Assembly: GCA_011390135.1 (NCBI GenBank)
Contig: JAABSZ010000002.1
Coordinates: 3,039-67,038 of the forward strand
Source: Desulfobacteraceae bacterium
GTDB taxonomy: Bacteria; Desulfobacterota; Desulfobacteria; Desulfobacterales; JAABSP01
Length of the DNA stretch: 64,000 nucleotides
Reading direction: 5' to 3'
The notes under the pieces are model-generated. The model was not told the origin of the DNA. It made no database searches and saw only the letters and a list, made by a program, of their open reading frames with translations. Positions 1 through 64,000 of this stretch are shown here, piece after piece. Within the stretch, counting starts at the first letter, position 1; each line of letters begins with the position of its first letter. Position numbers and translations under genes: made by a program.

Positions 1-364
1 AGAGGGCAAAGAGGCCCGCGGCCACGGCTGTCCAGTGGAAAAAGAGGCGAACAAATGTTCGTGAAATCGGCTTTCGCTGCTTTCGGGCACGGCGCAGATG
101 GATAAGGGTTCCCAGGATCCCGGCAAAAAGGCCCAGATAGAGGAGCAGCTCCGTAGCTGAATAGGGGGCCGGAACGAGCCGGGCCGGCCAGGAAAGGAGA
201 TGGGCCAGCCAGGGGTAGATCATCCGGGAGTAGCCGTATTCGATCTTGTTCGGATGATCCGACAGGAGATAGCGAAAACCCAGGGCTGCGATGCATCCGC
301 CGAACAGGATCAGATGCCAGCCGGAGATCAGAGGGGTCCGGTGTACGATTCTTCGATTTCCCAT
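1..364 (-). CDS. Membrane protein, DUF3810-like; N-terminal part only, gene runs off the left edge
   Basis: ATG at 364..362. My own translation is MGNRRIVHRTPLISGWHLILFGGCIAALGF..EYGYSRMIYPWLAHLLSWPARLVPAPYSATELLLYLGLF. It has hydrophobic helices and a YSRxIYPW...P.S..E pattern that I associate with DUF3810. It is absent from the ORF track because there is no stop in the window. Confidence 0.45.
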   Translation of the reverse strand, partial: MGNRRIVHRTPLISGWHLILFGGCIAALGFRYLLSDHPNKIEYGYSRMIYPWLAHLLSWPARLVPAPYSATELLLYLGLFAGILGTLIHLRRARKQRKPISRTFVRLFFHWTAVAAGLFAL

Positions 365-540
365 AACAGCTCTTTACGGTTCCGTTTAAAGGATTGCTTG
401 AAAATCATAGGATATAAAGTTAGACTATAAGGCGGAGAGGTAACCTATAACCGCCTGATGATATCTCATATCCTAAACCATTGAAAAGGTCAAGCCTGCA
501 GGCATCCATCTCCATTCTCTAACGAACAAGGAGTTATGAA

Positions 541-3201
541 ATGAATCTCAAAACTATCAAAGGAAAGCTCACCGCGGGTTTTGCTCTCATGCTGATTCTT
601 CTGGCCGTGGTATCGGTCATCAGTATTTTCATGCTCTCGAACATGAACAATCGGATCAACAACATTGTCGATCGATCGGCCGAGAAGATGAAACTGGCCG
701 CGCGCATCAATCAGGATCTCATCGATATCTCCCGGGGAGAGAAGAATCTGATCCTGGCCGATGATGAGCAGAAGATGGCCGATTCAGCAGCATTTATTCA
801 ACAGACCCGAGATGAGATGAGGGCGCGCCTCCAGGGGCTTCGGGATCTTTCCGATCAGCAGGAGAAGGCTCAGCTCGAAGAATTCTCCCGGCTCTGGAAC
901 GCCTATCTGGAGACCGGCAAGCAGGTCATCGCTTTGGCTCAATTGAATTCCAATGTAGAGGCCAATGCCCTGTCCGACAATGCCGGAGCGGCCGCCTTCA
1001 ACCAGAGCGAAAGGGGATTGCGTCAGTTGATGGCGGAGCTGGAGAAGAAGTATGAAAAAGCGCTCCCTCAAAAGGCGCGGTTTCAGGAGGCGCGTCGGGC
1101 CGGGGAGAGGTTGATTGCCGATCTTTTACAGCTTCAGCGTGCGGAAAAAGAGATGCTGCTGAACAGGGAGGCCCCAACCGCAAATGAAGATCGACAGCGG
1201 TTTGGCTATGGCCGGAACCAGGGCGAAAGCTTCGATCTTTTTCTGCAGAATCACCGCGGATATCTCGAAGCCATTGACAAGGAATTGAATGCGCTTTCCG
1301 CGCTTTTCACTGCTGACGAGGATACAAAAAGAAGTCCTGTCGGCACTCTCATGGGGCCGGTAAAAGATGCTCTTCAGCGGCTGGAGCAGGGAACCGGAAC
1401 CGTTGCCGGCCTTCTTCTGAGAGGAGAGATCGATCGGGCTGTGGAACTTTCCGGGCAGAGTGTGGCCGCGGATTACAGGGCCGCGGAGAGTGCGATGCAG
1501 GAGCTGATTGCCGAATTGACCCGGCAAAGAGATGAGGCCGATCATGTTGCTCTGCTGGCAGACGATCTCCTCAAAGAGACGGGAATGATCCTTGCGCGGA
1601 TCTTTTCGATTCACAGGGATGAAAAAGGATTGATTCTGGATAAGAAGATCGAGAGTATGGAGCTGTATGCGGCATCGATTCAGGGATCGGTTTCTGAAAT
1701 CGAGAAGCGTGTGGAGGCCATCGAGGATGCCCAAGATCCCTCTCTTCGTCCCCATCTGTCCCGGTTTGACAAAGCCTGGAAGGAATTTCTTGCCATCGAT
1801 CAGAAGGTCATCGAGTTGAGCCTGGAGAACGGAAATCAGCGGGCCTATACCCTCTCCTCCGAAACCGGCGAATCCCAGATGGCCAGTGCCCGGGATGTGA
1901 TGAGGGGGATTCTGGAGAAGAGCGAGGCAAAGATGGCCCAGGACGCGCTGGAGACCGATGAGGCATACCAATTCTCCTTCTGGCTCAACCTCATCCTTTT
2001 GGTTTTGGCTGTGGCCGTCGGCATCTTCATCGCCTATCGCATCATCCGGGGCATCGAAACAGGGCTTTCAAATGCCATGAGCATCTCAAACGCTCTTGCC
2101 GAGGGGAATCTGACAGTCGATATCGATATTGAAGGGGAGGATGAGATCTCCTCGCTGCTGCATGCGATGCAGCGGATGGTTGCGCGGCTGAAAGAGATTG
2201 TCGCAGAGATTGCCCGGGCTGCGGAGAATGTGGCTTCGGGCAGTCAGCAGATGAGTTCCAGCGCAGAGGAATTGAGCACCACTGCGCAGCAGATGTCCGA
2301 AGGGGCATCGGAACAGGCCGCCTCGATCGAGCAGGTCTCCTCTTCAATGGAGGAGATGACGGCCAATATCCAGCAGAATGCCGACAATGCGCTGCAGACC
2401 GAAAAGATCGCTGCCAAATCCGCGCAGGGGGCCGAGGAGGGCGGAAAGTCGGTGAACCACACGGTGAAGACCATGCAGGACATCGCCGGCCGGATCACCA
2501 TCATCGAGGAGATCGCGCGTCAGACCGATCTGCTCGCGCTGAACGCGGCCATCGAGGCCGCCAGGGCCGGGGATCATGGCAAGGGATTTGCGGTGGTGGC
2601 CTCAGAGGTGCGAAAGCTCTCGGAGCGGAGCCAGCGGGCCGCGGCCGAGATCATCGAATTGGCCGGCAGCAGCGTCGAGATTGCGGAAAAATCGGGCGAA
2701 AAGCTTGCATCGCTGGTGCCGGATATCCGGCGGACCTCGGAGCTGGTGCAGGAGATCTCCGCGGCCAGCAACGAGCAGAGCAGCGGCGCTGAGCAGGTCA
2801 ACCTGGCCCTGCAGCAGCTCGACGAGGTGATTCAGCAGAATGCCACCGCGTCCCAGGATGTGGCCTCCACCGCGGAGGAGATGGCCGCGACCTCCGAGGA
2901 GCTTTCGGGGCAGTCGGAATCCCTGCGCAGCAGCATCGCGTACTTCAAGCTGGAGCAGAAGGATCGCTCTGTTGGTTCCGGGCTGCAGAGTGTCCGGCCT
3001 TCCAGGGAGGCGAAAAAGGGGCATATCGCTGTGCCCGGGGCGCCAAAAGCGCCGCAGAGAAAGGAAAAGCTCCGGAAGACCGGGAAAAAGGAGCCCTCCC
3101 GGGAGCTGAGTTTCGATGTTTCCGGAGAGGAGAAAACGGAATACGACGATATTGCGAAAGGGGAAGAGGATGTCCGGGATGGGGATTTTGAGAAGTATTG
3201 A
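541..3201 (+). CDS. Methyl-accepting chemotaxis protein with a very long helical periplasmic domain, HAMP, MCP signalling domain and a long C-terminal tail
   Basis: 886 aa. TM1 is around residues 13-32 and TM2 around 478-500. The tip motif [41 protein letters not shown] is present. AAGGAG RBS at 527..532. Confidence 0.9.
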
Positions 3202-3260
3202 TTACAAAAGTAAGCATTTTCCTCGCTGCCCCTTTTCCGAAATCTCCACATGGGAAAGAA

Positions 3261-4565
3261 TCAGTCGGGTGATGGTTTTTCCGGGGGCCGATACCGCAGG
3301 TCCTGCTTGATTAGGGATTCGAGGGTCGCGTCCAGAAAGGGCTTCATGCAGTCCCGCCCGATTCGGCCATCGCGGAAGTAGGCCATCTGGCGGCAGCCGC
3401 CGAAGCACTGGGGGAGATAGGGGCAGGCCAGGCACTCCTTGTTCTTCCAGATCTCCAATCCATGGGAACGGGCAGCCTTCTGAGGGTCGAGACCGGTATT
3501 CACATGACCTACGGCAAATTCCTCGATACCGATGAGCGCGGGGCATTTGTAGACGGCCCCGTCCCAGTGGACCACGAAGAGGTCGTCGGTCTCGATCATG
3601 CAGTGGAGGGGGCCGGGTTTGGGGGTGTAATAGCCCCGGGAGAGAACCACCTCCCGAAGCGTCAATATAGGATGAATCAGCCAAGACTCATTGAAGGAAC
3701 TGCAGCCGGTATTGCTTACGGGTTCAAAGCTGACCGGCATGAATCGGAGAGAATCGATCCGGTCTGGGGTGAGGCCAGCCTTTTCCAGCTCGTCGAGCAG
3801 GGGTAGGAAATCCATGTAGTTTTTCTGCAGAAAATTTCCGCTGATTCCTATTCGGATGAGATCGCAGACTGCGGCCGCATTTCCAATCACCCGTTCAAAG
3901 CTGCCAGTCCCATTTGCAAAGGGCCGGCTGCGGTCGTGGATCGTTTTTGGGCCATCAAGGGTGATCGCAGCAAGGGTCAGACCAAAAGGGAGCAGGAATT
4001 CGACCGTATTTCGGGTCAGAAGAGAGCCATTGGTGGTCAATATCGCATCGTACTGGGCACCTTTCCCTTCGGCAAAGGATTTGAGCCTTTCGGAGATGTA
4101 GCGGATCAGATCTGTTTTCAGCAGGGGCTCTCCGCCGTAAAAGTTGACAGTCAGGTGCTCTTTGGGTACTGCAAATTGATCCCACTGGGCCTTTACGAAC
4201 CGGATCAGTTCCTCTGCAGTCTGTTGGGACATGTGCTGATGGGACTTAATACGGTTTTCAAAACAGTAGGTGCAGGCGAAGTTGCAGTCCAGGGTCAGCA
4301 CCGCGGTGATATCGAACTTCTTCGATCTCGCGTTCCGCTTTTTGAAGCCGTCGAGCATCTCCTGTTGTTCGGCCTTTTTATCCTGCGTGATGAGCTTCAG
4401 ATCGGAGAAGAGTTTTTCCTGGTCCGGTGTGAGGCGGCCGGCCTCGATATCCGGGATCATGGCCGCCGGAACCCGTACCACGGACGCCTTTAGGGTGGAA
4501 TAAAGGATACGGTGATCAAGCTTCTCATCGCAGGGGTAGATCTTCGTGTAAGTGGATATCGGCAT
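3261..4565 (-). CDS. Radical SAM / SPASM-domain peptide-modifying enzyme (maturase-like)
   Basis: 434 aa. CNFACTYC (CxxxCxxC) lies about residue 95. The C-terminal CLACPYLPQCFGGC matches Cx2Cx5Cx3C, with further upstream Cys residues (CSSF, HCMIE, YKCP). The N-terminal ~90 aa resemble the substrate-recognition region of SPASM maturases. Confidence 0.85.
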   Translation of the reverse strand: MPISTYTKIYPCDEKLDHRILYSTLKASVVRVPAAMIPDIEAGRLTPDQEKLFSDLKLITQDKKAEQQEMLDGFKKRNARSKKFDITAVLTLDCNFACTYCFENRIKSHQHMSQQTAEELIRFVKAQWDQFAVPKEHLTVNFYGGEPLLKTDLIRYISERLKSFAEGKGAQYDAILTTNGSLLTRNTVEFLLPFGLTLAAITLDGPKTIHDRSRPFANGTGSFERVIGNAAAVCDLIRIGISGNFLQKNYMDFLPLLDELEKAGLTPDRIDSLRFMPVSFEPVSNTGCSSFNESWLIHPILTLREVVLSRGYYTPKPGPLHCMIETDDLFVVHWDGAVYKCPALIGIEEFAVGHVNTGLDPQKAARSHGLEIWKNKECLACPYLPQCFGGCRQMAYFRDGRIGRDCMKPFLDATLESLIKQDLRYRPPEKPSPD

Positions 4566-4579
4566 AGAGAAATGGCCGG

Positions 4580-4606
4580 GGGAGGGACGGATGATCCGCC
4601 CCTCCC
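4580..4606 (-). promoter_or_regulatory. GC-rich stem-loop between the small peptide ORF and the rSAM gene
   Basis: Plus strand reads gggagggacgg-atgat-ccgcccctccc: an 11-bp stem with one A.C mismatch and a 5-nt loop. It sits in the 48-nt gap between stop 4614 and start 4565. Confidence 0.4.
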
Positions 4607-4613
4607 TTTAAAG

Positions 4614-4757
4614 TCAAGGTTTTGGCTTTGGCTCCGGCTCCGGCGCTTTGGTAAAAGGTACTGGATCAATTAAACAGCACCCCTCTACATTGTTCCCTTC
4701 GATCCCCCTGTCGAGGATCTCCACTGAAGAATCGCTCTGCTTTTCATCTTTTTCCAT
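4614..4757 (-). CDS. Unannotated 47-aa peptide, candidate RiPP precursor (acidic leader, Cys-Cys core, Pro-rich EP/KP tail)
   Basis: Hand translation: MEKDEKQSDSSVEILDRGIEGNNVEGCCLIDPVPFTKAPEPEPKPKP*. AAGGAAAG RBS lies about 6 nt upstream. It starts 24 nt after the TonB-receptor stop and ends 48 nt before the rSAM start, on the same strand. It is too short for the ORF track. Confidence 0.5.
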   Translation of the reverse strand: MEKDEKQSDSSVEILDRGIEGNNVEGCCLIDPVPFTKAPEPEPKPKP

Positions 4758-4781
4758 AGGGCTTTCCTTACTTTACTGGGT

Positions 4782-6731
4782 TTAGAAGTGGAAGCGTATC
4801 CCCGCCTCCATCCACCGTTTCGGATTATCGTAATAGTCAAAATCATAGGAAGATCCGTCGAACATGTTATGGATGGTTGCGAAGAGGTCGGCATTGATTT
4901 CTCCGATGCTGACGTTTCGGCGCAGATTGAGATCCCATATGGGGTCATCATAGCTCGCATTTGACGAGGAGGGCTCATCCCACCAGGTATAGATCCCTGC
5001 CAGACGGAGGCTTATGATCTTCGGGTTATTATATCGAAGCCCTGCAACCCATTTGTACTTCTTTTCATCATTTTCCTCCTGCGCCTGATTATCCGTAATG
5101 ACATAGGAGAATCCGCCGAAGAAAGAAAAGTCATGGATTGGCAGGGTCTCCATCTCGATCTCAAATCCCCGTCGTCGATCTTCGTTCTTATTCAGCATGA
5201 TCGTGTTTCCTGGAGGACCTTCAGCATAGAGTTCTCTGGAAAGAATATCTTCGATTTCATGCTGAAAGAGATTGATTCTGGCCCACAGATAGGGAATGGC
5301 ACTTGTCTCCGCGCCGAGCTGATATGACCAGATCTTTTCGTAATCCAGATCTGGATTCGGGGCCAGAAGAAAGCCACCCATTTTGACCAAACCGATGCCG
5401 GGTGCGGAGAAGCCCCTTGATGCAGCCGCTCTGAAGAGGATCTCTTTCCAATGACAGGTCAGATCAAGACTGGGGCTGATGAATCCGCCTATGAATTCGT
5501 GGTGATCGTAGCGGATTCCGGGAGTAATGGCAAAATTTCCCAGCGTTACCGTATCGTTGAGATAGAGAGCCCACAGATTCCGTTTTGAATCGGATTCCAT
5601 CTTCGGCGGTGCTCCATATCCCTGGTACAGGGGACCGTATGCGTTTACCCTTTCCATATCGGCACGGTTCCCATCCGCGCCCAGCACCAGCCGATGGATT
5701 TCGTTCTCCCATGTCAGATTTCCGGCAAATCCAAAAATTCGCTGATCACCCCCGGTGTTCAACAGGAGTTCCGGTCTATCCGAATAAATGCCAGCTCCCA
5801 GAGTGCTGGTATTTGTATTGTATTTCTGCCGGAATCCATAGAGGGAAAGAAAGAACGCCATCCTCTCTGAAAGGCTGGTATTGAAGTCAATGGCGCCCCA
5901 GACTGTCCTGTCCTGAATATCAGAAACCATATCCCCTTCCGTATATTCCCCCAAATCATTCCAGGGCTCACTGTAGCCGAAGGTAATGCCCATCGCTGTG
6001 CGTTCCCACAGAGGGATGCGCAGCTTTGAAAAGAGACTGCTGTTTTCATACTCCCGCGTGGGCTCCAGCCCGTCGGATTCCTGATGGTCTGCAAAGAGAT
6101 AGTAGCCGGTATTCCCTGCCTTACCAGAGATCTCCCCCTGGTAGTTTTGAGATGCGGCCTCGCCATAGGAAGCTTGAAGCATTCCTATCGGCTTTTGCGT
6201 ATGGCCTGCGGACTTGGTGATGACGTTGATGACGCCGCCCAGAGAAGAACCCCATGATGAAGATGCAGGCCCTTTGACGATCTCGATCCGCTCCACCGCA
6301 CCGACGGGTATCGACTGGATTGCGGGTTCTCCGGAGTAAACCGAGTTCCAGGGGATGTTATCCACATAGACCTGTATGTGTCGAAGCTCGGAGCCTTGAA
6401 TGTACGGCAGGGAAATTGCTCCGAAATCCTGATTGCTGGAGATAAAGATCCCTGGAACCTGCCGGAGCACCTCTCCCAGCGTGTGCGCGTTCATGGCCCG
6501 GATCTCGGCTGCATTGATCACAGTGATGTTCTCCGCAACCTGGGAGATGGGCTTGAGAGACCGCGTCGCGCTGATCACCTGCAGCTCCTCGGGCCGGTAG
6601 TAGAGGGAGAGAATGGCCATCTCCTCTTCGGTCTGGGATTGTGCCGCGGAAAAAGGAAAAAGAAGCAGCAGCATGGAAACGATGGCGGACAATCGGCGGG
6701 AAAAGAATTTTGGAAACATCTTTGAACTCAC
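4782..6731 (-). CDS. TonB-dependent outer-membrane receptor (plug plus beta-barrel)
   Basis: 649 aa. Signal peptide ...LLLLFPFSAAQSQ. Plug region ELQVISATRS...NITVINAAEI...LGEVLRQVPGI. IEIVKGPASSSWGSSLGGVINVITK motif. C-terminal ...GIRFHF ends in the terminal aromatic typical of OM barrels. Confidence 0.85.
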   Translation of the reverse strand: MSSKMFPKFFSRRLSAIVSMLLLLFPFSAAQSQTEEEMAILSLYYRPEELQVISATRSLKPISQVAENITVINAAEIRAMNAHTLGEVLRQVPGIFISSNQDFGAISLPYIQGSELRHIQVYVDNIPWNSVYSGEPAIQSIPVGAVERIEIVKGPASSSWGSSLGGVINVITKSAGHTQKPIGMLQASYGEAASQNYQGEISGKAGNTGYYLFADHQESDGLEPTREYENSSLFSKLRIPLWERTAMGITFGYSEPWNDLGEYTEGDMVSDIQDRTVWGAIDFNTSLSERMAFFLSLYGFRQKYNTNTSTLGAGIYSDRPELLLNTGGDQRIFGFAGNLTWENEIHRLVLGADGNRADMERVNAYGPLYQGYGAPPKMESDSKRNLWALYLNDTVTLGNFAITPGIRYDHHEFIGGFISPSLDLTCHWKEILFRAAASRGFSAPGIGLVKMGGFLLAPNPDLDYEKIWSYQLGAETSAIPYLWARINLFQHEIEDILSRELYAEGPPGNTIMLNKNEDRRRGFEIEMETLPIHDFSFFGGFSYVITDNQAQEENDEKKYKWVAGLRYNNPKIISLRLAGIYTWWDEPSSSNASYDDPIWDLNLRRNVSIGEINADLFATIHNMFDGSSYDFDYYDNPKRWMEAGIRFHF

Positions 6732-7094
6732 TTTACAAAATAAAAGCGGGGTTTAAGGATAAATGCATCGCATCGGGAAGCGTTTTGGAAAAGCCCGTTC
6801 CGACACCAGACAAGGCGAGTCTCCTCCGCAAACGAGGAATTCAAAGATATCACACCCCTTTTCCTCGTGCAAGTCAAAAAAAACCTCTTCTCTCCCCTTC
6901 CCTTTTCTTCACTTTTCCTGTAGACTTTTTGTGCAGATTTCTGATAAGAAACAAAAGCGGCAGAGGGTTAAAAATGCGGCATCTGTTTTTTCCGAATATA
7001 TTTCCCTGGCTTTCATCTGAGACGCTATGAAGGTTGGTCCATATTCCCATTATCGCCGAAACGGCAGGAGCCGGCGACAGAGAAACCTTTCCCT

Positions 7095-7994
7095 ATGAAA
7101 CGGCTTCTCCTCTTATTCCTCCTGCTGCTGAATATTTCCCTGCCGGCTCAGGCCTCCAGCCTGGTGGCGGTGGTGGAAAGCATCAGGATTCCGCCCTACG
7201 AGGCCGCGATCGACGGATTCGGCCAAGCCTGCAGTTGCACCACAAAACGGTTTCTGATCTCGGAACTGGGAGAGGAGGCTCTCCTATCCCTTATCGAGGA
7301 AGAGAAACCCCGACTGATACTGGCTGTGGGAAACGAGGCACTGGGCAAGGTACTCTCCGTCACCCATATTCCCATCGTCTATCTCATGGTCTTCAACCCC
7401 TGGGATATCGTCGAAGACCAGGAAAACATCTCCGGCGTCAGCATGAACATTCCGCAGAAAAAGCAGTTGGAGATTCTCATTACAGCCGCGCCCGATGTAG
7501 AGCGGGTCGGATTTCTCTACAATCCGGATCGAAACCGGATTTTTGCAGAAAAGGCCAAGGCAGCGGCCGATGAACTGGGGGTTCAACTCCTCTCTGTGGC
7601 CGTTCATAAATCCGCGGACATGGCCCAAAGGCTCAAAGAGATCGTCAAAGAGATTGACGGGTTCTGGATGATCCCCGACATCATCGTCTATACCCCCGAG
7701 ACGATCCAGCACCTGCTGCAGGTCTCGCTGGAGAACCGTTTTCCGGTACTCTCTTTTTCAGAAAAGTATCTTGATATGGGGGCATTTCTTTCCGTCACCT
7801 TTGATCCGGAGGATTTAGGCCGGCAGGCCGGGGAGATGGCCCAAAAGATTCTAAAGGGGACCTCGGGGCGGCGGGTGATGAACACGGAGGCGAGAAAGCC
7901 GGTGATTCAGATCAACAAGACCGTGGGGAAGCGTCTGAGGATCGAGTCCGATCTCGATGCCGCAGAGATGACCCTTCTGGAAATGGGGAAATAG
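7095..7994 (+). CDS. Periplasmic ABC-type substrate-binding protein (PF04392-like), probably a co-sensor for the downstream kinase
   Basis: 299 aa with a signal peptide. The pattern IPIVYLMVFNPWDIV...ISGVS...KKQLEILITAAPDVERVGFLYNP...GRQAGEMAQKILKG resembles the ABC_sub_bind family. Confidence 0.7.
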   Translation: MKRLLLLFLLLLNISLPAQASSLVAVVESIRIPPYEAAIDGFGQACSCTTKRFLISELGEEALLSLIEEEKPRLILAVGNEALGKVLSVTHIPIVYLMVFNPWDIVEDQENISGVSMNIPQKKQLEILITAAPDVERVGFLYNPDRNRIFAEKAKAAADELGVQLLSVAVHKSADMAQRLKEIVKEIDGFWMIPDIIVYTPETIQHLLQVSLENRFPVLSFSEKYLDMGAFLSVTFDPEDLGRQAGEMAQKILKGTSGRRVMNTEARKPVIQINKTVGKRLRIESDLDAAEMTLLEMGK

Positions 7995-8007
7995 GCGAGG
8001 CGGAATT

Positions 8008-11000
8008 ATGCTGCTTCAAACCATCAGACAGAGCTTTTTTCTGAAGATGCTTCTGGCTTTCACCCTCTTTACGCTGCTGGTGAGCACTTTTTTCACCCTC
8101 TTCTTCATCCATCACCAGTACAGACTCCTCACCCGGATGCAGATGGAAAACGGAAGGGTGCTTGCTGAAATCATCGCAAGAAATGTAACCCTCGGGGTGA
8201 TGTCCGAAAGCACAGAACTGCTCTCCGATGCGGTCTGGAGCGCATTTGAAAAGGAGGATGTGGTTCAGGTCTTTGTCTATAATCAGGAGGCCCGCCTGCT
8301 GATGGGGTCGAATCGAAATGCCCTTTATCCTGAAGATTCGCCTGCTGCCCCTTCCCGGGAAGAGATCAGAAAGATCATTGCAGACTTTGCCGGTTTTCCC
8401 GTTCCCCATGATCCGGAACAAGATTACCCCTTTCTCCACCAGGGCCGGAGGGATGCAGATGAATTCTGGTGCGGTGTCATCTACGCGCCGCGCTTTCGTA
8501 CCGAGGAGGCGATGGTTCTCGGCATGGATATGAGGCAGGGCCCCACCCAACAGATGGCAGGGGTCATCGGTCTGGTGATGGATCGCCAACCCCTGAAGCA
8601 AAATATCATCGACATTGCCCGTCGGGCCGGCCTGTTCGGGCTGCTATTCTGGCTAATCGGATGTTTCGTGATGTTCTTGTTCGTCCGCCGCTTCACCCGG
8701 CCTTTGAACCGGCTGATCAAAGGGGTGAGGGCCCTGGGACTGGGGCTGGATTCAGAAAAGATCCATCCGGAGACCGATGACGAGATCGGCGCGCTGGCGC
8801 TCTCCTTCAACGACATGGCCACCTCCCTCCGCTCCCGGGAGGAGGCGCTGCAGAAATCAGAGCATAAATATCGCTCTATCTTTGAAAACGCGGCCGATGG
8901 TATCTTTCAGGCGGATATCGATGGAGATCTCATCACTGCGAATCCCGCGATGGCCCGGATTTTTGATCATGAATCTGCGGAAATAATGTGCCAGGGCCGG
9001 GTCAATATCTTCTCCCTTCTCAACATGACGCATGAGCAAAACGCGGAGCTGATGAACCATCCGGGCGCGGATTTCTCCAGGGCCATCGAAATCGGCTGCC
9101 AGAACCGGTCCGGACAGGATCTCTTTCTGCTGGTTCATCTCCACACGATCGAGGAGGGCGGGAACGGGAAAAGGATTTTCGAGGGGCTGATCCGGGATGT
9201 CACGGATCAGAAGCGCTCCGAGCGCCTGAAGATCGCAAAGGAGGCGGCCGAGGCTTCAGCCGATGCCAAGAGCCGTTTTCTGGCCAACATGAGCCATGAG
9301 ATCCGCACCCCCCTCGGCGCGATTTCGGGAATGGTGATGCTGATGGGGCAGACTGAATTGACCCCGAAACAGTCCGATTATATGGAAAAGATCGAATCCT
9401 CCTCCCGACTGCTCATGCGGGTGATCAATGATGTGCTGGATATCTCGAAAATCGAGGCCGGAAAACTGGACATGGAGAAGATCCCCTTCTCCTGGTCCCT
9501 GCTGATGACAAACATCGAAGACATGTTTGCCGAAAAGGCCCGGGAAAAGAAGATCGAGCTTTCCATGGGTTGGGATAGAGAGATTCCCGAAGATCTCAAC
9601 GGGGATGCCGAGAGGATCAAACAGATTCTGATCAATCTCATCGGCAACGGACTGAAGTTCACTCCGGAGAGCGGATTTGTGAAGGTAGATGCCCATATCG
9701 CAGAAGAGACTTCAGAAGAGATCCGGATCGGTTTTGCGATCTCAGATTCCGGTATCGGAATCCCGAAGGAGAAGCTCAAGACCATCTTCGATGCCTTTAC
9801 CCAGGCAGATGATTCCATGACCCGGCGCTACGGCGGCACAGGTCTCGGCCTTTCCATCTGCCGACAGCTTGTGGAACTGATGGATGGCGACATTCAGGTC
9901 AACAGCGAGCCGGGCCGGGGAACCACTTTCTGCTTCTCTCTGCTGCTGGAAAAGGGCTGCCGGAAAATGATGGCCCCGGCCACCAGAGACGATGATCCCT
10001 CTTTTGTCGGGGCCCGGATTCTCATTGCCGAAGATCATGAGATCAATCGGGAGGTTGCGCTCTCCCTGCTGGAGCCCTTGGGAGTGACCACCGATGTCGC
10101 GGTGAATGGCCGAAAGGCATGGAACGCGGTTCAAAGCCGTCACTATGACCTGATTCTGATGGATCTGCAGATGCCGGAGATGGACGGCCTCGAGGTGACC
10201 CGAAGGATCAGAGGGCTTGAAGGAAACGCGGCAAGGATTCCCATTGTTGCGATGACCGCGCACGCCCTGAGCGAAAGCCGGCTGGCCTGCCTCGAGGCCG
10301 GGATGAATGATTTTCTGACCAAACCCCTTGATCCGACGCTTCTGATGGCGACCCTCTCCCGATGGATCGGAGCGCTGAACCGCGCGCCGGCGCAGGAGTT
10401 CCTTCAGACGCCATCGGCAGGGGATGAATCCCAAAGCCCCCTCCCCTTTTCTGAACCCGCGGCCCATTCGGATCTTTCAACAGATCTTTCGACAGAGATT
10501 TCGACAACCTCATCGAATATGGCTGTTATCGATTATGATGAAGGTGCGCTCCGGATGGGGGGAAAGCCGGAGGTCTTTGAGCGGATTCTCTTTCTGTTTC
10601 ACACCCACTATCATCAGGCCGGAGAAAAGATCGGCCAGAGCCTGGTTCATGGCCGAAGCGAGGATGCCCTGCGGCAGATTCATACCATCAAGGGGGCTGC
10701 GGGAAATTGTGCGGCTCACCAGCTTGTGGCGGCCGCAGAGCAGCTCGAGGATACGATCCGGTTTGGCCGGGATCATAACCGCGATCTCGATCGGTTTTCA
10801 GGGGAACTGGACCGGGTGATCACGGAGATCGACCAGCTCCGAAATGATTCAAGAAAAGCCAATGGAGATGGCGAACTCCCGGAAAGGAGATCCCCCCCCT
10901 CCCCCCTTCCGGAAACCTTGTCCCCGGAGATGAAAAAGATTCTCCGTTCAGAGCTTTGCTCACTGGAGGAGCTGTTGCAGAAGAACAATATCCGGGCGAT

Positions 11001-11142
11001 TCCTGAGATGGAGAGCCTTCGGGATCGGATCTGCCTGGCCGCATCTCCGGAAACCGTGAAAGCCCTGGTGTCGAACATTGAAAATCTCGATTTCACCCGA
11101 GCGGGAAAAATTCTGCAGGAGATTATTTCCGGATTGAAATAG
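8008..11142 (+). CDS. Hybrid sensor histidine kinase (TM sensor, HAMP, PAS, HisKA, HATPase, REC, HPt)
   Basis: 1044 aa. H-box FLANMSHEIRTPL. ATPase motifs GNGLKFT, DSGIGI, GGTGLGLSI. REC ILIAEDHEINREV...DLILMDLQMPEMDG. C-terminal HPt IHTIKGAAGN. Confidence 0.9.
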   Translation: MLLQTIRQSFFLKMLLAFTLFTLLVSTFFTLFFIHHQYRLLTRMQMENGRVLAEIIARNVTLGVMSESTELLSDAVWSAFEKEDVVQVFVYNQEARLLMGSNRNALYPEDSPAAPSREEIRKIIADFAGFPVPHDPEQDYPFLHQGRRDADEFWCGVIYAPRFRTEEAMVLGMDMRQGPTQQMAGVIGLVMDRQPLKQNIIDIARRAGLFGLLFWLIGCFVMFLFVRRFTRPLNRLIKGVRALGLGLDSEKIHPETDDEIGALALSFNDMATSLRSREEALQKSEHKYRSIFENAADGIFQADIDGDLITANPAMARIFDHESAEIMCQGRVNIFSLLNMTHEQNAELMNHPGADFSRAIEIGCQNRSGQDLFLLVHLHTIEEGGNGKRIFEGLIRDVTDQKRSERLKIAKEAAEASADAKSRFLANMSHEIRTPLGAISGMVMLMGQTELTPKQSDYMEKIESSSRLLMRVINDVLDISKIEAGKLDMEKIPFSWSLLMTNIEDMFAEKAREKKIELSMGWDREIPEDLNGDAERIKQILINLIGNGLKFTPESGFVKVDAHIAEETSEEIRIGFAISDSGIGIPKEKLKTIFDAFTQADDSMTRRYGGTGLGLSICRQLVELMDGDIQVNSEPGRGTTFCFSLLLEKGCRKMMAPATRDDDPSFVGARILIAEDHEINREVALSLLEPLGVTTDVAVNGRKAWNAVQSRHYDLILMDLQMPEMDGLEVTRRIRGLEGNAARIPIVAMTAHALSESRLACLEAGMNDFLTKPLDPTLLMATLSRWIGALNRAPAQEFLQTPSAGDESQSPLPFSEPAAHSDLSTDLSTEISTTSSNMAVIDYDEGALRMGGKPEVFERILFLFHTHYHQAGEKIGQSLVHGRSEDALRQIHTIKGAAGNCAAHQLVAAAEQLEDTIRFGRDHNRDLDRFSGELDRVITEIDQLRNDSRKANGDGELPERRSPPSPLPETLSPEMKKILRSELCSLEELLQKNNIRAIPEMESLRDRICLAASPETVKALVSNIENLDFTRAGKILQEIISGLK

Positions 11143-11180
11143 CCCTTTTTCTCACTCCAAAAAGAAGCCCTGAATCTGCA

Positions 11181-12371
11181 ATGAAACCTTCGCAACCGTA
11201 TCAGATCCTGATCGTCGATGACAGCCCCCACAATATCCGCGCCCTGGGAGAGATCCTGGATGAGACCTATGATGTCCGATTTGCCAAAAGCGGCCCCGAG
11301 GCCCTGGAGATCACATTCTCTGAGGAAGAGGCGATCGATCTCATTCTGCTGGATGTAATCATGCCGGAAATGGATGGGTATGAGGTCTGCCGCAGGCTCA
11401 AAGAGAATCGAAAGACCGCGGATATCCCCATCATCTTCATCACCATCAAAAGCCGCCCCTCGGACGAGGCTCTCGGCTTCTCCCTCGGCGCGGTCGATTA
11501 CCTCAACAAGCCCTTTTCCGTGGAGATCGTCCGGGCCCGGATCCGGACCCATCTCGAACTGAAGGCCCATCGGGACCGGCTTCAGGAGATGGTTCAGGAG
11601 AGGACCCTGGAGCTGGAGGAGATGAACAAACGGCTCCAGACCGAGATCATCAAGGTGAAGGCCATGCAGGAGGATCTGATCCGCTCCAAGACCCAGGCCG
11701 CGACCGGAAGGCTGGCCGCGACCATCGCGCATGAGATCAACAGCCCCCTGCAGGGAATCGCCGCGCTGCTGGTTCCTCTGATGGACGGGTGCGAGGGGCA
11801 GGAGGATCTGCTGGAGATCGCAAATCTCATCGAAGAGGCTTTCCACCGGATTCGAGAGACGGTTCAGCGGCTCTACCATCTCAATCTGCCGGCCTCCCGC
11901 CAGGAGGAGTCGGTCGATGTCAACAGCGTGATCCGGAAGACGGCCGCGCTGTTAAATGGGATGGCCAGGGAACGGAACGTGGCCGTCGATCTCGATCTGA
12001 CGCCGGATCTCCCCCGGATCAGGGCTTCCCAGGGGGAATTGGGGCAGGTCTTCATGAATCTCATCGACAATGCCCTTTCCGCGGTGCAGCACGGAAAACA
12101 GCAGGATCGAAAGGTCTCCATTCAGACCCGGCTGGTTGGGGGAGCGCTTCAGGTGCAGGTATCGGACACCGGAACCGGAATCCCGGAGGAGGATCTGCCC
12201 CACATCTTCGAGCCCTTCTACACCCGAAGAAAGGCCGGGGGGCTGGGGGTGGGGCTTTCGGTCTGTCGGGAGATCATTCGACAATGCAGCGGCGAAATCC
12301 GGGCCCAAAACGCGCCCCAAGGCCGGGGCGCGGTCTTTGCCATCACTCTTCCCGCAGCCCCGGACCGATAA
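11181..12371 (+). CDS. Response-regulator receiver fused to a histidine kinase (REC-HisKA-HATPase)
   Basis: 396 aa. ILIVDDSPHN...LDVIMPEMDG...KPF, then ATIAHEINSPL, NLIDNA, DTGTGI, GGLGVGLS. Confidence 0.85.
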   Translation: MKPSQPYQILIVDDSPHNIRALGEILDETYDVRFAKSGPEALEITFSEEEAIDLILLDVIMPEMDGYEVCRRLKENRKTADIPIIFITIKSRPSDEALGFSLGAVDYLNKPFSVEIVRARIRTHLELKAHRDRLQEMVQERTLELEEMNKRLQTEIIKVKAMQEDLIRSKTQAATGRLAATIAHEINSPLQGIAALLVPLMDGCEGQEDLLEIANLIEEAFHRIRETVQRLYHLNLPASRQEESVDVNSVIRKTAALLNGMARERNVAVDLDLTPDLPRIRASQGELGQVFMNLIDNALSAVQHGKQQDRKVSIQTRLVGGALQVQVSDTGTGIPEEDLPHIFEPFYTRRKAGGLGVGLSVCREIIRQCSGEIRAQNAPQGRGAVFAITLPAAPDR

Positions 12372-12429
12372 GTATTCTGGTTAGGCGATTTTCCGGAATC
12401 AAAATCCCACTGAAAAGGAACAAAGAAAT

Positions 12430-12459
12430 GGACAGAGTGGACAGAGTGGACAGAGTGGA
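12430..12459. repeat. Short tandem repeat, GGACAGAGT x3.3, in a convergent intergenic region
   Basis: Read directly from the sequence: ggacagagt ggacagagt ggacagagt gga. Confidence 0.6.
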
Positions 12460-12582
12460 GGCTGAAACCCCAAGACCTTTGCCGGGATCTTCATTTCCAA
12501 AATTCACCTTAAAGGGTCCGGGAGTGCGCCAATTATATTTTATGCACTCCAGAGCACGGTTACGAATCTACTGCCGAGGTAC

Positions 12583-15500
12583 TTACTTCCCTTTTTCGGC
12601 TTGTCCCCCTCCCCTTTTCCCTTTGAAGATCCGGTCCTGAATCCGGCCCCGAATTTGGCCCATATCTTCCCGTAGTTCCGCCAGCAGCCCCCGGAGATCC
12701 TCGATGATGATGTAGAAGGCCGGCACCATCAGCAGGATGATGAAGGTGGCGAAAAGCACCCCGAAGCCGAGGCTGATGGCCATGGGGATCAGGAACCGGG
12801 CCTGGAGCGAGGTCTCGAAGATCATCGGCATCAGCCCGAAGAACGTGGTCAGGGAGGTGAGCAGGATCGGCCGGAACCGACGAATCCCGGCCGCGGCCAC
12901 GGCCTCCTTCACCGCCATTCCCCGATTCCGCATTCCGTTGGCCGCATGCACCAGCACCAGGGAATCGTTCACCACCACCCCGGACAGCGCCAGAAGCCCC
13001 ATCATGCTGATCAGGCTGAGGCTGTAGCCCATGATCATATGGCCGGCCACCGCACCGATGAATCCGAATGGGATGGCCGACAGTACCATCACCGGCTGGA
13101 TATAGCTGTTGAAGGGGATCGCGATGAGGACATACATCACCATCAGCGCGATGGCAAAGCCCTTGAAGAGGCTCCTCATCGAGTCCCGCCCCTCCCGCTC
13201 GGCCCCCTCGAGAGAGTAGTGGAGCCCCGGATACCGGTCCATCAGGGCCGGCAGTTCCCCGGCCGTCAGGGAGGCGATCACCTTTCCCCCGCCGGTCACT
13301 TTTTCTTCGATGTCGGCTGTGACATGGATGGTGCGCCGTCCATCGGTTCGGGTGATGCTGGTGTAGGAGCTGCCCCGCCGGACCTCGGCCGCGGCAGAGA
13401 GCGGGATCTCTCCGCCTTGGGGGGTGCGGATGATCAACTGCTCCACATCCTGTTCCGATGTTCGCTCGGCTTGGGGCAGCCGCACCATCACCTGGACCGT
13501 ATCCCGGCCCCGCTGCTGCCGGAGCGCCTCTGCTCCCCAGAAGGTGTAGCGGATCTGTCGCCCCAGCTCCAGGGGCGTCAGGCCCAGGCTTTCGGCCTCG
13601 GGCCGGATGGAGAGATCGAACTGGGGCTTTCCCGCGGCAAACCCGTCATCTATGTCCACCACCCCTTCGTAGGTCTGCAGGGCTGCGGCCAGGTCTTTGG
13701 CGGCCCGTTCCAGCACCTCCATATCTCGATGGCTCAACTGGACATCCACGGGGCTTCCGCCCCGGGGGCCGCCGGCCGTGGCATCGAAGATCAGCGATTC
13801 CATCTCCGGAAGCCGGCCGGCCCTTTCCCGCCACTCCCGGGCAAAGCCGGTTCCGCTGATATCCCGCTGATTCATGGGAACCAGAGAGACCATGACCGTG
13901 AGGCGGTATCCGTTGGTGATCCGGGTGTAGATCCCCTTTCCGATGGAAGGGCCGGTTGCAGGAGAATGATCTTCGATGGCTGAAAGGGCTGCGGCCTCCA
14001 GACGCCTGGCGGCCGACAAGGTCTCTTCCACGGGCGCGCCGTAGGGGAGTTCTCCGTTGGCCACGATCCAGTCCGATTCGATCTTGGGAAACATGGTGAT
14101 GCTCACCCGTCCCCCCTGGACAAAGCCGACCGCAACGATCAGCAGGGCCACCGCGATGGCACAGGTGATCCAGCGGTTCCGCACCACCCAGCCGATGGCC
14201 GGGCCGAAGATATCTTGTGCCGTATATTCGACGATCCCGGCAAACTTTCGCTGAAACCGGGCGATCGCGCCGATGATGCCGGTCTTTTTCGGCGGCCCCA
14301 GATGGCCCAGGTGGGCCGGCAGGATGTAAAGGGATTCGTAGAGGGAGATGAAGAGAACGATGATGACCACCGAGGGGAGAATCCGGAAGATTTTCCCCAT
14401 GATCCCCTCGACGAAAAAGAGAGGGGCAAAGGCGGTTGCGGTGGTGAGGATCGAGAAGATCACGGGTACGGCCACTTCCGATGCGCCGTCGATCGAGGCA
14501 TGGAGATAGCTGTTTCCGCCCCGGCTGCCGGTTTTCCCGTTGATCCCCTCCAGTGCCCTGCGGTGAACATAGACATTCTCTCCCACCACGATGGCATCAT
14601 CGACCACCATGCCCAAGGTGATGATGAATGCGAAAAGTGAGATCATATTGATGGAGACATCGGCCGCAGGCAGGAAGAGAAAGGAGCCGAGAAAGGAGAT
14701 CGGGATCCCCATCGTTACCCAGAAGGCCAGCCGCGGCTCGAGAAAGAGGCCCAGCACCCCCAGCACCAGAAAGAGGCCGATGCGGGCATTTTTCAGCAGC
14801 AGGTCGATCCGATCGTGGAATATCTCGGAACGGTCCCGGCGAATCGCGATCCCGACCCCCGGCGGCAGAGATTTTTCCAGTTCGACTGCATAGGCTTTGA
14901 CGGCCCCGGCCACCCCGAGCGGGGTCTCATCGCCGATCCGGAAGACATTGACTCCTACTGCCGGCTTTCCATTGAAAAAGCTTAAAGTATCGACATCTTC
15001 AAAAGATTCCCGCACGGTCGCGATCTCGCCTAAGCTGACCCTGGCCCCTGTCCGGGTGCTGATGATCGGGATATCGGCAAACTCCCGGGCCCAGTCTCTC
15101 CGTTCTGAGGTTCTCAGCAGGATCTCCCCGGCCTCGGTGCGGATTCGGCCGGCCGGCAGCTCCACAGCGGTTCTCCGGATCTGTTCCGCAATCCCGCCCA
15201 GAGTCAGGCCGTATCCCCGGAGCGCGGACTGGGGAACCTCCACAGCGATCTCCGGGGGTCGGATGCCTTCCAGCTCCACCTGGGTAATCGCCTCGCTCCG
15301 GAGGAGATCCTCCCGCACCGTCTCCCCCAGCTCCCGGAGGGTCCGTTCGCCTATGTCGCCGTAGATCACCAGGCTCAGCACCTCCCGCCGGGTCGAGGGA
15401 ACCCGGACCATCGGGTCCTCGGCATCCTCGGGAAAGGAGGCGATCCGGTCCACCGCATTCTTGATGTCGGCCAGCAGCTTGTTCTTGTCGACGCCGTAGA

Positions 15501-15798
15501 AGAGTTCCACATTGATGTTTCCGACGCCTTCGGATGCTGTGGCCACCACCTGCTTGACGCCGTCGATCCCCTGCACCGCCTCTTCCACTGCGGTCAGAAT
15601 TCCCTTCTCCACCTCCTCCGGGGATGCGCCGGGATAGGGAATCGAGATGATGATCAGGTCGGTTTCGAATTCGGGAAAGATCTCCTGGCGGGTCTGGGTG
15701 AGCAGGATCACCGCGCCCCCCACGATAAAGACGAGCATCATCAGGTTGGCCGCAACCGGATTGCTGGCCATCCAGACAACAGAGGAGAACCGCTTCAT
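12583..15798 (-). CDS. RND efflux transporter permease (AcrB/HAE1-like)
   Basis: 1071 aa. A 12-TM-type layout with two large periplasmic loops. Family-typical N-terminus (RFSSVVWMASNPVAANLMMLVFIVGG) and motifs such as SLFAFIITLGMVVDDAIVVGEN. Confidence 0.9.
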   Translation of the reverse strand: MKRFSSVVWMASNPVAANLMMLVFIVGGAVILLTQTRQEIFPEFETDLIIISIPYPGASPEEVEKGILTAVEEAVQGIDGVKQVVATASEGVGNINVELFYGVDKNKLLADIKNAVDRIASFPEDAEDPMVRVPSTRREVLSLVIYGDIGERTLRELGETVREDLLRSEAITQVELEGIRPPEIAVEVPQSALRGYGLTLGGIAEQIRRTAVELPAGRIRTEAGEILLRTSERRDWAREFADIPIISTRTGARVSLGEIATVRESFEDVDTLSFFNGKPAVGVNVFRIGDETPLGVAGAVKAYAVELEKSLPPGVGIAIRRDRSEIFHDRIDLLLKNARIGLFLVLGVLGLFLEPRLAFWVTMGIPISFLGSFLFLPAADVSINMISLFAFIITLGMVVDDAIVVGENVYVHRRALEGINGKTGSRGGNSYLHASIDGASEVAVPVIFSILTTATAFAPLFFVEGIMGKIFRILPSVVIIVLFISLYESLYILPAHLGHLGPPKKTGIIGAIARFQRKFAGIVEYTAQDIFGPAIGWVVRNRWITCAIAVALLIVAVGFVQGGRVSITMFPKIESDWIVANGELPYGAPVEETLSAARRLEAAALSAIEDHSPATGPSIGKGIYTRITNGYRLTVMVSLVPMNQRDISGTGFAREWRERAGRLPEMESLIFDATAGGPRGGSPVDVQLSHRDMEVLERAAKDLAAALQTYEGVVDIDDGFAAGKPQFDLSIRPEAESLGLTPLELGRQIRYTFWGAEALRQQRGRDTVQVMVRLPQAERTSEQDVEQLIIRTPQGGEIPLSAAAEVRRGSSYTSITRTDGRRTIHVTADIEEKVTGGGKVIASLTAGELPALMDRYPGLHYSLEGAEREGRDSMRSLFKGFAIALMVMYVLIAIPFNSYIQPVMVLSAIPFGFIGAVAGHMIMGYSLSLISMMGLLALSGVVVNDSLVLVHAANGMRNRGMAVKEAVAAAGIRRFRPILLTSLTTFFGLMPMIFETSLQARFLIPMAISLGFGVLFATFIILLMVPAFYIIIEDLRGLLAELREDMGQIRGRIQDRIFKGKRGGGQAEKGK

Positions 15799-15804
15799 TA
15801 GAGC

Positions 15805-17073
15805 TTATCCTTTTTCGGGATCGAGTTGGATTTCTTCGGTACGGGGAAGATCGGTATCGGGGCGGGTTCCCGCGGGAATCAGCGCCATGCCGGGAACAGG
15901 TGCTGAGATCCGGCTGGTGATGATCCTGCTCCCGGGGGAAAGCCCCCGGACCAGCAGATCGTCCTTCAGGCGCCAGACTATCTCCACTTGGGCCATGGCC
16001 AGTCTGTCATCCTCATCCAGCAGCCAGACCATGTCTCCCTCCCGGAGAGTCTGGCGGGAGATGGAGAAGACATCTTCCAATACCGGCCCTTCCACTGCCA
16101 CACGGACGTATGCCCCCAACAGGAGCGGAATCTCCTCCCTCCGGCTTTCCCGGCTTTCCTGGTTTTGATCGGCTTGATCGGTTTCAGGGGATTCCAGCCC
16201 TAATGGATCGGGAATGGCGACGAGCAGACGGGCCATCCGGCCTGCCGGGTCCAGTTCTCCCAGAAGTCGGACAACATATCCCTTTCGAACCGCAGCCGGG
16301 TCGCGGCCCCCTGTCTCCTGAAAGATCCGCGTCTCAGCCCCCTGTTTTGTATTTGAGATCGGAAGCCGAATGTAGGGGAGGCGGTCAACCGGAACCGAAA
16401 TCTGAACCCAGAACTGATTTGTTCCGGCCAGGGAGACCAGCGGTGAGGCGGGCGTAACCTGCTGGCCCAGATCGACCATTTTCTCTTTCACAAATGCGTT
16501 GAAAGGGGCTTTGATCACGGTCCGCTCCAGGTCCAGCCTGGCCTTTTTCAGTGCGCCCAATGTACCTTCCAGCGCGGCACGCGCGCTCCGGATCTGCGGT
16601 TTCCGCAGGGCAAGGGCCTTCCCCTGTGGCGTGGTGGGGATCTCCCCGGCCAGAAGCTCCCACTCCTGGGCTGCGATCGCGGCCCGTCCCTCTTCGGACC
16701 GCAGCTCCATCCGGGCTCTGGCCACATCGGCCTTACGCTGCTCCAGGGCATACTGATAATCCTTGTCGTCGATGGTCAGTATCACTTTTCCCTCCTGGAA
16801 CCGGCCTCCGGGAACCAGATCCGGATCCACCGAAACCACCTTGCCGGAAACCCGCGGTTGGAGTGTCACCTCCCGTGCCGGAATCACGGTTCCCATGGCA
16901 TCGATATAGACCTGAATATCTTCGGGGAGGGCATTTACCGTATCCACCAGCGCAGGGCCCACCGAAACCGGCTGACGCCGCGCAGTTGGTTTGGTAGCGG
17001 TCAGCCATCTGGCCGCCATAAGCCCGGCCCCGAGGATCAGCAGAACGATGACCAGCTTGTAAAAGGCTCTCAT
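15805..17073 (-). CDS. RND efflux periplasmic adaptor (membrane fusion protein)
   Basis: 422 aa. N-terminal anchor, coiled-coil hairpin region and a beta-barrel region (VIKAPFNAFV..). It lies 6 nt upstream of the RND permease, and its start overlaps the stop of the upstream OMF gene by 4 nt. Confidence 0.85.
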   Translation of the reverse strand: MRAFYKLVIVLLILGAGLMAARWLTATKPTARRQPVSVGPALVDTVNALPEDIQVYIDAMGTVIPAREVTLQPRVSGKVVSVDPDLVPGGRFQEGKVILTIDDKDYQYALEQRKADVARARMELRSEEGRAAIAAQEWELLAGEIPTTPQGKALALRKPQIRSARAALEGTLGALKKARLDLERTVIKAPFNAFVKEKMVDLGQQVTPASPLVSLAGTNQFWVQISVPVDRLPYIRLPISNTKQGAETRIFQETGGRDPAAVRKGYVVRLLGELDPAGRMARLLVAIPDPLGLESPETDQADQNQESRESRREEIPLLLGAYVRVAVEGPVLEDVFSISRQTLREGDMVWLLDEDDRLAMAQVEIVWRLKDDLLVRGLSPGSRIITSRISAPVPGMALIPAGTRPDTDLPRTEEIQLDPEKG

Positions 17074-18473
17074 ATCCAGTATCCTCCCAATGTCCGACAG
17101 AGGGTGATTCGATTTGAAAGAAGCTCCAGCCGTGCATCTATCTGTTCAAGCTCCAGGCTCTGGAGGGTTCGCAGGGCCGTGAGTACCGGCAGATAGTCCG
17201 AAAGCCCGTTGATATACCGGGAGCGGGTCTCCCGCAGACTCTTTTGGGCCAGATCGATCCGGGCCTCCAGGGTTTCCTTATACTCCCGCAGCCCCTCGGC
17301 CTGCGCCAGGGCATCCTCAACCTCCCCATAGGCGGTCAATGCGGTGCGTCCGTATTCGATCAGCCGTTCCTGGGCCAGGGAGCGGGCCCGGACAACCGCA
17401 GCGGCCTCGGCCCCGCCGTCAAAGATCGTTCCTGAGAGGGAGGATACCATATCCCATATCCAGCTTTCAAAGAGTTGGGCCATCTCCGATGCCCGGAACC
17501 CGGTGGAGAGGCTGAGGCGGAGTGCGGGAAAGCGATCGGCCAGTGCGGCCGCGGCTCTGCTGTCGGCTGCAGCTACCCGAAGACGGGCAGCTTCAATATC
17601 CGGGCGCATCCGGAGAAGTGTGGTGGAAATAGTGACGACGCGCGCCTGGGGCGGCTCGATCGGTTCCTCTTGGATCGGAACCGGGGACTGGGGAGACCGG
17701 CCCATGAGAATGTTGAGTCGATGGGTGAGGGTTGCGATTCGGGAGCGGGTGAGGGGTATCCGGGAGCGGGTTCCGGAGAGCTGGACCCGCTGCTGATAGA
17801 TATCCGCGGCCGCGGCCAGCCCCTGGCCAAAGCGGAGCTTTGTCAGTTTCAGGTAGGTCTCGTTGGTACGGACCTGCTCCTGGAGCAGCGCGAGTCGGGC
17901 ACGTTCGGTCTCCAGGGAGTACCAGGTCTCGGCCACTTCGGCTGTGATGGTGACCCGCATGGCCGCGGCATCGCTCTCTGCGGCAAGGGCGTCGAGTGCA
18001 GCCCCCTCACGCAGCGCGGCCAGCCGGCCCCAGAGATCCACCTCATATGCGGCCCCGATGCCGAGGGTAAAGCGGTTTCCATAGATCCCTTCGCTGCTGT
18101 CGGCAGGGGAGGGGGATCGGCTTCGGCCTGCGGTCCCCTCGGCCGTAAGATTCGGATAGAGTGTCGCTCCGGTCTCCGCGGCTGAGGCCGCCGCGGTCCG
18201 AAATCGTGCCCAGGCCCCCTGGAGCCGGAGATTGTCCATGATCGCGGTCTCGATCAGGATGTTGAGCAGGGGGTCGGAAAACCCCTCCCACCATCGGGGA
18301 TTCCCTTTGGCGGGAGTGAGGTTCTCCGACCCGGAGATTTCCGGGGAAAAGAGAAGGGGAGGGGGGGGCGAATGTCCGCATCCCAATATCATGAGAAGGG
18401 CGACAAGGAGCAGCGCTCGAGCGGCCCTACTGCCGGAATCGCCGAAGAGGAATCGTTCAGCCGATCGGTTCAT
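17070..18473 (-). CDS. Outer-membrane efflux protein (TolC/NodT family lipoprotein)
   Basis: 467 aa. Lipobox LLMILGCG. Duplicated OEP-type helical repeats (LYPNLTAEG..., LRLSLSTGF...). Confidence 0.85.
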   Translation of the reverse strand: MNRSAERFLFGDSGSRAARALLLVALLMILGCGHSPPPPLLFSPEISGSENLTPAKGNPRWWEGFSDPLLNILIETAIMDNLRLQGAWARFRTAAASAAETGATLYPNLTAEGTAGRSRSPSPADSSEGIYGNRFTLGIGAAYEVDLWGRLAALREGAALDALAAESDAAAMRVTITAEVAETWYSLETERARLALLQEQVRTNETYLKLTKLRFGQGLAAAADIYQQRVQLSGTRSRIPLTRSRIATLTHRLNILMGRSPQSPVPIQEEPIEPPQARVVTISTTLLRMRPDIEAARLRVAAADSRAAAALADRFPALRLSLSTGFRASEMAQLFESWIWDMVSSLSGTIFDGGAEAAAVVRARSLAQERLIEYGRTALTAYGEVEDALAQAEGLREYKETLEARIDLAQKSLRETRSRYINGLSDYLPVLTALRTLQSLELEQIDARLELLSNRITLCRTLGGYWI

Positions 18474-18949
18474 CCCTCATCTTCCACGTCCAGGGAATCA
18501 TCATCCGCGATCTGGAGCGGAGAGTTGATGGGGTCGATCGATTCTGTTTCATCGAATTCGTCATCGAGATCCTCGTCCAAAAGTTCATCGATGTCCTCTT
18601 CCTCCTCCTCGATCTCCTCCTCCTCGACCTCTTCGATCTCTTCCTCTTTTCCCAGTTCTGTCAGGTCATCCAGGGTGATCTCGATGCGATCCTTCTCCTC
18701 TGGATTCTCGTACAGATCCGCGACCGCATCCGCGATCCGCGAGGAATAGGCTCCGGGCGGATAGAGGTTGAGGGTTCGTATGGTCAGGATCAGGGATTCC
18801 TTCCCCTTTTCCAGCGCGGCTTTTATGGTATTGGCCGGATACCGTTGTTCGCAGAGCAGGGAGAAGCTGTCCTTGTCCAGTTCCGCATGTTCTTTGATGA
18901 TCAGTTCCGCTTTTTCGTCATCTCTGAAAATGGTGTACTGCTGTTTCAT
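18470..18949 (-). CDS. Hypothetical protein with an extremely acidic C-terminal tail
   Basis: 159 aa. Residues ~100-159 are almost entirely E/D (EEEIEEVEEEEIEEEEEDIDELLDEDLDDEFDE...). ATGA overlap with the TolC-like gene start. Codon usage resembles neighbouring genes. Confidence 0.6.
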   Translation of the reverse strand: MKQQYTIFRDDEKAELIIKEHAELDKDSFSLLCEQRYPANTIKAALEKGKESLILTIRTLNLYPPGAYSSRIADAVADLYENPEEKDRIEITLDDLTELGKEEEIEEVEEEEIEEEEEDIDELLDEDLDDEFDETESIDPINSPLQIADDDSLDVEDEG

Positions 18950-18965
18950 CGCGACCTCCTTTCGG

Positions 18966-19313
18966 TCACTTCCGGTGTCCTTCTTTTTTCAATAGATCAT
19001 AGTACCAGCAGGCGAACTCAAACATTCCCTGGTACCGTTCGTCGTCATTGATGATCCCCAGGCAGATCTCCAGTGCCCCGCTCGAAAACTGGGTGGTACA
19101 ATCATCGGGATAGCTCTGGAGAAACTCTCGGATCAGCATCTTCGAGGTTCTCCGGGTGGGGTCTTTCCGGATATCAATGGGATCTTTGGGCTCTGCAAAC
19201 GGGTTCCATTTATCATACCCCTTCTTCAGGATATGCTTCTGCCGCCGCTCCGACATGCTGTCGAAGATCATCTTTTTCCGGTTATCCGACTCTTGGGGGG
19301 TGAATTCAGCCAT
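18966..19313 (-). CDS. Hypothetical protein (115 aa)
   Basis: ORF with gene-like codon usage. It overlaps the upstream YkgJ gene by 8 nt and lies 16 nt before the next gene. I recognise no motif. Confidence 0.55.
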   Translation of the reverse strand: MAEFTPQESDNRKKMIFDSMSERRQKHILKKGYDKWNPFAEPKDPIDIRKDPTRRTSKMLIREFLQSYPDDCTTQFSSGALEICLGIINDDERYQGMFEFACWYYDLLKKEGHRK

Positions 19314-19992
19314 CGGCTTTCTCCGTTTCCGCCTCTGTTTCCAACGATTTGATCCCGAGATATTCTTCGTCGTAAGTTGTCAACAGAGCCATGGAGAGCG
19401 GTACAAGAAGATCGGCCATCCGGACATGCCGGGTCTTCAGAGATCCCACGAAATCGGCCGAGATCCGGAGCAGTGAATTGTGGATGGCATCCAGGTTGAC
19501 GGTGGGGTAGGGGACTCCCGGCTCGAATCCGGAGATCCCGCAGGTGTGGGCCTCGCCGTTGATGGCCGTGGGTATGCCGTAGAGACGACAGGTGATTGGC
19601 CGATATTCATAGATGTCACACAGGTTCTCCTCGTTGAGCATGGGACATCTCGATCGAACCCCTGCCATCTCATGGATGATCTTCTCCTCATCCTCTCCGG
19701 CCTCCAACCGCTTGTAGGCATCCTTTTTGATCTTATAGATCTGTCGGTCGGCGCGGTTGAGTCCTTCGGTCAGTGCTGCCCGCTTTTGCGGGTCAAGGGT
19801 TTCCCGGTATTTCTGATTGACATAGATGGATTCGATGAGGGTGAGATCGAAAAGCGCATTACAGCAGTCCGAGCAGCCGATGCTGCAGCGGACCTCATCG
19901 GGATGTTCCGCCTGCACCCTTCGAAAGGCTTCATCTGCCGCCAATACGAGGGCTTTATATCGTTTGAAAAACGGTTCAAAATCGACGTTCAT
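19306..19992 (-). CDS. YkgJ-family cysteine-cluster protein (UPF0153, CxxCxxCC)
   Basis: 228 aa. CSIGCSDCC motif, plus a second Cys group RCPMLNEENLCDIYEYRPITCRLYG typical of this family. Confidence 0.7.
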   Translation of the reverse strand: MNVDFEPFFKRYKALVLAADEAFRRVQAEHPDEVRCSIGCSDCCNALFDLTLIESIYVNQKYRETLDPQKRAALTEGLNRADRQIYKIKKDAYKRLEAGEDEEKIIHEMAGVRSRCPMLNEENLCDIYEYRPITCRLYGIPTAINGEAHTCGISGFEPGVPYPTVNLDAIHNSLLRISADFVGSLKTRHVRMADLLVPLSMALLTTYDEEYLGIKSLETEAETEKADG

Positions 19993-20048
19993 TCGATGAT
20001 ATCTCCTTTAAAAACAATTTACTACAGCCTTATGTTCCATGTGAAACA

Positions 20049-21473
20049 TTATTTCCCGATGCAGAATCGGGAGAAGATCTCGTCCAGCAGATCCGGCTCT
20101 GACGCTTCGCCCGTGATCTTTTTGAAGGAGCGGATGGCCTCCCGGATATCGATGGCGATCAGATCCGGGGGGAGCCCCTCTTTGAGACCCTCAAGTGCCG
20201 GAATCAGAAGATCTCGAGCCGAGACCAGCAGTTCCCCGTGGCGAAGATTGGGAAGGATCTGATTTTCCTCCGGGGTCAATCGCCGAACCCATTCTTCAAT
20301 GGCCCCCCGCAATGCATCGATTCCCTCTCCGTAGAGCGCGGATGTTTTCAGTGTTTTCTCTTTATCTTTTTCGATGGCATCGACTCCCCCTTTAGAATCC
20401 CATTCAGAGAGGGAGGGCGGAAAGATCCCGGTCTGACGTACCCGATCCCATTTGTTGCACACGATGATTTTCGGCTTCTCCCGAATCTCACCGTAGATCT
20501 GCCGGTCATCGGACGTGAGAGGCTCGCTCCCATCCAGCACAAAAAGCAGAAGATCCGCCTCCCCGACCCGCTGCCGGGTACGATCGATGCCGATCTTTTC
20601 CACCATATCCCGGCTCTCGTGAATGCCTGCCGTATCGATGAGGGAGAGCCGGATTCCGCCGGCTGCAAAGGGCGCTTCAATGGCATCCCGGGTGGTTCCC
20701 GGAACAGGGGTTACGATGGCCCGATCCTGATCGAGAAGCGCATTCATCAGGCTCGACTTTCCCACATTCGGTTTTCCGATGACCACGACTTTGAGCCCCT
20801 CCCGAAGGATTCGGGACTCCCGGCTCCGAATGATCATACCCTCTATTGTATCACAGATCCCTTTCAGAGCGGTAATCTGTTCCCGGGCCGGCAGGATTTC
20901 ATCTTCGAGATAATCCGGAAAATCGATGGCCGCTTCCAGTTCGGCCAGAACCTCCATCAGCCGATCCTGAATGTCCTCGATTTGCCGGCGGATCGCGCCG
21001 CGCATCTGTGCCGATGCCGCGGCCAGAGCCCGCTCCGTGCCGGCGGTGATGATATCGATGATCCCTTCGGCCTGGGTCAGATCGATCCGGCCATTCATAA
21101 AAGCCCGCCGGGTGAACTCCCCGGGCTCTGCCAGGCGCACCCCCCGGCTGAGGATCAGATCGAGGATCGCTTCCAGTACCGCAGGCCCTGCATGGGCCTG
21201 GATTTCGGCCACATCCTCCCGGGTGTAGGAGGCCGGTTTCGGCATGAGAACCGCCATGACCTCGTCGATGATCCGGTTCGATTCCCGGCCCGATGCCGGG
21301 GCCACAATATGGCCGTAACAGAGGCGATGGGGCGGCAGCGGCTGATGCGGATCAACGGCTCTTTGGAAGATTTTTCCCATTACCGACTCTGTTTTCGGCC
21401 CTGAGATCCGGATGATGCCGATGCCACCGCTGCCCGGTGGGGTCGCGATCGCCGCGATGGTTTCGTTATCCAT
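20049..21473 (-). CDS. mnmE: tRNA modification GTPase MnmE
   Basis: 474 aa. N-terminus TIAAIATPPGSGGIGIIRISG. G-domain GKPNVGKSSLMNAL, DTAG, NKWD. C-terminal FCIGK. Confidence 0.95.
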   Translation of the reverse strand: MDNETIAAIATPPGSGGIGIIRISGPKTESVMGKIFQRAVDPHQPLPPHRLCYGHIVAPASGRESNRIIDEVMAVLMPKPASYTREDVAEIQAHAGPAVLEAILDLILSRGVRLAEPGEFTRRAFMNGRIDLTQAEGIIDIITAGTERALAAASAQMRGAIRRQIEDIQDRLMEVLAELEAAIDFPDYLEDEILPAREQITALKGICDTIEGMIIRSRESRILREGLKVVVIGKPNVGKSSLMNALLDQDRAIVTPVPGTTRDAIEAPFAAGGIRLSLIDTAGIHESRDMVEKIGIDRTRQRVGEADLLLFVLDGSEPLTSDDRQIYGEIREKPKIIVCNKWDRVRQTGIFPPSLSEWDSKGGVDAIEKDKEKTLKTSALYGEGIDALRGAIEEWVRRLTPEENQILPNLRHGELLVSARDLLIPALEGLKEGLPPDLIAIDIREAIRSFKKITGEASEPDLLDEIFSRFCIGK

Positions 21474-21491
21474 AGAAGCCGAAAGACGCGC

Positions 21492-22790
21492 CTATTTCTT
21501 TTTGCTGCCCGATCCCTTCTTCTTGGGAAAGATCACCAGTTTCCGGTAGAAGCCGTCCCCCATGCTCTGTGTCCGGACGCCGCTGTCATCCTTTAAAGAG
21601 AGATGGACAATTCGCCGGTCATGGGAGTTGAGCTGTCCGATGGTCACCGGCTTTCCGGTCCGTTTCGCCTTTTCCGAAAGTCGGTTGGCCAGGTTTTTGA
21701 GCCGGTTCATCCGGCCGTCGAGGTACCCTTCGATATCGACCTGAACCCGAATCCGCTCATCGGCATGTTTGTTGACTATCTTTTCCACCAGATACTGAAT
21801 CGCCTCCAGGGTCTGCCCCCGTCTGCCGATGAGAACGCCGGTCTCTCCACCGTTGACCTGATAGAGCACCCGCTCCTTCTCCCGATTTACCGAGATGGCC
21901 GCGCCGGTTGTGATGAAATCGATGACGCGCTGGAGAACCGCCTCTCCCTGCTCGATGGCCGGGTCCCGGGGATCTTCTCCTCCGGATGCTTCGCGGTCGT
22001 CAGCAGGGATGGCTTCGGCCTCAAAGACCGCCTCAAAACCACTATCCTCTCCCGTGCCGGTGCGGAGATCCTCCTGAACCTCCCGGACATCCGGGCCTGG
22101 GGGTTCGGTCGTCAGATCCTGATCTGCATCGGAAGAGGGTAGGGGCTCTCTCCCCGCGTTTTCCCCACCATTTACGATCTCGGTTCCGCTCTCGGTTCCG
22201 CTCTCAGTTGCGCCTTTATTCGATTTCCGCTTTGAGCGGGAGGGCTTTCGACGCGACTTTCCAGAGGATTTGGATCTCTTTTCCCGTTTTGCCGGGGATT
22301 CCGCTTCAGCCACTTTTTCCGAGGCCTGAACCGAATGGGGCTCGGAATCGGGCTCCGAAGCCGGCTCCGAATCGGGCTCAAAATCGGGTGCGGATGGAAT
22401 TTCCGATGTCTTAGGCGGTTCACTCTCCTGCGCGGGATGTGATTCTATTTCAACTGCGGTTTCAAAATCCTCCTCTTGATGTTTGCCGCTGCCTTCAAAG
22501 GCTTCCTCTACCAGCGAGCTGACCGTCTCCCGAATCTCCTCCTGTGCGATTCTTTCCGCTTCCCTTGCACCGATGCCTTCCACTCCTTCGGCTTTGGGCC
22601 GATGTTTGTAGGAATCGGGGAGGGTGACGCGGATGCGTGCCTTTTTGGTTCCGACCAAGCCGAAGATGCCGCTGGAGCCGTAAGAGATCACATCGTATTT
22701 GAGCTTCTCTTTGGAAATTTTCAGTTCACGGCACGCTTTTTCCACCGCATTCTCGACAAGCTTGTCTTCGAATTCCAAACTGGTCGGCAT
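21492..22790 (-). CDS. jag: Jag/KhpB RNA-binding protein (Jag_N, KH, R3H) with a ~200-aa low-complexity insertion
   Basis: 432 aa. N-terminus AVEKACRELKISKEKLKYDVIS. C-terminal KH/R3H region (VDIEGYLDGRMNRLKNLA...LNSHDRRIVHLSL). Sits in the conserved yidC-jag-mnmE context. Confidence 0.8.
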   Translation of the reverse strand: MPTSLEFEDKLVENAVEKACRELKISKEKLKYDVISYGSSGIFGLVGTKKARIRVTLPDSYKHRPKAEGVEGIGAREAERIAQEEIRETVSSLVEEAFEGSGKHQEEDFETAVEIESHPAQESEPPKTSEIPSAPDFEPDSEPASEPDSEPHSVQASEKVAEAESPAKREKRSKSSGKSRRKPSRSKRKSNKGATESGTESGTEIVNGGENAGREPLPSSDADQDLTTEPPGPDVREVQEDLRTGTGEDSGFEAVFEAEAIPADDREASGGEDPRDPAIEQGEAVLQRVIDFITTGAAISVNREKERVLYQVNGGETGVLIGRRGQTLEAIQYLVEKIVNKHADERIRVQVDIEGYLDGRMNRLKNLANRLSEKAKRTGKPVTIGQLNSHDRRIVHLSLKDDSGVRTQSMGDGFYRKLVIFPKKKGSGSKKK

Positions 22791-22808
22791 GGGTTTTAGA
22801 CCTCCGTA

Positions 22809-24521
22809 TTATGCCTGTTTCTTAGAGATGTAGTACTGCTGAGCGATCGACAGAACATTGTTCACCAGCCAGTAGAGTACCAGTCCCGAAGGAAAATTGA
22901 TGAAGATGAAGGTAAAGACGATCGGCAGAAAGGTCATCATCTTTGCCTGTGCCGGATCTCCGGGCGGCGGAGACATCTTCTGCTGGAAAAACATGGTCGC
23001 GCCCATGATGATTGTCAGTACGGGAATACCATAGGGGGGCTGCATTAAAGGGATATAGCCCACATCAAAATTGAAGAGCCGGTCAGGTGCCGAGAGATCG
23101 TTGATCCAGAGGAAAAAGGGGGCGTGGCGAAGCTCGATAGCTTCATAGAGCATCCGGTAGAGCGCGATGAAGACCGGGATCTGGAGAACCATGGGCAGAC
23201 AACCCCCCATGGGATTGATCTTGTAGGTCTTGTACAGCCCCATCATCTCCTCGTTCATCTTCTTTTTATCATCTTTGTACTTCTCCCGAATGCGCGTCAT
23301 CTCCGGCTGGAGCTTCTTCATCTCGTTCATCGACTTGTACCCCTTGTTCCCAAGGGGCCAGAGGATCAGCTTGATCATCGTGGTCAGGATGATGATCGCG
23401 ATGCCGTAGTTGGGGATGAATCCATAGAGAAAATTCATCGCCCAGAGGCTCGGCTTGGCCAGAACATCGAACCAGCCGAAGTCGATGGCCCGGGCCAACT
23501 GATTGTCGATCAGGTTCAGGATGGAGAGGCTTTTGGGGCCGAAATAGAGATGGAAGCCATAGGTTTGGCTCCCGCCGGCCGGGACTGCCCGGGGCGGTGT
23601 GATATATTCCCCCGCGATACCGATCTCCTTTTCCGCCAGATGCATTTTGGCGGCCACCGGCTCATCCGGCAGAATTGCCGCGATAAAATACTGGGTCTCG
23701 GATGCGATCCATTGGATCTCTCCGGCAAGTGTCTGCTCTCCTTCGATGTCCTTGGGACGGATCTGCTCCAGATTGTTGTCCTTCAGGGTGCTGAGCCCTT
23801 CAAACGCGTAGCTTCCGGAATCCTCACTGTTTCCGGCAAGACCGATGGCCAGCGACGCATTCAGAGGGAGTTCCGTCAGGTTCTTCACCGAAATCTTCAT
23901 GTCGATGAGATAGGTATCAGGAGAAAACCGGAAGACTTTCTGAACCGTCAACCCTTCAGGGGATTGCCAGGTAAAGGCCAGCTCCCGGGGGCTCCGAACC
24001 GCTGTAATCCGATCCTGTCTCGTGTCCGCGATAAAGCGGGCGTCGGCAAGAGGCGTAGCGGGTCCGTTTTCAAAACGGGTGTAGAGGGTTCTTCCGGCCG
24101 CTGCCGGAACCAGCTCCTTGGGGGGCGAATCCTTCTCCACGGTCTCTTTATACTCATGAAGCCGGAAGCTGGTGAAGGCCGCGCCCTTTTCGGAGATATC
24201 GACCGTATAGAGCGGCGTCTCCACGGTGATCTTCCTGATCGGAATGATCGGGGTCTCCGGCTCTGTCGCTCCTGCCCCTTCCGCAGGGAGAATCGTTTCA
24301 GCCCGTCTCTGCTGCTGACCGGTTTGGATCCCTTCCGTTTCCGGGGTCGGAGTGACTGCCTGGCCCGGAACCGGTTCGGGGATTGGCCCCGGGAGGGTCT
24401 CTTTCTGGCTCTGCTGTTGGGGAGGCGGCTTGACAGCCTTTTGATCCACAAAGAAGAATTCCCACAAAAAAAAGACAAGAAAGGAAAGTACGATGGCAAT
24501 TAATAGTCGCGCATGTTCCAT
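22809..24521 (-). CDS. yidC: Membrane protein insertase YidC
   Basis: 570 aa. Large periplasmic P1 domain, then GIAIIILTTMIKLILWPL, KMKKLQPEM, NPMGGCLPMVLQIPVFIALY. Confidence 0.95.
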   Translation of the reverse strand: MEHARLLIAIVLSFLVFFLWEFFFVDQKAVKPPPQQQSQKETLPGPIPEPVPGQAVTPTPETEGIQTGQQQRRAETILPAEGAGATEPETPIIPIRKITVETPLYTVDISEKGAAFTSFRLHEYKETVEKDSPPKELVPAAAGRTLYTRFENGPATPLADARFIADTRQDRITAVRSPRELAFTWQSPEGLTVQKVFRFSPDTYLIDMKISVKNLTELPLNASLAIGLAGNSEDSGSYAFEGLSTLKDNNLEQIRPKDIEGEQTLAGEIQWIASETQYFIAAILPDEPVAAKMHLAEKEIGIAGEYITPPRAVPAGGSQTYGFHLYFGPKSLSILNLIDNQLARAIDFGWFDVLAKPSLWAMNFLYGFIPNYGIAIIILTTMIKLILWPLGNKGYKSMNEMKKLQPEMTRIREKYKDDKKKMNEEMMGLYKTYKINPMGGCLPMVLQIPVFIALYRMLYEAIELRHAPFFLWINDLSAPDRLFNFDVGYIPLMQPPYGIPVLTIIMGATMFFQQKMSPPPGDPAQAKMMTFLPIVFTFIFINFPSGLVLYWLVNNVLSIAQQYYISKKQA

Positions 24522-24603
24522 TTTATTTTAGCTCTTCTCCTCGATTTTGCCGATAATGGTCAGGCCGAGGGCCCATTGTGTCGAGATGTTCATTACAGGA
24601 CGA

Positions 24604-24840
24604 TCATGAATTGGGAGTCTCATCTTCCCGCTGAGGAACCGGATCGAAGCCGCTCGGATGGAACGGATGACAGCGCAGAATCCGGCCGATGGAAAGCCAT
24701 GATCCCTTGATCGCACCATAGCGGGAGATGGCCTGGTAGGCATAGGCGGAACAGGTTGGGTAAAAGCGGCATGATGGGCCTATAACAGGAGATATGAGAT
24801 ACTGATATGCCCGGATCAGCAGCAACAGAGGGCTTGCCAT
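24604..24840 (-). CDS. yidD: Membrane protein insertion efficiency factor YidD
   Basis: I chose the internal Met ([42 protein letters not shown]...[12 protein letters not shown]) because the longer 113-aa ORF would overlap rnpA. Confidence 0.85.
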
Positions 24841-24862
24841 GACGTTAAAGTCTGATATCCCA

Positions 24863-25219
24863 TCACCTCGGTATTCGGTTAAAGATCTCCGATAAGGATC
24901 GAAAGATCGCGTCGGTCGGCAGTTGGGCTGTGGTATGCTTTGCAATTATATTGATGTCCCAGCATCCGGGAAGGGTTTTCCGGTGGTGCCGAAAGTATTC
25001 CCGGATACAACGCTTGACCCGGTTGCGAGTGACCGCGCAGCCCACTCTCTTGGAAACAGTGAGGCCCAGCCGGTGGCCGCAGGCCCCGCCCGGTTCCGCC
25101 ACCGAGATAAAGTGTCGGTTCTGTGTACGCTTCCCGGATTGGGACAGGCTGAGGAACTGGGAACGTTTCAACAGCCTGTCCGTCTTGGGAAACGAGAAAG
25201 GGCGTTCGGCCGGCTTCAT
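24863..25219 (-). CDS. rnpA: Ribonuclease P protein component
   Basis: 118 aa, basic. [24 protein letters not shown] motif (RNR box). Sits between rpmH and yidD. Confidence 0.9.
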
Positions 25220-25230
25220 ACAGGGCCGGC

Positions 25231-25365
25231 TCAGGCCGACAACCGTTTTCTTCCCTTGGCTCTGCGCCGGTTGATGACCCGGCGGCCCCCTTTAGTGGAC
25301 ATTCGCTTTAAAAATCCGTGGGTTCTGGCCCTCTTGATTCGGCTGGGCTGAAAGGTTCTTTTCAT
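25231..25365 (-). CDS. rpmH: 50S ribosomal protein L34
   Basis: Hand translation: [44 protein letters not shown]. Too short for the ORF track. Confidence 0.95.
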
Positions 25366-25472
25366 AATCCGTTTCCTTTATCCTTTTGAATAAATTTAGG
25401 GTTCTACCGTTTACGGTGCTGATGCGCCCTCTGATGACGTCCGGTGCGAAACAATTAAATGTTTAACCAAGA

Positions 25473-25502
25473 AATCTAATCACATGCAACGGGAGGTGTC
25501 AA
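25473..25502 (-). promoter_or_regulatory. Candidate sigma70-type promoter for rpmH-rnpA
   Basis: Minus strand: TTGACA (25502..25497), an 18-nt spacer, then TAGATT (25478..25473), about 110 nt upstream of rpmH. Pattern match only. Confidence 0.3.
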
Positions 25503-25510
25503 TATCAAAA

Positions 25511-27064
25511 TTAATCTTTCAGGATTTCAAAGATGTCGAACTCCTCCATGTGTAATTTCGTGTTGGGATAGATCACGATCTGCTTTCCGATTATCCGCTC
25601 CAGCGAGGTGATGACATGGCGCTCCTCTCCGTGGAGGAGGTCTGCGATCTCCGGGTTGACCCGAAGGGTGAGGCGCACCCCCTGCATGTCCACGGACTCA
25701 CGGATGACCTCCCGGAAGATGTTGTAGCAGATGGTCTGCCGGGAGATGAGAAAGCCCTCTCCTTCGCAATAAAAGCAGGGCTCGCACAGGGTCCGGGTCA
25801 AAGACCGCCGGACCCGCTTCCGGGTCATCTGCATCAGCCCCAGCTCCGACATCGGCAGGATGTGGGTCTTGCTCCGGTCCCGCTTGACCGCCTCTTTCAG
25901 CGCATTGAAGACCTTCTCCTGGTTGGAGCGCTTCTCCATATCGATGAAATCGATGATGATGATGCCGCCGATGTCTCTGAGCCGGATCTGGTACGCGATC
26001 TCCTTGACGGCCTCGAGGTTGGTCTTTAAAATCGTCTCTTCCAGGTTGTGCTTGCCCACATACCGGCCCGTGTTGACATCGATCGCCACCAGGGCTTCGG
26101 TCTGCTCGATGACGATGTATCCGCCCGATTTGAGCCAGACTTTCCGCTTGAGTGCCCTGGAGATGTCGCCTTCCAGGTTGTACGCGTCGAAGATCGGTTC
26201 CGGGTCACAATAGAGTTCCACCGAATCCTTGAGGCTCGGCATGAAGGTGTCTAAAAAGGAGACGATGGCCCCATACCCATCCCGGGAGTCGATCACCACC
26301 TTCTCGGCCTCGTGGAGCAGAAGATCCCGCACCGCGCGCAGGCTCACGGTCAGCTCCTGATGGAGCAGGGCCGGGGGGGCTGCGGTTTTGTACCGGGCGA
26401 TGATGTTCTCCCACAGATTCTTCAAAAAGGCCATCTCGTAGATGAGTTTCTCTCCGTTCACCCCTTCGGATGCTGTGCGCAGGATATAGCCCATGTCATC
26501 CTGTCGCAGGGAGGTGACCAGATCCTTGAGCCGGGCCCTTTCGGTTTCGTCTTCGATCCGCCGGGAGATCCCCACCTGCTCCGTGGAGGGCATGAAGACC
26601 AGAAAACGGCCCGGAATGGAGACATATGTGGTGACCCGGGCGCCTTTGGTCCCCAATGGCCCTTTGGAGACCTGCACCAGGATCTCCTGCCCCTCGGTCA
26701 GAAAGTTTTCGATCTGGCTCCCCCGGCCATTGGCGGCCCGGTCATCGAGGGGATTTTCCATCTGCCTGTCCGTTGGGATGTCCGTTGGAATCTCAGTCGG
26801 TTCGGAGATGAATGCCCGGAATTGACCGCCCGGCGCGGCCGGGAAGATGTCATTGACATATAGAAATGCGGCCTGGGATAGGCCGATATCCACGAACGCG
26901 GCCTGCATCCCCGGCAGCACCCGCTGCACCCGGCCCTTGTAGATATTTCCCGCGATATCCGCATCCCCCCGGCGCTTGATGAAGAGTTCGGCAATGGTGC
27001 CGTCCTCCAGCAGCGCGACCCGGGTCTCGTGCTCCGCAGCCTCGACCACCAGTTGTCTATACAT
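25511..27064 (-). CDS. rng: Rne/Rng-family ribonuclease (RNase G-like)
   Basis: S1 domain (NIYKGRVQRVLPGMQAAFVDIG), then DSRDGY..., GGYIVIEQTEALVAIDVNTG, GGIIIIDFIDM. I prefer the start at MYRQLVVEAAEHETRVALLEDG (27064). The alternative upstream ATG is at 27103. Confidence 0.85.
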   Translation of the reverse strand: MYRQLVVEAAEHETRVALLEDGTIAELFIKRRGDADIAGNIYKGRVQRVLPGMQAAFVDIGLSQAAFLYVNDIFPAAPGGQFRAFISEPTEIPTDIPTDRQMENPLDDRAANGRGSQIENFLTEGQEILVQVSKGPLGTKGARVTTYVSIPGRFLVFMPSTEQVGISRRIEDETERARLKDLVTSLRQDDMGYILRTASEGVNGEKLIYEMAFLKNLWENIIARYKTAAPPALLHQELTVSLRAVRDLLLHEAEKVVIDSRDGYGAIVSFLDTFMPSLKDSVELYCDPEPIFDAYNLEGDISRALKRKVWLKSGGYIVIEQTEALVAIDVNTGRYVGKHNLEETILKTNLEAVKEIAYQIRLRDIGGIIIIDFIDMEKRSNQEKVFNALKEAVKRDRSKTHILPMSELGLMQMTRKRVRRSLTRTLCEPCFYCEGEGFLISRQTICYNIFREVIRESVDMQGVRLTLRVNPEIADLLHGEERHVITSLERIIGKQIVIYPNTKLHMEEFDIFEILKD

Positions 27065-29546
27065 GATCGGCCAATCGCAGAATCTCCGCGGAACGAATTG
27101 CATCCTCCGGCAGATCGAAAAGGGAGACGATCACCTCTGGGGGCCGCACCGACTTTCCCTCCAGTTGCAGAACCGTCAGTAGAAGCTTATCCTCCTGCAA
27201 CCGGATCTCCGAGAGCACCTCGGCCAGATCGACCCGGCGCACCTTGCCGTTGGGCCGAATCCGTTCGACGATCCATTCCTGTGCGTTTCGGAAGCACTCG
27301 ATGGCATACGGATCGAACCGATGGCCGTTTTTGAGCCGGATAACATACCGGATCCGATCCGGGAGGTGCCGGGATTTTCTCCCCCCGGGCCCGATGCCGG
27401 TGAGATAGAGCCCCTGGGGAAGCTGCACATTGAGGCGCTCCAGGATCATTTGGGCCGGAACCGGTTCCGCAAGGGTGAAATAGAATGCCTCGGATTCGCT
27501 CTCCAGACCTATGGGCAGAGGATCTTCAAAGGAGATCTTCGGCAGCGGATGGAAGCCCTCGGAGTATTTGAGACGCAGCCCGGCCCGGCGCATGGCTCGG
27601 ATGAAGATGTTGACCATCTCCAGATGGCCGAAGAAGCGTCCATCCCCTCGTTTGGCATAGAAGGCCGTCATATTCTGAAACCGTTCCACCCCTCGGCTTT
27701 CATCCCTGTCCCGAAGGGGAGGGGAGAGGATATCCGGGGGAAAGGTCTTCGGCGCGATCCGCTTGAAATCACAGACCCCGCAGGCGTTGCACTCTCCGTC
27801 TCTGCAATCTCCGGTCTGCAGCCCCTGCCTGGCCCTTTGCCATTCTTCGATAAGAAACTGTTTTTCAACGCGCATATCGACCAGATCCCAGGGCAGGGGC
27901 GCTTCAACCGATCGGCCGCGGGTTGTGTAGGCATCTATGTCGATTTCCGTCTCCTCCATGGCCCGGGTCCACCGGCTGTAGGAGAAATGGTCGCTCCATC
28001 CGTCGAGCCGGCACCCAAGTTCATAAGCCCGGATCAGAAGGGCGTTGAGCTGCCGGTCCCCCCGGGCAAAGAGCCCTTCGATGCGGCTCACCTCGGGCTG
28101 CTGCCATTTGAAGCGGACCCCCGGCAGCCTAAGCTTCTCCCGGAGCCATTCGATCTTCTCCTTTGATGCTTCCAAAGAGAGCTGCGGGGCCCACTGGAAC
28201 GGCGTATGGGGTTTGGGAATAAAGGTGCCGACGCTCACATTGATCTGGGGTCTGCGTCCTTTGGCCGGTTTAAAGCGCCGAAGCTCATCCACAAGCCCCA
28301 CCATCTCGGCCAGATCCGCATCGGTCTCCTCGGGCAGGCCGATCATGAAGTAGAGCTTGATAACCTTCCACCCCATATCGACCGCATCCGAAACGGTCTT
28401 CTGGATATCGGCTTCGGTGATGTTCTTGTTGATGACCCTGCGCAGCCGGTCGCTTCCGGCCTCGGGCGCGATGGTGAACCCGGTCTTTCGGACCTTCCGG
28501 ATGAGGCGCATCAGTTCCGGCGTCAGGGTGCCGGCCCGAAGAGAGGGGAGGGAGACCGCAACCCGGTCCTGGGCGCAGCGCCCCATGAGACCTTCCATCA
28601 GAGGAGCGATCCCGCTATAATCTCCGGTGCTCAAAGAGAGGAGGGAGAGATCTGTATATCCGGTGGCGGCAAGGGAATCCCGGGCCAGATCCATAAGGGT
28701 CTGGGGGGAACGCTCCCGCGCGGGCCGATAGATCATCCCGGCCTGACAGAAGCGGCATCCCCGGGTACACCCGCGGGCGATCTCCAGGCGGAGCCGGTCA
28801 TGGACCGGTTTTCCATAGGGAAGAATCGGAGTCGTGGGAAAGGGGCAGGCGTTCAGATCCGGAACCAGAACCCGCCGGACACCCGGGGGCCGGGAGGGAA
28901 TCCAGACCCCTTCGATCTCTCCCCAGCGGTCCAAAAGCGTTTCTCGATTCCGGCCATCCCTTTTTTTCCAGTCGATGAAAGCGTCGGTCAGGGTATGGAT
29001 CACAGCTTCCCCCTCACCCACAACGATTGCGTCGAAGAAGTCGGCCACCGGAAGAGGGTTGCACGTACAGGGCCCACCTGCGATAATGAAAGGGTGGGCT
29101 TCATCTCTATCCCGGGCCCGGAAGGGGATGCCGGCCAGATCGAGCATCATCAGAACATTGGTATAGTTGAGTTCGTAGAGCAGGCTGAAGCCGATGATGT
29201 CGAAATCGATCATGGGACGCCGGTTCTCCAAAGAGAAGATGGGCGTACCGGTCTTTCGAAGGCTTTCGGCCATGTCCGGGGCAGGGGTGAAGAATCGCTC
29301 GGCCCCGGTGTCGGGCCGTCCGTTGAGCAGTGAGTAGAGGATCTGAATCCCGAAATGGGAGGTTCCGATCTCGTAGAGATCCGGAAAGGCCAGCCCGAAG
29401 CTGCAGGAGACCGATTCCGGATCTTTGGACACGGTGTTTATCTCACCGCCGAGATACCGGCTGGGGCATTGGGCGTGCGGCAAGAGGTCTTGAACGGTCG
29501 TCAGGATCATGGTATATGCTAAAAAGGTTAAAAATTTGAGTTTCAA
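27057..29546 (-). CDS. B12-binding-domain radical SAM protein (TIGR03960-like) fused to a DUF2344/TIGR03936-like C-terminal domain
   Basis: 829 aa. IARGCTRGCRFCQAG cluster motif. Length and architecture fit this family, as does the position directly upstream of an Rne/Rng ribonuclease, which I recall as typical for it. Confidence 0.75.
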   Translation of the reverse strand: MKLKFLTFLAYTMILTTVQDLLPHAQCPSRYLGGEINTVSKDPESVSCSFGLAFPDLYEIGTSHFGIQILYSLLNGRPDTGAERFFTPAPDMAESLRKTGTPIFSLENRRPMIDFDIIGFSLLYELNYTNVLMMLDLAGIPFRARDRDEAHPFIIAGGPCTCNPLPVADFFDAIVVGEGEAVIHTLTDAFIDWKKRDGRNRETLLDRWGEIEGVWIPSRPPGVRRVLVPDLNACPFPTTPILPYGKPVHDRLRLEIARGCTRGCRFCQAGMIYRPARERSPQTLMDLARDSLAATGYTDLSLLSLSTGDYSGIAPLMEGLMGRCAQDRVAVSLPSLRAGTLTPELMRLIRKVRKTGFTIAPEAGSDRLRRVINKNITEADIQKTVSDAVDMGWKVIKLYFMIGLPEETDADLAEMVGLVDELRRFKPAKGRRPQINVSVGTFIPKPHTPFQWAPQLSLEASKEKIEWLREKLRLPGVRFKWQQPEVSRIEGLFARGDRQLNALLIRAYELGCRLDGWSDHFSYSRWTRAMEETEIDIDAYTTRGRSVEAPLPWDLVDMRVEKQFLIEEWQRARQGLQTGDCRDGECNACGVCDFKRIAPKTFPPDILSPPLRDRDESRGVERFQNMTAFYAKRGDGRFFGHLEMVNIFIRAMRRAGLRLKYSEGFHPLPKISFEDPLPIGLESESEAFYFTLAEPVPAQMILERLNVQLPQGLYLTGIGPGGRKSRHLPDRIRYVIRLKNGHRFDPYAIECFRNAQEWIVERIRPNGKVRRVDLAEVLSEIRLQEDKLLLTVLQLEGKSVRPPEVIVSLFDLPEDAIRSAEILRLADHV

Positions 29547-29741
29547 AAAAAAGATAAATGTTTTATAACCGGACGTAAGCGGGTTATTATAGAGTATAAC
29601 ATTGAAATTGCCAATGCCAAAGATGCCAGTTGGAAAAAAAGGAAAGATTCGAAGATCGATTCTCAGATGATCCTGCTGCAGCGGGGCAATCGTGCATATT
29701 ACATTACAGTCCGTCTGTGATCAAACCATAAGGGTCTTGCC

Positions 29742-31124
29742 ATGAATGTACGGTGCGACAGATGTGAAACATCCTTTGAAATCGATGAAAGCCGGCTGAA
29801 AAAGCTCGATGCAAAGATTCGCTGCTCTGAATGCGGGAACATCTTCAGGGTACGGCCACGGAAAGCCGCACCTGCGGAGTCGGAAAACCCGGATTCAAAT
29901 TTGAAGCCGGCCGGCCGGCAAGCGCTGGCAATAGAAAAGAAGATCCAGAGCTTTCAGGATGAAATGAGCAATGACACCCAGGAAAAGACCGACGACAGGG
30001 GAGAACCCGAAAAAAAGGGCGCGCCCGAAGATGAGAAGGCGGCCTCGGGCCAAGAGCCCCCGATCTTCCGGATCACCAAGGATGAGAACTGCCCCTTGTA
30101 TGGGCTAAAGGATGAATTCCAGCTTGTCGGCAGGATCTTTCGGGTTCCCAGAACCAAGGCCCCCTGTCTGATCCTGGCAAAGGATGTGGTGCGGATTCTG
30201 CACGGCAAGGGGCACAAGGCTTCCGGGGGAAGGGATCCCGCGTTCTACTGCAGCGGCTGCACGGGCCGGATCACCTTCAGATACAAAGAGAAAAAGGAAA
30301 AAAAGGAACTGGCCGATATCCGGCCCGGGACCGACAACTATATCCAGGCCGTGGTGCATCTGCTCAGCGGATTCTCCATCTTCAAGAGTCTGACCGAGGA
30401 CAATATCCGGGACCTGGTCTCCTTTTTGAGGCTTGACAAGTATGAGGAGGGAGACATTATCTTACGCAAGGGGGAACCGGGACGGAGCCTTTTCATCCTT
30501 GTATCGGGACGGGTCGAGGTGGTCAGCGACGACGGCATGTCGATCGCGTTCATGGACAGCGGAGATGTCTTCGGAGAGATGAGCCTTCTGAGCGGGGACC
30601 CGGTGGGCGCGACCATCAAGGTGGTGGAGCCGGTGACGGTGCTATATATCAGCGCTGCCGATTTCAAGAAGATCTTGAATGAGATGCCCATGCTCCAGCT
30701 CAACTTCACCCGGCTGCTGGCCCGCCGGATGGCCGAAATCAATATGGCCCGTTCCGAAGAGTTCGCCTCGGGGATGACGGGAAAGCTTTCAGAGATGCCG
30801 CCGGCCGAGCTTTTCCAGACCCTGAACGTCAACCAGAAGACCGGTGTGCTGACCCTGAAGTTTCTCCGGGATTCCGCCTATCTCTCATTTCGGGAGGGGG
30901 AACTGATCCGGGCCAAATATCGGGAAAGAGATGGGGAGGAGGCTTTTTTCGAGCTGTTGAAGATGAAAGAGGGGCGGTTCAAATTCATTCCGGGGCTCTC
31001 CCCGGAAGAGATGGAGGCGCCGGAGCTGGGCGATTTCATGCATCTTCTGATGGAGGGTCTTAGAAAGATCGACGAAGATGACAAGAACTTCTTGCGGACA
31101 ATGATCCCCAATCTCACCTCCTGA
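29742..31124 (+). CDS. Multidomain protein: MJ0042-type zinc ribbon, Cys-containing linker, cyclic-nucleotide-binding domain, DUF4388 (PATAN-like) domain
   Basis: 460 aa. N-terminus MNVRCDRCETSFEIDESRL..IRCSECGNIFRV. cNMP region GDIILRKGEPGRSLFILVSGRVEVV..GDVFGEMSLLSGDPVGATIKV. C-terminus LSEMPPAELFQTLNVNQKTGVLTL...REGELIRAKY. Confidence 0.75.
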   Translation: MNVRCDRCETSFEIDESRLKKLDAKIRCSECGNIFRVRPRKAAPAESENPDSNLKPAGRQALAIEKKIQSFQDEMSNDTQEKTDDRGEPEKKGAPEDEKAASGQEPPIFRITKDENCPLYGLKDEFQLVGRIFRVPRTKAPCLILAKDVVRILHGKGHKASGGRDPAFYCSGCTGRITFRYKEKKEKKELADIRPGTDNYIQAVVHLLSGFSIFKSLTEDNIRDLVSFLRLDKYEEGDIILRKGEPGRSLFILVSGRVEVVSDDGMSIAFMDSGDVFGEMSLLSGDPVGATIKVVEPVTVLYISAADFKKILNEMPMLQLNFTRLLARRMAEINMARSEEFASGMTGKLSEMPPAELFQTLNVNQKTGVLTLKFLRDSAYLSFREGELIRAKYRERDGEEAFFELLKMKEGRFKFIPGLSPEEMEAPELGDFMHLLMEGLRKIDEDDKNFLRTMIPNLTS

Positions 31125-31290
31125 TCCCTTCTTTGACTCTTTTTCCGCGGTGGGATGCCTTCTTCGGGGATGGATCGTTCAGATTGATTATCGTTTGGGG
31201 TCCGTTTCGGAAAAAAGGGTTGCTCAATATTGGGAAAATCAATTAAATAAGTAGATATGATAAGGGGATGATGAGAACCCCTTTGGCCTT

Positions 31291-33702
31291 ATGGCCGAAT
31301 ACTGTACGGAAGAATCGGAGGGACTTTTGCCGGAATCGAATACCAGGACATCTTTAAATGATGCGGCCGCGCTTCTGATAGGAATGGATGCAGAGGATCT
31401 CTCGGAGCTGTCCCAACTGGAGACCCTTCTACAGGCGGTTTTTGAAGATATGACCATCACCGACAACTGTAGAAGGAGTGTGGACTCGGCCCTGGAAAAG
31501 ATCGGGGCGCTGAAGACCCCTTCTGTCTCCTCTTCCGGGATCGAATCCGAGCTGACGGAGATCGGCAAAGGGATTGAAAATGCTCTGAATGCCCTCGATG
31601 AGGAGGAGAAGGTGGAAGAGCGTTTGGCCCTGGCCTCCGATGACCGCGAAACCGGAACAGATAGAGCCGATACAGCTCTTGAAGCCGAACCCGAACCGGA
31701 GCCGGAAACTGAACCGGAAGCCGAACCGGAAACAGATCGGGAAACAGATCGGGAAACAGAAGTGATTCCCTGGCCCGCTTTCAAACCCAGAGCAGATGAA
31801 AGGGAGCCCAAAGCCGAAGAGTCTGCCTCATCGAACCCCCGGGAGTTTCTGCTGCCCGAATCTACAGATCTGGATATGATGGATGCATTTCTCACCGAAA
31901 GCGCTGACCTGATAGGCGGCGCTGAAGAGGCCCTGCTGACCCTGGAGGAGAATCCGGAGGATATGGATGCGGTCAGTACCGTCTTTCGGGCATTCCATAC
32001 CATCAAGGGAACCTCCGGCTTCCTCGAACTCAAGCCCATCTCCGATCTGGCCCACCGGGCAGAGTCTCTGCTGAGCCAGGTGCGGGACAGGGAGATCCGG
32101 TACGGCGGGGGCTATGCCGATCTTGCACTGCGATCCATCGATCTCTTGAAAGATCTGCTGGCAACGGCCCAGGGGGCGATCAACGGTAAACCCTTTCTGA
32201 TCTTTGAGGAGTATGATGAGTTGATCGGCCTTCTGGATCATCCCGAGGCGGCCGGTTCGGAAACCGCTTCTTCGGAAACACCTTCTTCGGAAACCCCTTC
32301 TCAGGAAACCAGGGAACCGGAGACGGATGCCTCCTCTTCAGAAGAGCCGATGTTCGATGCCGATGCGGCCTTATCCGATAAAGATGCTGGTGAGGAAGAG
32401 AAGGCTTTTGCCCCGTCTTCTCCGATTTCCGACAAAAACAAGAAGGAGGAGGCCGACGAGAAGAAGACGACCTCCCGCGACACCTCCAAAGGGTTTGTGG
32501 AGTCCTCCATCCGGGTTCCGGTGGACCGGCTGGACCGCTTTATCGACATGGTGGGGGAGCTGGTGGTGGCGCATTCCATGGTGGCCCAGGACGAGGTGGT
32601 GACCGATGGGCAGAACCATGAACTCTTGAAAAAGGTCGGCCAGAGCGGAAAGATCGTCCGGGAGCTGCAGGGAATGTCCATGTCCATGCGGATGATCCCC
32701 CTGAAGACCACCTTTCAGAAGATGGCCCGGCTGGTGCGGGATCTCTCGAGAAAGGCCGGTAAGAATATCACCTTTTTCACCGAAGGGGAGGATACGGAGA
32801 TCGACCGGAACATGGTGGACATCATAAATGATCCCCTTGTCCATATGGTACGGAATGCCGTGGATCATGGCATCGAGTCTCCCACGGAACGGGAGCGGGC
32901 CGGCAAGCCGGTCAACGGAACCGTTCAACTGGACGCATACCATTCGGCCGGCAATGTGGTGGTGGAGATCCGGGATGACGGAAAGGGGCTGGACCGGGAG
33001 GGGATCATCGCAAAGGCCGGGGATCGGGGGCTGATCGCGGACCGCGAGGCCCTGACGGACCGGGAGATCTACAACCTGATCTTTGAGCCGGGCTTCTCCA
33101 CGGCCGCGACCATCTCCGAGGTCTCGGGCCGGGGGGTGGGGATGGATGTGGTCAAGACCAACATCGAATCCCTTCGGGGTAGCGTGGAGATCCAGTCCAC
33201 CCCGGGCAGGGGATGCCTTTTCAAGATGAGCCTGCCCTTGACTTTGGCCATCATCGACGGGATGGTGGTCCGGCTGCGGGATCAGAAATATGTGATCCCC
33301 ACGATCTCTATTGTCCGTTCGGTTCAGCCGGAAAAGTCGGATATGAACACTGTCTTTCAACGGGGAGAGATGCTCAAGCTCCAGGGACGGCTCATCCCCC
33401 TCTTCCGTCTGGGGGAGCTTTTCGGCATCGAGGGCGCGGAGACCGACTATACCAAGGCGATCGTGGTGGTGGTGGAAGATGATGACCGGCAGGCCGGGCT
33501 GATGGTGGATGAACTCATCGGCAGCCAGCAGATCGTGATCAAGACCCTTGGGGAGGCGCTCGGTGATATCCCCGGGATTTCCGGCAGTGCGATCATGCCC
33601 AACGGCCGGGTGGGCCTCATCCTCGATGTGGGCGGACTGGTCCGGATGGCCAACGAGAAGAAGAGAGGGGCGGCGCAGAAGCATGAACCTGATGTTGACT
33701 GA
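31291..33702 (+). CDS. cheA: Chemotaxis histidine kinase CheA, with a ~195-aa acidic N-terminal extension if the first ATG is used
   Basis: 803 aa. HPt VFRAFHTIKGTSGFLEL, dimerisation region, HATPase (DPLVHMVRNAVDHGIE, DDGKGLD, SGRGVGMDVV), and a CheW-like P5 domain. The canonical-looking start MMDAFLTES is at 31876. Confidence 0.9.
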   Translation: MAEYCTEESEGLLPESNTRTSLNDAAALLIGMDAEDLSELSQLETLLQAVFEDMTITDNCRRSVDSALEKIGALKTPSVSSSGIESELTEIGKGIENALNALDEEEKVEERLALASDDRETGTDRADTALEAEPEPEPETEPEAEPETDRETDRETEVIPWPAFKPRADEREPKAEESASSNPREFLLPESTDLDMMDAFLTESADLIGGAEEALLTLEENPEDMDAVSTVFRAFHTIKGTSGFLELKPISDLAHRAESLLSQVRDREIRYGGGYADLALRSIDLLKDLLATAQGAINGKPFLIFEEYDELIGLLDHPEAAGSETASSETPSSETPSQETREPETDASSSEEPMFDADAALSDKDAGEEEKAFAPSSPISDKNKKEEADEKKTTSRDTSKGFVESSIRVPVDRLDRFIDMVGELVVAHSMVAQDEVVTDGQNHELLKKVGQSGKIVRELQGMSMSMRMIPLKTTFQKMARLVRDLSRKAGKNITFFTEGEDTEIDRNMVDIINDPLVHMVRNAVDHGIESPTERERAGKPVNGTVQLDAYHSAGNVVVEIRDDGKGLDREGIIAKAGDRGLIADREALTDREIYNLIFEPGFSTAATISEVSGRGVGMDVVKTNIESLRGSVEIQSTPGRGCLFKMSLPLTLAIIDGMVVRLRDQKYVIPTISIVRSVQPEKSDMNTVFQRGEMLKLQGRLIPLFRLGELFGIEGAETDYTKAIVVVVEDDDRQAGLMVDELIGSQQIVIKTLGEALGDIPGISGSAIMPNGRVGLILDVGGLVRMANEKKRGAAQKHEPDVD

Positions 33703-34498
33703 GTTGACGGAGAAGCAGTTCCGGAAGGTGAGCCAACTGGTCCATGACCTGTGCGGTATCTATCTCAAGGAGGGGAAGGAGGCTCTGGTGCGGGCCCGGC
33801 TGATGAAACGGCTGCGCGCTCTGGGCATGGAGAGCTTCGACGCCTATATCAAATTTATTGAAAGCGACAGGGGGGGCGCGGAGCTGGGGATGATGGTCGA
33901 TGTGATCACCACCAACAAGACCAGCTTTTTTCGGGAACCGGCCCATTTCGACTTTCTGCAAAATCAGATCCTGCCCGATATCGTCAGTCATCGGATGCGC
34001 TTCTGGACCGCAGCCTGTTCCTCCGGAGAGGAGCCTTTTTCTCTGGCCATTCTCCTCCGGGAGAACATCCCCGACATCGATCGGAGGGATGTGAAGATCC
34101 TGGCAACCGATATCTCTTCCAGGATGATCGAACGGGCAAAAAGCGGCCTCTATTCCCGGGAGGTGGTCCGGGAGATCCCCCCGGCCTATCTCCAGAAGTA
34201 CTTCTGGAGAGTCAACAGCCCCGGCCCGAAAATATACGAGGTACAGAACAACATCCGTGCCATGGTGCGCTTTGCCCGGCTAAATCTTATGGAACCGTGG
34301 CCCATGAAGGGACCCTTTGACGTGATCTTCTGCCGGAATGTCATGATCTATTTCAACAGGGCCACGCAGCAGCGCTTGATCAATAGATTGTGGGAGTATA
34401 TAGGACCGGGCGGACATCTCTTTGTAGGGCACTCCGAAGGGCTTTCGGCCATCACGCACAAGTTTCATTATGTCCGTCCGGCCATTTACCGAAAATGA
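33683..34498 (+). CDS. cheR: Chemotaxis protein methyltransferase CheR
   Basis: Internal Met chosen (MNLMLTELTEKQFRKVSQLVHDLCGIYL). TNKTSFFREPAHFDFL and RFWTAACSSGEEPFSLA (SAM-binding) motifs. Overlaps the cheA end by 20 nt. Confidence 0.85.
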   Translation: MNLMLTELTEKQFRKVSQLVHDLCGIYLKEGKEALVRARLMKRLRALGMESFDAYIKFIESDRGGAELGMMVDVITTNKTSFFREPAHFDFLQNQILPDIVSHRMRFWTAACSSGEEPFSLAILLRENIPDIDRRDVKILATDISSRMIERAKSGLYSREVVREIPPAYLQKYFWRVNSPGPKIYEVQNNIRAMVRFARLNLMEPWPMKGPFDVIFCRNVMIYFNRATQQRLINRLWEYIGPGGHLFVGHSEGLSAITHKFHYVRPAIYRK

Positions 34499-34523
34499 TA
34501 TTTGAACAGATTACCGGTTTGAA

Positions 34524-34997
34524 ATGAAGCTTGTGGTTTATGTGGGGGATATGAAGGTTGGCGAGAAGGAGGATACTCTGGTAACCCATGCCCTGGGCAG
34601 TTGTCTGGGGCTGATGGTCTATGATCCGGTTATCCGGGTCGGGGGGCTGCTCCATGCGATGCTGCCCCTCTCCAACATCAACCCGGAGAAGGCCCGGGAC
34701 AACCCCTTCATGTTCGTGGACAAGGGCGTTCCCCTTCTCTTCAAGTCCCTTTACAATATGGGTGCCCAGAAATCGAGGATGATTGTAAAAGCTGTGGGGT
34801 GCGGCCGACCTCTGGGCAACGATCAGATGTTTAAAATCGGAGAACGGAATCATACGGTTTTAAAAAAACTCTTATGGAAAAACAACGTGCTGCTGGATGC
34901 CGAGGAAGTCGGCGGAACAGCGAGCCGAACAGTTCATTTCGACCTTTCAACAGGGCAGACGATCATTTCCAGCGGCGGCGTGAAAAGGAAGATCTGA
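34524..34997 (+). CDS. cheD: Chemoreceptor glutamine deamidase CheD with an intact catalytic triad (CheD1)
   Basis: 157 aa. Thr21, Cys27 and His44 lie in VTHALGSCLGLMVYDPVIRVGGLLHAMLP, the same numbering as the Thermotoga CheD triad as I recall it. Confidence 0.85.
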   Translation: MKLVVYVGDMKVGEKEDTLVTHALGSCLGLMVYDPVIRVGGLLHAMLPLSNINPEKARDNPFMFVDKGVPLLFKSLYNMGAQKSRMIVKAVGCGRPLGNDQMFKIGERNHTVLKKLLWKNNVLLDAEEVGGTASRTVHFDLSTGQTIISSGGVKRKI

Positions 34998-35009
34998 CAA
35001 GGAGATGCA

Positions 35010-36482
35010 ATGCATCAGGAGACGGTAGGAAAAAAGATGGGAAAGATCTCGCTGATCATGGTGATCATAGCAATTGCCGTGTCCGCACTCTCCAATCTCG
35101 TCGATTACAATCGGGAAAAGCGGCAGCTCCGGGCCAATTTTCAGGGGACAGTCAAGCCCATTACCGAGCGTCTGGCCAACGGACTGGAGAAACCCCTCTG
35201 GTTTCTGGATGAAAATCAGATCCACAAGCTCATCGAGCAGGAGATGATCGAAAAGACCCTTTTCGGAGTGGTGGTCCGGGAATCGGACGGGAAAACCATC
35301 TTTGCCACCATGCAGCGGGGCAAAAACTGGGAGGATCTGCAACGATCCAAAAAAGAGATCTCCGGTGATTACGTCGCCATGAAAACGCCCGTCCAATACG
35401 GAGACAAGACCATCGGTTCGGTGGAGACCTTCTTCACCGAACGGTTTATGAAAGAGAAGCTCAAGGATCTGCTGATCTTTATGGCCGTCAAAGTGGTGCT
35501 TATGAGCCTTCTGCTGGTTGCCCTCTTTCTGCTGATTGTCCACTGGTTTATCGTCCGTCCTATTGGGGCCGTCTCCCGGGGGCTCGAAGCTGTAGGAGAG
35601 GATGTGAGCGATGCGGTGGGCCGGGTTTCCGTCACCAGCCGGCAGTTGACCGATGGGGCCTCTCAGCAGGCCGCAGCGGTGGAGGAGACCTCCTCCTCGC
35701 TCGAGCAGATGTCCTCGATGATCCGGCAGAATGCCGAAAACCTCCGCCATGCAAACGATTTGATGACAGAGACCGCAAAGGTGGTAGAGGATGCAGCCGC
35801 GTCGATGGTTGAGCTGACCCGCTCTATGGAGAGCATCTCCAATACCGGTGAGGAGAGCAGGAAGGTCATCAAGACGATCGAGGAGATCGCATTTCAGACA
35901 AACCTGCTGGCCCTGAACGCAGCAGTGGAGGCGGCCCGGGCCGGGGAGGTGGGAGCCGGTTTCGCGGTGGTGGCCGATGAGGTGCGGAACCTGGCCATGC
36001 GGTCGAGCCAGGCCGCAAAGAATACCACCGGACTCATCGAGACCTCCATCGAGGGGATCGAAAGCGGGAGAAAGATTGTCTTCAAGGCCAACAGGGCCTT
36101 CGAAAGTGTCCGGGAGGGGTCGGCAAAGGTGGCCTCACTTTTGAATGAGATCACCGCGGCCTCCGCGGAGCAGACCCAGGGGATCAACCAGGTGAGTCAG
36201 GCCATGACCCAGATCGATCAGGTCACCCAGGACAACATGGCCTGCACCGAGGAGGTGGCCGGGGCTCTTGAGGAGATCATCGGGCAGTTGGGAAACATGA
36301 AGTCCCATGTCTCCATGCTGATGGGGCTCATTCGCGGCCGCAATACCGGGGCCGGCTCCGATACTCTCGCGACAGATGATGAATGGAACCGGGAATCGCT
36401 TCTCTCTGGCGATGACCCTGCCGGGAAGGGGTGGGAGAAGCGGTCGAACCGGGCCCTGACGGGAACCGCATCGGGAGATTGA
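35010..36482 (+). CDS. Methyl-accepting chemotaxis protein (two TM helices, small periplasmic domain)
   Basis: 490 aa. [41 protein letters not shown]. Confidence 0.9.
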
Positions 36483-36483
36483 A

Positions 36484-37329
36484 ATGAAGAAGAATGATCG
36501 TTGGGAAGAGATCAAAGCCGAGGCCGAGCGGTTCTGCAGCAGCAGATTGAAGTCCCATGGACTCCCGCTCGACCCTGAAACCATCGATGCCGGTGCAGTG
36601 GAGAGGATGGCCGATCCGGAGCTTGAGCGGGCAATTTTAGAGCTTTCCAACTGGAGCTATTTCAACAGGGAGAATGTTATCGACTCGTTGGCCGAAGCTG
36701 AAAAGCGACAGGGACCCCGTCCTTTTTTTGAGATCTGCCTGGGCGCATCCCTGCGGAAGCTGATGAACCGGCCCGTGCCGGGCTATCATCTGGAAGCCGG
36801 GGAACTCTGGTCTCATGGCATCGGTGTGGCGGTGGCCGCGGAGGAGATCGGGAGAATCGCGGGCCGGAAGGAGAATGAGATCGGATTTATGGCCGGGCTT
36901 CTCCACGACGTGGGGAAGCTGGTGCTGGGGGATTATGTCGAGAGGTATCTGGAAAAGATCCGGAGCATGACCCAAAACGGCCTCTCTTTTGAGATCGCGG
37001 AGCAGCGGGTGCTGGGGGGGGACCATACGCAACTGGGAGAGCATATGCTGCGCTGCTGGGGATTTTCCGGGGAGATTCTCCGGGCCGTCCGCTGGAGCCA
37101 TGATCCGGATGGGGCCGAGCCGGTAAGCCAGGCCGCGGATATTCTCCATGTGGCCAATGTCCTCTGCCTGAGCATCGGCATCGGCGTGGGACAGGAGGGA
37201 TTGCATTACAAAAGCTCCCCTGCGGCCCTGAACCGGCTGAAGGTGACCACAAGACACCTTGAACTGGTGGCAAGCCATACGCTACAATGGATCAAGGATC
37301 TGCCCGAACTCGTGAGGGCTTCACCGTAA
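36484..37329 (+). CDS. HDOD-domain protein
   Basis: 281 aa. GLLHDVGKLVLG and ...DHTQLGEHMLRCWGF... patterns typical of HDOD. Starts 1 nt after the MCP stop. Confidence 0.75.
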   Translation: MKKNDRWEEIKAEAERFCSSRLKSHGLPLDPETIDAGAVERMADPELERAILELSNWSYFNRENVIDSLAEAEKRQGPRPFFEICLGASLRKLMNRPVPGYHLEAGELWSHGIGVAVAAEEIGRIAGRKENEIGFMAGLLHDVGKLVLGDYVERYLEKIRSMTQNGLSFEIAEQRVLGGDHTQLGEHMLRCWGFSGEILRAVRWSHDPDGAEPVSQAADILHVANVLCLSIGIGVGQEGLHYKSSPAALNRLKVTTRHLELVASHTLQWIKDLPELVRASP

Positions 37330-37367
37330 TTTTTTTTGTTCATCTATGAAAAGAGGTCTTTAATCGC

Positions 37368-37742
37368 ATGGACATTCTTATCGTCGACGACAGTGCGGTT
37401 ATGCGGGCGATGATATTGAAATCATTTCGCATGACGGGCTTAGAGATCGGGGATGTATTTGAGGCTGAAAACGGGCAGAAGGGGCTTGCGCAGTTGTCCT
37501 CGCATTCGGTGGACCTGGTGGTCGCGGACATCAATATGCCGGTGATGGATGGCGTGGAGATGATCCGCCGGATGAAGGCAGCCGATGAGACCGCTTCGAT
37601 ACCGATTCTGGTCATCTCCACAGAGGGCAGCGAGACCCGATGGAAACAATTGGAAGAGATGGGGGCCGCGTTTATACAGAAGCCCTTTTCACCGGAAAAG
37701 ATACGGGATACCATACAAACGATCATGGGGAGGAAATCATGA
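37368..37742 (+). CDS. cheY: CheY-like single-domain response regulator (CheY1)
   Basis: 124 aa. ILIVDDSAVMR...DLVVADINMPVMDG...ISTEG...KPF. Confidence 0.85.
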   Translation: MDILIVDDSAVMRAMILKSFRMTGLEIGDVFEAENGQKGLAQLSSHSVDLVVADINMPVMDGVEMIRRMKAADETASIPILVISTEGSETRWKQLEEMGAAFIQKPFSPEKIRDTIQTIMGRKS

Positions 37743-38233
37743 CGGATCAGATCAAGGAGACGATCTATGAGGTGACGGAGGATGTGCTGGAACGGCTCGC
37801 ATTCATGTTCTCCTTCAGAGAAGAGGAGCGGGGGGATATGAACTATTCGGACGCAATGATTGCCAGCGTCACCTTTGGCGGCGACTTCGAGGGGCGCCTC
37901 TTTCTGGCGGTCTCCCCGGACATTCTGCCGGAACTGGCCGGCAATATGCTCGGCATCGATGAGGAGACCACCCAGGATCAGCAGCAGGATGCCTTGAAGG
38001 AGCTGATCAACGTGGTCTGCGGAAATCTTCTGCCACGGCTCTCCGGAAAGCGGATCGTCTTCAATGTCAATGCGCCCCAGATCGTCTCCCCGGATGAGAT
38101 CGAAGCAGAGAAACAAGAGGGGCCTCCCCTTTCCGTCACCCGGCTCTCTATTGAAGAGGGCACATGCGATCTGATATTCTTTACGGACGGCGAGATCCCT
38201 CAGGACGGGAAGGCTGCATCGGGCGGCGAGTAG
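37739..38233 (+). CDS. CheX/CheC-family CheY-P phosphatase-like protein
   Basis: Start chosen at MTDQIKETIYE (ATGA overlap with the cheY1 stop). Contains DALKELIN, i.e. D-x3-E-x2-N, with a Pro 22 residues after the Asn. The CheC/CheX/FliY active-site consensus is D/S-x3-E-x2-N-x22-P. Confidence 0.65.
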   Translation: MTDQIKETIYEVTEDVLERLAFMFSFREEERGDMNYSDAMIASVTFGGDFEGRLFLAVSPDILPELAGNMLGIDEETTQDQQQDALKELINVVCGNLLPRLSGKRIVFNVNAPQIVSPDEIEAEKQEGPPLSVTRLSIEEGTCDLIFFTDGEIPQDGKAASGGE

Positions 38234-38307
38234 ATCGATGGCCCGGGCCGGCGCCTGCCTGCAGGAAGGAGCGCTTCATCAATTTTCTGTCGGAGTAGAA
38301 GGGATCC

Positions 38308-38760
38308 ATGAAACATATTGTTTTAGTCGGAAATCTGAAGGTTGGAAAAGAGGGGGATACCATCGTAACCTATGCCCTGGGAACCAGTCTGGGGCTTGTG
38401 GCCTATGATCCTGTGGCAAAGATCGGCGGGATGCTGCACGCCATGCTGCCCCTGTCCAAATCCGACCCGAAAAAGGCGGAAGCCAACCCCTGCATCTTTG
38501 TGGATACGGGGGTTCCAAAGCTGCTGGAAGAGGTCTACAATCAGGGCGGCGAGAAAACGAGACTGATCGTCAAGGCTACCGGCTGCTCCCGGCCCGAAGG
38601 CGATAACGAGATGTTCAAGATCGGGGAGAAAAACTATGCGGTGCTCAAAAAGATTCTCTGGAAAAATAATATTCTTCTCGAATTCGAGGATGTCGGCGGC
38701 TCAACCAATCGAACAGTGCAATTCAATCTCTCCACAGGCGAGATCAAAATTACGAGCTGA
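38308..38760 (+). CDS. CheD paralog with catalytic Cys27 replaced by Ser (CheD2)
   Basis: 150 aa and a close paralog of CheD1. VTYALGTSLGLVAYDPVAKIGGMLHAMLP. Codon 38386..38388 is AGT (Ser) where CheD1 has TGT (Cys). Confidence 0.8.
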   Translation: MKHIVLVGNLKVGKEGDTIVTYALGTSLGLVAYDPVAKIGGMLHAMLPLSKSDPKKAEANPCIFVDTGVPKLLEEVYNQGGEKTRLIVKATGCSRPEGDNEMFKIGEKNYAVLKKILWKNNILLEFEDVGGSTNRTVQFNLSTGEIKITS

Positions 38761-38807
38761 TTTTTACCGATATCTTACAAATATGAAGGGTGATAAGAGG
38801 TTATTCG

Positions 38808-39182
38808 ATGGCAATCAATGTCCTTATTGTAGATGACAGTGCGGTAATGCGGGCGATGATCCTCAAGTCGATGCGCATGAGCGGTCTGGAGATCGGCGAG
38901 GTGCTTCAGGCCGGCAACGGCCAGGAAGGGCTTGATACCCTCGGCGAGAACTGGGTGGATCTGGTGGTGGTCGATATCAACATGCCGGTGATGACCGGCG
39001 AGGAGATGATCGACCGCATGCGCTCGGACCCGGGATTCTCCGATCTACCCATTGTGGTCATCTCCACCGAGGGAAGCGAATCCCGGCTGAAACGTCTGCA
39101 AGAAAAGGGCGCGGCATTCATACACAAACCCTTTACGCCCGAGGCGATCAGGGATACCATCAAGACGCTCATGAACCTGTAA
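38808..39182 (+). CDS. cheY: CheY-like single-domain response regulator (CheY2, paralog of CheY1)
   Basis: [21 protein letters not shown]...DLVVVDINMPVMTG...ISTEGSE...KPF. The upstream ATG at 38790 is less likely. Confidence 0.85.
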   Translation: MAINVLIVDDSAVMRAMILKSMRMSGLEIGEVLQAGNGQEGLDTLGENWVDLVVVDINMPVMTGEEMIDRMRSDPGFSDLPIVVISTEGSESRLKRLQEKGAAFIHKPFTPEAIRDTIKTLMNL

Positions 39183-39226
39183 CGGGGCCGAAGCGATCCG
39201 ATGAAAGAGACCATGAAAGAGATTAA

Positions 39227-40806
<1,580 letters not shown>

Positions 40807-40884
40807 CCCGAAGCCTGTCCTGGCTTATCTCATATGCCTTTTGGAACATAATAAGATCCATCTTTTTTCCGGCTATTTTCCTTT

Positions 40885-42564
40885 TTAAAAATCCTTGAAA
40901 TCATCATCATCCAGAGGGATGATCTCATTGGGGGAGACCTCCCTTCGGGCCGGTGCCGGCGCTCTCTTTTCAGCCTTCTGTTCCCTGGGTTTATAGGGCG
41001 GGGGAGCTGGTTTTGATTTCGAAGAACGCTTTTGCGCTCTCTGGGGCCGGGACCGCTCCGGCATCGGTGTTCGCTTCTGCTCCTTCTTGCCCACCAGGTG
41101 GGTCAGATCCTCCACAAAATCCTTCATCTTTTCGGCCTGGCCCCGCATCTGCTGGGATGCGGATGCGGACTGCTGAGCGTTGGCCGCATTCTTCTGGGTC
41201 ACTTTGTCCATCTCGGCCACGGAAGTATTGACCTGCTCGATGCCCTGGGCCTGTTCGTCTGATGCGGCCGCTATCTCGCCGATGAGGTCGCTGATCTTGT
41301 CGGAACTCTGGGTCACCTCGGCAAAGACCGAGTTGGTCTGTCCCACCAGCTCTCCGCCATCCTTGATCTTCTTCACCGTGATCTCGATGAGGCCGGCCGT
41401 GTTCCGGGCCGCGTCTCCTGCCCGCATGGCAAGATTCCTCACCTCGTCGGCCACCACCGCAAATCCGGCCCCGGCCTCCCCGGCCCGGGCCGCCTCCACC
41501 GCGGCGTTCAAGGCCAGCAGATTGGTCTGAAACGCTATCTCGTCGATGGTCTTGATGATCTTGAAGGTCTCCTCGCTCGATTTGACAATGTCGTCCATGG
41601 ATGCCGTCAACTGGTTCATGGAATCGTTGGCGCTCTGGATCGAGGTCTTTCCGGCCTTCATCAGGTGGTTGGCCTGCTTCGCGTTGTCCGCGTTCTGGCG
41701 GGTCATGGAGGACATCTCTTCCAGAGATGAGGAGGTCTGCTGAATGGCCCCGGCCTGCTCCGAGGCATCTTCGGCCAGAGACTGGCTTGCGGCCGCCACC
41801 TCCTGCGCACCTCCGATGATCTGCTCCGCGCTCTCGGTGAGCATCCGTATGCTTCGGCCCAGGGTGCCGCGGAGGCGGTTGACATAGATAACGAAAAGCC
41901 CTCCACCGATGACAAAGAGGATTCCGATGGCGATAAACATGACCTCAATTTCCTCGAGGCGTTCCGTATAAAGATCTTCCTTGCTGCCGCCGATCCCCAC
42001 CATCCAGTCCCAGGGCCCGAAGTAGGACTGGTAGGCCAAAAATGTTTCCACAGGCTTGCCCGGATTCTGCCAGACATCCTCGACGATCCTGTCGGCAATC
42101 TGCCGGTTTGCCCAGGTATCCTGAATCGTATATTTCCCTTGGGTCTGAACATTCCAGGCGTTTTTCCCCTCCAGAGAGGGATGCATCGCCAGGACACCCC
42201 GCTCGTCCCCCTGGGTTTTCACTGCCCAGGCAAAGGTCTTGCTGTTCATGGACATCCGACTTCCAGCTATATCCCGGACCCCGTTCTCTCGCATTGGACC
42301 CAGCACATAGGTCTTCACGGTCTCCTGCGCCTGCTCCAGGGTCAGATTTCCGGCCTTGACCTCTTCGTTCATGGCCTCCATGAAGCCGATCATATTGCTG
42401 TTGATGTTTTTGAACATGGTCCCGCCGAGATCGATGATCTCGGTCTTCGATTTCCAGTATGCGTAGTAGAAGGTGCAGACGAGAACAATGCACACCAGCA
42501 CCAGAATCGGTGTAAAGAACCGCAGTTTCATCCCTTTTGACTTACGCTCTTCCATAAGGTTCAT
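40885..42564 (-). CDS. Methyl-accepting chemotaxis protein with a Cache-like periplasmic domain and a long basic tail
   Basis: 559 aa. TM1 ~15-37. Periplasmic ~160 aa with Cache-like features ([25 protein letters not shown]). [41 protein letters not shown]. Confidence 0.9.
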
Positions 42565-42572
42565 CGCTCCTG

Positions 42573-43085
42573 TCAGCTTGTGCTTTCCAGCAGGTTGATC
42601 TCTTCGGATTTGAGGATTCTGTCGATATCGAGCAGAATCTTCACGCCCCCCTCCATCTTGGCCATCCCAAGTATATAGTCAGTCTCGAGACGGCTGCCAA
42701 AGGCCGGGGAATCTTCGATATCATCGGCCTTGATGTTGAGTACCTCCGAGACCGTATCCACCACGATGCCGATCATGACATTTCCGCTCTCCCCCGGGAT
42801 TTCCACCACGATGATGCAGGTACGATCCGTATACTCCTCGGCCTCGAGGCCGAACCGGAGCCGCAGATCGATCACCGGGATCACCTTTCCCCGCAGGTTG
42901 ATCACCCCCTTGACAAACTGAGGGGTTCTGGGAACCGGCGTGATGGGCATCATACCTATGATCTCCTTGATCTTCAATATCCCGATGCCGTACTCCTCCC
43001 CGGCCAGGGTGAAGGTGAGATATTTCCCCTCCCGCTCTCCCATCGCCTTGATCGCCTGATCCATGGTCTCCGTCATTCGTTTCAT
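42573..43085 (-). CDS. cheW: Chemotaxis coupling protein CheW
   Basis: 170 aa. [22 protein letters not shown]...[22 protein letters not shown]. Confidence 0.9.
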
Positions 43086-43160
43086 CTTCCGTTCCTCCTT
43101 GCCGTAATTCCCGAATCGTTATGTTGATCCTATTTTTGAATAAAATGAATTTTGCCGGCA

Positions 43161-43526
43161 CTATCCGAGTACTTTTCTGACCACCGCCAGAAGCTGTTCC
43201 GGCTTGAAAGGCTTGACGATCCAGCCGGTCGCCCCCGCGGCCTTTCCCTCCTGCTTTTTCTGCTGCTGGGATTCGGTGGTCAGCATGACAATGGGGACGA
43301 ATCGATACGCCTGCATGGCGCGAACCTTTCGGATCAGCTCGATGCCGTCCATTTCCGGCATATTGAGATCGGTGAGGAGCATATTTACAGATGTTTTCTC
43401 CAGCTTGTTCAACGCCTCCTGGCCGTCCCCAGCCTCGACGACATCATAGCCCGCCCCGGTAAGGGTGAAACGGACCATCTGCCGGACACTCGCGGAATCG
43501 TCTACGGTCATGATGACTTTTGCCAT
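43161..43526 (-). CDS. cheY: CheY response regulator (CheY3)
   Basis: 121 aa. VIMTVDDSASVRQ...MLLTDLNMPEMDG...LTTES...KPF. Confidence 0.85.
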   Translation of the reverse strand: MAKVIMTVDDSASVRQMVRFTLTGAGYDVVEAGDGQEALNKLEKTSVNMLLTDLNMPEMDGIELIRKVRAMQAYRFVPIVMLTTESQQQKKQEGKAAGATGWIVKPFKPEQLLAVVRKVLG

Positions 43527-43541
43527 GCATCTGCCTCTTTT

Positions 43542-45365
43542 CTAAAATAGTTCCACATTGTCCCCGAACCCCTCTTTCTCCTCATTATCCGGCTTCTGAC
43601 CCGGTTTGTGACCCGGCGGCTGCAAATCATCCTGAGGATCGGGGAGAGCCCGCGTCGAATGGCCGCCCACAAGACGCTCGTGTACTCCCCGTTCCTGATT
43701 CATGGTATACCGATCTGCCAGTTTCCGGGTTTCTTCCGAGGAGATGTTGAAATTCGCCTTTGGCTTCCGTTTTCCGATGATCTTTTTCAACTTCTCCAGC
43801 CGATCGATCTCCCCGAGCATTTCATGGGAGAGCGATTTAAGGAAAGCGAGTCCGGAGAGGACATCTTCAATGGTGGACTTCAGCACCTGGGCCCGGTGCA
43901 GTGTTTCATCGGAATTTCGGATAAATCGATCATAAATATCTGTCAATTGGAAAAGTCCTCTCTCCGACACGCCGGCCTCCTGCTCCGCTTCGGCTTGGCC
44001 CACATCCGCAGTCATCTTCCCGGCCAGTTCCGAGACCTCGTTGAGAATATCTTTCACCGTATCCACAAAGCGGCCCGTCTGTTGGGAGATGTGTGTCACC
44101 TCCTGGGCCAGTATTTCCAGGGTGCGGCCTGTCTCTCCGAGATGGGCCGCCTTGATGATGGCATTCAAGGAGAGAAAGTGGGTCTGAAAGCCGATATTCT
44201 CCACCTGTTCCATATGGCCGGTGAGGCGCCGGTTGATTTCGGCCGCGGCCAGCGCGGTGCTTCGGACCCGTTCCGTTGCGGATCGGGCCTGATGCCGAAG
44301 TTCCTTTAAATTCTTCAGATCTCTTTGAAGGGCCTCAAAGGGTTTCTGGTTTTGATCGTTGCTCAATTCCGAAAGGCTCTGGGTAAGTCCGTCGATCTCA
44401 TGGTGGATGGCGTTGAAGGCCTGTTGGGTCCTCTGATAGACCCCGTCGATCTCCTCCCGGGTCTGCCCGATCTGCCCCTGCTGCAGTTCAATGATGGCCA
44501 GAACCGTTGCATATCGGCCCTTGCCCATTCTGCAGAGGGCTTCCACATCTTCCAGGGCATGGAGAATATGTTCCACCCGCTGATTCATGCTGTCATGGAG
44601 CTGCATGCCCACCACCACCTCGCCCACCTGCCGGCGGATCTCCCGTCCGTGGGTATTGGCCTGCTCCATAGCGGATATGGACCAGGCGATCAGTTTGCGC
44701 GCGTCCTGGGCAGAGGTCTCAACGGTCTGCTGACCCTCTCGGGTCAGCCCTTTGATGCGGCCGGCCTCCTCTGTCACCTCCTGAAAGATCTCCTCCTGCT
44801 CCCGCCCTGTTTTTCGGGCATCCTCCCGAATCTGCTTTGTCAGCCGGGAGATCTCCTGGGAAAGATGGCCGATCTGCTGGGAGACCACGCCAAAAAGGGC
44901 TTCTGAGGATTCAGAGCCTGCGCTCTCCACCCGAATCCCGAAACCGATTCCCTTTAACGAGACCGAGATCTTCTCTACGGTCTTACAGGAGTGCTGAAGC
45001 CGGCTCAGGTCATCGATCAGAAGAGAGATCTGCTCCAGCCGGAGGCTCACCTCGTGATGACGGCTGTCGAGGTCGCAAAGCGCCACCTTGACCATTTCGT
45101 TCATTCGATCCAGAAGGCTCTCCCCTCCATCGCTGCTGATGGAGCCGATCGTTTCCAGGATCTTCCCGGCAATGGCGCCGCCCTCGTTAGATACCGATTC
45201 CAGTGCATTCCCGATATCCATAAAGGGGGATTCGGAATCCCGGCAGATCCGCTGCAGAGATTTTCGGCAGCAAAGGATCTCTTCGGCAACCTTTCTGCAG
45301 TCCCTCTGGAAGGGGTTTGACAATAGACGATTCGAAATTGCTGCCATGATCTCTTTTATGCGCAT
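43542..45365 (-). CDS. Soluble (no TM) MCP-like coiled-coil protein with a divergent chemoreceptor tip motif
   Basis: Start chosen at MRIKEIMAAIS (TGATG overlap with the upstream HD-GYP stop). ENIGFQTHFLSLNAIIKAAHLGETGRTLEILAQEV resembles the canonical [33 protein letters not shown]. I see no hydrophobic TM segment. Confidence 0.65.
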   Translation of the reverse strand: MRIKEIMAAISNRLLSNPFQRDCRKVAEEILCCRKSLQRICRDSESPFMDIGNALESVSNEGGAIAGKILETIGSISSDGGESLLDRMNEMVKVALCDLDSRHHEVSLRLEQISLLIDDLSRLQHSCKTVEKISVSLKGIGFGIRVESAGSESSEALFGVVSQQIGHLSQEISRLTKQIREDARKTGREQEEIFQEVTEEAGRIKGLTREGQQTVETSAQDARKLIAWSISAMEQANTHGREIRRQVGEVVVGMQLHDSMNQRVEHILHALEDVEALCRMGKGRYATVLAIIELQQGQIGQTREEIDGVYQRTQQAFNAIHHEIDGLTQSLSELSNDQNQKPFEALQRDLKNLKELRHQARSATERVRSTALAAAEINRRLTGHMEQVENIGFQTHFLSLNAIIKAAHLGETGRTLEILAQEVTHISQQTGRFVDTVKDILNEVSELAGKMTADVGQAEAEQEAGVSERGLFQLTDIYDRFIRNSDETLHRAQVLKSTIEDVLSGLAFLKSLSHEMLGEIDRLEKLKKIIGKRKPKANFNISSEETRKLADRYTMNQERGVHERLVGGHSTRALPDPQDDLQPPGHKPGQKPDNEEKEGFGDNVELF

Positions 45366-46498
45366 CAGCAGAAGGACAGTACCCCCCCCTCCCGTTCGCT
45401 CCATTGGAACGGTTTGTTGTTTTTGATCGGACAGGACGGATTCATCTTCTGCAGGATACAGATCACTTTTTCCTGATCACTGAAAAAGGCGTCCACCACC
45501 GCAGGATCAAACTGCTTCCCGCGGCTCTGCCGGATAATGTCAAAGGCGACCTCGGCAGGGTAGGGCTCCTTGTAGGGGCGGGCCGAGGTGAGGGCATCAA
45601 AGACATCCGCGATCCCCACGATCCGTCCGGTGATGGGAATCTCCTCCTTTGCAAGCCCCCGGGGATATCCCCTGCCGTCCCACCGTTCATGGTGGGAGCC
45701 TGCGATCTGGTGGGCATACTGGAGGATCTCCGCACTCGAGTCGGCCAGAATGTTTTCACCGATGGTGGTATGGCTTTTGATGACTTCAAACTCCTCGGCC
45801 GTCAACCTTCCCGGTTTTAGCAGGATCTTGTCCGGAATGCCGATCTTTCCCACATCGTGCATGGGAGAGGCATACCGGATGTTTTCGATCCTGTTTTGGG
45901 GCAGCTCCAGATTCATCGCGATCAACTCGCAGTAGCTGCTGATCCTGCTGATATGCTCGCCGGTCTCCTCATCTTTGTATTCCGCGGCAATGGCCAGCCG
46001 TTTAATGGTATCGAGATACGCGTCATGTACCGCCTCATGGGCATCCTGCAGCTCGGACATGCTTTCCAGAAGCTGTCGATGGATCCGCATCCGTTCCACA
46101 AGAAGATTCCGCTCCTTGAGCACCCGTTTGAGACGCACCATCAGTTCCTTGTTCCGGAAGGGTTTACCGATGAAATCGCTGGCCCCGAGCTGGATGATCT
46201 TCTCATAGGTGAAGTCCTCGATAAAACCTGTCATGACGATCACATCGGCCTCATGCTTCTCCTTGACCTCCCTGAGCAGTTCGATGCCGCTGATACCGGG
46301 CATTTTAATGTCTGTGACCACCACATCCACCCTCTCCTTTTTCAGAATTTCCAGAGCACGGGTTCCGTTCTCCGCGATGGAGCAATTATATCCGGCATAC
46401 CCGATGGCCTCCTGAAGCATCTCCCGGATCACCTCTTCGTCATCCACCACCAGGATATAGATTTCCTCCGGTATCAGTTCCGGCGCGGGATCGATCAT
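45365..46498 (-). CDS. Response regulator with HD-GYP domain (putative c-di-GMP phosphodiesterase)
   Basis: Start chosen at MIDPAPELIPEEIYILVVDDEE (AGGAGAG RBS upstream). REC DVVVTDIKMPGISG...KPF. HD-GYP motifs MHDVGKIGIPD, HHERWDGRGYPRGL. Confidence 0.85.
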   Translation of the reverse strand: MIDPAPELIPEEIYILVVDDEEVIREMLQEAIGYAGYNCSIAENGTRALEILKKERVDVVVTDIKMPGISGIELLREVKEKHEADVIVMTGFIEDFTYEKIIQLGASDFIGKPFRNKELMVRLKRVLKERNLLVERMRIHRQLLESMSELQDAHEAVHDAYLDTIKRLAIAAEYKDEETGEHISRISSYCELIAMNLELPQNRIENIRYASPMHDVGKIGIPDKILLKPGRLTAEEFEVIKSHTTIGENILADSSAEILQYAHQIAGSHHERWDGRGYPRGLAKEEIPITGRIVGIADVFDALTSARPYKEPYPAEVAFDIIRQSRGKQFDPAVVDAFFSDQEKVICILQKMNPSCPIKNNKPFQWSEREGGVLSFC

Positions 46499-46760
46499 AA
46501 ACTTCTCTCCTGTAGGGTGCTCCTTTAGGATCTTTTTTTTTGACCCTTGAAAGGATCTATATCGTTTTGCAAAACAACTTTCAACGGCTTTCCATTCCCC
46601 AAGTTTGGATTCCACCAAATGGAGAATAGTCAATTGTCAAATAAAATTCAACCCATTCTTCGATTCCTTTTCCCGTTGACAGGGATTGCATAACTTGATA
46701 AATCCAATTCATCTGCTGTATGGATTTTACCATAAAAAAGAAAGGAGGTGAAATCAAGAG

Positions 46761-47243
46761 ATGAAAAGGAAAATGCTGCTGTTTACCGCGGCCATCGTCG
46801 GCATTGCCTTTTTGTGCGCGGCCGGGATCTATGCCGGGACAACCGTTCCCGACGTGGTCAAGATGCAGAACAAGGCCTATGAGAAGCATGACAAGGGCAT
46901 TGTGGAGTTCACCCACAAAAAACATGTCGAGGATTATGCCAAGGCCAATCCCGAACTCTACAAAAACGGGTGCGGCGCATGCCATCACGACGCGGAGGGC
47001 AAACCCCTGACCGGCCTGAAGATGGGCGAGAATGTGCAAAACTGCATCGAATGCCATAAAAAGCCGGGGGAGAAACCCAAGGGCAAGGATGCGCCGAAAC
47101 TATCCGACAAGGAGGCCAGGGAGTATCACGCGGAGGCGCTTCACGACAACTGCCGGGACTGCCATAAGGATTTCAATAAGAAGAACAACACGAAAGCCGC
47201 TCCGACAACCTGCTCCAAGTGTCATCCCAAGGAGAAGAAGTAG
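46761..47243 (+). CDS. Periplasmic tetraheme cytochrome c3 (class III)
   Basis: 160 aa with a signal peptide. Four CxxCH motifs (CGACHH, CIECHK, CRDCHK, CSKCHP) plus VEFTHKKH distal-His pattern. Strong RBS AAAGGAGGTG at 46741..46750. Confidence 0.85.
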   Translation: MKRKMLLFTAAIVGIAFLCAAGIYAGTTVPDVVKMQNKAYEKHDKGIVEFTHKKHVEDYAKANPELYKNGCGACHHDAEGKPLTGLKMGENVQNCIECHKKPGEKPKGKDAPKLSDKEAREYHAEALHDNCRDCHKDFNKKNNTKAAPTTCSKCHPKEKK

Positions 47244-47319
47244 GGATCATTCCGGTTCGGGAGCTGCTGCTGGGTTTCACAGCACAGGAATAATCCTGAC
47301 AGCCTGCGGATGATCCGCT

Positions 47320-47368
47320 AAAAAAGACAGGGCGTGCCGATGATGATTTCGGTATGCCCTGTCTTTTA
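47320..47368. terminator. Bidirectional rho-independent terminator between cytochrome c3 and dsrN (convergent genes)
   Basis: AAAAAA, then GACAGGGC(gtgccga..tcggtat)GCCCTGTC, then TTTT. An 8-bp outer stem with extra inner pairing, flanked by an A-tract and a T-tract. Confidence 0.65.
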
Positions 47369-47402
47369 TTGAAGATGATCCTTTTCGATGCGCGGGTTTC
47401 GG

Positions 47403-48953
47403 CTATATTATTCCGGATCGGTATTTTTGTGCGAGACAGACCAGCGCAGGCCCCCATTCCGGAACCCCGAGCGCGTGGATATGTGTGTAGGTGGCCAGCA
47501 CATTCCGATGGACCGCGCCGTCCCGCCCCTCATGGAGTCCAACGCCCCGATCCACCGAAAAGACGAGATCCGATTTCCCCCCCCGCCATTCAATCACCCG
47601 GGAATAGTGGAACTCGTGGCCCCGAATCTTCGTCCCCACGCTGAAGTACGGGTTTTCCCCCGAGACCGTAATTACCGTATAGCCGTGCCCCTGGGGCCTC
47701 CGGGTCACATCGAAGACTGCCGGCAGAATCCCGGTCATGGGAAAGGTCCCCTCTGCCAGCCGGAGTTCCTCCCCGAGATACATGAGCCCCCCGCACTCCG
47801 CATAGATCGGAAGGCCATCTTCCACGCGATCCTTTAAGTCGGCCTTGAAGCCAAGGTTCTCCGCAAGCTGCTCCCCGTGGGTCTCGGGAAAGCCGCCGCC
47901 GATGTAGAGGCCGTCGAGCCGGGGAAGACCCTTCTCCGCAAGAGGACTGATAAAGAGAACTTCCGCGCCGGCCCGCTTCAGCGCGTCGATATTTTCCGGA
48001 TAATAGAATTGAAAGGCCGAATCCCGGATCACCCCGATGCGGATATTTCCGGATTTCAAAGGGATATCTTGCGAGATACGGTCAGTTGCAGTCAGTCCCT
48101 GCGGATGGCTTTGGATCTCTTCCTCAATTTCCAGGACCCCTCCTGTCTTCTGGGTCCCTCCTGTCCTTTGAGTCTCTTCCGTCCTTTGGGCTCCTCTTGT
48201 CCTTTGAGTCCCTTCTGTCTTTTTGGTCATTTCAGCCCTCTCCCCTTCCAACTCCCGGGCAATCCGAAGAACCGCCTCCAAGTCGATATAATCCTCAGCC
48301 GCCGCGGCCGCCGCTTCAATGGATGCGTCCGCCCCCGCATGTTCAGGCGTAGGAATCAGCCCCATATGCCGCTCCGGAAAGCTCTCCCGCTTCAGCTTGG
48401 GCAGGGCCCCCACCACCGGAACCCCGCAGTGGCTTTCGATATTCTGCCGTAGGACATTCTCATGGCGCGCGCCCGCAACCCGGTTGAGAATGACCCCCCT
48501 GATCCGGACCTCCCGGTCGAATCCGACGCAGCCCTGAACGATCGCGGCCATGGTGCGGGTCGATTTGGTGCAGTCTAAACAGAGCAGAACCGGCGCGCCC
48601 AGAAGCTTTGCCAGCTCGGCCGTGCTGGTCAGCCCCTCGGTGTCGATGCCGTCATAGAGGCCCCGGTTGCCTTCGATGAGTGCGATGTCGTGGTCAGTGG
48701 TATGGGAATGAAAGGAGTGGCGGATGACTTCCGGGAGGAGAAGAAAGGTGTCCAGATTATAACAGGCCCGGTCGGCCGCTTTTGCCAGCCATCCCGCGTC
48801 GATATAATCCGGACCCTTTTTGAAGACGGCGATCTTCTTTCCGAGCCTCTTGAGTGCGGCAACAATGCCAAGGGTTATGACCGTCTTGCCGGAGCCCCCC
48901 CGCAGTGCGGAGATGACGATCCGGGGGATGGCGGCCTTCTGCGGATCATGCAC
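47403..48953 (-). CDS. dsrN: Cobyrinate a,c-diamide synthase homolog, DsrN-type by context (siroheme amidase), with an internal repeat insertion
   Basis: 516 aa. P-loop ALRGGSGKTVITLG. C-terminal GATase domain (IGVIRDSAFQFYY...YAECGGLMYL...GHEFHYS). Position directly downstream of dsrABD. Confidence 0.8.
   Translation of the reverse strand: MHDPQKAAIPRIVISALRGGSGKTVITLGIVAALKRLGKKIAVFKKGPDYIDAGWLAKAADRACYNLDTFLLLPEVIRHSFHSHTTDHDIALIEGNRGLYDGIDTEGLTSTAELAKLLGAPVLLCLDCTKSTRTMAAIVQGCVGFDREVRIRGVILNRVAGARHENVLRQNIESHCGVPVVGALPKLKRESFPERHMGLIPTPEHAGADASIEAAAAAAEDYIDLEAVLRIARELEGERAEMTKKTEGTQRTRGAQRTEETQRTGGTQKTGGVLEIEEEIQSHPQGLTATDRISQDIPLKSGNIRIGVIRDSAFQFYYPENIDALKRAGAEVLFISPLAEKGLPRLDGLYIGGGFPETHGEQLAENLGFKADLKDRVEDGLPIYAECGGLMYLGEELRLAEGTFPMTGILPAVFDVTRRPQGHGYTVITVSGENPYFSVGTKIRGHEFHYSRVIEWRGGKSDLVFSVDRGVGLHEGRDGAVHRNVLATYTHIHALGVPEWGPALVCLAQKYRSGII
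48138..48218 (-). repeat. In-frame 18-nt tandem repeat (~4.5 copies) inside dsrN, encoding TEGTQR TRGAQR TEETQR TGGTQK TGG
   Basis: The periodicity is visible in both protein and DNA (cctcctgtcttctgggtc / cctcctgtcctttgagtc / tcttccgtcctttgggct ...). It lies between the ATPase and glutaminase domains. Confidence 0.8.
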
Positions 48954-49021
48954 GAGCGTTTCCCGCGTCTATTGCAATGAGGCTGTCAAAAAAAGATGCG
49001 AAATTCAATCTGCTGAAAAGA

Positions 49022-49261
49022 TTAGTCTTCGTGCTCCGTGTGCGCCTGCTTACCGGTGCCCTTGAGGCCGTACATGGAGGTGGAACCGGATGACCAGTAC
49101 TCCAGGGTTCCGTCTTCCACCATCTTGTTGATGAGCTTTTTGGCATCTCTGGGTTTGGTTTCGATGATCTTTGCCAGGTCAGAGAAGTAGAACTTTGATT
49201 TTGACTTCTGCTTTTTGGTCAGCTCATCGAAAATCCTCTGTCTTGCTTCTTCGTATTCCAT
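49022..49261 (-). CDS. dsrD: DsrD (small winged-helix protein of the dissimilatory sulfite reductase operon)
   Basis: 79 aa. KSKFYFSDLAKI...AKKLINKMVEDGTLEYWSSGSTSMYGLKG. Sits immediately downstream of dsrB. Confidence 0.85.
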   Translation of the reverse strand: MEYEEARQRIFDELTKKQKSKSKFYFSDLAKIIETKPRDAKKLINKMVEDGTLEYWSSGSTSMYGLKGTGKQAHTEHED

Positions 49262-49292
49262 ATTTCAACTCCTTTTTATCCGGATCTACCGG

Positions 49293-49339
49293 AAAAGCCG
49301 GAAGGCGGGAGAAACAGTGCAGCCTCTCCTCCTTCCGGC
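49293..49339 (-). promoter_or_regulatory. Stem-loop with a U-run in the dsrB-dsrD intergenic region (possible attenuator or partial terminator)
   Basis: mRNA sense: GCCGGAAGG, 25 nt, CCUUCCGGC, then UUUUCC. A perfect 9-bp stem read from the sequence. Confidence 0.4.
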
Positions 49340-49352
49340 GGATGTACTGCTA

Positions 49353-50501
49353 TTAGAACTTGAACTGGGTCGAATGACGCCAGGTGTAGTATGCCGGATC
49401 GCGGAAGTCATCGATCAGGTGGTGGGTGAACTCCAGCTCACAGACATCGAAGAACCGCTCCCAGGAGATCCGCTCTGCCCAGTCGCCCAGCCGCTCATAC
49501 TTCCGGCCGCCGTTGGCATAGGCCTCGGTGATCTTCTTGATGATCGAGGTGGTCTGGGGCCAGCGGGGCGCCTCGTTGGGAAGAAAGGCCACCGCGACTT
49601 TGGAGAACTTGGGCTCGGAAATCCGGTTGGAGACCTTGCCGCCGACCATGATCACGATGCCGTCACCCTCTTTGTCTGCCAGGGGCATGGCCGGGCACAT
49701 GGTGTAGCAGTTGCCGCAGAACATGCAGCGCTCGTTCTTCACTGCGACGGAGTTGACCTTCTTTCCGTCCGGCAGCTCCACCTTGGTGGGCCGGATGGCT
49801 GCCGTGGGGCAGGCCGCGACCGCCAGCGGAATCTCACACATCTTGTCGAGATACTCATGGTCCAGCATCGGCGGCTTCCGGTGGTAGCCGAGGATCGCGA
49901 TGTCGGAGCAGTGGACCGCGCCGCACATGTTGAGGCAGCAGGCCAGGGAGACCCGGAGCTGTGCCGGCAGGCGCATGTTCTGGAAGTCGTCGAAGAGGAC
50001 GTCCATGGTCGCCTTGACCGGTCCGGACGCGTCCGTTGCCGGGGTGTGGCAGTGGAGCCATCCCTGGGTGTGGACGATGTTGGTGACGCCCGCGCCGGTT
50101 CCGCCGATCGGGAACTTGAAGGAGCCTGCGTCAAACTTCCGGCTGGACAGGTCCTTCTTCAGGGGCTCGACTTTGTCCTTGCTGTCGACCATGAACTCGA
50201 TGTTGTTACGGGTGGTCCACCGGACATAGCCGCCGCAGTGCTTGTCCGCGATCTCGCAGATCTCCTGGATCAAAGAGACGGACATGAGACGGGCGCCGCC
50301 GACGCGGACAGTATAGACCTCATCTCCGGACTCGGCCACATGGACCAGTACGCCGGGCTCCAGGATCTCGTGATAGAGCCATTTACCCTTGTTCTTCTTG
50401 ATGACCGGAGGATAGAACTCTTCATAATTGCGCGGACCGATGTCGGTGATCCGGTTTTCCATCGGTTTGTCTGGATTATATCCCGAAGAGATAAATGCCA
50501 T
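49353..50501 (-). CDS. dsrB: Dissimilatory sulfite reductase beta subunit
   Basis: 382 aa. Ferredoxin-like insertion with Cys clusters ([32 protein letters not shown]). Adjacent to dsrA. Confidence 0.95.
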
Positions 50502-50516
50502 GGTTTTTCTCCCTCC

Positions 50517-51833
50517 TTATCGCTGGTGGTGTTTTCTGAACTCGTTGACATCCCGCTCGAATCCGCCCTCGACCTCTTCTTCTTTCCAGAAGATGTACGG
50601 ATTGTGCCGCGGCTCTTTGACCATTCTCGGGTCGGGCTTCTGGTTGGTCATCTCCAGCATTCTCTGAAAGCCCTGGCGCTTCATCAGCTCGCCGAGGCGC
50701 TCACGGTTCTTGCCCTCTTCCATCCACCAGTCCCAGATGGATTCGATGACTTCCTTGATCTCGTCGTACGGCTCTTCGGCCTTGATAAAGGGCACCAGCA
50801 TGGTTCCCATCTGTGCGCCGTCGAGGATCGGAGCCTTTGCGCCCACCAGGATGGAGAGACCCGTATCCTGGCCGATTCTCAGTGCCCTGGGCATCGCGTC
50901 GATGCAGTGCATGCAGCGGACGCACTCCTTGTTATCGATCTTCAGATCTTTGCCGTCCATCCACATACACTCGGTGGGGCAGAGGTTGATGACCTCCTTC
51001 TGAATGTCGAAGGGGCCCCAGTCGCGGCCGGCATGTGCGCCGCCGTTGGGTGCGATCTCGCCGCCGATGTAGGCCTGAACCGCTTCCTGATCGATGCGGA
51101 TATCGTCTTTCCATGTGCCGATGAAGGACATGTCGGAACGCGCGATAGAGGCGACGCAGCCGTTGGGGCAGCCATCGAACTTGAACTTGAACTTATAGGG
51201 GAAGGCCGGACGGTGCAGCTCGTCCTGGTACTCCTGGGTCAGGGTGTAGCAGAGGTGCTGGGTATCGTAGCAGGCATACTCGCACCTGGACTGTCCCAGA
51301 CAGTCGGCCGGGGTTCTCAGGTTGGAGCCCGAGCCGCCCAAGTCCTGGTTCATATTGTGGGTCAGCTCGTAGAAGACCTCCTCGAGCTGCCGGGTGGTGG
51401 TTCCCAGAAGGATGATGTCTCCGGTGGAGCCGTGCATGTTGGTGACGCCGCTGCCCCGGAGGTCCCACAGGTCGCAGAGCTGCTTCAAAAAGTCTGTCGT
51501 GTAGTATTTTCCGCCCGGCTGGCTGACCCGCATCGTGTGGAAGTGCGCCACACCCGGGAAGTTCTGGGGCTGGTCACAGTAACGGCCGATGACGCCGCCG
51601 CCGTAGCCGAAGACGCCTACGATGCCGCCGTGCTTCCAGTGGGTTCTCCCATGTTTGAAGGAGAGTTCCAAAATGCCCAGCAGGTCGTCACAGACATCCG
51701 TGGGAATCTGGTACTCCACGTTCTTCTCGTTTTTGGCCCGCTTGGCGGCTTCCTGCTTGATGTCGCTGACAAAACTCGGCCAGGGGCCGCTTTCCAGCTC
51801 ATCCAACATCGGGGTTTCATGTTTCAATTTCAT
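50517..51833 (-). CDS. dsrA: Dissimilatory sulfite reductase alpha subunit
   Basis: 438 aa. WKHGGIVGVFGYGGGVIGRY, CEYACYDTQ, FDGCPNGC, CVRCMHCI. GGAGGT RBS. Confidence 0.95.
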   Translation of the reverse strand: MKLKHETPMLDELESGPWPSFVSDIKQEAAKRAKNEKNVEYQIPTDVCDDLLGILELSFKHGRTHWKHGGIVGVFGYGGGVIGRYCDQPQNFPGVAHFHTMRVSQPGGKYYTTDFLKQLCDLWDLRGSGVTNMHGSTGDIILLGTTTRQLEEVFYELTHNMNQDLGGSGSNLRTPADCLGQSRCEYACYDTQHLCYTLTQEYQDELHRPAFPYKFKFKFDGCPNGCVASIARSDMSFIGTWKDDIRIDQEAVQAYIGGEIAPNGGAHAGRDWGPFDIQKEVINLCPTECMWMDGKDLKIDNKECVRCMHCIDAMPRALRIGQDTGLSILVGAKAPILDGAQMGTMLVPFIKAEEPYDEIKEVIESIWDWWMEEGKNRERLGELMKRQGFQRMLEMTNQKPDPRMVKEPRHNPYIFWKEEEVEGGFERDVNEFRKHHQR

Positions 51834-52044
51834 GCTCTCAATACCTCCATCTTTTGTTAATGAATTAACCCTACAATTCGATAACGAAATCCCTTGTTAT
51901 CCTTATCGTCGGTTTGAGGTCACCTCCTCTCGCAAAATTGATGCTTTTTGTCTTCTTTATTTCGATTTATCCTGTATTTAACTCATATCATTCCTACAGG
52001 CATTCCTGTTTCAATTTCGACAGGAACCTATTATTAAAGATGCA

Positions 52045-52073
52045 GATATATGAAGAATTGCCTCTTTTGTCAA
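52045..52073 (-). promoter_or_regulatory. Candidate sigma70 promoter for dsrABDN, implying a 5' leader of ~200 nt
   Basis: Minus strand: TTTTTTA-TTGACA (52073..52068), a 17-nt spacer, then TATATC (52050..52045). An A/T-rich UP-like tract lies upstream. Confidence 0.45.
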
Positions 52074-52097
52074 TAAAAAAGCTCGCGAACATTTGGG

Positions 52098-52325
52098 ATG
52101 GTCACGAAAAAAGGACGGATTGCCAGGCGCATCTCCTCCGGAACCGTGGACAACTTCGACCGGTATATGGCCGAAGACGAGGTCCGTTCCGAGCGGATCG
52201 AGTCATTTCTGGTCTGGCTGGCCCGGAAATATCTGGATGCTGTCGTCATCGAAAACAACGATCTTATGGACGCGGATCTCTCCGATGCGGTCTGCGAAGC
52301 CTTTTTCTCCTTTAAAAACCCCTGA
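52098..52325 (+). CDS. Hypothetical small protein (75 aa), divergent from dsrA
   Basis: Third-position GC bias resembles the real genes here. No recognisable motif and a weak RBS. Confidence 0.4.
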   Translation: MVTKKGRIARRISSGTVDNFDRYMAEDEVRSERIESFLVWLARKYLDAVVIENNDLMDADLSDAVCEAFFSFKNP

Positions 52326-52355
52326 ATCCGCAAAAAACCGGTCCGCTTCATATCC

Positions 52356-52382
52356 TGATCCTAAAGCTTTTGATCCTAAAGC
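52356..52382. repeat. Direct repeat TGATCCTAAAGC x2 (15-nt period)
   Basis: tgatcctaaagc ttt tgatcctaaagc, read directly from the intergenic region. Confidence 0.5.
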
Positions 52383-52663
52383 ATTCTTGCCGGATAAATA
52401 CATCTTACCTCAATCCAATATACTGCCATCTCCCCATTACGGATTTTCGGGGTCCGAATTAACATAAAACGATAAATATCGTTGTTATCTTTCAATTTCG
52501 AAAGAGGAGGTGGAATCGAGCATGATCATGGACACCATCCCAATGATGACGTAAGCCACGACCATACCCATCGATCGGGATACCATGATTTGAAATCATC
52601 TTCACCGCTGCCCCGCGCAGCGGTGTTAATTCCCTCGACCCCTGACCTATTATTTGGATACTT

Positions 52664-53392
52664 ATGGAACAGGAACAATACGTCTGCAAAATCTGCGGCT
52701 ATAACATGATCGGATATATGAAAGAGCAGTGCCCCTTCTGCAGCGCGGCACAGATGAAGCTGATCCCGTCGGAGCAGTGCTCGATGGAGTACCATGTGGA
52801 GGAGGCTCAGATCACAGACGAGGTCTTCCGGGTTCAGACGGTTCCGGAACTCGGATATCGCCATTCAGCCTACCGGATCGACTCGGACGGCAAGAGCTTC
52901 TGGATCGACTGCCCCTCGATCTTTGACAAGTCCCTGCGCTCCATCGACGCGATTCGCTTCACCCATCACCATTTCATGGGATCGTCCAACCAGTACAAGA
53001 ATCTCTTCAACTGCGCGATCCACATCCACGAGGAGGATGCCCGGCATACCCTGAGCCGGAACTTTCCCTTGGATGTGCGCTTCACCGGAGATTACAGCGA
53101 AGACAGTATCGACGCATTTCACGTCGGGGGCCATACCCCGGGCTTCACCTTCTACCGGTTCGACGACGTCATATTTGTCTGCGACTATGTCTTCTTCAGG
53201 GACGGAAACCACGGAACCCGGCTCAACCCCTTCGGGTCCGAGCGCGACACCCGGCAGGGACTGCGCCGGATCCTGGATACGGCTGAGGACCGGGCAGTGA
53301 GACTCGTCTGCGGCTACGACTATGTGACGGAATTTCCGGTCTGGAAGGAGAAGCTGGAAAAACTGCTCTCCCAAAAGCCGTCATCCGGATAG
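52664..53392 (+). CDS. Rubredoxin-like zinc-ribbon fused to a metallo-beta-lactamase-fold-like domain
   Basis: 242 aa. N-terminal CKICG...CPFCSA (two CxxC pairs). Later FTHHHFMG and HVGGHTPGF resemble MBL-fold metal motifs. The functional call is tentative. Confidence 0.55.
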   Translation: MEQEQYVCKICGYNMIGYMKEQCPFCSAAQMKLIPSEQCSMEYHVEEAQITDEVFRVQTVPELGYRHSAYRIDSDGKSFWIDCPSIFDKSLRSIDAIRFTHHHFMGSSNQYKNLFNCAIHIHEEDARHTLSRNFPLDVRFTGDYSEDSIDAFHVGGHTPGFTFYRFDDVIFVCDYVFFRDGNHGTRLNPFGSERDTRQGLRRILDTAEDRAVRLVCGYDYVTEFPVWKEKLEKLLSQKPSSG

Positions 53393-53452
53393 ACCCGTTC
53401 GGGCAAATCGACCGAAAAAACCGATCGGTACATGACCGGAGAGGCAGCAAGG

Positions 53453-54448
53453 TCAATGATACCCTTCCTCCGCTGTCACCTTCCCCCTGAAGACGCTGTA
53501 GGAGTAGATCGTATATCCCAGCACCACCGGCAGCACGATCCCGACGCCCCATAAGGTAAAGATCATGGCTTCGGTCTGCGCGGCCGCTTCGTAGATGGTC
53601 ATGTGGGGGGGGATGGCCATGGGATAGATCGCGGCCTCGAGCCCCAGATAGGCCGACAGACAGAGAGAAAGACTCGCCAAAAAGGGATAGACCTCATACC
53701 GCCGCTTCAGCGATACCAGCAGAAAGAGAAAGGCCGCGGACCCCATCACCGGAAAGAACCAGATGAACTGGATTCGGGGATGGCTGAACCAGCGCTCCAC
53801 AATGGCAGGATCGACCGACGGAGTCCATGCGCTCACCAGGAGCATGAAACCGGCCACTATCCATGCGGCCCACGTTGCCTGCCGGTATGCCCTGCGCTGG
53901 ATCTCGCCTTCGGTCTTTATGATCAGGTAGGTCGAACCGAGCAAAATATAGCCGGCGATGAGCGCGGCCCCCACCGTGACCGAGAATGGGCTTAACCAGT
54001 CGAATGCCCCGCCGGCAAAGCGGTTGTTGACGGTCCGGATGCCGGAGATGTAGGCTCCCAAGGTCAGCCCCTGGGCAAATGTAGCCACAAGGCTTCCCCA
54101 GAAAAATGCCCGGTTCCACTGCACTTTTCTACTCGATGTGGCCCGGAACTCGAACGCGACCCCTCGAAAGATGAGACCGAAGAGAAAGGTAAGAAGGGGG
54201 ATGTAGAGTGCGCTGAAGAGGACCGTATATATCAGAGGAAAGACCGCAAAGAGCGCGCCGCCCCCGAAGACGATCCAGGTCTGATTGGCATCCCAGACCG
54301 GCGCGATCGTGTTCATCATCAGGTTGCGCTCCTCCTCGTCCTTTGCCCCGGGAAAGAGCAGCCCCACCCCGAGGGTAAAGCCGTCCAGCATCACATAGAG
54401 GATGACTACCAGGCCGACCAGACTGATCCAGATATGAATGAGCGCCAT
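53453..54448 (-). CDS. cydB: Cytochrome bd-type oxidase subunit II
   Basis: 331 aa polytopic protein. N-terminus LIHIWISLVGLVVILYVMLDGFTLGVGLL. WDANQTWIVFGGGALFAVFP motif. Lies 1 nt downstream of cydA. Confidence 0.9.
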   Translation of the reverse strand: MALIHIWISLVGLVVILYVMLDGFTLGVGLLFPGAKDEEERNLMMNTIAPVWDANQTWIVFGGGALFAVFPLIYTVLFSALYIPLLTFLFGLIFRGVAFEFRATSSRKVQWNRAFFWGSLVATFAQGLTLGAYISGIRTVNNRFAGGAFDWLSPFSVTVGAALIAGYILLGSTYLIIKTEGEIQRRAYRQATWAAWIVAGFMLLVSAWTPSVDPAIVERWFSHPRIQFIWFFPVMGSAAFLFLLVSLKRRYEVYPFLASLSLCLSAYLGLEAAIYPMAIPPHMTIYEAAAQTEAMIFTLWGVGIVLPVVLGYTIYSYSVFRGKVTAEEGYH

Positions 54449-54449
54449 C

Positions 54450-55841
54450 TTATTTCACCTCCATGCTCTCTTGGGCCTCGCCAAAGGGCTCCATGCCGGC
54501 AAGCAGCTGCACCGGCGGAATCTCGCTGTCCATGTCAGGGCCCTTTTTGAGGGTCTTGAAGATATAGTAGAAAAAGCTCGCACCGATGAGACCGAAAAAG
54601 AGGACAAAGAGCGTCAATGACCAGACCACGTTGCCGGCCGCGATGGGAGATGCACTGTCTGCGGTGCGCATGAGGCCATAGACTGTCCAGGGCTGGCGCC
54701 CCATCTCCGATGTGATCCAGCCCATGATCGTCGCGATGAAGCCCAGGGGCTGGATCACGATCAGAGTCTTCAGAAAGGCCGGGGTGTCGTAGAGCCGCTT
54801 CTTCAGAAAGAGGACCAGAGCCCAGAGCATCACCAGCAAATAGAGAAAGCCGACGGCCACCATGGCCCGGAATGTCCAGAAGAGCACCAGCGCGTTGGGC
54901 CGCTCATCTCTGGGAAATTCCTTCAGCCCCTTGATCTGCCCGTCTGCGGAGTGGGTGATGAGAAGGCTCAACAACTCCGGTATCACCACCTCAAAGTGGT
55001 TTTTCTCTTCTTCCATATCCGGGATTGCAAAGGCCACGAAGTCCGCGCCCCGGCCCTCGGGATTGGTCTCCCAGTGCGCCTCCATCGCGGCCAGCTTCGC
55101 GGGCTGGTATTCAGCCACATTCAGCCCCCGGAGATCCCCTATCAGCACCTGAAGGGGCGCGCAGACCGCGGCCATGATCAGCGCCAGCGCGAGGGAGCGG
55201 CGGAAAAAGGGAACCTTCTCCCCCTTGAGCAGGTACCAGGCGCTGATGCCGGCCACCGCAAACGCGCTCGTCTCGTAGGAGGCCATGAGCATATGGGCCA
55301 GATGGGTGGGAAAGGCCGGATTGAAGATGGCATCCCAGTAGCTCGTCACCATGAAGCGGCCATCCACCAGCTCGAATCCGGCCGGGGTATGCATCCATGC
55401 ATTGGCAGCCATGATCCAGAAGGCCGAAAGCGAGGCTCCGGCCGCGACCATACAGGTGGAGAAGAAATGGATTGTCGGCGAAACCCGGTTCCAGCCGAAG
55501 AGCATGATGCCCAGGAAACCGGCCTCCAGAAAGAAGGCGGTCATCCCCTCGTAGGCCATGAGGGGTGCGATGACATTGGCCACGGCCTCGGAGAAGAGGG
55601 CAAAATTGGTTCCGAACTGGAACTCCAGGGTGATGCCCGAGACCACACCCACTCCGAAGTTGATCGCGAAGATCCGTACCCAGAAGCGGTACATCCGGTA
55701 GTAGATCTCTTTCCGGGTCTTCAGCCATAAGAACTCGATGACCACCAGAAAGATCGCAAGGCCGATGGTGAGGGTGGGAAATAGAATGTGGAAGGCGGTG
55801 GTCAGGCCGAACTGTATTCGGGATAGGGTAACGACATCCAT
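54450..55841 (-). CDS. cydA: Cytochrome bd-type oxidase subunit I
   Basis: 463 aa. LSRIQFGLTTAFHILFPTLTIGLA, GWITSEMGRQPWTVYGLMRT (Q-loop/periplasmic motif). Confidence 0.9.
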   Translation of the reverse strand: MDVVTLSRIQFGLTTAFHILFPTLTIGLAIFLVVIEFLWLKTRKEIYYRMYRFWVRIFAINFGVGVVSGITLEFQFGTNFALFSEAVANVIAPLMAYEGMTAFFLEAGFLGIMLFGWNRVSPTIHFFSTCMVAAGASLSAFWIMAANAWMHTPAGFELVDGRFMVTSYWDAIFNPAFPTHLAHMLMASYETSAFAVAGISAWYLLKGEKVPFFRRSLALALIMAAVCAPLQVLIGDLRGLNVAEYQPAKLAAMEAHWETNPEGRGADFVAFAIPDMEEEKNHFEVVIPELLSLLITHSADGQIKGLKEFPRDERPNALVLFWTFRAMVAVGFLYLLVMLWALVLFLKKRLYDTPAFLKTLIVIQPLGFIATIMGWITSEMGRQPWTVYGLMRTADSASPIAAGNVVWSLTLFVLFFGLIGASFFYYIFKTLKKGPDMDSEIPPVQLLAGMEPFGEAQESMEVK

Positions 55842-55988
55842 AGGTCTTTTCCTGTCCAGAGGAGATGAAAATTGGGTTGCGCCTTTACCTGTAATGCTTT
55901 TCCTCTTATAGTATAAACGGAACGGAACTTCAACTGATTTTCCATGATATCCTGAAAAGAGAACCCTTCACCATCAAAAGGAGGAGCA

Positions 55989-56558
55989 ATGATCATTCCG
56001 AAAGAAGAATTGAAGAAAGGAGACGCCCTGCTGCTGATAGATGTACAAAAAGATTTCTGCCCGGGCGGGTCCCTGGCGATCGAAGATGGGGATGCGGTCG
56101 TTCCGATATTGAACGACTGGATTGAGGCCGCAGAAGAGGCCGGCATTCCGGTCTATGCCTCCCGGGACTGGCATCCCAAGGGGCATGTCAGCTTCAGGGA
56201 GAAGGGCGGGGATTGGCCTCCCCACTGCATTCAGGATACCGATGGTGCGGCCTTTCATCCGGGGCTGAACCTGCCGGCCCATGCGGTGATCGTCACCAAA
56301 GGGGTGCGCTTTGATCAGGATCAGAATTCGGCCCTGGATCAGACCGGATTTGCCGAATACCTGAACCGGGAGGGGATCAAGCGGCTCTGGATCGGGGGGC
56401 TGGCCCTGGATGTCTGTGTGCTGGCCACGGTGCTGGATGCCCGGGATGCGGGAATCGAGACCCTGGTGATCCTGGAGGGAACCAAACCCGTCACCCCCCA
56501 GGGGGGAAAGGCGGCTATCGAAAAGATGAAGCAAAACCGCGCAGCGATTCTAAGCTGA
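55989..56558 (+). CDS. pncA: Nicotinamidase/pyrazinamidase (isochorismatase family)
   Basis: 189 aa. LLLIDVQKDFCPGGSLA, WPPHCIQ, GGLALDVCV (catalytic Cys context). AAAGGAGGAG RBS. Confidence 0.8.
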   Translation: MIIPKEELKKGDALLLIDVQKDFCPGGSLAIEDGDAVVPILNDWIEAAEEAGIPVYASRDWHPKGHVSFREKGGDWPPHCIQDTDGAAFHPGLNLPAHAVIVTKGVRFDQDQNSALDQTGFAEYLNREGIKRLWIGGLALDVCVLATVLDARDAGIETLVILEGTKPVTPQGGKAAIEKMKQNRAAILS

Positions 56559-56593
56559 AGACATCATCAAAAACCCAAAAGCCGTTTTTCGAT

Positions 56594-58300
56594 CTATGCC
56601 CCTTTGGCCGCTTCTATGGCCTCCCGGACCTTTGCCGAAAGCTCCTGGCGGTTGAGGGGCTTCTCCAGATAATCCCGGATGCCGATGTTCATTGCCGTCT
56701 CCCGGGTGATCTTCTCGCTGAAGCCGGTGCAGATGATGATGGGCATCTCCGGCCGGAGGGAGAGGATCTCTTTGGCCAGCAGATCCCCGGACATTTTCGG
56801 CATGGTCATGTCGGTGATGAGAAGATCGAAAGCCAAAGGGTCATTCCGAAACCTTTGGAGGGCTTCATCAGGAGCCGTAAATCCGACGAAATCATAGCCG
56901 ATGCGTTCCAGCATCTGCCTCGCCACAAGTACCACAGCCTCTTCATCATCTACAAAAAGTATCCGCTCGCTTCCGCCGGCAATTTCTGTGGAAATCTGGA
57001 CCTCGTCCGGAGGAACATCGGCCTCGATGGCCGGAAAGAGGATGTGGAATCGGGTTCCCCGGCCCGGCTCGCTGTAGACGGTGATGCCGCCTTTATGGCT
57101 CTCCACGATTCCATGCACCACAGCCAGCCCCATACCGGTCCCCTTTCCCACGCCCTTGGTGGTGAAGTAGGGATCGAAGATCCGATCCAGAATCAGCGGA
57201 TCGATCCCCTCCCCGGTATCGCTCACCGAAAGCCGGACATAATGGCCTTCACCCATCTTGTAATATCGGGCCGCTGCCTCTTTATCCAGAAAGATTTCAG
57301 AGACAGCGATCTCCAGCACCCCGCCCTTCTTTTCCATCGCGTGGGCCGCGTTTGTGCAGAGATTGATCAGCAACTGATGGATCTGGGTCGGGTCCGCGTG
57401 AATGGCCGGGCAATTCTTTGGCAGGTTCTGCCGGATCTCGATGCTCGTGGGAAGAGAGGAGCGCAGCAGCTTCAACGATTCCTCGATCAGGGAGGGGATT
57501 TTGATCGGCTTCTTCTCCAGATCGTTCTTCCGGCTGAAATTGAGGAGTTGCCGGACCATATCCCTTGCCCGGAAGCAGGCTTTGATCACCTCGCCGAGAT
57601 TGCGCCGGGCCGGGTTCCAGTCCGGCACATCCTCCACCGCAAGCTCGGTATTGCCCAGAATGATGCCTAAAATATTGTTGAAATCGTGCGCGATCCCCCC
57701 GGCCAGGGTTCCGATGGCCTCCATCTTCCGGGATTGGCGGAGCTGCTCTTCCAGCCGTTTCCGCTCGGCCTCGGCCCGGATGCGGTCGGTGATGTCGGTA
57801 GAGAGGCCGCAGAGTTCGCTGACCCCTCCGGTGTCATCGAAGATGGGAAACTTCAAGGAGATGAAGGTGTGCATTTCGCCGTCCACAGGCCCTCTCTCCT
57901 CGATCTCCATGGGCTTTCCCGTCTCCAACACCTGTTTGTCATTGGCCGTCGATTTTTCCACCACTTCCGGCGGAAAGAGATCACTGTCGGTCTTGCCGAG
58001 AATCTGCTTTTTCCGGTATCCGGAGAGATCCTCGAAATGACGGTTGACAAAGGTATATTTCCCCTTTGTATCCTTGACATAGATGACCGCAGGGGCCCGG
58101 TTCATGATCTCCTGGAACCGGTGTCTGCTTTTTTTTAACTGCTCCTGGAGATGGTCGAATTGAGTGAGTGCAAGACGCTTTTCAAGGTCTGCAACTATTT
58201 GCGCCAGTTCCTGATATGTGGGCCGGGCAGACATATTACCTCTTTCGATCTTCCGGATCACCATCGACAAGGTTTTTGCAGGAGGAGAAATATCTTTCAT
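56594..58300 (-). CDS. PAS sensor hybrid histidine kinase (PAS, HisKA, HATPase, REC)
   Basis: 568 aa. GGIAHDFNNIL H-box, NLCTNAAHAM, DTGEGI, GTGMGLAVV. C-terminal REC ILFVDDEE...LLITDMTMPKMSG...KP. Confidence 0.85.
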   Translation of the reverse strand: MKDISPPAKTLSMVIRKIERGNMSARPTYQELAQIVADLEKRLALTQFDHLQEQLKKSRHRFQEIMNRAPAVIYVKDTKGKYTFVNRHFEDLSGYRKKQILGKTDSDLFPPEVVEKSTANDKQVLETGKPMEIEERGPVDGEMHTFISLKFPIFDDTGGVSELCGLSTDITDRIRAEAERKRLEEQLRQSRKMEAIGTLAGGIAHDFNNILGIILGNTELAVEDVPDWNPARRNLGEVIKACFRARDMVRQLLNFSRKNDLEKKPIKIPSLIEESLKLLRSSLPTSIEIRQNLPKNCPAIHADPTQIHQLLINLCTNAAHAMEKKGGVLEIAVSEIFLDKEAAARYYKMGEGHYVRLSVSDTGEGIDPLILDRIFDPYFTTKGVGKGTGMGLAVVHGIVESHKGGITVYSEPGRGTRFHILFPAIEADVPPDEVQISTEIAGGSERILFVDDEEAVVLVARQMLERIGYDFVGFTAPDEALQRFRNDPLAFDLLITDMTMPKMSGDLLAKEILSLRPEMPIIICTGFSEKITRETAMNIGIRDYLEKPLNRQELSAKVREAIEAAKGA

Positions 58301-58366
58301 CCCTCCAGCAGGGAAAAGTTTAGATACACCTGAAATACATGATTTTCAAAAAGATTGTCAAGAAGA

Positions 58367-58410
58367 TAAAAACCCGATCCGGTAATCCGGATCGGGTTTT
58401 GGATTTTTTG
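58367..58410 (-). terminator. Rho-independent terminator downstream of tpx
   Basis: Perfect 12-bp stem AACCCGATCCGG / CCGGATCGGGTT with a 4-nt loop. It is flanked by A- and T-runs, so it is bidirectional in form. Confidence 0.75.
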
Positions 58411-58432
58411 CGCCCATGAAGAAGGGGATCGA

Positions 58433-59059
58433 TCAGCGGTGGGCCAATTTTCTGGCCATCTTGAAAGCTGCCTCCATATCGGGCAGATGAGCCATCTCCG
58501 GAACCACTTGAATGTAGCGGACCACGCCCTCCTTGTCCGCTATCACGACCGCGCGGGCCAGAAGCATCAGATCCTCCACAAGAAGACCCATGGCCTTGCC
58601 GAAATCACCAGCCTTGTAGTCGGACAGGTACTGGATATCCCCAAGACCGGCCTCCCGGGCAAATCGCTGCTGTGCATAGGGTGTATCCCGGCTGATGGTG
58701 ATCCGCTTCACCGATACCGGCAGCTCATCCCCCTCCTCTCCGAGATAATGGGTCTGGGCGTCACAGACACCGGTGTCGATGGAGGGAACGATGCTCAGGA
58801 AAAGGACCATCCCCTTTTCCTTGGAGAGAACCACCGGAGTGGTTCTGGATGCATCGGTGAGGGGAACCGAAGGAAGGCGATCCCCCACCTGGATACCCTT
58901 TCCGATGAGGTCATGAGGTTTGCCATTGAAATCGACCCATGATCCCGGCTCCCGGGAGTTCTCATCCACCTCTATCTCGGGCCCTCCCATTGTAGCGCAC
59001 CCGGCCATCCAACCCATCGCCACCAGAAGGCAAATGCCGATCAACCCTCCCTGCCGCAT
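58433..59059 (-). CDS. tpx: Thiol peroxidase (Tpx-type peroxiredoxin) with a lipoprotein-like N-terminus
   Basis: 208 aa. LVAMGWMAGC lipobox-like. LSIVPSIDTGVCDAQT peroxidatic Cys context. Confidence 0.85.
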   Translation of the reverse strand: MRQGGLIGICLLVAMGWMAGCATMGGPEIEVDENSREPGSWVDFNGKPHDLIGKGIQVGDRLPSVPLTDASRTTPVVLSKEKGMVLFLSIVPSIDTGVCDAQTHYLGEEGDELPVSVKRITISRDTPYAQQRFAREAGLGDIQYLSDYKAGDFGKAMGLLVEDLMLLARAVVIADKEGVVRYIQVVPEMAHLPDMEAAFKMARKLAHR

Positions 59060-59146
59060 CCTCTTCTCCCTCTTCTCTTGTGGATACTTTTTACGGACCT
59101 ATGCGATCCTTTCACCCCTCCCCTTATCATAGATCTGTCCGTTTTC

Positions 59147-60640
59147 CTATTTTTCTTTCTTCTCCTTTTTCCCCTTCCCCTTCTCTTTATCTTTATCTTT
59201 TCGGGGTTGTTTCTCTTTTCGGGGGAGAATGTGGGTGGAGCTTCCCAGAAATGCCCCCGCGGCCTCCTCCTCCCCTTCGGAGAGGGTGGGATGGGGATGG
59301 ATGGTGAGGGCAAGATCCTCTGCCAGCGCGCCCATCTCGACCGCCAGCACCCCTTCTGCGATCATCTCCCCGGCCTCCCGGCCAACGATCCCGACCCCCA
59401 GAATCCGCTCGGTCTCCGGGTCGATGATCATCTTGGTCAGCCCCTTTGAGATCTGCATGGATGCAGCCCTGCCCGATGCGGACCAGGGAAAACGGCCAAC
59501 CTTGACCTCCCGGCCCTGGGCCTTTGCCTCGGTCTCGGTGAGGCCGCACCAGGCGATCTGCGGATCGGTATAGACCACAGCCGGAATCGCGACCGCGTCA
59601 AACGCGGCAGGTTGCCCTGCGATCACTTCGGCCGCCACTTTTCCCTCATACATGGCCTTGTGCGCGAGCATCATCCCGCCGACCACATCGCCCACGGCAA
59701 AAATCCGCTTCTCGTCGGTCCGCTGCTGCTTATCCACAAGAATATAGCCCCGGTCATCGGTCCTGACGCCGGTCTTGTCGAGGCTGATCTCCTCGGAATT
59801 GGGTTTTCGGCCAATTGCGACCAGCACCCGGTCGAATCGATCTTCAGAGTCTTCGGGCCCCCCTTCAAAGGTGACATCGACCCCATCCTCGTCCGCCTCC
59901 ATTTTCGTTACTTTGGCTTCGGTATAGATCCCGGCAAAACTCTCCTCCAGACGCTCCAGCAGCGGCTTGACCAGATCCCGGTCCGCGCCCGCCATGAGCT
60001 GATCCGCCATCTCCACCAGCGTCACCTCACTGCCCAGCGTGGCATAGACCGAGCCCAGCTCCACCCCCACATAGCCGCCGCCCACCACCAGCAGCTTCTT
60101 TGGAATGTCCGGCAGGGAGAGCGCGCCCGCGGAACTCATGATCCGTCCCCCCTTTTTGAATTCCGTATCCGGAAGAGAGATCGCGCTCGAGCCGGTCGCG
60201 ATGATCGCATGTTTGAACTTGAAATGGTTGAGATCGCTGTCGGAATCGGTGATCCGCACCCGATCCTTTCCCTCGAAGATGGCCCGCCCCCGGATCAACT
60301 GCACCCCCCGTTTCTTGCAGAGACCGGCCAGCCCTCCCGCAAGCTTATCGATGACGCTGTCCTTCCACTCCCGAAGCTTGTCCAGGTCGATCTCCGGCTC
60401 TTTATAGGAAAGCCCCATCTCCCCGGCCCTGCGGGTGTCATGGAGCAGTTCCGAAATATAGAGCAATGATTTCGACGGAATGCACCCCCGGAAGAGGCAG
60501 ACCCCGCCGGGCCGCTCTTCGAGATCGATCATGGTCACATCGAGCCCCAGATCGGCCGCGCGAAAGGCCGCGGCATATCCGCCGGGCCCCCCGCCCAGAA
60601 TCAGCACTTCGGTCTCCTGTGTAAATTCGCCCATCACCAT
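59147..60640 (-). CDS. lpdA: Dihydrolipoyl dehydrogenase (E3) with a Lys-rich C-terminal tail
   Basis: 497 aa. ILGGGPGGYAAA, GGVCLFRGCIPSK redox-active disulfide, HPHPTLSE. Tail RKEKQPRKDKDKEKGKGKKEKKEK. Confidence 0.9.
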   Translation of the reverse strand: MVMGEFTQETEVLILGGGPGGYAAAFRAADLGLDVTMIDLEERPGGVCLFRGCIPSKSLLYISELLHDTRRAGEMGLSYKEPEIDLDKLREWKDSVIDKLAGGLAGLCKKRGVQLIRGRAIFEGKDRVRITDSDSDLNHFKFKHAIIATGSSAISLPDTEFKKGGRIMSSAGALSLPDIPKKLLVVGGGYVGVELGSVYATLGSEVTLVEMADQLMAGADRDLVKPLLERLEESFAGIYTEAKVTKMEADEDGVDVTFEGGPEDSEDRFDRVLVAIGRKPNSEEISLDKTGVRTDDRGYILVDKQQRTDEKRIFAVGDVVGGMMLAHKAMYEGKVAAEVIAGQPAAFDAVAIPAVVYTDPQIAWCGLTETEAKAQGREVKVGRFPWSASGRAASMQISKGLTKMIIDPETERILGVGIVGREAGEMIAEGVLAVEMGALAEDLALTIHPHPTLSEGEEEAAGAFLGSSTHILPRKEKQPRKDKDKEKGKGKKEKKEK

Positions 60641-60659
60641 AAAGAAAACCCTCCTTTAC

Positions 60660-62108
60660 CTACATCACCATCATCATCTCTTCGGGATGGCTCATGGCCC
60701 GGATGACGATGTTGAGAAACCGGGCCGCATCCGCGCCGTCTGCGATCCTGTGGTCGAAGCCGACCAGAATGGGCAGCATCAATCTTTGGGCCATCCTTCC
60801 CTTGTCCGTGATGATGGGCCGCATCCGGGCTTTGGCCATCCCCATGATCGCGGTCTGGGGATAGTTGATGATCGGCGTGAATGCGCTCCCTCCCAAAGAG
60901 CCGATATTGGTGATGGTGAAGGTTCCGCCGGACATCTCCTCCCGGTCCAGCTTCCCGTCCCGGGTCCGCTGCGCCAGTTCCGGCAGCTCTTTCGCCAGAT
61001 CGAGAAGGCTCTTCTTGTCCACATCCCGGACCACCGGAACCAGCAGCCCCCGCTCCGTATCCACGGCCACTCCGATGTGGTAGTGGCGCTTGTAGATGAT
61101 CTCCCCGGCCTCCATATCGAGGCTCGCATTGAAATTGGGATACTTCTTCAGCCCGGCCACCGCAGCCTTCAGCGCGAAGATGGTCATGGTAAGCGCGCCG
61201 CCATCCGCTTCCACGCTCTCTTTTCGATGCTGCCGGAAATCCTCCAGGTCGGTGATATCGGCCTCGTCCTGATGGGTCACATGGGGAATCTGGGACCAGG
61301 CCAGGGCCATCTGCTTGGCCGTTGCCCTGCGCACCGAGCGGAGGGCCACCCGCTCCACGGGCCCCCATTTGCTGAAGTCGGGCAGCCCGGGCGCTTCGAT
61401 CTTGGTCTCCTCCCGGGATTTCTTCTCTTCCGGCGCTTCTCTTTCCGGCTTTTCCCCTTCGGCTTTCCCGGCCTTCCCGACCTTTTTGGGTTTTTCCGGC
61501 TTCTTCTCCGGCGCTTCGGAAGTTTCTCCCTCCCCAGCGAATTTCTTCACATCTTCGGCCATGACCCGGCCTCCGGGCCCAGTGGGCGGCACCGAATTGA
61601 TATCCACCCCCAGCTCCCGGGCCAGGCGCCGGGTTGAAGGCGCAGCCGGCACCGGCCCCTTCCGCGCCTTTCCGGAAGGCTCTTCCTTCTCTTCTTCGGC
61701 TTCCAGCTCCGGTTCTTTCTTCGGCTTCTCTTTTTCGGCCTTTTTTTTGTCCTTTTGGTCCTTTTCTGCTTTCGGGGGTTTGTCCTTTACGTCTTTTTTG
61801 TCCTTTTGGTCTTTTTTACCCTTATCGGGTTGCACGGCCCTTTCCCCCTCTTCTTCTTCGGGCTCCGCGCCTTCCTCTTCAAAGACCATCAAAATATCCC
61901 CCACCTTCGCGGTATCCCCGGCCTTCACCCGGATCTCCTTCACCGTGCCGTCCACCGGCGACGGAATTTCAGTGGTCGCCTTATCGGTCTCGATCACCAG
62001 AACCGACTGATCCTCTTCGACACTCTCCCCCTCCTCGACCAGAACTTCGATGATCTCGGCTTCGTGAATCCCCTCACCCGGGTCCGGCAGCTTGAATTCG
62101 TAGGCCAT
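60660..62108 (-). CDS. 2-oxoacid dehydrogenase E2 dihydrolipoamide acyltransferase
   Basis: 482 aa. Lipoyl domain (VIETDKATTEIPSP), PSBD (PSTRRLARELGVDINSV), catalytic domain (DHRIADGA). Confidence 0.9.
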   Translation of the reverse strand: MAYEFKLPDPGEGIHEAEIIEVLVEEGESVEEDQSVLVIETDKATTEIPSPVDGTVKEIRVKAGDTAKVGDILMVFEEEGAEPEEEEGERAVQPDKGKKDQKDKKDVKDKPPKAEKDQKDKKKAEKEKPKKEPELEAEEEKEEPSGKARKGPVPAAPSTRRLARELGVDINSVPPTGPGGRVMAEDVKKFAGEGETSEAPEKKPEKPKKVGKAGKAEGEKPEREAPEEKKSREETKIEAPGLPDFSKWGPVERVALRSVRRATAKQMALAWSQIPHVTHQDEADITDLEDFRQHRKESVEADGGALTMTIFALKAAVAGLKKYPNFNASLDMEAGEIIYKRHYHIGVAVDTERGLLVPVVRDVDKKSLLDLAKELPELAQRTRDGKLDREEMSGGTFTITNIGSLGGSAFTPIINYPQTAIMGMAKARMRPIITDKGRMAQRLMLPILVGFDHRIADGADAARFLNIVIRAMSHPEEMMMVM

Positions 62109-62163
62109 AATCTCTCCTTCGTGATTCAGTATGATTTACGGTCCCCTCGAAAAAACTCTCCTG

Positions 62164-63144
62164 CTAAAAATCGAGGGTCTCCCGGGCCGCCCGCACGATC
62201 CGCTCCGCGCTCGGCAAATAATCGAACTCCCGCTGAAAGAGCGGAATCACAACATCATATCCCGTAACCCGCCGGATCGGCGCCTCCAGATACAAAAAAG
62301 ACTTCTCCACCAGCCGAGCTATAATCTCGGCCCCAGGCCCAAAGCTCCGGGGAGCCTCATGCACCAGCACCACCCGGCCCGTCTTCTTTGCCGATTCGGT
62401 GAACTTGCTGTCGTCAATCGGAGAGATGGTCATCAGGTCGATCACCTCGCACTGCACCCCATCCTCCTCTTCCAGGATCTCCGCCGCCTCCAATGTCGGC
62501 CGCATCATCGCGCCGTAGGAGATCAGCGTCAGATCCTCCCCCTCCCTCACGATCTCGGACTGGCCGATGGGGATCGTCTCCTCTCCTTCGGGAACCTCCT
62601 CCCGGAAGGCCCGGTAGCTCGACTTGGGCTCGTAGAAGACCACCGGGTCAGGATCACGAATCGCGCTCACCAGCAGTGCCCGTGCATTTCTAGGCGTCGA
62701 GGGAATAACCATCTTCAACCCCGGCGTATGAGCCCAATAAGCCTCCCGGCTCTCGGAATGGTGCTCCAGTGCCTTCACACCTCCGCCGTAGGGCATCCGG
62801 ATCACCATCGGTACATGAAACCGGCCCCCGGATCGCGCGCGCATTCTCGCAGCGTGCGCCTCCAACTGGTGCATGGCCATATACCCGAACCCGGAGAACT
62901 GCATCTCGCAGACCGGCTTCAGCCCGTAGATCGCCATACCGATGGAAAAACCGGTGATCCCGGATTCCGCAAGGGGGGTATCCATCACCCGCTCTTCCCC
63001 GAATTTGTCGATAAGGCCGTCGGTCACCCGGAAGACGCCGCCGTCAACGCCCACATCCTCGCCGAGCACCACCACATCCTCATCCTTTTCCATCTCCTGG
63101 TGCAGCGCCAGGTTGATCGCCTGAACCATCGTCAGCTTTGCCAT
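62164..63144 (-). CDS. 2-oxoacid dehydrogenase E1 beta subunit
   Basis: 326 aa. MVQAINLALHQEMEKDEDVVVLGEDVG...FRVTDGL..KFGEERVMDTPLAE. Confidence 0.9.
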   Translation of the reverse strand: MAKLTMVQAINLALHQEMEKDEDVVVLGEDVGVDGGVFRVTDGLIDKFGEERVMDTPLAESGITGFSIGMAIYGLKPVCEMQFSGFGYMAMHQLEAHAARMRARSGGRFHVPMVIRMPYGGGVKALEHHSESREAYWAHTPGLKMVIPSTPRNARALLVSAIRDPDPVVFYEPKSSYRAFREEVPEGEETIPIGQSEIVREGEDLTLISYGAMMRPTLEAAEILEEEDGVQCEVIDLMTISPIDDSKFTESAKKTGRVVLVHEAPRSFGPGAEIIARLVEKSFLYLEAPIRRVTGYDVVIPLFQREFDYLPSAERIVRAARETLDF

Positions 63145-63159
63145 ATCGCCCCCTCGTCC

Positions 63160-64000
63160 TTATTCCTCGGATTCCTCGTCCGCTTCCGGCTCTTCCGGCT
63201 CTTCCGGTTTCTCGGTCTTCTCCGGAAGCTCGCTCTCAAACTCCTCCTTCTGCTCCACAAGGTAGGCCGGCAGCTCCGCAAAAGTCCCCTCGAACATATC
63301 CACCCGGCCCTCCAGCTCCTTTTTCTTCTTCTCCCAACCCTTGACGATCTTCTTGATCTCCTCCTTGATCTCCGATTCGATCTCCTCGATCTCCTCGTCC
63401 GAAAGCAGATCCTTTTTCTTCAAATACTTCTGGAACCGGCTGATGGGATCTCTCTTCTCCCATTTTTCCACCTCCTCATCGGAGCGATACCGCTTAGGAT
63501 CGTCTGCCGTGGTATGCACCGACATCCGGTAGGTGACGCACTCGATAAAGGTGGGCCCCTCCCCGTTCCGCGCCCGCTCGACAGCCTCCTTTGCTGCTGC
63601 ATAGACCGCAAGCACATCGTTGCCGTCCACCTGAATCCCCGGAATCCCGTAGGCGATGGCCTTCTGCGCCAGAGTTTTCGATCGGGTCTGGTGCGCCCGA
63701 TTTATGGAGATGGCCCACTGATTGTTCTGGCAGACGAAGATCGTCGGCGTGTTGAAGACTCCGGCAAAGTTGAGCGCCTCATGAAAATCTCCTTCGGAGG
63801 TCGCGCCGTCTCCGAAGAAGGTCATCACCACCTGCTTTTTCCCCTTGAATTTGATCCCGTAGCCGATCCCGGCCGCGTGGAGGGTCTGTGTCCCTACAGG
63901 AATGGCGGCCGGCAAATTGTTGATCCCTTTGGGAATCACTCCCCCCTCGCTGAAGCCGGCATAGGCAAGAAGAATGTTCTCCGGCCTCTTTCCCCGCCAA
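63160..64000 (-). CDS. 2-oxoacid dehydrogenase E1 alpha subunit (TPP-binding); the N-terminus lies beyond the right edge
   Basis: FFGDGATSEGDFHEALNFAGV, CQNNQWAIS. The reading frame stays open upstream of the listed Met to the window edge. Acidic tail EKPEEPEEPEADEESEE. Confidence 0.85.
   Translation of the reverse strand, partial: WRGKRPENILLAYAGFSEGGVIPKGINNLPAAIPVGTQTLHAAGIGYGIKFKGKKQVVMTFFGDGATSEGDFHEALNFAGVFNTPTIFVCQNNQWAISINRAHQTRSKTLAQKAIAYGIPGIQVDGNDVLAVYAAAKEAVERARNGEGPTFIECVTYRMSVHTTADDPKRYRSDEEVEKWEKRDPISRFQKYLKKKDLLSDEEIEEIESEIKEEIKKIVKGWEKKKKELEGRVDMFEGTFAELPAYLVEQKEEFESELPEKTEKPEEPEEPEADEESEE

Follow-up and report, generated by a model that had tools for sequence, protein, structure and literature searches.

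A geopeptide-type peptide and radical SAM maturase locus linked to a TonB-dependent receptor and a putative sensing arm in a Desulfobacteraceae bacterium

A compact gene cluster in a 64,000-nt stretch of DNA from a Desulfobacteraceae bacterium (hereafter the window) is best explained, with middling confidence, as a RiPP system of the geopeptide class that comes with uptake and sensing functions of its own, in which a radical SAM/SPASM enzyme would modify a Cys-Cys peptide and the product would be released, re-imported and sensed. Three minus-strand genes encode a TonB-dependent outer-membrane receptor (TBDR; 4782..6731, 649 aa), a geopeptide-type precursor peptide (4614..4757, 47 aa) and a radical SAM/SPASM peptide maturase (rSAM; 3261..4565, 434 aa), separated by gaps of 24 nt (4758–4781) and 48 nt (4566–4613), exactly as an earlier note on this DNA had placed them. 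In a near-identical sibling strain (L001) sequence similarity to the window breaks off in the final ~35 nt of the rSAM gene, and none of the downstream neighbours are shared, so we place the operon end at the 3′ end of the rSAM gene. The earlier note proposed a candidate novel RiPP and gave the enzyme no partners but the peptide and the TBDR. This interpretation is partly supported: the RiPP locus (a precursor peptide and an RRE-like domain fused to the rSAM/SPASM enzyme) and the receptor are borne out, whereas the novelty is not, and although peptide and TBDR genes are indeed adjacent, a divergent binding-protein/histidine-kinase pair had been missed.

The enzyme is a full-length member of the NCBIfam family TIGR04280, 'geopeptide radical SAM maturase' (490 bits against a cutoff of 400, 6e-147, profile positions 1–428 of 428), and many of its homologues are already named geopeptide maturase in NCBI records. 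The geopeptide family is a computational definition ('hypoth_equivalog'), and a literature search found no experimental papers on it. Pfam places a Radical_SAM domain in the enzyme. As read earlier from the sequence, the radical SAM cluster motif CNFACTYC (C94/C98/C101, CxxxCxxC) and the SPASM motif CLACPYLPQCFGGC (C378/C381/C387/C391) are present; further SPASM cysteines occur as C322-x13-G-x4-C341 and C406, with two auxiliary-cluster motifs in the SPASM domain, and all of these cysteines are invariant in an alignment of 25 homologues. In an AF2 model of the enzyme (mean pLDDT 88.6), the N-terminal ~80 aa (about residues 7–80) have the beta-beta-beta-alpha-alpha-alpha topology of an RRE with pLDDT >90. 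The N terminus, which had been described as a ~90-aa region of the leader-binding type, is thus predicted to be an RRE-like leader-binding domain.

By sequence as well as by fold, the best solved relative of the enzyme is CteB, a SCIFF maturase that forms thioethers (5wgg/5why; E values of 5e-33 and 3e-20), and its nearest NCBIfam neighbours are maturases of Cys-rich peptides (CefB, TIGR04463, PapB, CcpM and SCIFF/CteB). With SCIFF/CteB, PapB and other ranthipeptide/sactipeptide maturases it shares the combination of RRE, radical SAM and SPASM domains and a Cys-containing peptide substrate. However, it scores far below the cutoffs of all these family models (PapB, 130 vs 340; SCIFF, 103 vs 425), and its substrate offers only an adjacent pair of cysteines, with no acceptor residue conserved. 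Thioether formation by the window enzyme would follow by analogy with these relatives. A sharply different explanation treats the short ORF as spurious and assigns the enzyme to the anaerobic sulfatase maturases (anSMEs) or to a cofactor pathway, with its substrate encoded elsewhere. An anSME is the second-best structural match after CteB, but the profile search proposed in the earlier note gave only 80 bits for TIGR03942 against a cutoff of 349, which rejects the anSME identity in favour of TIGR04280, and the RRE-like domain likewise speaks against this explanation.

The conservation of the peptide gene counts further against this explanation. The precursor, MEKDEKQSDSSVEILDRGIEGNNVEGCCLIDPVPFTKAPEPEPKPKP, consists of an acidic N terminus, the leader strand VEILDRG, an 8-residue spacer, Cys27-Cys28 and the core tail LIDPVPFTKAPEPEPKPKP; a Shine-Dalgarno sequence (AAGGAAAG) lies 6 nt upstream of its ATG, and the same protein (P0001) has been called in both NCBI and Logan data. 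Gene callers missed the short ORF in several loci and the window peptide matches no curated family, as might be expected of a spurious ORF. Against this, a CC-containing ORF with fixed spacing is found directly upstream of the enzyme in 21/21 informative related loci (those with enough upstream sequence), contrary to the loss in homologous loci that had been named as evidence against a RiPP. In addition, the differences between two diverged peptide loci pile up at third codon positions (21 vs 8 and 6), a coding-like pattern, and a hairpin following the ORF is conserved. These conservation data effectively rule out a spurious ORF, to which we assign only a very small residual probability, and on comparative grounds the short ORF is judged a genuine conserved gene and no chance ORF.

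Although the earlier note could place the peptide in no RiPP family, its architecture and context identify it as a divergent member of the geopeptide family (TIGR04229). In the family alignment CC alone is invariant, G18 is conserved in >90% of sequences, and the common layout is a VLDEG-like leader, 8–11 residues, the CC pair and a variable tail. The window peptide follows this layout, with the acidic start and the position directly upstream of the enzyme, and falls in the CC-x5-P-[FYIM]-[RTK] subgroup (18/51 peptides); 36 relatives are called in the protein database. It is too divergent for the TIGR04229 model, which has 22 positions and gave no match, whereas 26/41 family members match it weakly (E ≤ 1). 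With a leave-one-out family HMM, it ranked first among 1523 six-frame segments of the window, at 9.4 bits. It also differs in being the longest peptide of the set (47 aa vs a median of 36), with a 19-residue Pro/Glu/Lys-rich tail that is likewise the longest.

Downstream of the peptide stop codon and ahead of the rSAM start codon, fold prediction places a GC-rich minus-strand hairpin (4580..4606) with a 12-bp stem and a 3-nt loop; the 57-nt intergenic stretch has a minimum free energy of -24.9 kcal/mol (z = -4.9). An equivalent GC-rich hairpin occurs in 17/17 loci checked, most of which then carry a T-run resembling an intrinsic terminator. The window hairpin lacks the T-run, making a terminator function doubtful, and it was not reported by a generic terminator scan. 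We regard it as a candidate attenuator, or else an element that stabilises the transcript, and in either role it would set the ratio of precursor to enzyme.

The TBDR has a signal peptide, an N-terminal EEEMAILSLYYRPEEL motif, the TonB box LQVISATR, a plug (Pfam PF07715, 4.7e-21), a beta-barrel (also matched in Pfam) and a C-terminal aromatic residue (…RFHF); related loci provide 19 TBDR sequences in which its N-terminal motif, TonB box and C terminus are conserved, and an NCBIfam search with it reached no equivalog. The neighbourhood survey suggested in the earlier note found a TBDR orthologue adjoining the peptide–rSAM pair in 19/20 informative loci, the TBDR and peptide genes lying a few tens of nucleotides apart; in L014 no TBDR lies within 1 kb upstream. 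Pairwise rSAM and TBDR identities correlate (rho 0.70; Mantel 0/2000), and these comparisons support the earlier view of the TBDR as a dedicated, conserved and co-inherited partner of the peptide/enzyme pair. In three loci (L010, L011 and L092) the TBDR gene is located in the binding-protein/kinase operon instead of the peptide operon, which ties the receptor to both arms. Distances of rSAM, TBDR and binding protein co-vary (rho 0.68–0.76; Mantel 0/2000; 0.76 for binding-protein vs TBDR pairwise identities), correlations that are also expected if unrelated neighbours are simply inherited vertically.

Whether the receptor imports the peptide product is a separate matter. It could instead import an unrelated substrate, such as a corrinoid or another cofactor sensed by the binding protein and kinase, with the peptide and enzyme acting intracellularly or in the envelope; or it could export the peptide in the manner of the Myxococcus Oar protein, a TBDR reported in outward transport. 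The best solved receptor relative is BtuB, but the likeness is confined to the generic plug (residues 51–223), and an Rfam search of the divergent intergenic region (6732..7094) found no family and no cobalamin riboswitch. Export would suit a peptide that has no signal sequence and would fill a gap, as no exporter or leader peptidase is conserved across the geopeptide loci examined and secretion of the product is therefore an assumption; the conserved TonB box, by contrast, indicates energised inward transport. Solved PF04392 proteins, the family of the binding protein, bind free aromatic amino acids and not peptides, which would fit an unrelated substrate, whereas the near-universal TBDR–peptide adjacency and a receptor gene that changes from one operon to the other yet always stays within the locus connect it with the peptide. 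On balance we consider a receptor that does not import the product improbable. Some relatives encode a half-size MFS or MacB-type pump, and an RND pump is encoded nearby in the window.

On the plus strand, divergent from the TBDR gene and starting 363 nt upstream of it, lies the gene for a periplasmic solute-binding protein with a Sec signal peptide (7095..7994, 299 aa; PF04392, 7.1e-31), whose nearest NCBIfam model, TrpX, scores only 73 bits against a cutoff of 390. Promoters and control sites for both operons are presumably within 6732..7094; a sigma-70 search of this region gave no convincing site, and a cross-locus comparison gave no common sigma-54 or Fur-like motif. Binding-protein orthologues occur in 14/19 informative geopeptide loci. 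Thirteen nucleotides after the binding-protein gene follows that for a hybrid sensor histidine kinase (8008..11142, plus strand, 1044 aa), with the Pfam-based order TM, ~165-aa extracytoplasmic domain, TM, HAMP, PAS, HisKA, HATPase, REC and Hpt, closest in NCBIfam to BarA, TorS and LuxQ. A kinase gene also follows the binding-protein gene in L010, L011 and L085–L092 (cut by the locus end in L087), the two genes being tightly coupled and often overlapping in related loci, and in all eight long-flank loci (L085–L092) the pair adjoins the TBDR. The N-terminal sensor region of the kinase is homologous in 7/9 other loci compared (E values of 1e-11 to 1e-32), with no match reported for L010 and L011.

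We propose that the PF04392 protein is the periplasmic receptor for the imported product and that the hybrid kinase would be its partner in the manner of TorT–TorS or LuxP–LuxQ, in which the gene for a periplasmic binding protein is likewise paired with one for a REC- and Hpt-containing hybrid kinase. The window differs in that its binding protein is from PF04392, the presumed ligand would enter the periplasm only through a TBDR and the pairing is predicted. A third gene, 38 nt after the kinase gene, encodes a REC-HisKA-HATPase protein (11181..12371, plus strand, 396 aa; Pfam domains) that may be the next phosphorelay step; its membership of the system is uncertain, as it is not specifically conserved and other loci have LuxR-type or sigma-54-type response regulators instead.

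The arrangement also invites comparison with metallophores. Methanobactin operons contain the MbnA precursor, the MbnT receptor, the periplasmic binding protein MbnE, the MbnB/MbnC enzymes and sigma/anti-sigma regulation. The methanobactin logic invoked in the earlier note is a reasonable analogy, since the window resembles these operons in outline (a RiPP precursor, a dedicated TBDR and dedicated regulators) and the conserved binding protein without its own permease adds a parallel to MbnE in role. By contrast, the window has a radical SAM/SPASM enzyme in place of MbnB/MbnC, a hybrid histidine kinase in place of sigma/anti-sigma factors and a PF04392 binding protein. In a chalkophore-like version, the secreted, modified Cys-Cys peptide would scavenge one of the thiophilic metals (Cu, Ni, Co, Zn or Mo/W) in short supply where conditions are sulfidic and anoxic, the TBDR would import the metal–peptide complex, the binding protein would handle it in the periplasm as MbnE handles methanobactin, and the kinase would only adjust expression, as PfeS/PfeR do for ferric enterobactin.

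Several observations fit such a metallophore. A TBDR within a biosynthetic locus is a metallophore hallmark (siderophore, methanobactin mbnA/mbnT/mbnE and pseudopaline loci), the two cysteines are the sole invariant peptide residues, and the hosts of related loci are anaerobes (Desulfobacteraceae, Geobacteraceae, Desulfuromonadaceae and Nitrospirae). Moreover, the minimal conserved core is TBDR, peptide and enzyme: the sensor arm is absent from the available flanks of five loci that retain this trio (L003, L005, L008, L013 and L038). NosL is encoded 2 kb downstream in one related locus. Against a metallophore, the binding protein lacks an accompanying inner-membrane importer in every locus examined (no ABC permease or ATPase gene lies beside its gene in the window or the long-flank loci), and searches upstream revealed neither a Fur-type box nor a metal riboswitch. 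A pair of neighbouring cysteines is by itself a weak chelator, conversion of the thiols to thioethers, if it occurs as in the nearest relatives, would leave sulfurs that are poor metal ligands, and the tight, often overlapping binding-protein and kinase genes fit a co-sensor better than a shuttle. We rate a metallophore as a serious but rather unlikely alternative.

Two further systems pair a peptide-derived product with TBDR uptake genes. PQQ biosynthesis and uptake (PqqA/PqqE/PqqD and PqqU) shares with the window a radical SAM/SPASM enzyme plus RRE, dedicated TBDR uptake and a precursor whose only conserved residues are the reacting ones. It also depends on a protease and several more enzymes, none of which the window locus encodes, PqqE is a distant structural match of the window enzyme (rank 30), and the PqqU model scores 47 against a cutoff of 1200. 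The Bacteroides itf cluster likewise encodes an rSAM/SPASM-modified RiPP with a TonB-dependent transporter (rSAM ItfD, precursor ItfA, transporter ItfF) but differs in its YcaO-like enzyme, C39-peptidase ABC exporter, Trp-Ile C-C link, unrelated precursor family and Bacteroidota hosts (PMC11002830).

Under the geopeptide-class reading with uptake and sensing, the leader strand VEILDRG would dock on the RRE domain of the enzyme, and a 5′-deoxyadenosyl radical, together with the auxiliary clusters, would modify the sole invariant site, Cys27-Cys28, most likely through a thioether cross-link or some other oxidation centred on cysteine, as in CefB, TIGR04463, PapB, CcpM and SCIFF/CteB. The hairpin after the peptide gene would hold precursor transcripts above enzyme transcripts. 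The product would then exit through an exporter not fixed in the locus, be re-imported over the outer membrane by the TBDR with TonB energy and be captured by the periplasmic binding protein, which would switch the hybrid kinase and its phosphorelay (compare TorT/TorS and LuxP/LuxQ). We lean towards an autoinducer-like extracellular cue of the cell's own making and away from a carrier with a purely nutritional role. What counts against a cue is that known TBDR genes within biosynthetic loci are overwhelmingly devoted to metallophores or cofactors and not to signals. Such a cue is possibly strain-specific, given the hypervariable core tail. The linkage of the peptide to an importer, a binding protein and a sensor kinase suggests that it is made, re-imported and sensed by the cell.

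The locus contains three co-directional genes on the minus strand, lying precisely where the earlier note had placed them: a TonB-dependent receptor (TBDR; 649 aa, 4782–6731, with Pfam Plug and beta-barrel domains), a 47-aa Cys-Cys peptide (MEKDEKQSDSSVEILDRGIEGNNVEGCCLIDPVPFTKAPEPEPKPKP; 4614–4757) and a radical SAM (rSAM)/SPASM enzyme (434 aa, 3261–4565, Pfam Radical_SAM). The intergenic gaps are 24 nt and 48 nt, the peptide gene ending 48 nt upstream of the enzyme gene. The enzyme belongs to the NCBIfam family TIGR04280, 'geopeptide radical SAM maturase', which it matches over its full length (490.1 bits, E 6e-147, curated cutoff 400; enzyme residues 1–426 aligned to profile positions 1–428 of 428). 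The CNFACTYC cluster and the SPASM motif CLACPYLPQCFGGC that had been claimed for it are both seen in the open reading frame (ORF). The cluster cysteines C94/C98/C101 (CxxxCxxC) and a complete SPASM pattern (C322-x13-G-x4-C341; C378-x2-C381-x5-C387-x3-C391; C406) showed no variation in 25 homologues, and the SPASM model TIGR04085 scored 55.5 bits against a cutoff of 27. An AlphaFold model built on 25 homologues was confident (pLDDT 88.6). In it, residues 7–71 form three strands and three helices, a topology shared with the RiPP recognition element (RRE), in agreement with the leader-binding type of N-terminal region proposed from the sequence.

The next NCBIfam matches, CefB, TIGR04463, PapB, FlmE/OhkG, CcpM and SCIFF, all fell far under their cutoffs and are without exception maturases of cysteine-rich peptides. 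The enzyme reached no curated thioether-maturase family tested: PapB (NF047865) gave 130 bits against 340, SCIFF (TIGR03974) 103 against 425 and CcpM (TIGR04068) 119 against 500. By sequence profile and fold, its closest solved relative is CteB, a thioether-forming SCIFF maturase, followed by the anaerobic sulfatase maturase; the likeness to ranthipeptide and sactipeptide systems is one of enzyme relatedness only. Comparison with NCBIfam, a check that the earlier note had recommended, rejected an anaerobic sulfatase maturase as the identity of the enzyme (TIGR03942, 80.2 bits against 349.45). The enzyme also carries the RRE-like N-terminal domain, and no sulfatase was present among the 11 ORFs scanned with Pfam (541–21473), as the note had said of the neighbourhood. 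SbtM, the Geobacter selenopeptide maturase, was likewise rejected, being of a different family. Hundreds of homologues at 43–50% identity occur in metagenomes and metagenome-assembled genomes (MAGs), from sources that include Desulfobacterales, Geobacteraceae, Desulfuromonadaceae, Desulfobulbaceae and Nitrospirae, and several already bear the database label 'geopeptide radical SAM maturase'. Clustered at 50%, the family comprises a few dozen clusters, the nearest representative being 48% identical to the enzyme. A contig search with the single enzyme sequence returned the source organism only (MAG Desulfobacteraceae S15.Bin039), and tblastn against plasmids found distant SPASM maturases and no family member.

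The earlier note, understandably, had been unable to place the peptide in any RiPP family known to it; a named family does exist, the geopeptides, whose enzyme is TIGR04280 and whose precursors are described by TIGR04229, a 22-position model with a curated cutoff of 30 bits. Taken alone, the window peptide matched no curated NCBIfam or Pfam model, stayed under the TIGR04229 cutoff with no match even at E ≤ 10, and retrieved only itself from 5.8 billion proteins in a single-sequence search. The peptide family surfaced only once an alignment was built from uncalled ORFs. In all 21 related loci with enough upstream sequence, a short Cys-Cys ORF lies immediately before the enzyme gene on the same strand, where gene finders often leave it uncalled. 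Common to these ORFs are a short N-terminus that is often acidic, a hydrophobic strand running to LD(E/K)G, 8–11 residues, an invariant CC and a variable tail of 7–19 residues. The alignment profile retrieved 36 called peptides with the consensus MEnEE..VmVLDEGIEEsaENL..CC. In the alignment of the window peptide with 40 relatives, CC is invariant and Gly exceeds 90%; 26 of 41 family members match TIGR04229 at E ≤ 1 (best E 1.8e-7), the two homologues with printed scores reaching 13.3 and 16.7 bits, under the 30-bit cutoff.

The window peptide follows this layout with VEILDRG, a shortened spacer of 8 residues (VEILDRGIEGNNVEGCC), CC and a 19-residue tail, and falls within a CC-x5-P-[FYIM]-[RTK] subgroup that holds 18 of 51 distinct peptides. 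In a leave-one-out HMM search it ranked top of the window's 1523 six-frame segments, at only 9.4 bits. Between the peptide genes of two diverged loci, 21 differences lie at third codon positions versus 8 and 6 at the others, with 14 synonymous and 9 non-synonymous codon changes, the pattern expected of a translated gene. Architecture and position mark the window peptide as a divergent geopeptide, despite its failing the TIGR04229 score. A double-glycine leader cleavage motif before CC was considered and rejected, because it does not match the conserved hydrophobic positions. The window tail is the longest in the set (median 10 residues after CC), and its segment APEPEPKPKP (4617–4646, minus strand), seen in no other family member examined, is reminiscent of the proline-rich (Glu-Pro)n(Lys-Pro)n spacer of E. 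coli TonB. An atypical precursor in a metagenomic family member (L009, 1279–1518) departs from the usual acidic VLDEG type in having a long Lys-rich repeat leader (KKKATKKKVTKKK…), followed by …TSTICCAGALMRI.

A 12-bp GC-rich hairpin (4580–4606, −24.9 kcal/mol, z −4.9) separates the peptide stop codon from the enzyme start codon. All 17 loci checked have a comparable hairpin at this position, mostly with a T-run after it; the window hairpin has none, and its strength as a terminator is therefore uncertain. Such a hairpin is a familiar arrangement in RiPP operons, in which precursor transcripts can exceed enzyme transcripts. The window and nine loci, scanned with Rfam, yielded only tRNAs, with no riboswitch or leader RNA and, ahead of the receptor gene, no cobalamin or other riboswitch. 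A promoter and terminator scan did no better than on shuffled sequence, and searches for sigma-54 sites and Fur boxes in 16 upstream regions revealed no common motif.

In 19 of 20 informative loci, a TBDR homologue adjoins the peptide–enzyme pair; in L014, the exception, about 1 kb of upstream sequence holds none. The family conserves a signal peptide, a motif near the N-terminus, a TonB box (VVSATR, in the window LQVISATR) and an aromatic residue at the C-terminus, for which reason we read the receptor as an energised importer. Its resemblance to BtuB and siderophore receptors does not extend beyond the plug. Directly before the TonB box, the window receptor (residues about 36–60) and 18 homologues carry the motif E-E-x3-L-x-[ML]-[FY]-[YF]-x3-[ED]-L, which to our knowledge is not recognised from characterised receptors. 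Two loci have tandem duplicated receptor genes (L087, 2038–6577; L008, 788–4837), and the spacer between the copies in L087 (3880–4735) consists of repeated blocks that include short ORFs in near-verbatim copies.

All-against-all comparison of flanking ORFs uncovered a second conserved module. Divergent from the receptor gene, the window encodes a PF04392 periplasmic solute-binding protein (7095–7994) and, 13 nt after it, a hybrid histidine kinase with HAMP-PAS-HisKA-HATPase-REC-Hpt architecture (8008–11142). The earlier note had named the peptide and the receptor as the only partners of the enzyme; their adjacency was borne out, and this module had been overlooked. In eight long-flank loci obtained by exact-protein look-ups, the binding protein and kinase stand beside the receptor in every case, seven of them in the divergent layout of the window and the eighth (L092) with the receptor inside the sensor operon; the beginning of the same layout is visible at the contig end of L002. 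The receptor has likewise moved to the binding-protein/kinase operon, divergent from the peptide–enzyme pair, in L010 and L011 as in L092, and the binding protein lies downstream of the enzyme in L006 and L007. Overall, 14 of 19 informative loci encode the binding protein, and the remaining five (L003, L005, L008, L013 and L038) have the three-gene core alone, surrounded by housekeeping genes. No ABC permease or ATPase was found beside the binding protein. The kinase architecture is closest to BarA, TorS and LuxQ; TorS and LuxQ are switched by periplasmic binding proteins. The extracytoplasmic region of the window kinase is homologous in seven of nine other loci compared (E 1e-11 to 1e-32), with no match reported for L010 and L011. 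Pairwise identities of the enzyme, receptor and binding protein co-vary (rho 0.68–0.76; Mantel 0/2000), a pattern that vertical descent alone could yield. A metagenome scan gave only about 11 true family members (L005–L014 and L038) among 80 loci because the patterns taken from the alignment were generic; the remaining loci, none with a TBDR or binding-protein homologue, serve as a weak control, many being gut-derived from hosts that may be without an outer membrane.

Comparison with a near-identical sibling strain (L001, GenBank MAG contig JAABSP010000009.1) located one edge of the unit. From the kinase to the rSAM gene the two differ by 17 mismatches in about 6.2 kb (about 6170 nt), and divergence becomes complete in the final ~35 nt of the rSAM gene (window 3200–3260 versus L001 from 7288 onward), which marks the 3′ edge. 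The breakpoint is a strain-level rearrangement at the operon edge; it replaces the last few enzyme codons (428 aa in the sibling versus 434 aa in the window) and is followed by a convergent chemoreceptor gene in the window versus DUF3810, PHP, DnaJ-related and SelB genes in the sibling. The methyl-accepting chemotaxis protein gene of the window (4HB_MCP, HAMP, MCPsignal; 541–3201, plus strand) is unlikely to be part of the system, since the sibling lacks it at that position. Selenium-related neighbours, a tRNA-Sec gene 23 nt past the rSAM stop in L005 (6322–6415, minus strand) and, in the sibling, SelB some 3 kb further downstream (10342–12252, minus strand), are probably a coincidence in the selenoprotein-rich Desulfobacterota.

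Several neighbours could export a product. A half-size MFS protein (179–193 aa, PF07690) is encoded in L002 (4274–4813), L090 (8294–8875) and L091 (8308–8868), starting a few to ~25 nt from the rSAM stop or overlapping it; it is a candidate exporter and has no window equivalent. MacB-type pumps, also possible exporters, lie near L013 and L092. In the window, a complete RND efflux set on the minus strand (12583–18473; AcrB-like protein of 1071 aa, membrane-fusion protein of 422 aa, outer-membrane factor of 467 aa) adjoins the far side of the two-component genes and is not conserved among other geopeptide loci; this pump may serve export or be a target of regulation.

With the parts and their conservation, the enzyme's family and fold class, and the invariant Cys-Cys established, we propose the following pathway. 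The leader strand would dock on the RRE-like domain, and the enzyme would modify the Cys-Cys; judging by its nearest relatives, the reaction is most likely thioether formation or some other oxidation centred on cysteine. The product would leave the cell through exporters that may differ by locus (half-size MFS, MacB-type or RND); the receptor would bring it back, and the binding protein would hand it to the kinase. The chief alternative is a thiol-derived metal carrier analogous to methanobactin. In its favour, the cysteines are invariant and the hosts anaerobic, and as a general rule receptors linked to biosynthesis serve metallophores. Nevertheless, we lean towards a signalling role, because the tail is hypervariable and an inner-membrane importer is absent from the locus. 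A methanobactin system proper is ruled out: MbnB/MbnC act on the Cys-containing MbnA, whereas here the radical SAM/SPASM protein is the only enzyme of the locus, and MbnB/MbnC were not found in the 11 Pfam-scanned ORFs (541–21473). Of the methanobactin parts, a dedicated receptor (4782–6731) and a periplasmic binding protein (the PF04392 protein, 7095–7994) are in place and the enzymes are not; the likeness is of logic only and does not imply orthology to MbnT/MbnE.

A more specific form of signalling, which we regard as a rather doubtful possibility, is that anaerobic Gram-negative bacteria (Desulfobacterota, Geobacter relatives and Nitrospirota) use geopeptides as autoinducers. An rSAM-modified peptide would pass through the TBDR to the binding protein and hybrid kinase, with the hypervariable core tails acting as strain-specific 'pherotypes'. 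The modified Cys-Cys peptide would exceed porin size, and a dedicated TBDR would pull it into the periplasm, a route of reception previously undescribed.

RiPP clusters with TonB-dependent transporters have been reported in Bacteroides, with enzymes and precursors that differ from those of the geopeptide locus (PMC11002830). Our literature search found no paper naming the geopeptide family or the accessions TIGR04280 and TIGR04229, and no description of a receptor and a binding-protein/kinase sensor as partners linked to it throughout the family. Since the enzyme passes TIGR04280, the peptide fits by its features and no functional paper was found, the window locus is a divergent member of a named yet uncharacterised family. 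For this window itself the gain is modest, one divergent family member; the family-wide link to a receptor and sensor is more interesting than the locus. Until now 'geopeptide' has named a database family to which no function was attached. The conserved unit exceeds precursor and enzyme, with a TBDR nearly always, a binding protein in about three quarters of informative loci and a hybrid kinase after it wherever the flank is long enough, and an orphan annotation becomes a testable circuit: make, release, re-import and sense. Action of the enzyme on a bare Cys-Cys with no conserved partner residue may represent new chemistry. If the product is a signal, the family would define a new way for Gram-negative anaerobes to signal by peptides, with an energised outer-membrane transporter as the gate; if it is a metal carrier, it would be a new thiol-derived, radical-SAM-made carrier for sulfidic habitats.

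Follow-up and report, generated by a model that had tools for sequence, protein, structure and literature searches.

A divergent, putative geopeptide-type precursor gene between TonB-dependent receptor and radical SAM maturase genes of a Desulfobacteraceae bacterium

Organization of the locus

The window (the whole stretch of 64,000 nucleotides of Desulfobacteraceae DNA analysed here) carries a minus-strand operon in which the genes of a TonB-dependent receptor, a putative precursor peptide and a radical SAM/SPASM maturase follow one another in this order, with a hairpin between the last two; the genes of a binding protein and a histidine kinase lie on the other strand (Table 1). The small open reading frame (ORF) in the precursor position is a conserved gene of the translated type. 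Its strand, which we clarify here, is minus (read from 4757 to 4614), and its translation is MEKDEKQSDSSVEILDRGIEGNNVEGCCLIDPVPFTKAPEPEPKPKP, followed by TGA. Both the 47-aa product and the ribosome-binding site (RBS) of the original prediction were exact, AAGGAAAG being the sequence before the ATG. Records of 14 contigs list the same 47-aa product as a called gene without a name. The position given for the receptor gene was also correct: the encoded protein has the Plug and barrel domains, ends in AGIRFHF with the canonical C-terminal Phe, and its TAA is located 24 nt before the precursor ATG. Receptor gene and precursor ORF share a reading frame, with two in-frame TAA codons between them (4784-4782 and 4775-4773). 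The maturase gene, which starts 48 nt downstream of the precursor on the same strand, had been overlooked.

Table 1. Coordinates of the features at the locus (window numbering)
Feature	Positions	Strand	Basis or remark
Radical SAM/SPASM peptide maturase, 434 aa, TIGR04280 'geopeptide radical SAM maturase'	3261..4565	minus	NCBIfam, structure model
12-bp GC-rich hairpin, GGGAGGGGCGGA-UCA-UCCGUCCCUCCC	4580..4606	minus	fold; between precursor stop and maturase start
Putative precursor peptide gene, 47 codons + TGA	4614..4757	minus	translation, hhalign, sole motif match in window
C-terminal extension APEPEPKPKP, lineage-specific	4617..4646	minus	missing from 33 other family peptides
Post-CC core LIDPVPFTK	4647..4673	minus	fits subtype CC-x5-P-[FYI]-[RTWI]
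Invariant Cys27-Cys28, presumed modification site	4674..4679	minus	alignments and codon variation
Leader motif VEILDRGI, residues 12-19	4701..4724	minus	alignments A2 and A3, synonymous codon variation
Shine-Dalgarno-like sequence	4762..4769	minus	4 nt 5' of ATG, read from sequence
TonB-dependent receptor, Plug + barrel, about 645 aa, first operon gene	4782..6731	minus	Pfam
Periplasmic binding protein, PF04392 ABC_sub_bind	7095..7994	plus, divergent	Pfam, E 7e-31
Hybrid histidine kinase, HAMP-PAS-HisKA-HATPase-REC-Hpt	8008..11142	plus	Pfam; directly after binding protein

The maturase is a clear member of the TIGR04280 family. It scored 490.1 bits with this NCBIfam model (cutoff, 400) over positions 1-426 of 428, and it has the CxxxCxxC motif (C94/C98/C101) and the complete seven-Cys SPASM motif, both invariant. 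The next-best NCBIfam models (CefB, TIGR04463, PapB, CcpM, QhpD, and SCIFF), all well under their cutoffs, all represent Cys-directed peptide maturases. The AF2 model (pLDDT, 87) has an N-terminal domain of three strands and three helices (beta-beta-beta-alpha-alpha-alpha) before the radical SAM barrel, and in this model the domain would be a peptide-recognition element. The best solved structural match was CteB, a thioether synthase of the sactipeptide class, over the full length (Foldseek E 1.7e-20), and CteB was also the best sequence match in the PDB (phmmer E 1e-17). Two maturase homologues of other loci (P0025, encoded at L105 5019-7100, and P0097) have an extra C-terminal domain of 260-300 aa with a DDFID motif, and this extension gave no match to Pfam in either protein.

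The receptor start is probably the ATG at 6719, and sister contigs call the receptor at 645 aa. Receptor orthologues (29-43% identity) were linked to the maturase in 15 of the 15 loci with enough flank, and the identities of receptor and maturase to those of the window correlated (rho 0.60, p 0.018); the association with a TonB-dependent receptor, to which the original prediction had drawn attention, is thus conserved. The PF04392 gene adjoins the receptor gene in eight other loci (L002, L006, L015, L016, L101, L102, L104, and L105), in four of which (L006, L101, L104, and L105) a histidine kinase gene also follows that of the binding protein. L102 has tandem TonB-dependent receptor genes (1038-2879 and 3736-5577, 613 aa each) upstream of its precursor and maturase genes.

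The surroundings of the operon vary. A half-size MFS-like gene (about 185 aa), whose product may be an exporter, lies directly after the maturase gene in L002 (4274-4813), L101 (7308-7868), and L105 (7199-7762); the protein is 66-74% identical between loci, better conserved than the maturase, and is missing from the window. A 2.9-kb segment of the window (386-3249, with the gene of a methyl-accepting chemotaxis protein at 541-3201, plus strand) is missing from the sister contigs L001 and L090, and the last residues of the maturase differ (434 aa in the window, 428 aa in L001 and L090); there was therefore an insertion here or a deletion there, at the maturase stop. In the sister contigs the gene after the maturase encodes a DUF3810 membrane protein with a HEKAH (HExxH) motif (L090 4642-5796), a possible leader peptidase candidate. 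The corresponding gene of the window (1-364, minus strand) has its start at 364 and is truncated by the left end of the window. In the comparison of the window with L001, the receptor and the peptide were 100% identical, and the 7.2-kb match included 154 mismatches (97.5% identity), 15 of which were in the maturase. Most of them must therefore be in the binding-protein and kinase region (window 6800-10457), and divergence across the cassette is uneven.

Conservation of the precursor ORF

The loci used for comparison were those encoding maturase homologues at 38-50% identity, 17 of which had sequence upstream of the maturase gene. A word-based search with the 47-aa peptide alone returned only the peptide itself, and when genomes were scanned with the single maturase protein, nothing outside the source lineage (L001, from a Desulfobacteraceae MAG) was retrieved. 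Of 80 loci from a metagenome scan with the maturase alignment, only about 10 were orthologous, because the scan patterns were generic for radical SAM proteins. Going by source names, the family occurs in Desulfobacterota and Nitrospirota.

In each of the 17 orthologous loci whose sequence extends upstream of the maturase gene, a same-strand ORF of 30-45 aa directly precedes that gene (loci with such an ORF: L002, L005, L006, L008, L010, L013-L019, L043, and L101-L105). These ORFs have in common a leader of the form h-x-h-L-D-x-G-h (VEILDRGI in the window), an invariant Cys-Cys pair, a short tail (7-15 aa after CC in 33 relatives), and a GC-rich hairpin past the stop. The two cysteines were the sole invariant columns in the alignments of 18 and 30 sequences, and the leader Gly was near-invariant. 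Conservation of the CC core among relatives, proposed earlier as a check, was thus found in every locus with upstream sequence. The Asp and Thr residues that had been suggested as thioether acceptors fared differently: the alignments show no conserved Asp, Thr, or Asn past the CC pair, and the proposed acceptors are therefore not a family trait.

A subtype, CC-x5-P-[FYI]-[RTWI], is common to the window and L002, L005, L006, L101, L103, L104, and L105 (for example, CCLIDPVPFT in the window, CCSGPLTPFR in L006, and CCIGALTPFRG in L101). Aromatic amino acids are the ligands of those PF04392 proteins whose structures have been solved (PMC10443332), which may be a weak hint when taken with the conserved P-F/Y of the subtype. 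The ORF at the precursor position of L014 (1279-1518) has a Lys-rich (KKKAT)n leader with no L-D-x-G, and keeps CC followed by seven residues. In L104, two geopeptide-like precursor genes (5833-5937 and 7417-7524) flank one maturase gene, the second encoding MEREEIIILDDGIDDPVDTDGVGCCSLMYIPFRSY.

The window peptide was compared with the family by several methods. With a profile of 30 members from which the window peptide was excluded, hhalign gave a probability of 87% (E 4.1e-6) with residues 10-38 aligned. An HMM built without the window peptide ranked the window ORF first of the 1523 six-frame segments of the window, at a marginal E of 0.072; in the first HMM, which included the Lys-rich leader of L014, the ORF was second (E 1.3), and it became first when L014 was dropped. 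For this peptide, hhalign is more informative than the HMM ranking. A family motif written post hoc (leader h-x-h-h-[DNEHT]-x-[GK], CC, and 6-25 aa to the stop) matched one of the 1523 segments, the precursor ORF. Among 19,189 segments from about 100 fetched loci it matched only ORFs directly adjoining geopeptide-type radical SAM genes, all upstream of the radical SAM gene except the second copy in L104, which lies just downstream.

Across loci, synonymous codons vary at the conserved L, D, and G of the leader and at both cysteines, with TGC and TGT in every combination for the CC pair, a coding signature of the kind that the original prediction had asked for across orthologs. Among closely related members of one subgroup, identity is 80% in the leader, as against 32% in the 10 residues after CC; a conserved leader with a variable core is the pattern expected of a RiPP precursor, as judged from the sequences. 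Note that the 11 sister contigs compared were identical in DNA over the receptor and the peptide ORF, and none of them provided close variants usable for dN/dS, which counts against the geopeptide reading.

The profile of the NCBIfam model TIGR04229 ('geopeptide') has 22 positions and a cutoff of 30 bits. It matched six of the 12 tested relatives that adjoin bona fide TIGR04280-type genes, five of the matching relatives having 16.7-24.9 bits (E 1.2e-5 to 4.7e-3). The best relative reached 24.9 bits and none of the 12 the cutoff, and the cutoff is therefore narrow. The window peptide gave no match to this model even at E up to 10, a result counted against the geopeptide reading; since some of its relatives do match, we regard it as a divergent relative missed by the curated model.

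The fold of the minus strand over 4556-4630 had -32 kcal/mol (z -4.9), and none of 200 shuffled sequences was as stable. An equivalent hairpin, often with a T-run, was present 3' of the precursor in 16 of 16 other loci tested (17 of 17 including the window). The hairpin is probably an attenuator or a transcript stabiliser that would set the precursor-to-enzyme ratio. The Rfam scan of 3000-8200 detected no riboswitch or other known RNA element, promoter and terminator consensus matches were not above the shuffled expectation, and the repeat scan of the divergent promoter region yielded nothing convincing.

The extension APEPEPKPKP lies past the end of the conserved core (CC-x5-P-F-T-K), and such a run occurs in none of the 33 other family peptides. 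With it, the region after CC has 19 residues in the window, more than in any other of the 34 peptides (median, 10); as a rule, peptides of the family stop 0-4 residues past the P-[FY]-[RK] position. The DNA of the tail is composed of near-tandem hexanucleotides (CCGGAG CCGGAG CCAAAG CCAAAA), which suggests an origin by slippage. Runs of at least four [EK]P were found once per 1.35 million six-frame residues in unrelated loci. Elsewhere in the window, an 812-residue stop-to-stop segment (31264-33699, plus strand) has an acidic EPEPEPETEPEAEPE run, which besides the peptide tail is the only run of at least three [EK]P in the window.

Proposed pathway and competing explanations

We consider it very probable that the product of the ORF is a RiPP precursor of the geopeptide type. 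The original prediction had already read the ORF as a RiPP precursor, and this is borne out by the leader and conserved CC core, by the maturase gene 48 nt downstream, and by the homologous ORFs of all 17 loci. Also counted against the geopeptide reading were the structural neighbours TigE, SuiB, and anSME of the maturase, which represent other radical SAM/SPASM chemistries, the lack of a conserved acceptor residue after CC in the 18- and 30-sequence alignments, and the lack of an exporter or leader peptidase gene in the window operon.

The ORF is short and in frame with the receptor, as would be expected of an ORF arisen by chance between the genes or of a receptor tail made by read-through. 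However, it is preceded by two in-frame stops and has its own RBS, the receptor has a canonical C-terminal Phe, and the ORF, its motif and its position are conserved in 17 loci; the probability of chance origin or read-through is negligible, and read-through, against which the original prediction had also argued, was rejected. Alternatively, the peptide would be no substrate but an attenuator leader, the tandem Cys codons of which sense Cys-tRNA and control the downstream enzyme. Tandem codons with a hairpin resemble the layout of classical amino-acid attenuators, and the ORF has tandem identical codons with a strong hairpin, in many loci with a T-run, ahead of the next gene. Against this, the amino acids of the leader motif are conserved while their codons vary, the hairpin arm found no anti-terminator pairing when the complete ORF was folded together with the hairpin (220 nt), the enzyme encoded downstream is from a family of peptide maturases and its model has an N-terminal domain read as peptide-recognition, and in L104 a second precursor copy comes after the enzyme. 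Given no competing pairing and a motif conserved through synonymous changes, the idea of an attenuator leader peptide was rejected after the test, and we regard it as very improbable. The tail, which the original prediction had likened to TonB, might by itself be functional, as a rigid spacer or a decoy for the receptor/TonB system. TonB of E. coli has a Glu-Pro/Lys-Pro spacer that PEPEPKPKP resembles, [EK]P runs are rare, and the gene lies 24 nt after that of a TonB-dependent receptor. However, the 33 other family peptides keep the same receptor linkage with no such tail, the tail is past the conserved core, its near-tandem hexanucleotide DNA is consistent with slippage, and neither Pfam nor NCBIfam detected a TonB domain in the peptide. 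Conservation of the EP/KP tail, another check proposed originally, was thus not found in any relative, TonB mimicry is therefore unsupported, and we consider it extremely improbable. The tail is a recent, lineage-specific extension from hexanucleotide repeats, outside the conserved mechanism, and its likeness to TonB, the feature first noticed, is incidental.

For a precursor of the geopeptide type, the following pathway can be proposed. The leader strand VEILDRGI would dock on the N-terminal domain of the maturase, the CC-containing core would enter the active site, and the enzyme would join the cysteines, through one or two thioether cross-links, to residues close by in the short C-terminal core; we give such cross-linking, as the predicted chemistry of the maturase, an even chance. 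The hairpin after the precursor would leave more precursor transcript than enzyme transcript. More speculatively, the mature peptide may act outside the cytoplasm, the TonB-dependent receptor may re-import it or its metal complex across the outer membrane, and the PF04392 binding protein and its partner histidine kinase may sense the peptide or the metal complex. The cassette would then be a self-contained circuit of anaerobic Gram-negative bacteria, in which a CC peptide modified by the radical SAM enzyme is released, re-imported by the receptor and read out by PF04392 and the hybrid kinase, that is, a TonB-gated peptide signal or metallophore-sensing loop. To our knowledge, there is no RiPP class with TonB-gated re-import and periplasmic kinase sensing, and we regard a circuit of this kind as decidedly unlikely. 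It is also possible, although rather unlikely, that the CC pair is processed by the radical SAM enzyme and trimmed to a small thiol/sulfur metal ligand or a cofactor, which is secreted and recaptured by the receptor. That the core is variable except for the invariant CC would agree with a peptide-derived metallophore or cofactor, as would the co-conservation of a dedicated receptor and a periplasmic binding protein. There are also analogies in methanobactin operons, which carry a TonB-dependent receptor (MbnT) and a binding protein (MbnE), and in PqqU, which imports the peptide-derived PQQ and the model of which is among the weak matches of the window receptor. However, the binding protein gene is accompanied by a histidine kinase gene instead of an ABC permease or ATPase gene, no metal-responsive riboswitch or other known RNA element was found upstream, and the nearest relatives of the enzyme make intrapeptide thioethers, not small cofactors.

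Significance and comparison with known systems

The geopeptide family has so far been a database entry without chemistry or biology: its status is 'hypothetical equivalog', and a literature search found no experimental literature on the family or on TIGR04280. The present data allow the precursor to be defined, for working purposes, more broadly than by the curated model, through a leader with L-D-x-G, an invariant CC, about 10 core residues, and a post-stop hairpin. They are also evidence for a TonB-dependent receptor as an obligatory partner and for a binding protein with a histidine kinase as a frequent one. Candidates that could be co-expressed in a heterologous host likewise come from the locus and the comparison set. 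Import of the mature peptide by the receptor, if true, would mean that Desulfobacterota and Nitrospirota have a radical SAM RiPP with dedicated outer-membrane uptake, which would bear on how metals are acquired or how cells signal to one another in anoxic sediments. Taken alone, the EP/KP tail is of little importance.

The peptide shares with the spacer of TonB only a short (EP)2(KP)2 run, 10 residues long as compared with tens in TonB and not conserved in the peptide family; as it has neither a membrane anchor nor the C-terminal domain of TonB, and no match to Pfam or NCBIfam, its membership in TonB was rejected. In the methanobactin operon (MbnA, MbnT, and MbnE), the gene of a small precursor likewise accompanies those of a TonB-dependent receptor and a periplasmic binding protein. 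However, the modifying enzymes there are MbnBC, not radical SAM proteins, the binding protein belongs to another family, and that of the window is paired with a histidine kinase.

The enzymes of the ranthipeptides (PapB and SCIFF, TIGR03974) and QhpD are related radical SAM/SPASM proteins that also act on Cys, and their Cys-to-Asp/Glu/Thr thioethers are the chemistry suggested in the original prediction. However, the window maturase scored far from their cutoffs (PapB, 130 against 340; SCIFF, 103 against 425; QhpD, 107 against 453), and the peptide has two cysteines only, with no multi-Cys repeat and no conserved Asp/Thr acceptor. Membership in the ranthipeptide/SCIFF group was rejected, with the PapB and SCIFF scores under the cutoffs and no conserved acceptor. 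The closest solved system is CteB with CteA, the thermocellin precursor (PDB 5WGG/5WHY). CteB has the radical SAM core and the full SPASM domain, with a Cys-containing precursor beside the enzyme, and aligns to the window maturase, whose model has the N-terminal three-strand, three-helix domain, over about 450 columns. The enzyme architecture and CteB as the best match thus fit the sactipeptide class (Cys-to-alpha-carbon thioethers), at the level of the fold and with only 18-19% identity. The window precursor differs from CteA in having just two adjacent cysteines and a very short core, and the geopeptide system occurs in Gram-negative anaerobes and is tied to an outer-membrane receptor.

With the geopeptide system itself, the locus shares a maturase that passes the curated TIGR04280 cutoff, the same gene order, and a leader L-D-x-G with CC, the region that TIGR04229 spans in the relatives. 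It differs in that the peptide does not register on TIGR04229 and has a unique 10-residue EP/KP extension, and in that no other maturase on record is more than 50% identical to that of the window. Thus, the locus is a new, divergent member of a known but uncharacterised database family, with an unusual tail.

Follow-up and report, generated by a model that had tools for sequence, protein, structure and literature searches.

Chemosensory control of c-di-GMP has been established experimentally for its synthesis by the Wsp system and for a tethered EAL enzyme, both in Pseudomonas. In the Wsp system, which belongs to the ACF class, the CheA-like protein WspE phosphorylates the REC-GGDEF protein WspR (PMC8846402), while in P. 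aeruginosa CheA links the phosphodiesterase Pch (DipA) to the flagellar chemotaxis machinery (Kulasekara et al. 2013, PMC3861689). No CheA-linked HD-GYP protein was described in the literature that was searched. Two further kinds of systems are relevant here. DosM, a receptor with two signaling domains, belongs to the cytoplasmic F9 array of Vibrio cholerae, and hybrids consisting of a partial F9 system plus another F class have also been described (PMC7534058, PMC9321776). The "group alpha" che clusters of Geobacter include a gene for a stand-alone HD protein, and the alpha cluster of G. sulfurreducens is its only major che cluster with a recognizable sigma-28 site; in the study of Tran et al. 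(2008) the alpha group was present only in Geobacteraceae, and it was without mcp genes (PMC2577667).

Here, we describe a chemosensory locus in a 64,000-nt stretch of DNA (the window) from an uncultured Desulfobacteraceae-like sulfate reducer. The locus, which adjoins dsrABD, is a composite of three parts, namely a plus-strand operon of most likely flagellar type, a minus-strand pair of CheW and Cache-MCP genes, and a minus-strand cassette of REC-HD-GYP, receptor, and CheY genes. As in Wsp, a c-di-GMP enzyme with a receiver domain is encoded among che genes, and it is conserved there in all eight assemblies with an at least 61% identical HD-GYP protein. However, this enzyme is predicted to degrade c-di-GMP instead of making it, the CheA is not fused to a REC domain, the neighboring operon is of flagellar type with the CheY phosphatase CheX, and the enzyme family is located beside classical kinases outside its che-linked clade. 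The lack of a hybrid CheA, the classical kinases beside the family outside the clade, and the retention of a kinase beside the enzyme in six of the eight che-linked members argue against the Wsp-like logic with a degradative output that an earlier note on this DNA had proposed. The arrangement proposed below resembles that of Pch in that a c-di-GMP phosphodiesterase would be tied to the flagellar chemotaxis array and tune motility, but Pch is an EAL protein, which has no receiver and is encoded outside the che operon, while the enzyme described here is a REC-HD-GYP protein encoded with receptor, CheY, and CheW genes. Its architecture is that of the RpfC/RpfG system, and homologues outside the che-linked clade, as well as several inside it, also have an adjacent, mostly hybrid, kinase, whereas the gene in the window has no adjacent kinase and heads a chemosensory operon. 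The soluble receptor of the cassette is similar to DosM in its architecture, with two tandem hairpins and no sensor domain, and, as in the DosM hybrids, a partial set of che genes adjoins a complete system of a different class. On the other hand, the window contains no triple CheW, the gene order differs from the DosM-CheW3-CheB-CheR-CheY-CheA order of F9 systems (supplement of PMC9321776), the hairpin tips of the receptor are strongly diverged, and its gene is coupled to that of the HD-GYP protein.

Organization of the locus

Searches against Pfam confirmed the gene lists of both operons given in the earlier note, with all 17 genes present in their places and with their expected domains, and the overlap of the HD-GYP stop codon with the next start codon (TGATG) was also real. 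The two operons are convergent, tail-to-tail, and the same convergent layout is present in a 91% relative, L082, which was also used to judge that for CheR, CheX, and CheY2 the longest open reading frame begins upstream of the true start. The scans for promoters and terminators gave nothing decisive about the operon structure, and neither flagellar nor PilZ genes were found in the 64-kb window.

The claim that CheA is encoded on the plus strand only and a separate CheW on the minus strand only is true within the window. Outside the main locus, the window encodes a 4HB-HAMP MCP (541–3201, plus strand), which compared with E. coli Tsr has a symmetric 7+7 deletion indicating class 34H, and which ends with DFEKY, a tail that was read using the pentapeptide rule from PMC2577667. 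This MCP is 51–58% identical to MCPs inside the 34H-type che operons that flank the cassette in relatives. Because of this 34H-class receptor, the genome very probably contains a second chemosensory system, and therefore the statement that there is only one CheA and only one CheW is valid for the window, and not necessarily for the genome.

The plus-strand operon

The first plus-strand gene of the locus encodes a protein with Zn-ribbon, cNMP_binding, and DUF4388 (PATAN) domains (29742–31124). It ends 166 nt upstream of cheA, and such a gene was not found upstream of CheA in L090, the closest relative of the plus operon, so that it is uncertain whether this protein is a part of the che system. 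CheA (31291–33702) matched the Hpt, H-kinase_dim, HATPase_c, and CheW-like P5 families; its P1 Hpt domain comprises residues 195–291, and P3, P4, and P5 are present, while neither a P2 nor a REC domain was detected with Pfam. The N-terminus is an acidic low-complexity stretch with an uncertain start codon, and the exact translation of the CheA open reading frame was absent from the protein collection searched. The core of CheA is 64% identical to that of L090, 47–53% to those of other HDOD-type operons, and 42–45% to 34H-type CheAs. CheA is followed by CheR (33683–34498; 56% identical to CheR of L090) and CheD1 (34524–34997), in which alignment to Thermotoga maritima CheD (2F9Z) showed the catalytic Cys-His pair (Cys27 and His44 in T. 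maritima numbering) and the GSC motif to be kept. The next genes encode a receptor with two transmembrane segments (35010–36482), whose signaling domain aligns with that of Tsr without gaps over 209 residues, which indicates 36H length, and a stand-alone HDOD/HD protein (36484–37329), which occupies the corresponding place in the operons of L090, L094, L099–L101, L105, and L106. The single-domain receiver CheY1 (37368–37742; 67% identical to CheY2) precedes a CheX-type CheY-P phosphatase (37739–38233; a 164-aa gene in L082) with the DxxxExxN motif. Further downstream are CheD2 (38308–38760), which is 60% identical to its paralogue CheD1 and has serine at the position of the catalytic cysteine with the histidine kept, CheY2 (38808–39182; a 124-aa gene in L082), the REC-methylesterase CheB (39236–40300; 67% identical to that of L090), and a divergent CheD-like protein, CheD3 (40297–40806). 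When aligned to 2F9Z, CheD3 has glycine at the catalytic cysteine position and the histidine kept, and this subfamily is also without the cysteine in L082, L090, L103, and L108. The CheD-CheY pair occurs twice, as an internal duplication of the operon.

The core order CheA-CheR-CheD-HDOD-CheY-CheX-CheB-(CheD3) is common to the metagenomic loci L090, L094, L099–L101, L105, and L106, and several relatives place flagellar genes inside or beside it. In L090, FlgK, FlgL, and one small open reading frame are located between CheB and CheD3, and downstream of CheD3 there are MotB, MotA, and a PilZN-PilZ (YcgR-like) gene; in L105 FlgK-FlgL are directly upstream of the operon, and in L097 FlgL is beside CheB. 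Because the closest relatives interleave or adjoin flgK/flgL, motAB, and a YcgR-like PilZ gene, the plus operon most likely serves flagellar chemotaxis, and, as the window itself contains no flagellar or PilZ gene, this assignment rests on relatives with 41–64% identical CheA. The same gene neighborhoods argue against the earlier suggestion insofar as it took the lack of flagellar genes to point to control of c-di-GMP rather than motility, and they correspond to one of the outcomes that the note itself had named as speaking against it. The HDOD protein, which had also been taken as a sign of c-di-GMP control, belongs to the flagellar-type operon, and HDOD proteins have no demonstrated role in c-di-GMP turnover. 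No HD-GYP protein was encoded in the other plus-type operons that were examined, in which the weak "HDGYP" matches correspond to REC domains only. In its gene content, to which the comparison is confined, the operon is similar to Geobacter alpha and other CheD-CheX-type flagellar operons, as it encodes CheA, CheR, CheB, CheD, CheX, single-domain CheYs, and a stand-alone HD-family protein; flagellar genes are linked to the operon in relatives, and the Geobacter cluster has a sigma-28 site. It differs from these operons by having no cheW, three CheDs, two of which lack the cysteine, and the duplicated CheD-CheY pair, and from the alpha group also by its mcp gene and its occurrence outside Geobacteraceae.

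The minus-strand CheW and Cache-MCP

CheW (42573–43085), a single-domain protein of 170 residues, and an sCache_2-MCP with two transmembrane segments (40885–42564) are encoded by the two genes that close the minus operon. The Cache-MCP is 46% identical to the plus-strand MCP over 309 residues, and by residue count its arm is of the same 36H length class. CheW is 81–97% identical to the CheWs of the cassettes in relatives and 54–65% identical to CheWs of HDOD/CheX-type operons, as compared to mostly 39–49% (in one case 32%) for CheWs of other che operons, including 39–43% for those of the 34H-type operons beside the cassette. These comparisons support placing CheW and the Cache-MCP in one class with the plus-strand system. 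No cheW was found in the plus operon of the window or in the 17.4 kb of the L090 contig that was examined. Since the receptors are of 36H length and CheW is 54–65% identical to the CheWs of plus-type operons, it is plausible that the plus operon depends on the minus-strand CheW. With CheW and the second MCP contributed by the convergent operon, the F-type core set of CheA (P1, P3, P4, and P5), CheW, MCP, and single-domain CheY is complete. The earlier view that the two operons form one chemosensory system is supported for CheW and the Cache-MCP, which match the plus-strand class, but not for the REC-HD-GYP, MCP-like, and CheY3 genes, which in relatives form a cassette beside a non-orthologous che operon.

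The cassette of REC-HD-GYP, receptor, and CheY3

The cassette begins with the REC-HD-GYP response regulator (45365–46498), which heads the minus operon and is followed by a soluble MCP-like receptor (43542–45365), whose C-terminal half gave a weak MCPsignal match, and by CheY3 (43161–43526), a canonical single-domain CheY. Conserved synteny of the HD-GYP gene with che genes, a check set beforehand, was seen in all eight assemblies with at least 61% identical HD-GYP proteins (the window, L082, L002, L086, L087, L088, L084, and L173), in each of which HD-GYP is followed by MCP-like, CheY, and CheW genes. The HD-GYP and receptor genes overlap or are separated by at most 6 nt in six loci, and by about 155 nt in L086, and the stop/start overlap is kept in relatives. 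In four of the seven relatives (L002 and L086–L088) the cassette is located beside a different, 34H-type, CheA. CheY3 is 70–79% identical to the CheY encoded ahead of CheA in the L170–L172 operons, as compared to 33–38% identity to CheY1 and CheY2, and more distant homologues of the MCP-like protein head operons of the order receptor-STAS-CheY-CheA-(MCP-CheW / CheR). Phylogenetically, CheY3 and the receptor are thus parts of another che system. Because of this, and because the window also encodes a 34H receptor belonging to that system, a second CheA is likely to be encoded elsewhere in the genome, and it may be the real partner of the cassette.

The MCP-like protein is predicted to be a soluble chemoreceptor with two tandem signaling hairpins. 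Its own N-terminal half had no significant Pfam match, and the assignment of two hairpins leans on homologues, the N-terminal halves of which match MCPsignal when taken alone (36.5, 26.6, and 20.6 bits). In hhalign, the N-terminal half aligned with the C-terminal half at an E-value of 8e-5, so that the tips of the two hairpins coincided, and the AF2 model consists of helices, with turns at residues 149–151 and 409 and a pLDDT of 76. A fold search with this receptor returned nothing significant. Neither a transmembrane segment nor a recognizable sensor domain was found; the protein has the conserved motifs QxHDSMxQRxxH and RYTMxxERxxH, and it ends with a pentapeptide-like NVELF tail.

The HD-GYP enzyme and its receiver

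The HD and HHExxDGxGYP motifs of the REC-HD-GYP protein are intact (PF13487, 132.8 bits), and the whole domain aligns with the active enzyme PmGH (4MCW; E-value 2e-54 over 205 residues) with the motifs in register. The cGAMP-specific HD-GYP protein 5Z7C was also matched, and the protein is predicted to be a phosphodiesterase of c-di-GMP or a related cyclic dinucleotide, such as cGAMP. The phosphorylation pocket of the receiver is complete at the sequence level (DD, TDIKMP, MTG, and KPF; PF00072, 103 bits), which suggests that it can be phosphorylated, and the receiver is closer to the OmpR/NtrC/Spo0F type than to CheY. The HD-GYP domain is 61–66% identical in all homologues, while the identity of the REC domain is 68–78% in the che-linked members examined, 62% in P0012/L173, and 53–57% outside the clade, where the alpha-1 signature of REC also differs. 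Because the HD-GYP domain is conserved while REC and its alpha-1 signature diverge outside the clade, these data fit a shift in phosphodonor specificity in the ancestor of the che-linked clade.

The HD-GYP homologues with 48–59% identity are located in loci without che genes. The three out-of-clade homologues with a readable upstream context (L085, L089, and L003; 56–59% identity) have a PAS hybrid kinase immediately upstream and no che genes, and no che genes are near the homologues in L004–L008 (48–55% identity). In six of the eight che-linked members a histidine kinase is upstream of HD-GYP, either directly or with one gene between: in L084 and L173 the cassette adjoins a kinase from the same HDFNN lineage, and L002 and L086–L088 have another hybrid kinase and REC directly upstream of HD-GYP. 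In both the window and L082, the 10 kb to each side of the HD-GYP gene contain no kinase gene. Among the three hybrid or REC-kinases in the 64-kb window, the PAS-HisKA-HATPase-REC hybrid kinase located outside the main locus (56594–58300, minus strand) has 38–39% full-length identity to the kinases directly upstream of HD-GYP homologues, but its DHp helix is unlike theirs; it is a weak candidate for the partner of the HD-GYP receiver. We consider it about equally probable that the phosphodonor is a CheA, either this one or a second one in the genome, and that it is a classical kinase whose gene lies elsewhere. CheA might pass its phosphoryl group to the HD-GYP receiver, and it is plausible that chemosensing is linked to the degradation of c-di-GMP.

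Possible roles of the HD-GYP protein

The explanation that we favor, with some confidence, is that a flagellar-type plus operon and its matching minus-strand CheW and Cache-MCP are joined by the HD-GYP cassette, which would act as a second and slower output or would modulate motility. The receptors of 36H length would activate CheA via CheW, and CheA would phosphorylate CheB as well as CheY1 and CheY2, which would provide the motor output. Adaptation of the receptors would depend on CheR, CheB, and CheD1, and removal of CheY-P on CheX, with the HDOD protein and the two Cys-less CheD paralogues as probable conserved accessory parts. The REC-HD-GYP protein, the translationally coupled receptor, and CheY3 would have been inherited as a unit, in which the receptor could build or join an array of CheW and CheA in the cytoplasm. 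The hydrolysis of c-di-GMP could be switched when the HD-GYP receiver is phosphorylated, and a local drop in c-di-GMP could relieve the PilZ/YcgR-type braking of the flagellar motor, so that this branch would modulate motility without replacing it. A more specific proposal, that the conserved cassette gives a cytoplasmic array a direct, CheA-phosphorylated c-di-GMP degradation output, which is here plugged into the flagellar CheA and CheW, is more tentative, and we regard it as rather doubtful. If true, this would make it the first chemosensory pathway whose output is a phosphodiesterase, and would assign a function to double-signaling-domain receptor arrays, the role of which is still unknown in Vibrio. 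The occurrence of the cassette in at least eight genomes provides a testable lead on the purpose of cytoplasmic double-layer chemoreceptor arrays, and on the coordination of chemotaxis with c-di-GMP-dependent motor braking in anaerobic sulfate reducers. The composite structure also indicates that adjacent che operons can be mosaics from different systems, which is relevant to automated pathway assignment.

The other explanations differ in the partner that they assign to the HD-GYP protein. It could be an ordinary two-component regulator with a kinase elsewhere in the genome, its place in the operon reflecting co-regulation or history, and still affect motility via global c-di-GMP. This has a somewhat less than even chance of being correct. 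It agrees with the general response-regulator type of the receiver, with the PAS hybrid kinases directly upstream of the 56–59% homologues and the che-free context of those in L004–L008, with the kinases retained beside the cassette in six relatives, and with the three hybrid or REC-kinases in the window. However, the HD-GYP, receptor, CheY, and CheW genes stay together across at least three upstream contexts (two unrelated kinase families and none), the overlap with the receptor gene is conserved, and the DHp helix of kinase 56594–58300 differs from those of the ancestral partners. That the whole locus is a single Che-like pathway, the main output of which is c-di-GMP degradation, with the plus-strand CheA phosphorylating HD-GYP directly and the CheYs serving as sinks or side branches, appears unlikely. 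The constant linkage of HD-GYP to CheY, CheW, and receptor genes within the clade, the lack of a kinase gene in the operon of this lineage (the window and L082), the plus-operon class of the cassette CheW, the change of the REC alpha-1 signature at the base of the clade, and a CheA without the P2 docking domain, which might broaden its substrate range, are all consistent with it. On the other hand, operons of the plus type are embedded in flagellar genes in relatives and encode CheX and two CheYs, the others that were examined have no HD-GYP, a different CheA is beside the cassette in four of seven relatives with CheY3 grouping with that system, and CheA is not a hybrid kinase, unlike WspE. 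Least probable to us is that HD-GYP provides input to the two-headed receptor or acts as its partner, and not as an output, so that the array would read c-di-GMP or HD-GYP phosphorylation by contact and relay it to CheA and the CheYs. This idea is drawn from the gene order, and no known c-di-GMP-binding motif was identified, but the two genes form a tight, translationally coupled pair in most members examined, the receptor consists of hairpins and conserved motifs only, and published homologues of DosM are likewise sensorless and need other inputs (PMC9321776).

The two convergent che operons

The genes of the locus were identified by six-frame ORF listing followed by Pfam scans, and the data showed that every gene listed in the earlier note is present. 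The plus strand encodes a Zn-ribbon/cNMP-binding/DUF4388 (PATAN) protein (29742-31124), followed by CheA, CheR, CheD, an MCP, an HDOD/HD protein, CheY, CheX, CheD, CheY, CheB and CheD (31291-40806). CheA contains Hpt, dimerisation, ATPase and CheW-like P5 domains, with no P2 or receiver domain in the Pfam scan, while the MCP has two transmembrane segments, and the HDOD/HD protein is a stand-alone one. The minus-strand operon (46498-40885) encodes a REC-HD-GYP protein, a protein of 607 aa that matched MCPsignal weakly, CheY (CheY3), CheW and an sCache_2 MCP (Cache-MCP), and the stop codon of the HD-GYP gene and the following start do share the reported TGATG. Both the HD and the HHExxDGxGYP motifs of the HD-GYP protein are intact, and its HD-GYP domain matched that of the active enzyme PmGH (4MCW) over its full length with the motifs kept (E 2e-54, 205 residues). 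The remaining part of the 64-kb window lacked flagellar genes and any additional CheA or CheW, and it contained one further MCP (541-3201) and three hybrid or REC-histidine kinases. At the thresholds applied, the regions preceding the PATAN gene, cheA, the HD-GYP gene and cheW gave no sigma-28 or sigma-54 promoter, and a generic scan for sigma-70 promoters and terminators was not usefully above background.

The CheA ORF begins with about 190 residues ahead of the Hpt domain (31291-31870, plus strand), part of which is an acidic EPEPEPETEPEAEPE-type repeat. L090, whose operon is the one most closely related to the plus-strand operon, does not conserve this stretch, and the first-ATG translation of the ORF is absent from the protein collection; the start annotated for CheA probably differs from this ATG. 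The PATAN/cNMP gene was considered as a member of the system and rejected, because its position upstream of CheA is not conserved in L090.

The plus-strand operon is best read as a flagellar system

Relatives of the plus-strand operon were collected by a metagenome scan seeded with CheB and then by tblastn with all proteins of the window. The CheA-CheR-CheD-HDOD-CheY-CheX-CheB core was found again in L090, L094, L099-L101, L105 and L106, with the highest similarity in L090 (64% identity for the CheA core, 67% for CheB, 65% for CheD1 and 59% for CheD3). In L090 (7426-13741), FlgK, FlgL and one small ORF sit between CheB and the CheD3 orthologue; MotB, MotA and a YcgR-like PilZN-PilZ protein come next, so that a che operon of this type has a c-di-GMP effector as a neighbour. 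FlgK-FlgL is also located directly upstream of an operon of this type in L105, and CheB is adjoined by FlgL in L097. Since the operons of relatives carry or adjoin flagellar and motor genes, the plus-strand operon is best read as a flagellar chemotaxis system, where class placement is based on receptor heptad length and gene neighbourhood rather than on F/ACF/Tfp class models. This linkage to the flagellum in L090, L105 and L097 argues against the earlier proposal of a non-motility output. A further lead is offered by analogy with the Geobacter "group alpha" che cluster, which includes a stand-alone HD protein, and which, among the major che clusters of G. sulfurreducens, was the only one to show a recognisable sigma-28 site (Tran et al.; PMC2577667); it could point toward the same flagellar reading. 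Weak HD-GYP tblastn matches near other HDOD-type che operons (L099, L101, L108 and others) covered the receiver domain only, and an HD-GYP domain was absent from every relative's operon named above; hence HD-GYP proteins are not generally linked to such operons.

The catalytic cysteine, defined by reference to T. maritima CheD, is replaced in two CheD paralogues of this operon: CheD2 (38308-38760) has GTS and CheD3 (40297-40806) has GSG where GSC is expected, which changes Cys to Ser and to Gly, respectively. The CheD3 subfamily without this cysteine (Gly or Ala) is present in at least five loci (the window, L082, L090 at 10239-10751, L103 and L108), and the cysteine is kept in CheD1 and in nearly every other CheD among about 60 fetched loci. 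The loss of the cysteine in CheD2 and in the CheD3 subfamily suggests that these paralogues probably have a regulatory, non-deamidase role.

CheW and the Cache-MCP

The CheW protein of the window is 54-65% identical to CheWs of more distant HDOD/CheX-type operons (L106, L108, L111-L114, L117, L133), while its identity to CheWs from other che operon types is mostly 39-49%, and in one case 32%. A cheW gene is also absent from L090, within 17.4 kb of its contig. The plus-strand MCP aligned with E. coli Tsr without gaps over 209 residues, and the Cache-MCP has, by residue count, the same arm length as this MCP, with 46% identity and nearly identical hairpin tips. CheW and the Cache-MCP match the class of the plus-strand operon and belong with it. 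Hence, the interdependence of the two operons through CheW, which the earlier note had proposed, appears plausible for this part of the minus-strand operon.

Conservation of the HD-GYP cassette

The distribution of the HD-GYP, MCP-like and CheY3 genes was surveyed by an HD-GYP protein search, a genome scan and gene-context look-ups of the matches. The order HD-GYP, MCP-like, CheY, (extra REC or CheB), CheW was found in all eight assemblies with an HD-GYP protein of at least 61% identity (the window, L082, L002, L086, L087, L088, L084 and L173), and the HD-GYP gene is therefore syntenic with che genes in relatives. Che genes were absent near the HD-GYP homologues at 48-59% identity, which include L004-L008 as well as L085 (Desulfosalsimonas propionicica), L089 and L003; in the last three, the gene directly upstream of HD-GYP encodes a PAS hybrid kinase. 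Among the cassette relatives, only L082 (GCA_011390345.1; 91% identity) shares with the window the convergent layout with the plus-strand operon. A co-directional cluster, CheA(670 aa)-[MCP]-CheW-CheR-CheD-CheB-hybrid kinase-REC, ends with the cassette in L002 and L086-L088, while in L084 and L173 the cassette is preceded by a PAS/GAF histidine kinase. The che operon upstream of the cassette in relatives, with 42-45% identity in the CheA core and 39-43% in CheW, is not orthologous to the plus-strand operon.

CheY3 shares 70-79% identity with the CheY of MCP-like-STAS-CheY-CheA operons, but only 33-38% with CheY1 and CheY2. Operons of that kind, with the order MCP-like-STAS-CheY-CheA-(MCP-CheW / CheR), are headed by distant MCP-like homologues in L170/L171 and L172. 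HD-GYP, MCP-like and CheY3 make up a conserved cassette of their own. The locus is better described as a mosaic than as the one system previously proposed, given that the cassette in relatives adjoins a non-orthologous che operon and that CheY3 groups with other operons. A sigma-54-type response regulator is encoded upstream of the L170/L171 and L172 operons; a ParA/MipZ-like ATPase lies within the L170 cluster, and an HDOD protein upstream of the L172 operon.

The MCP-like protein as a two-headed soluble receptor

In the alignment of the MCP-like family, the N-terminal half shows a degenerate second tip motif (LRVVGFNIRVESARS...FGVVSQQI), and the N-terminal halves of homologues alone matched Pfam MCPsignal (36.5, 26.6 and 20.6 bits). 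The two halves aligned with each other in hhalign with both tips in register (E 8e-5, 215 columns). The AF2 model is all-helical (pLDDT 76), with hairpin turns at 149-151 and 409, and the protein has no hydrophobic segment. A fold search with this model against the PDB gave nothing at E 0.001 or better, with chemoreceptor hairpins only as weak matches. From the alignments and the model, the MCP-like protein (43542-45365, minus strand) is predicted to be a soluble receptor with two heads. The family (the protein of the window and homologues P0122-P0128) has a conserved C-terminal GDNVELF tail, with up to four copies in longer homologues, which resembles the pentapeptides tethering CheR and CheB, and two further invariant motifs, QxHDSMxQRxxH and RYTMxxERxxH. 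DosM, from the cytoplasmic F9 array of Vibrio cholerae, has a published double-signalling-domain architecture (PMC7534058, PMC9321776), and the two-headed soluble architecture is common to both proteins. The F9 system differs, however, in its order DosM-W3-B-R-Y-A, as neither the triple CheW nor this gene order was found at the window locus.

The phosphodonor of the HD-GYP receiver

All phospho-acceptor residues are present in the HD-GYP receiver. Identity to all homologues examined is 61-66% for the HD-GYP domain, while for the receiver it is 68-78% within the che-linked members examined, with 62% in P0012/L173, and 53-57% outside them. The alpha-1 signature of the receiver is DDE[ED]xIR[ED]MLQE in che-linked members versus DDExPITEM outside. 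The receiver divergence and the alpha-1 difference would fit a change of phosphodonor specificity when the cassette formed.

Phosphorylation by CheA and phosphorylation by a classical kinase appear about equally probable. The cassette partners are constant across all the kinase contexts, which differ: the neighbouring kinase is of the HDFNN type, related to the ancestral partner, in L084 and L173, and is an unrelated hybrid kinase in L086-L088, while the window and L082 have no kinase adjoining HD-GYP. On the other hand, some kinase does adjoin HD-GYP in most members, and the receiver resembles general response-regulator receivers rather than CheY, both of which weigh against CheA as the donor. 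The three two-component kinases of the window, with the domain orders HAMP-PAS-HisKA-HATPase-REC-Hpt, REC-HisKA-HATPase and PAS-HisKA-HATPase-REC, are encoded at 8008-11142 and 11181-12371 (plus strand) and at 56594-58300 (minus strand). Within the window, the ancestral partner kinases are matched best by the hybrid kinase at 56594-58300 (38-39% over the full length), but the DHp helix of this kinase is unlike both kinase groups, which makes it only a weak candidate for a displaced cognate kinase.

Working model and comparison with known systems

The locus comprises a flagellar-type che operon without cheW, a convergent operon with CheW and a like receptor, and an HD-GYP/two-headed receptor/CheY cassette at the head of the latter; it is thus a new combination of known kinds of parts. 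We propose that the cassette either builds a cytoplasmic array with CheW and CheA or becomes part of one, in which phosphorylation of the HD-GYP receiver would switch c-di-GMP hydrolysis, and the resulting drop in c-di-GMP could act on PilZ/YcgR-type motor brakes. In this model, motility would gain a further, slower layer of modulation and would not be replaced in the manner of Wsp. The Wsp-like logic suggested earlier is not borne out, as Wsp/ACF systems have a hybrid kinase and no phosphatase, and the window locus differs in both features. In a review of c-di-GMP sensing, the chemosensory systems named as c-di-GMP modulators are those of the ACF (Wsp) and Tfp classes only (PMC8846402), and the P. 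aeruginosa EAL phosphodiesterase Pch is tethered to the flagellar CheA (PMC3861689). No description of a CheA-linked HD-GYP was found in the literature searched.

A probable second chemosensory system and neighbouring genes

The further MCP (541-3201, plus strand) has 4HB-HAMP architecture, and a symmetric 7+7-residue deletion relative to Tsr places it in the 34H class; its C-terminal DFEKY pentapeptide-like end fits the 34H pentapeptide rule (PMC2577667). With 51-58% identity to MCPs inside the operons of the second che system, to which the cassette is attached in relatives, it is assigned by similarity to the receptor type of that system, which is not otherwise visible in the window, and the genome therefore very probably encodes a second chemosensory system.

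Directly beyond the HD-GYP gene lie cytochrome c3 (class III multihaem cytochrome c), a CobB/CobQ-like amidase and dsrD-dsrB-dsrA, in the spans 46761-47243 (plus strand), 47403-48953 (minus strand) and 49022-51833 (minus strand; dsrA/dsrB/dsrD), and this gene order is identical in the 91% relative. The window comes from a Desulfobacteraceae-like sulfate reducer that is uncultured. A plus-strand ORF at 49215-51860 has no Pfam match and is probably spurious, because it is wholly antisense to dsrB and dsrA. The minus strand contains a row of mnmE, jag, yidC and yidD (20049-24945), a set usually found close to the chromosomal origin of replication. In window coordinates, this row is preceded by an RND efflux operon (12583-18473), and cydAB is located at 53453-55841.
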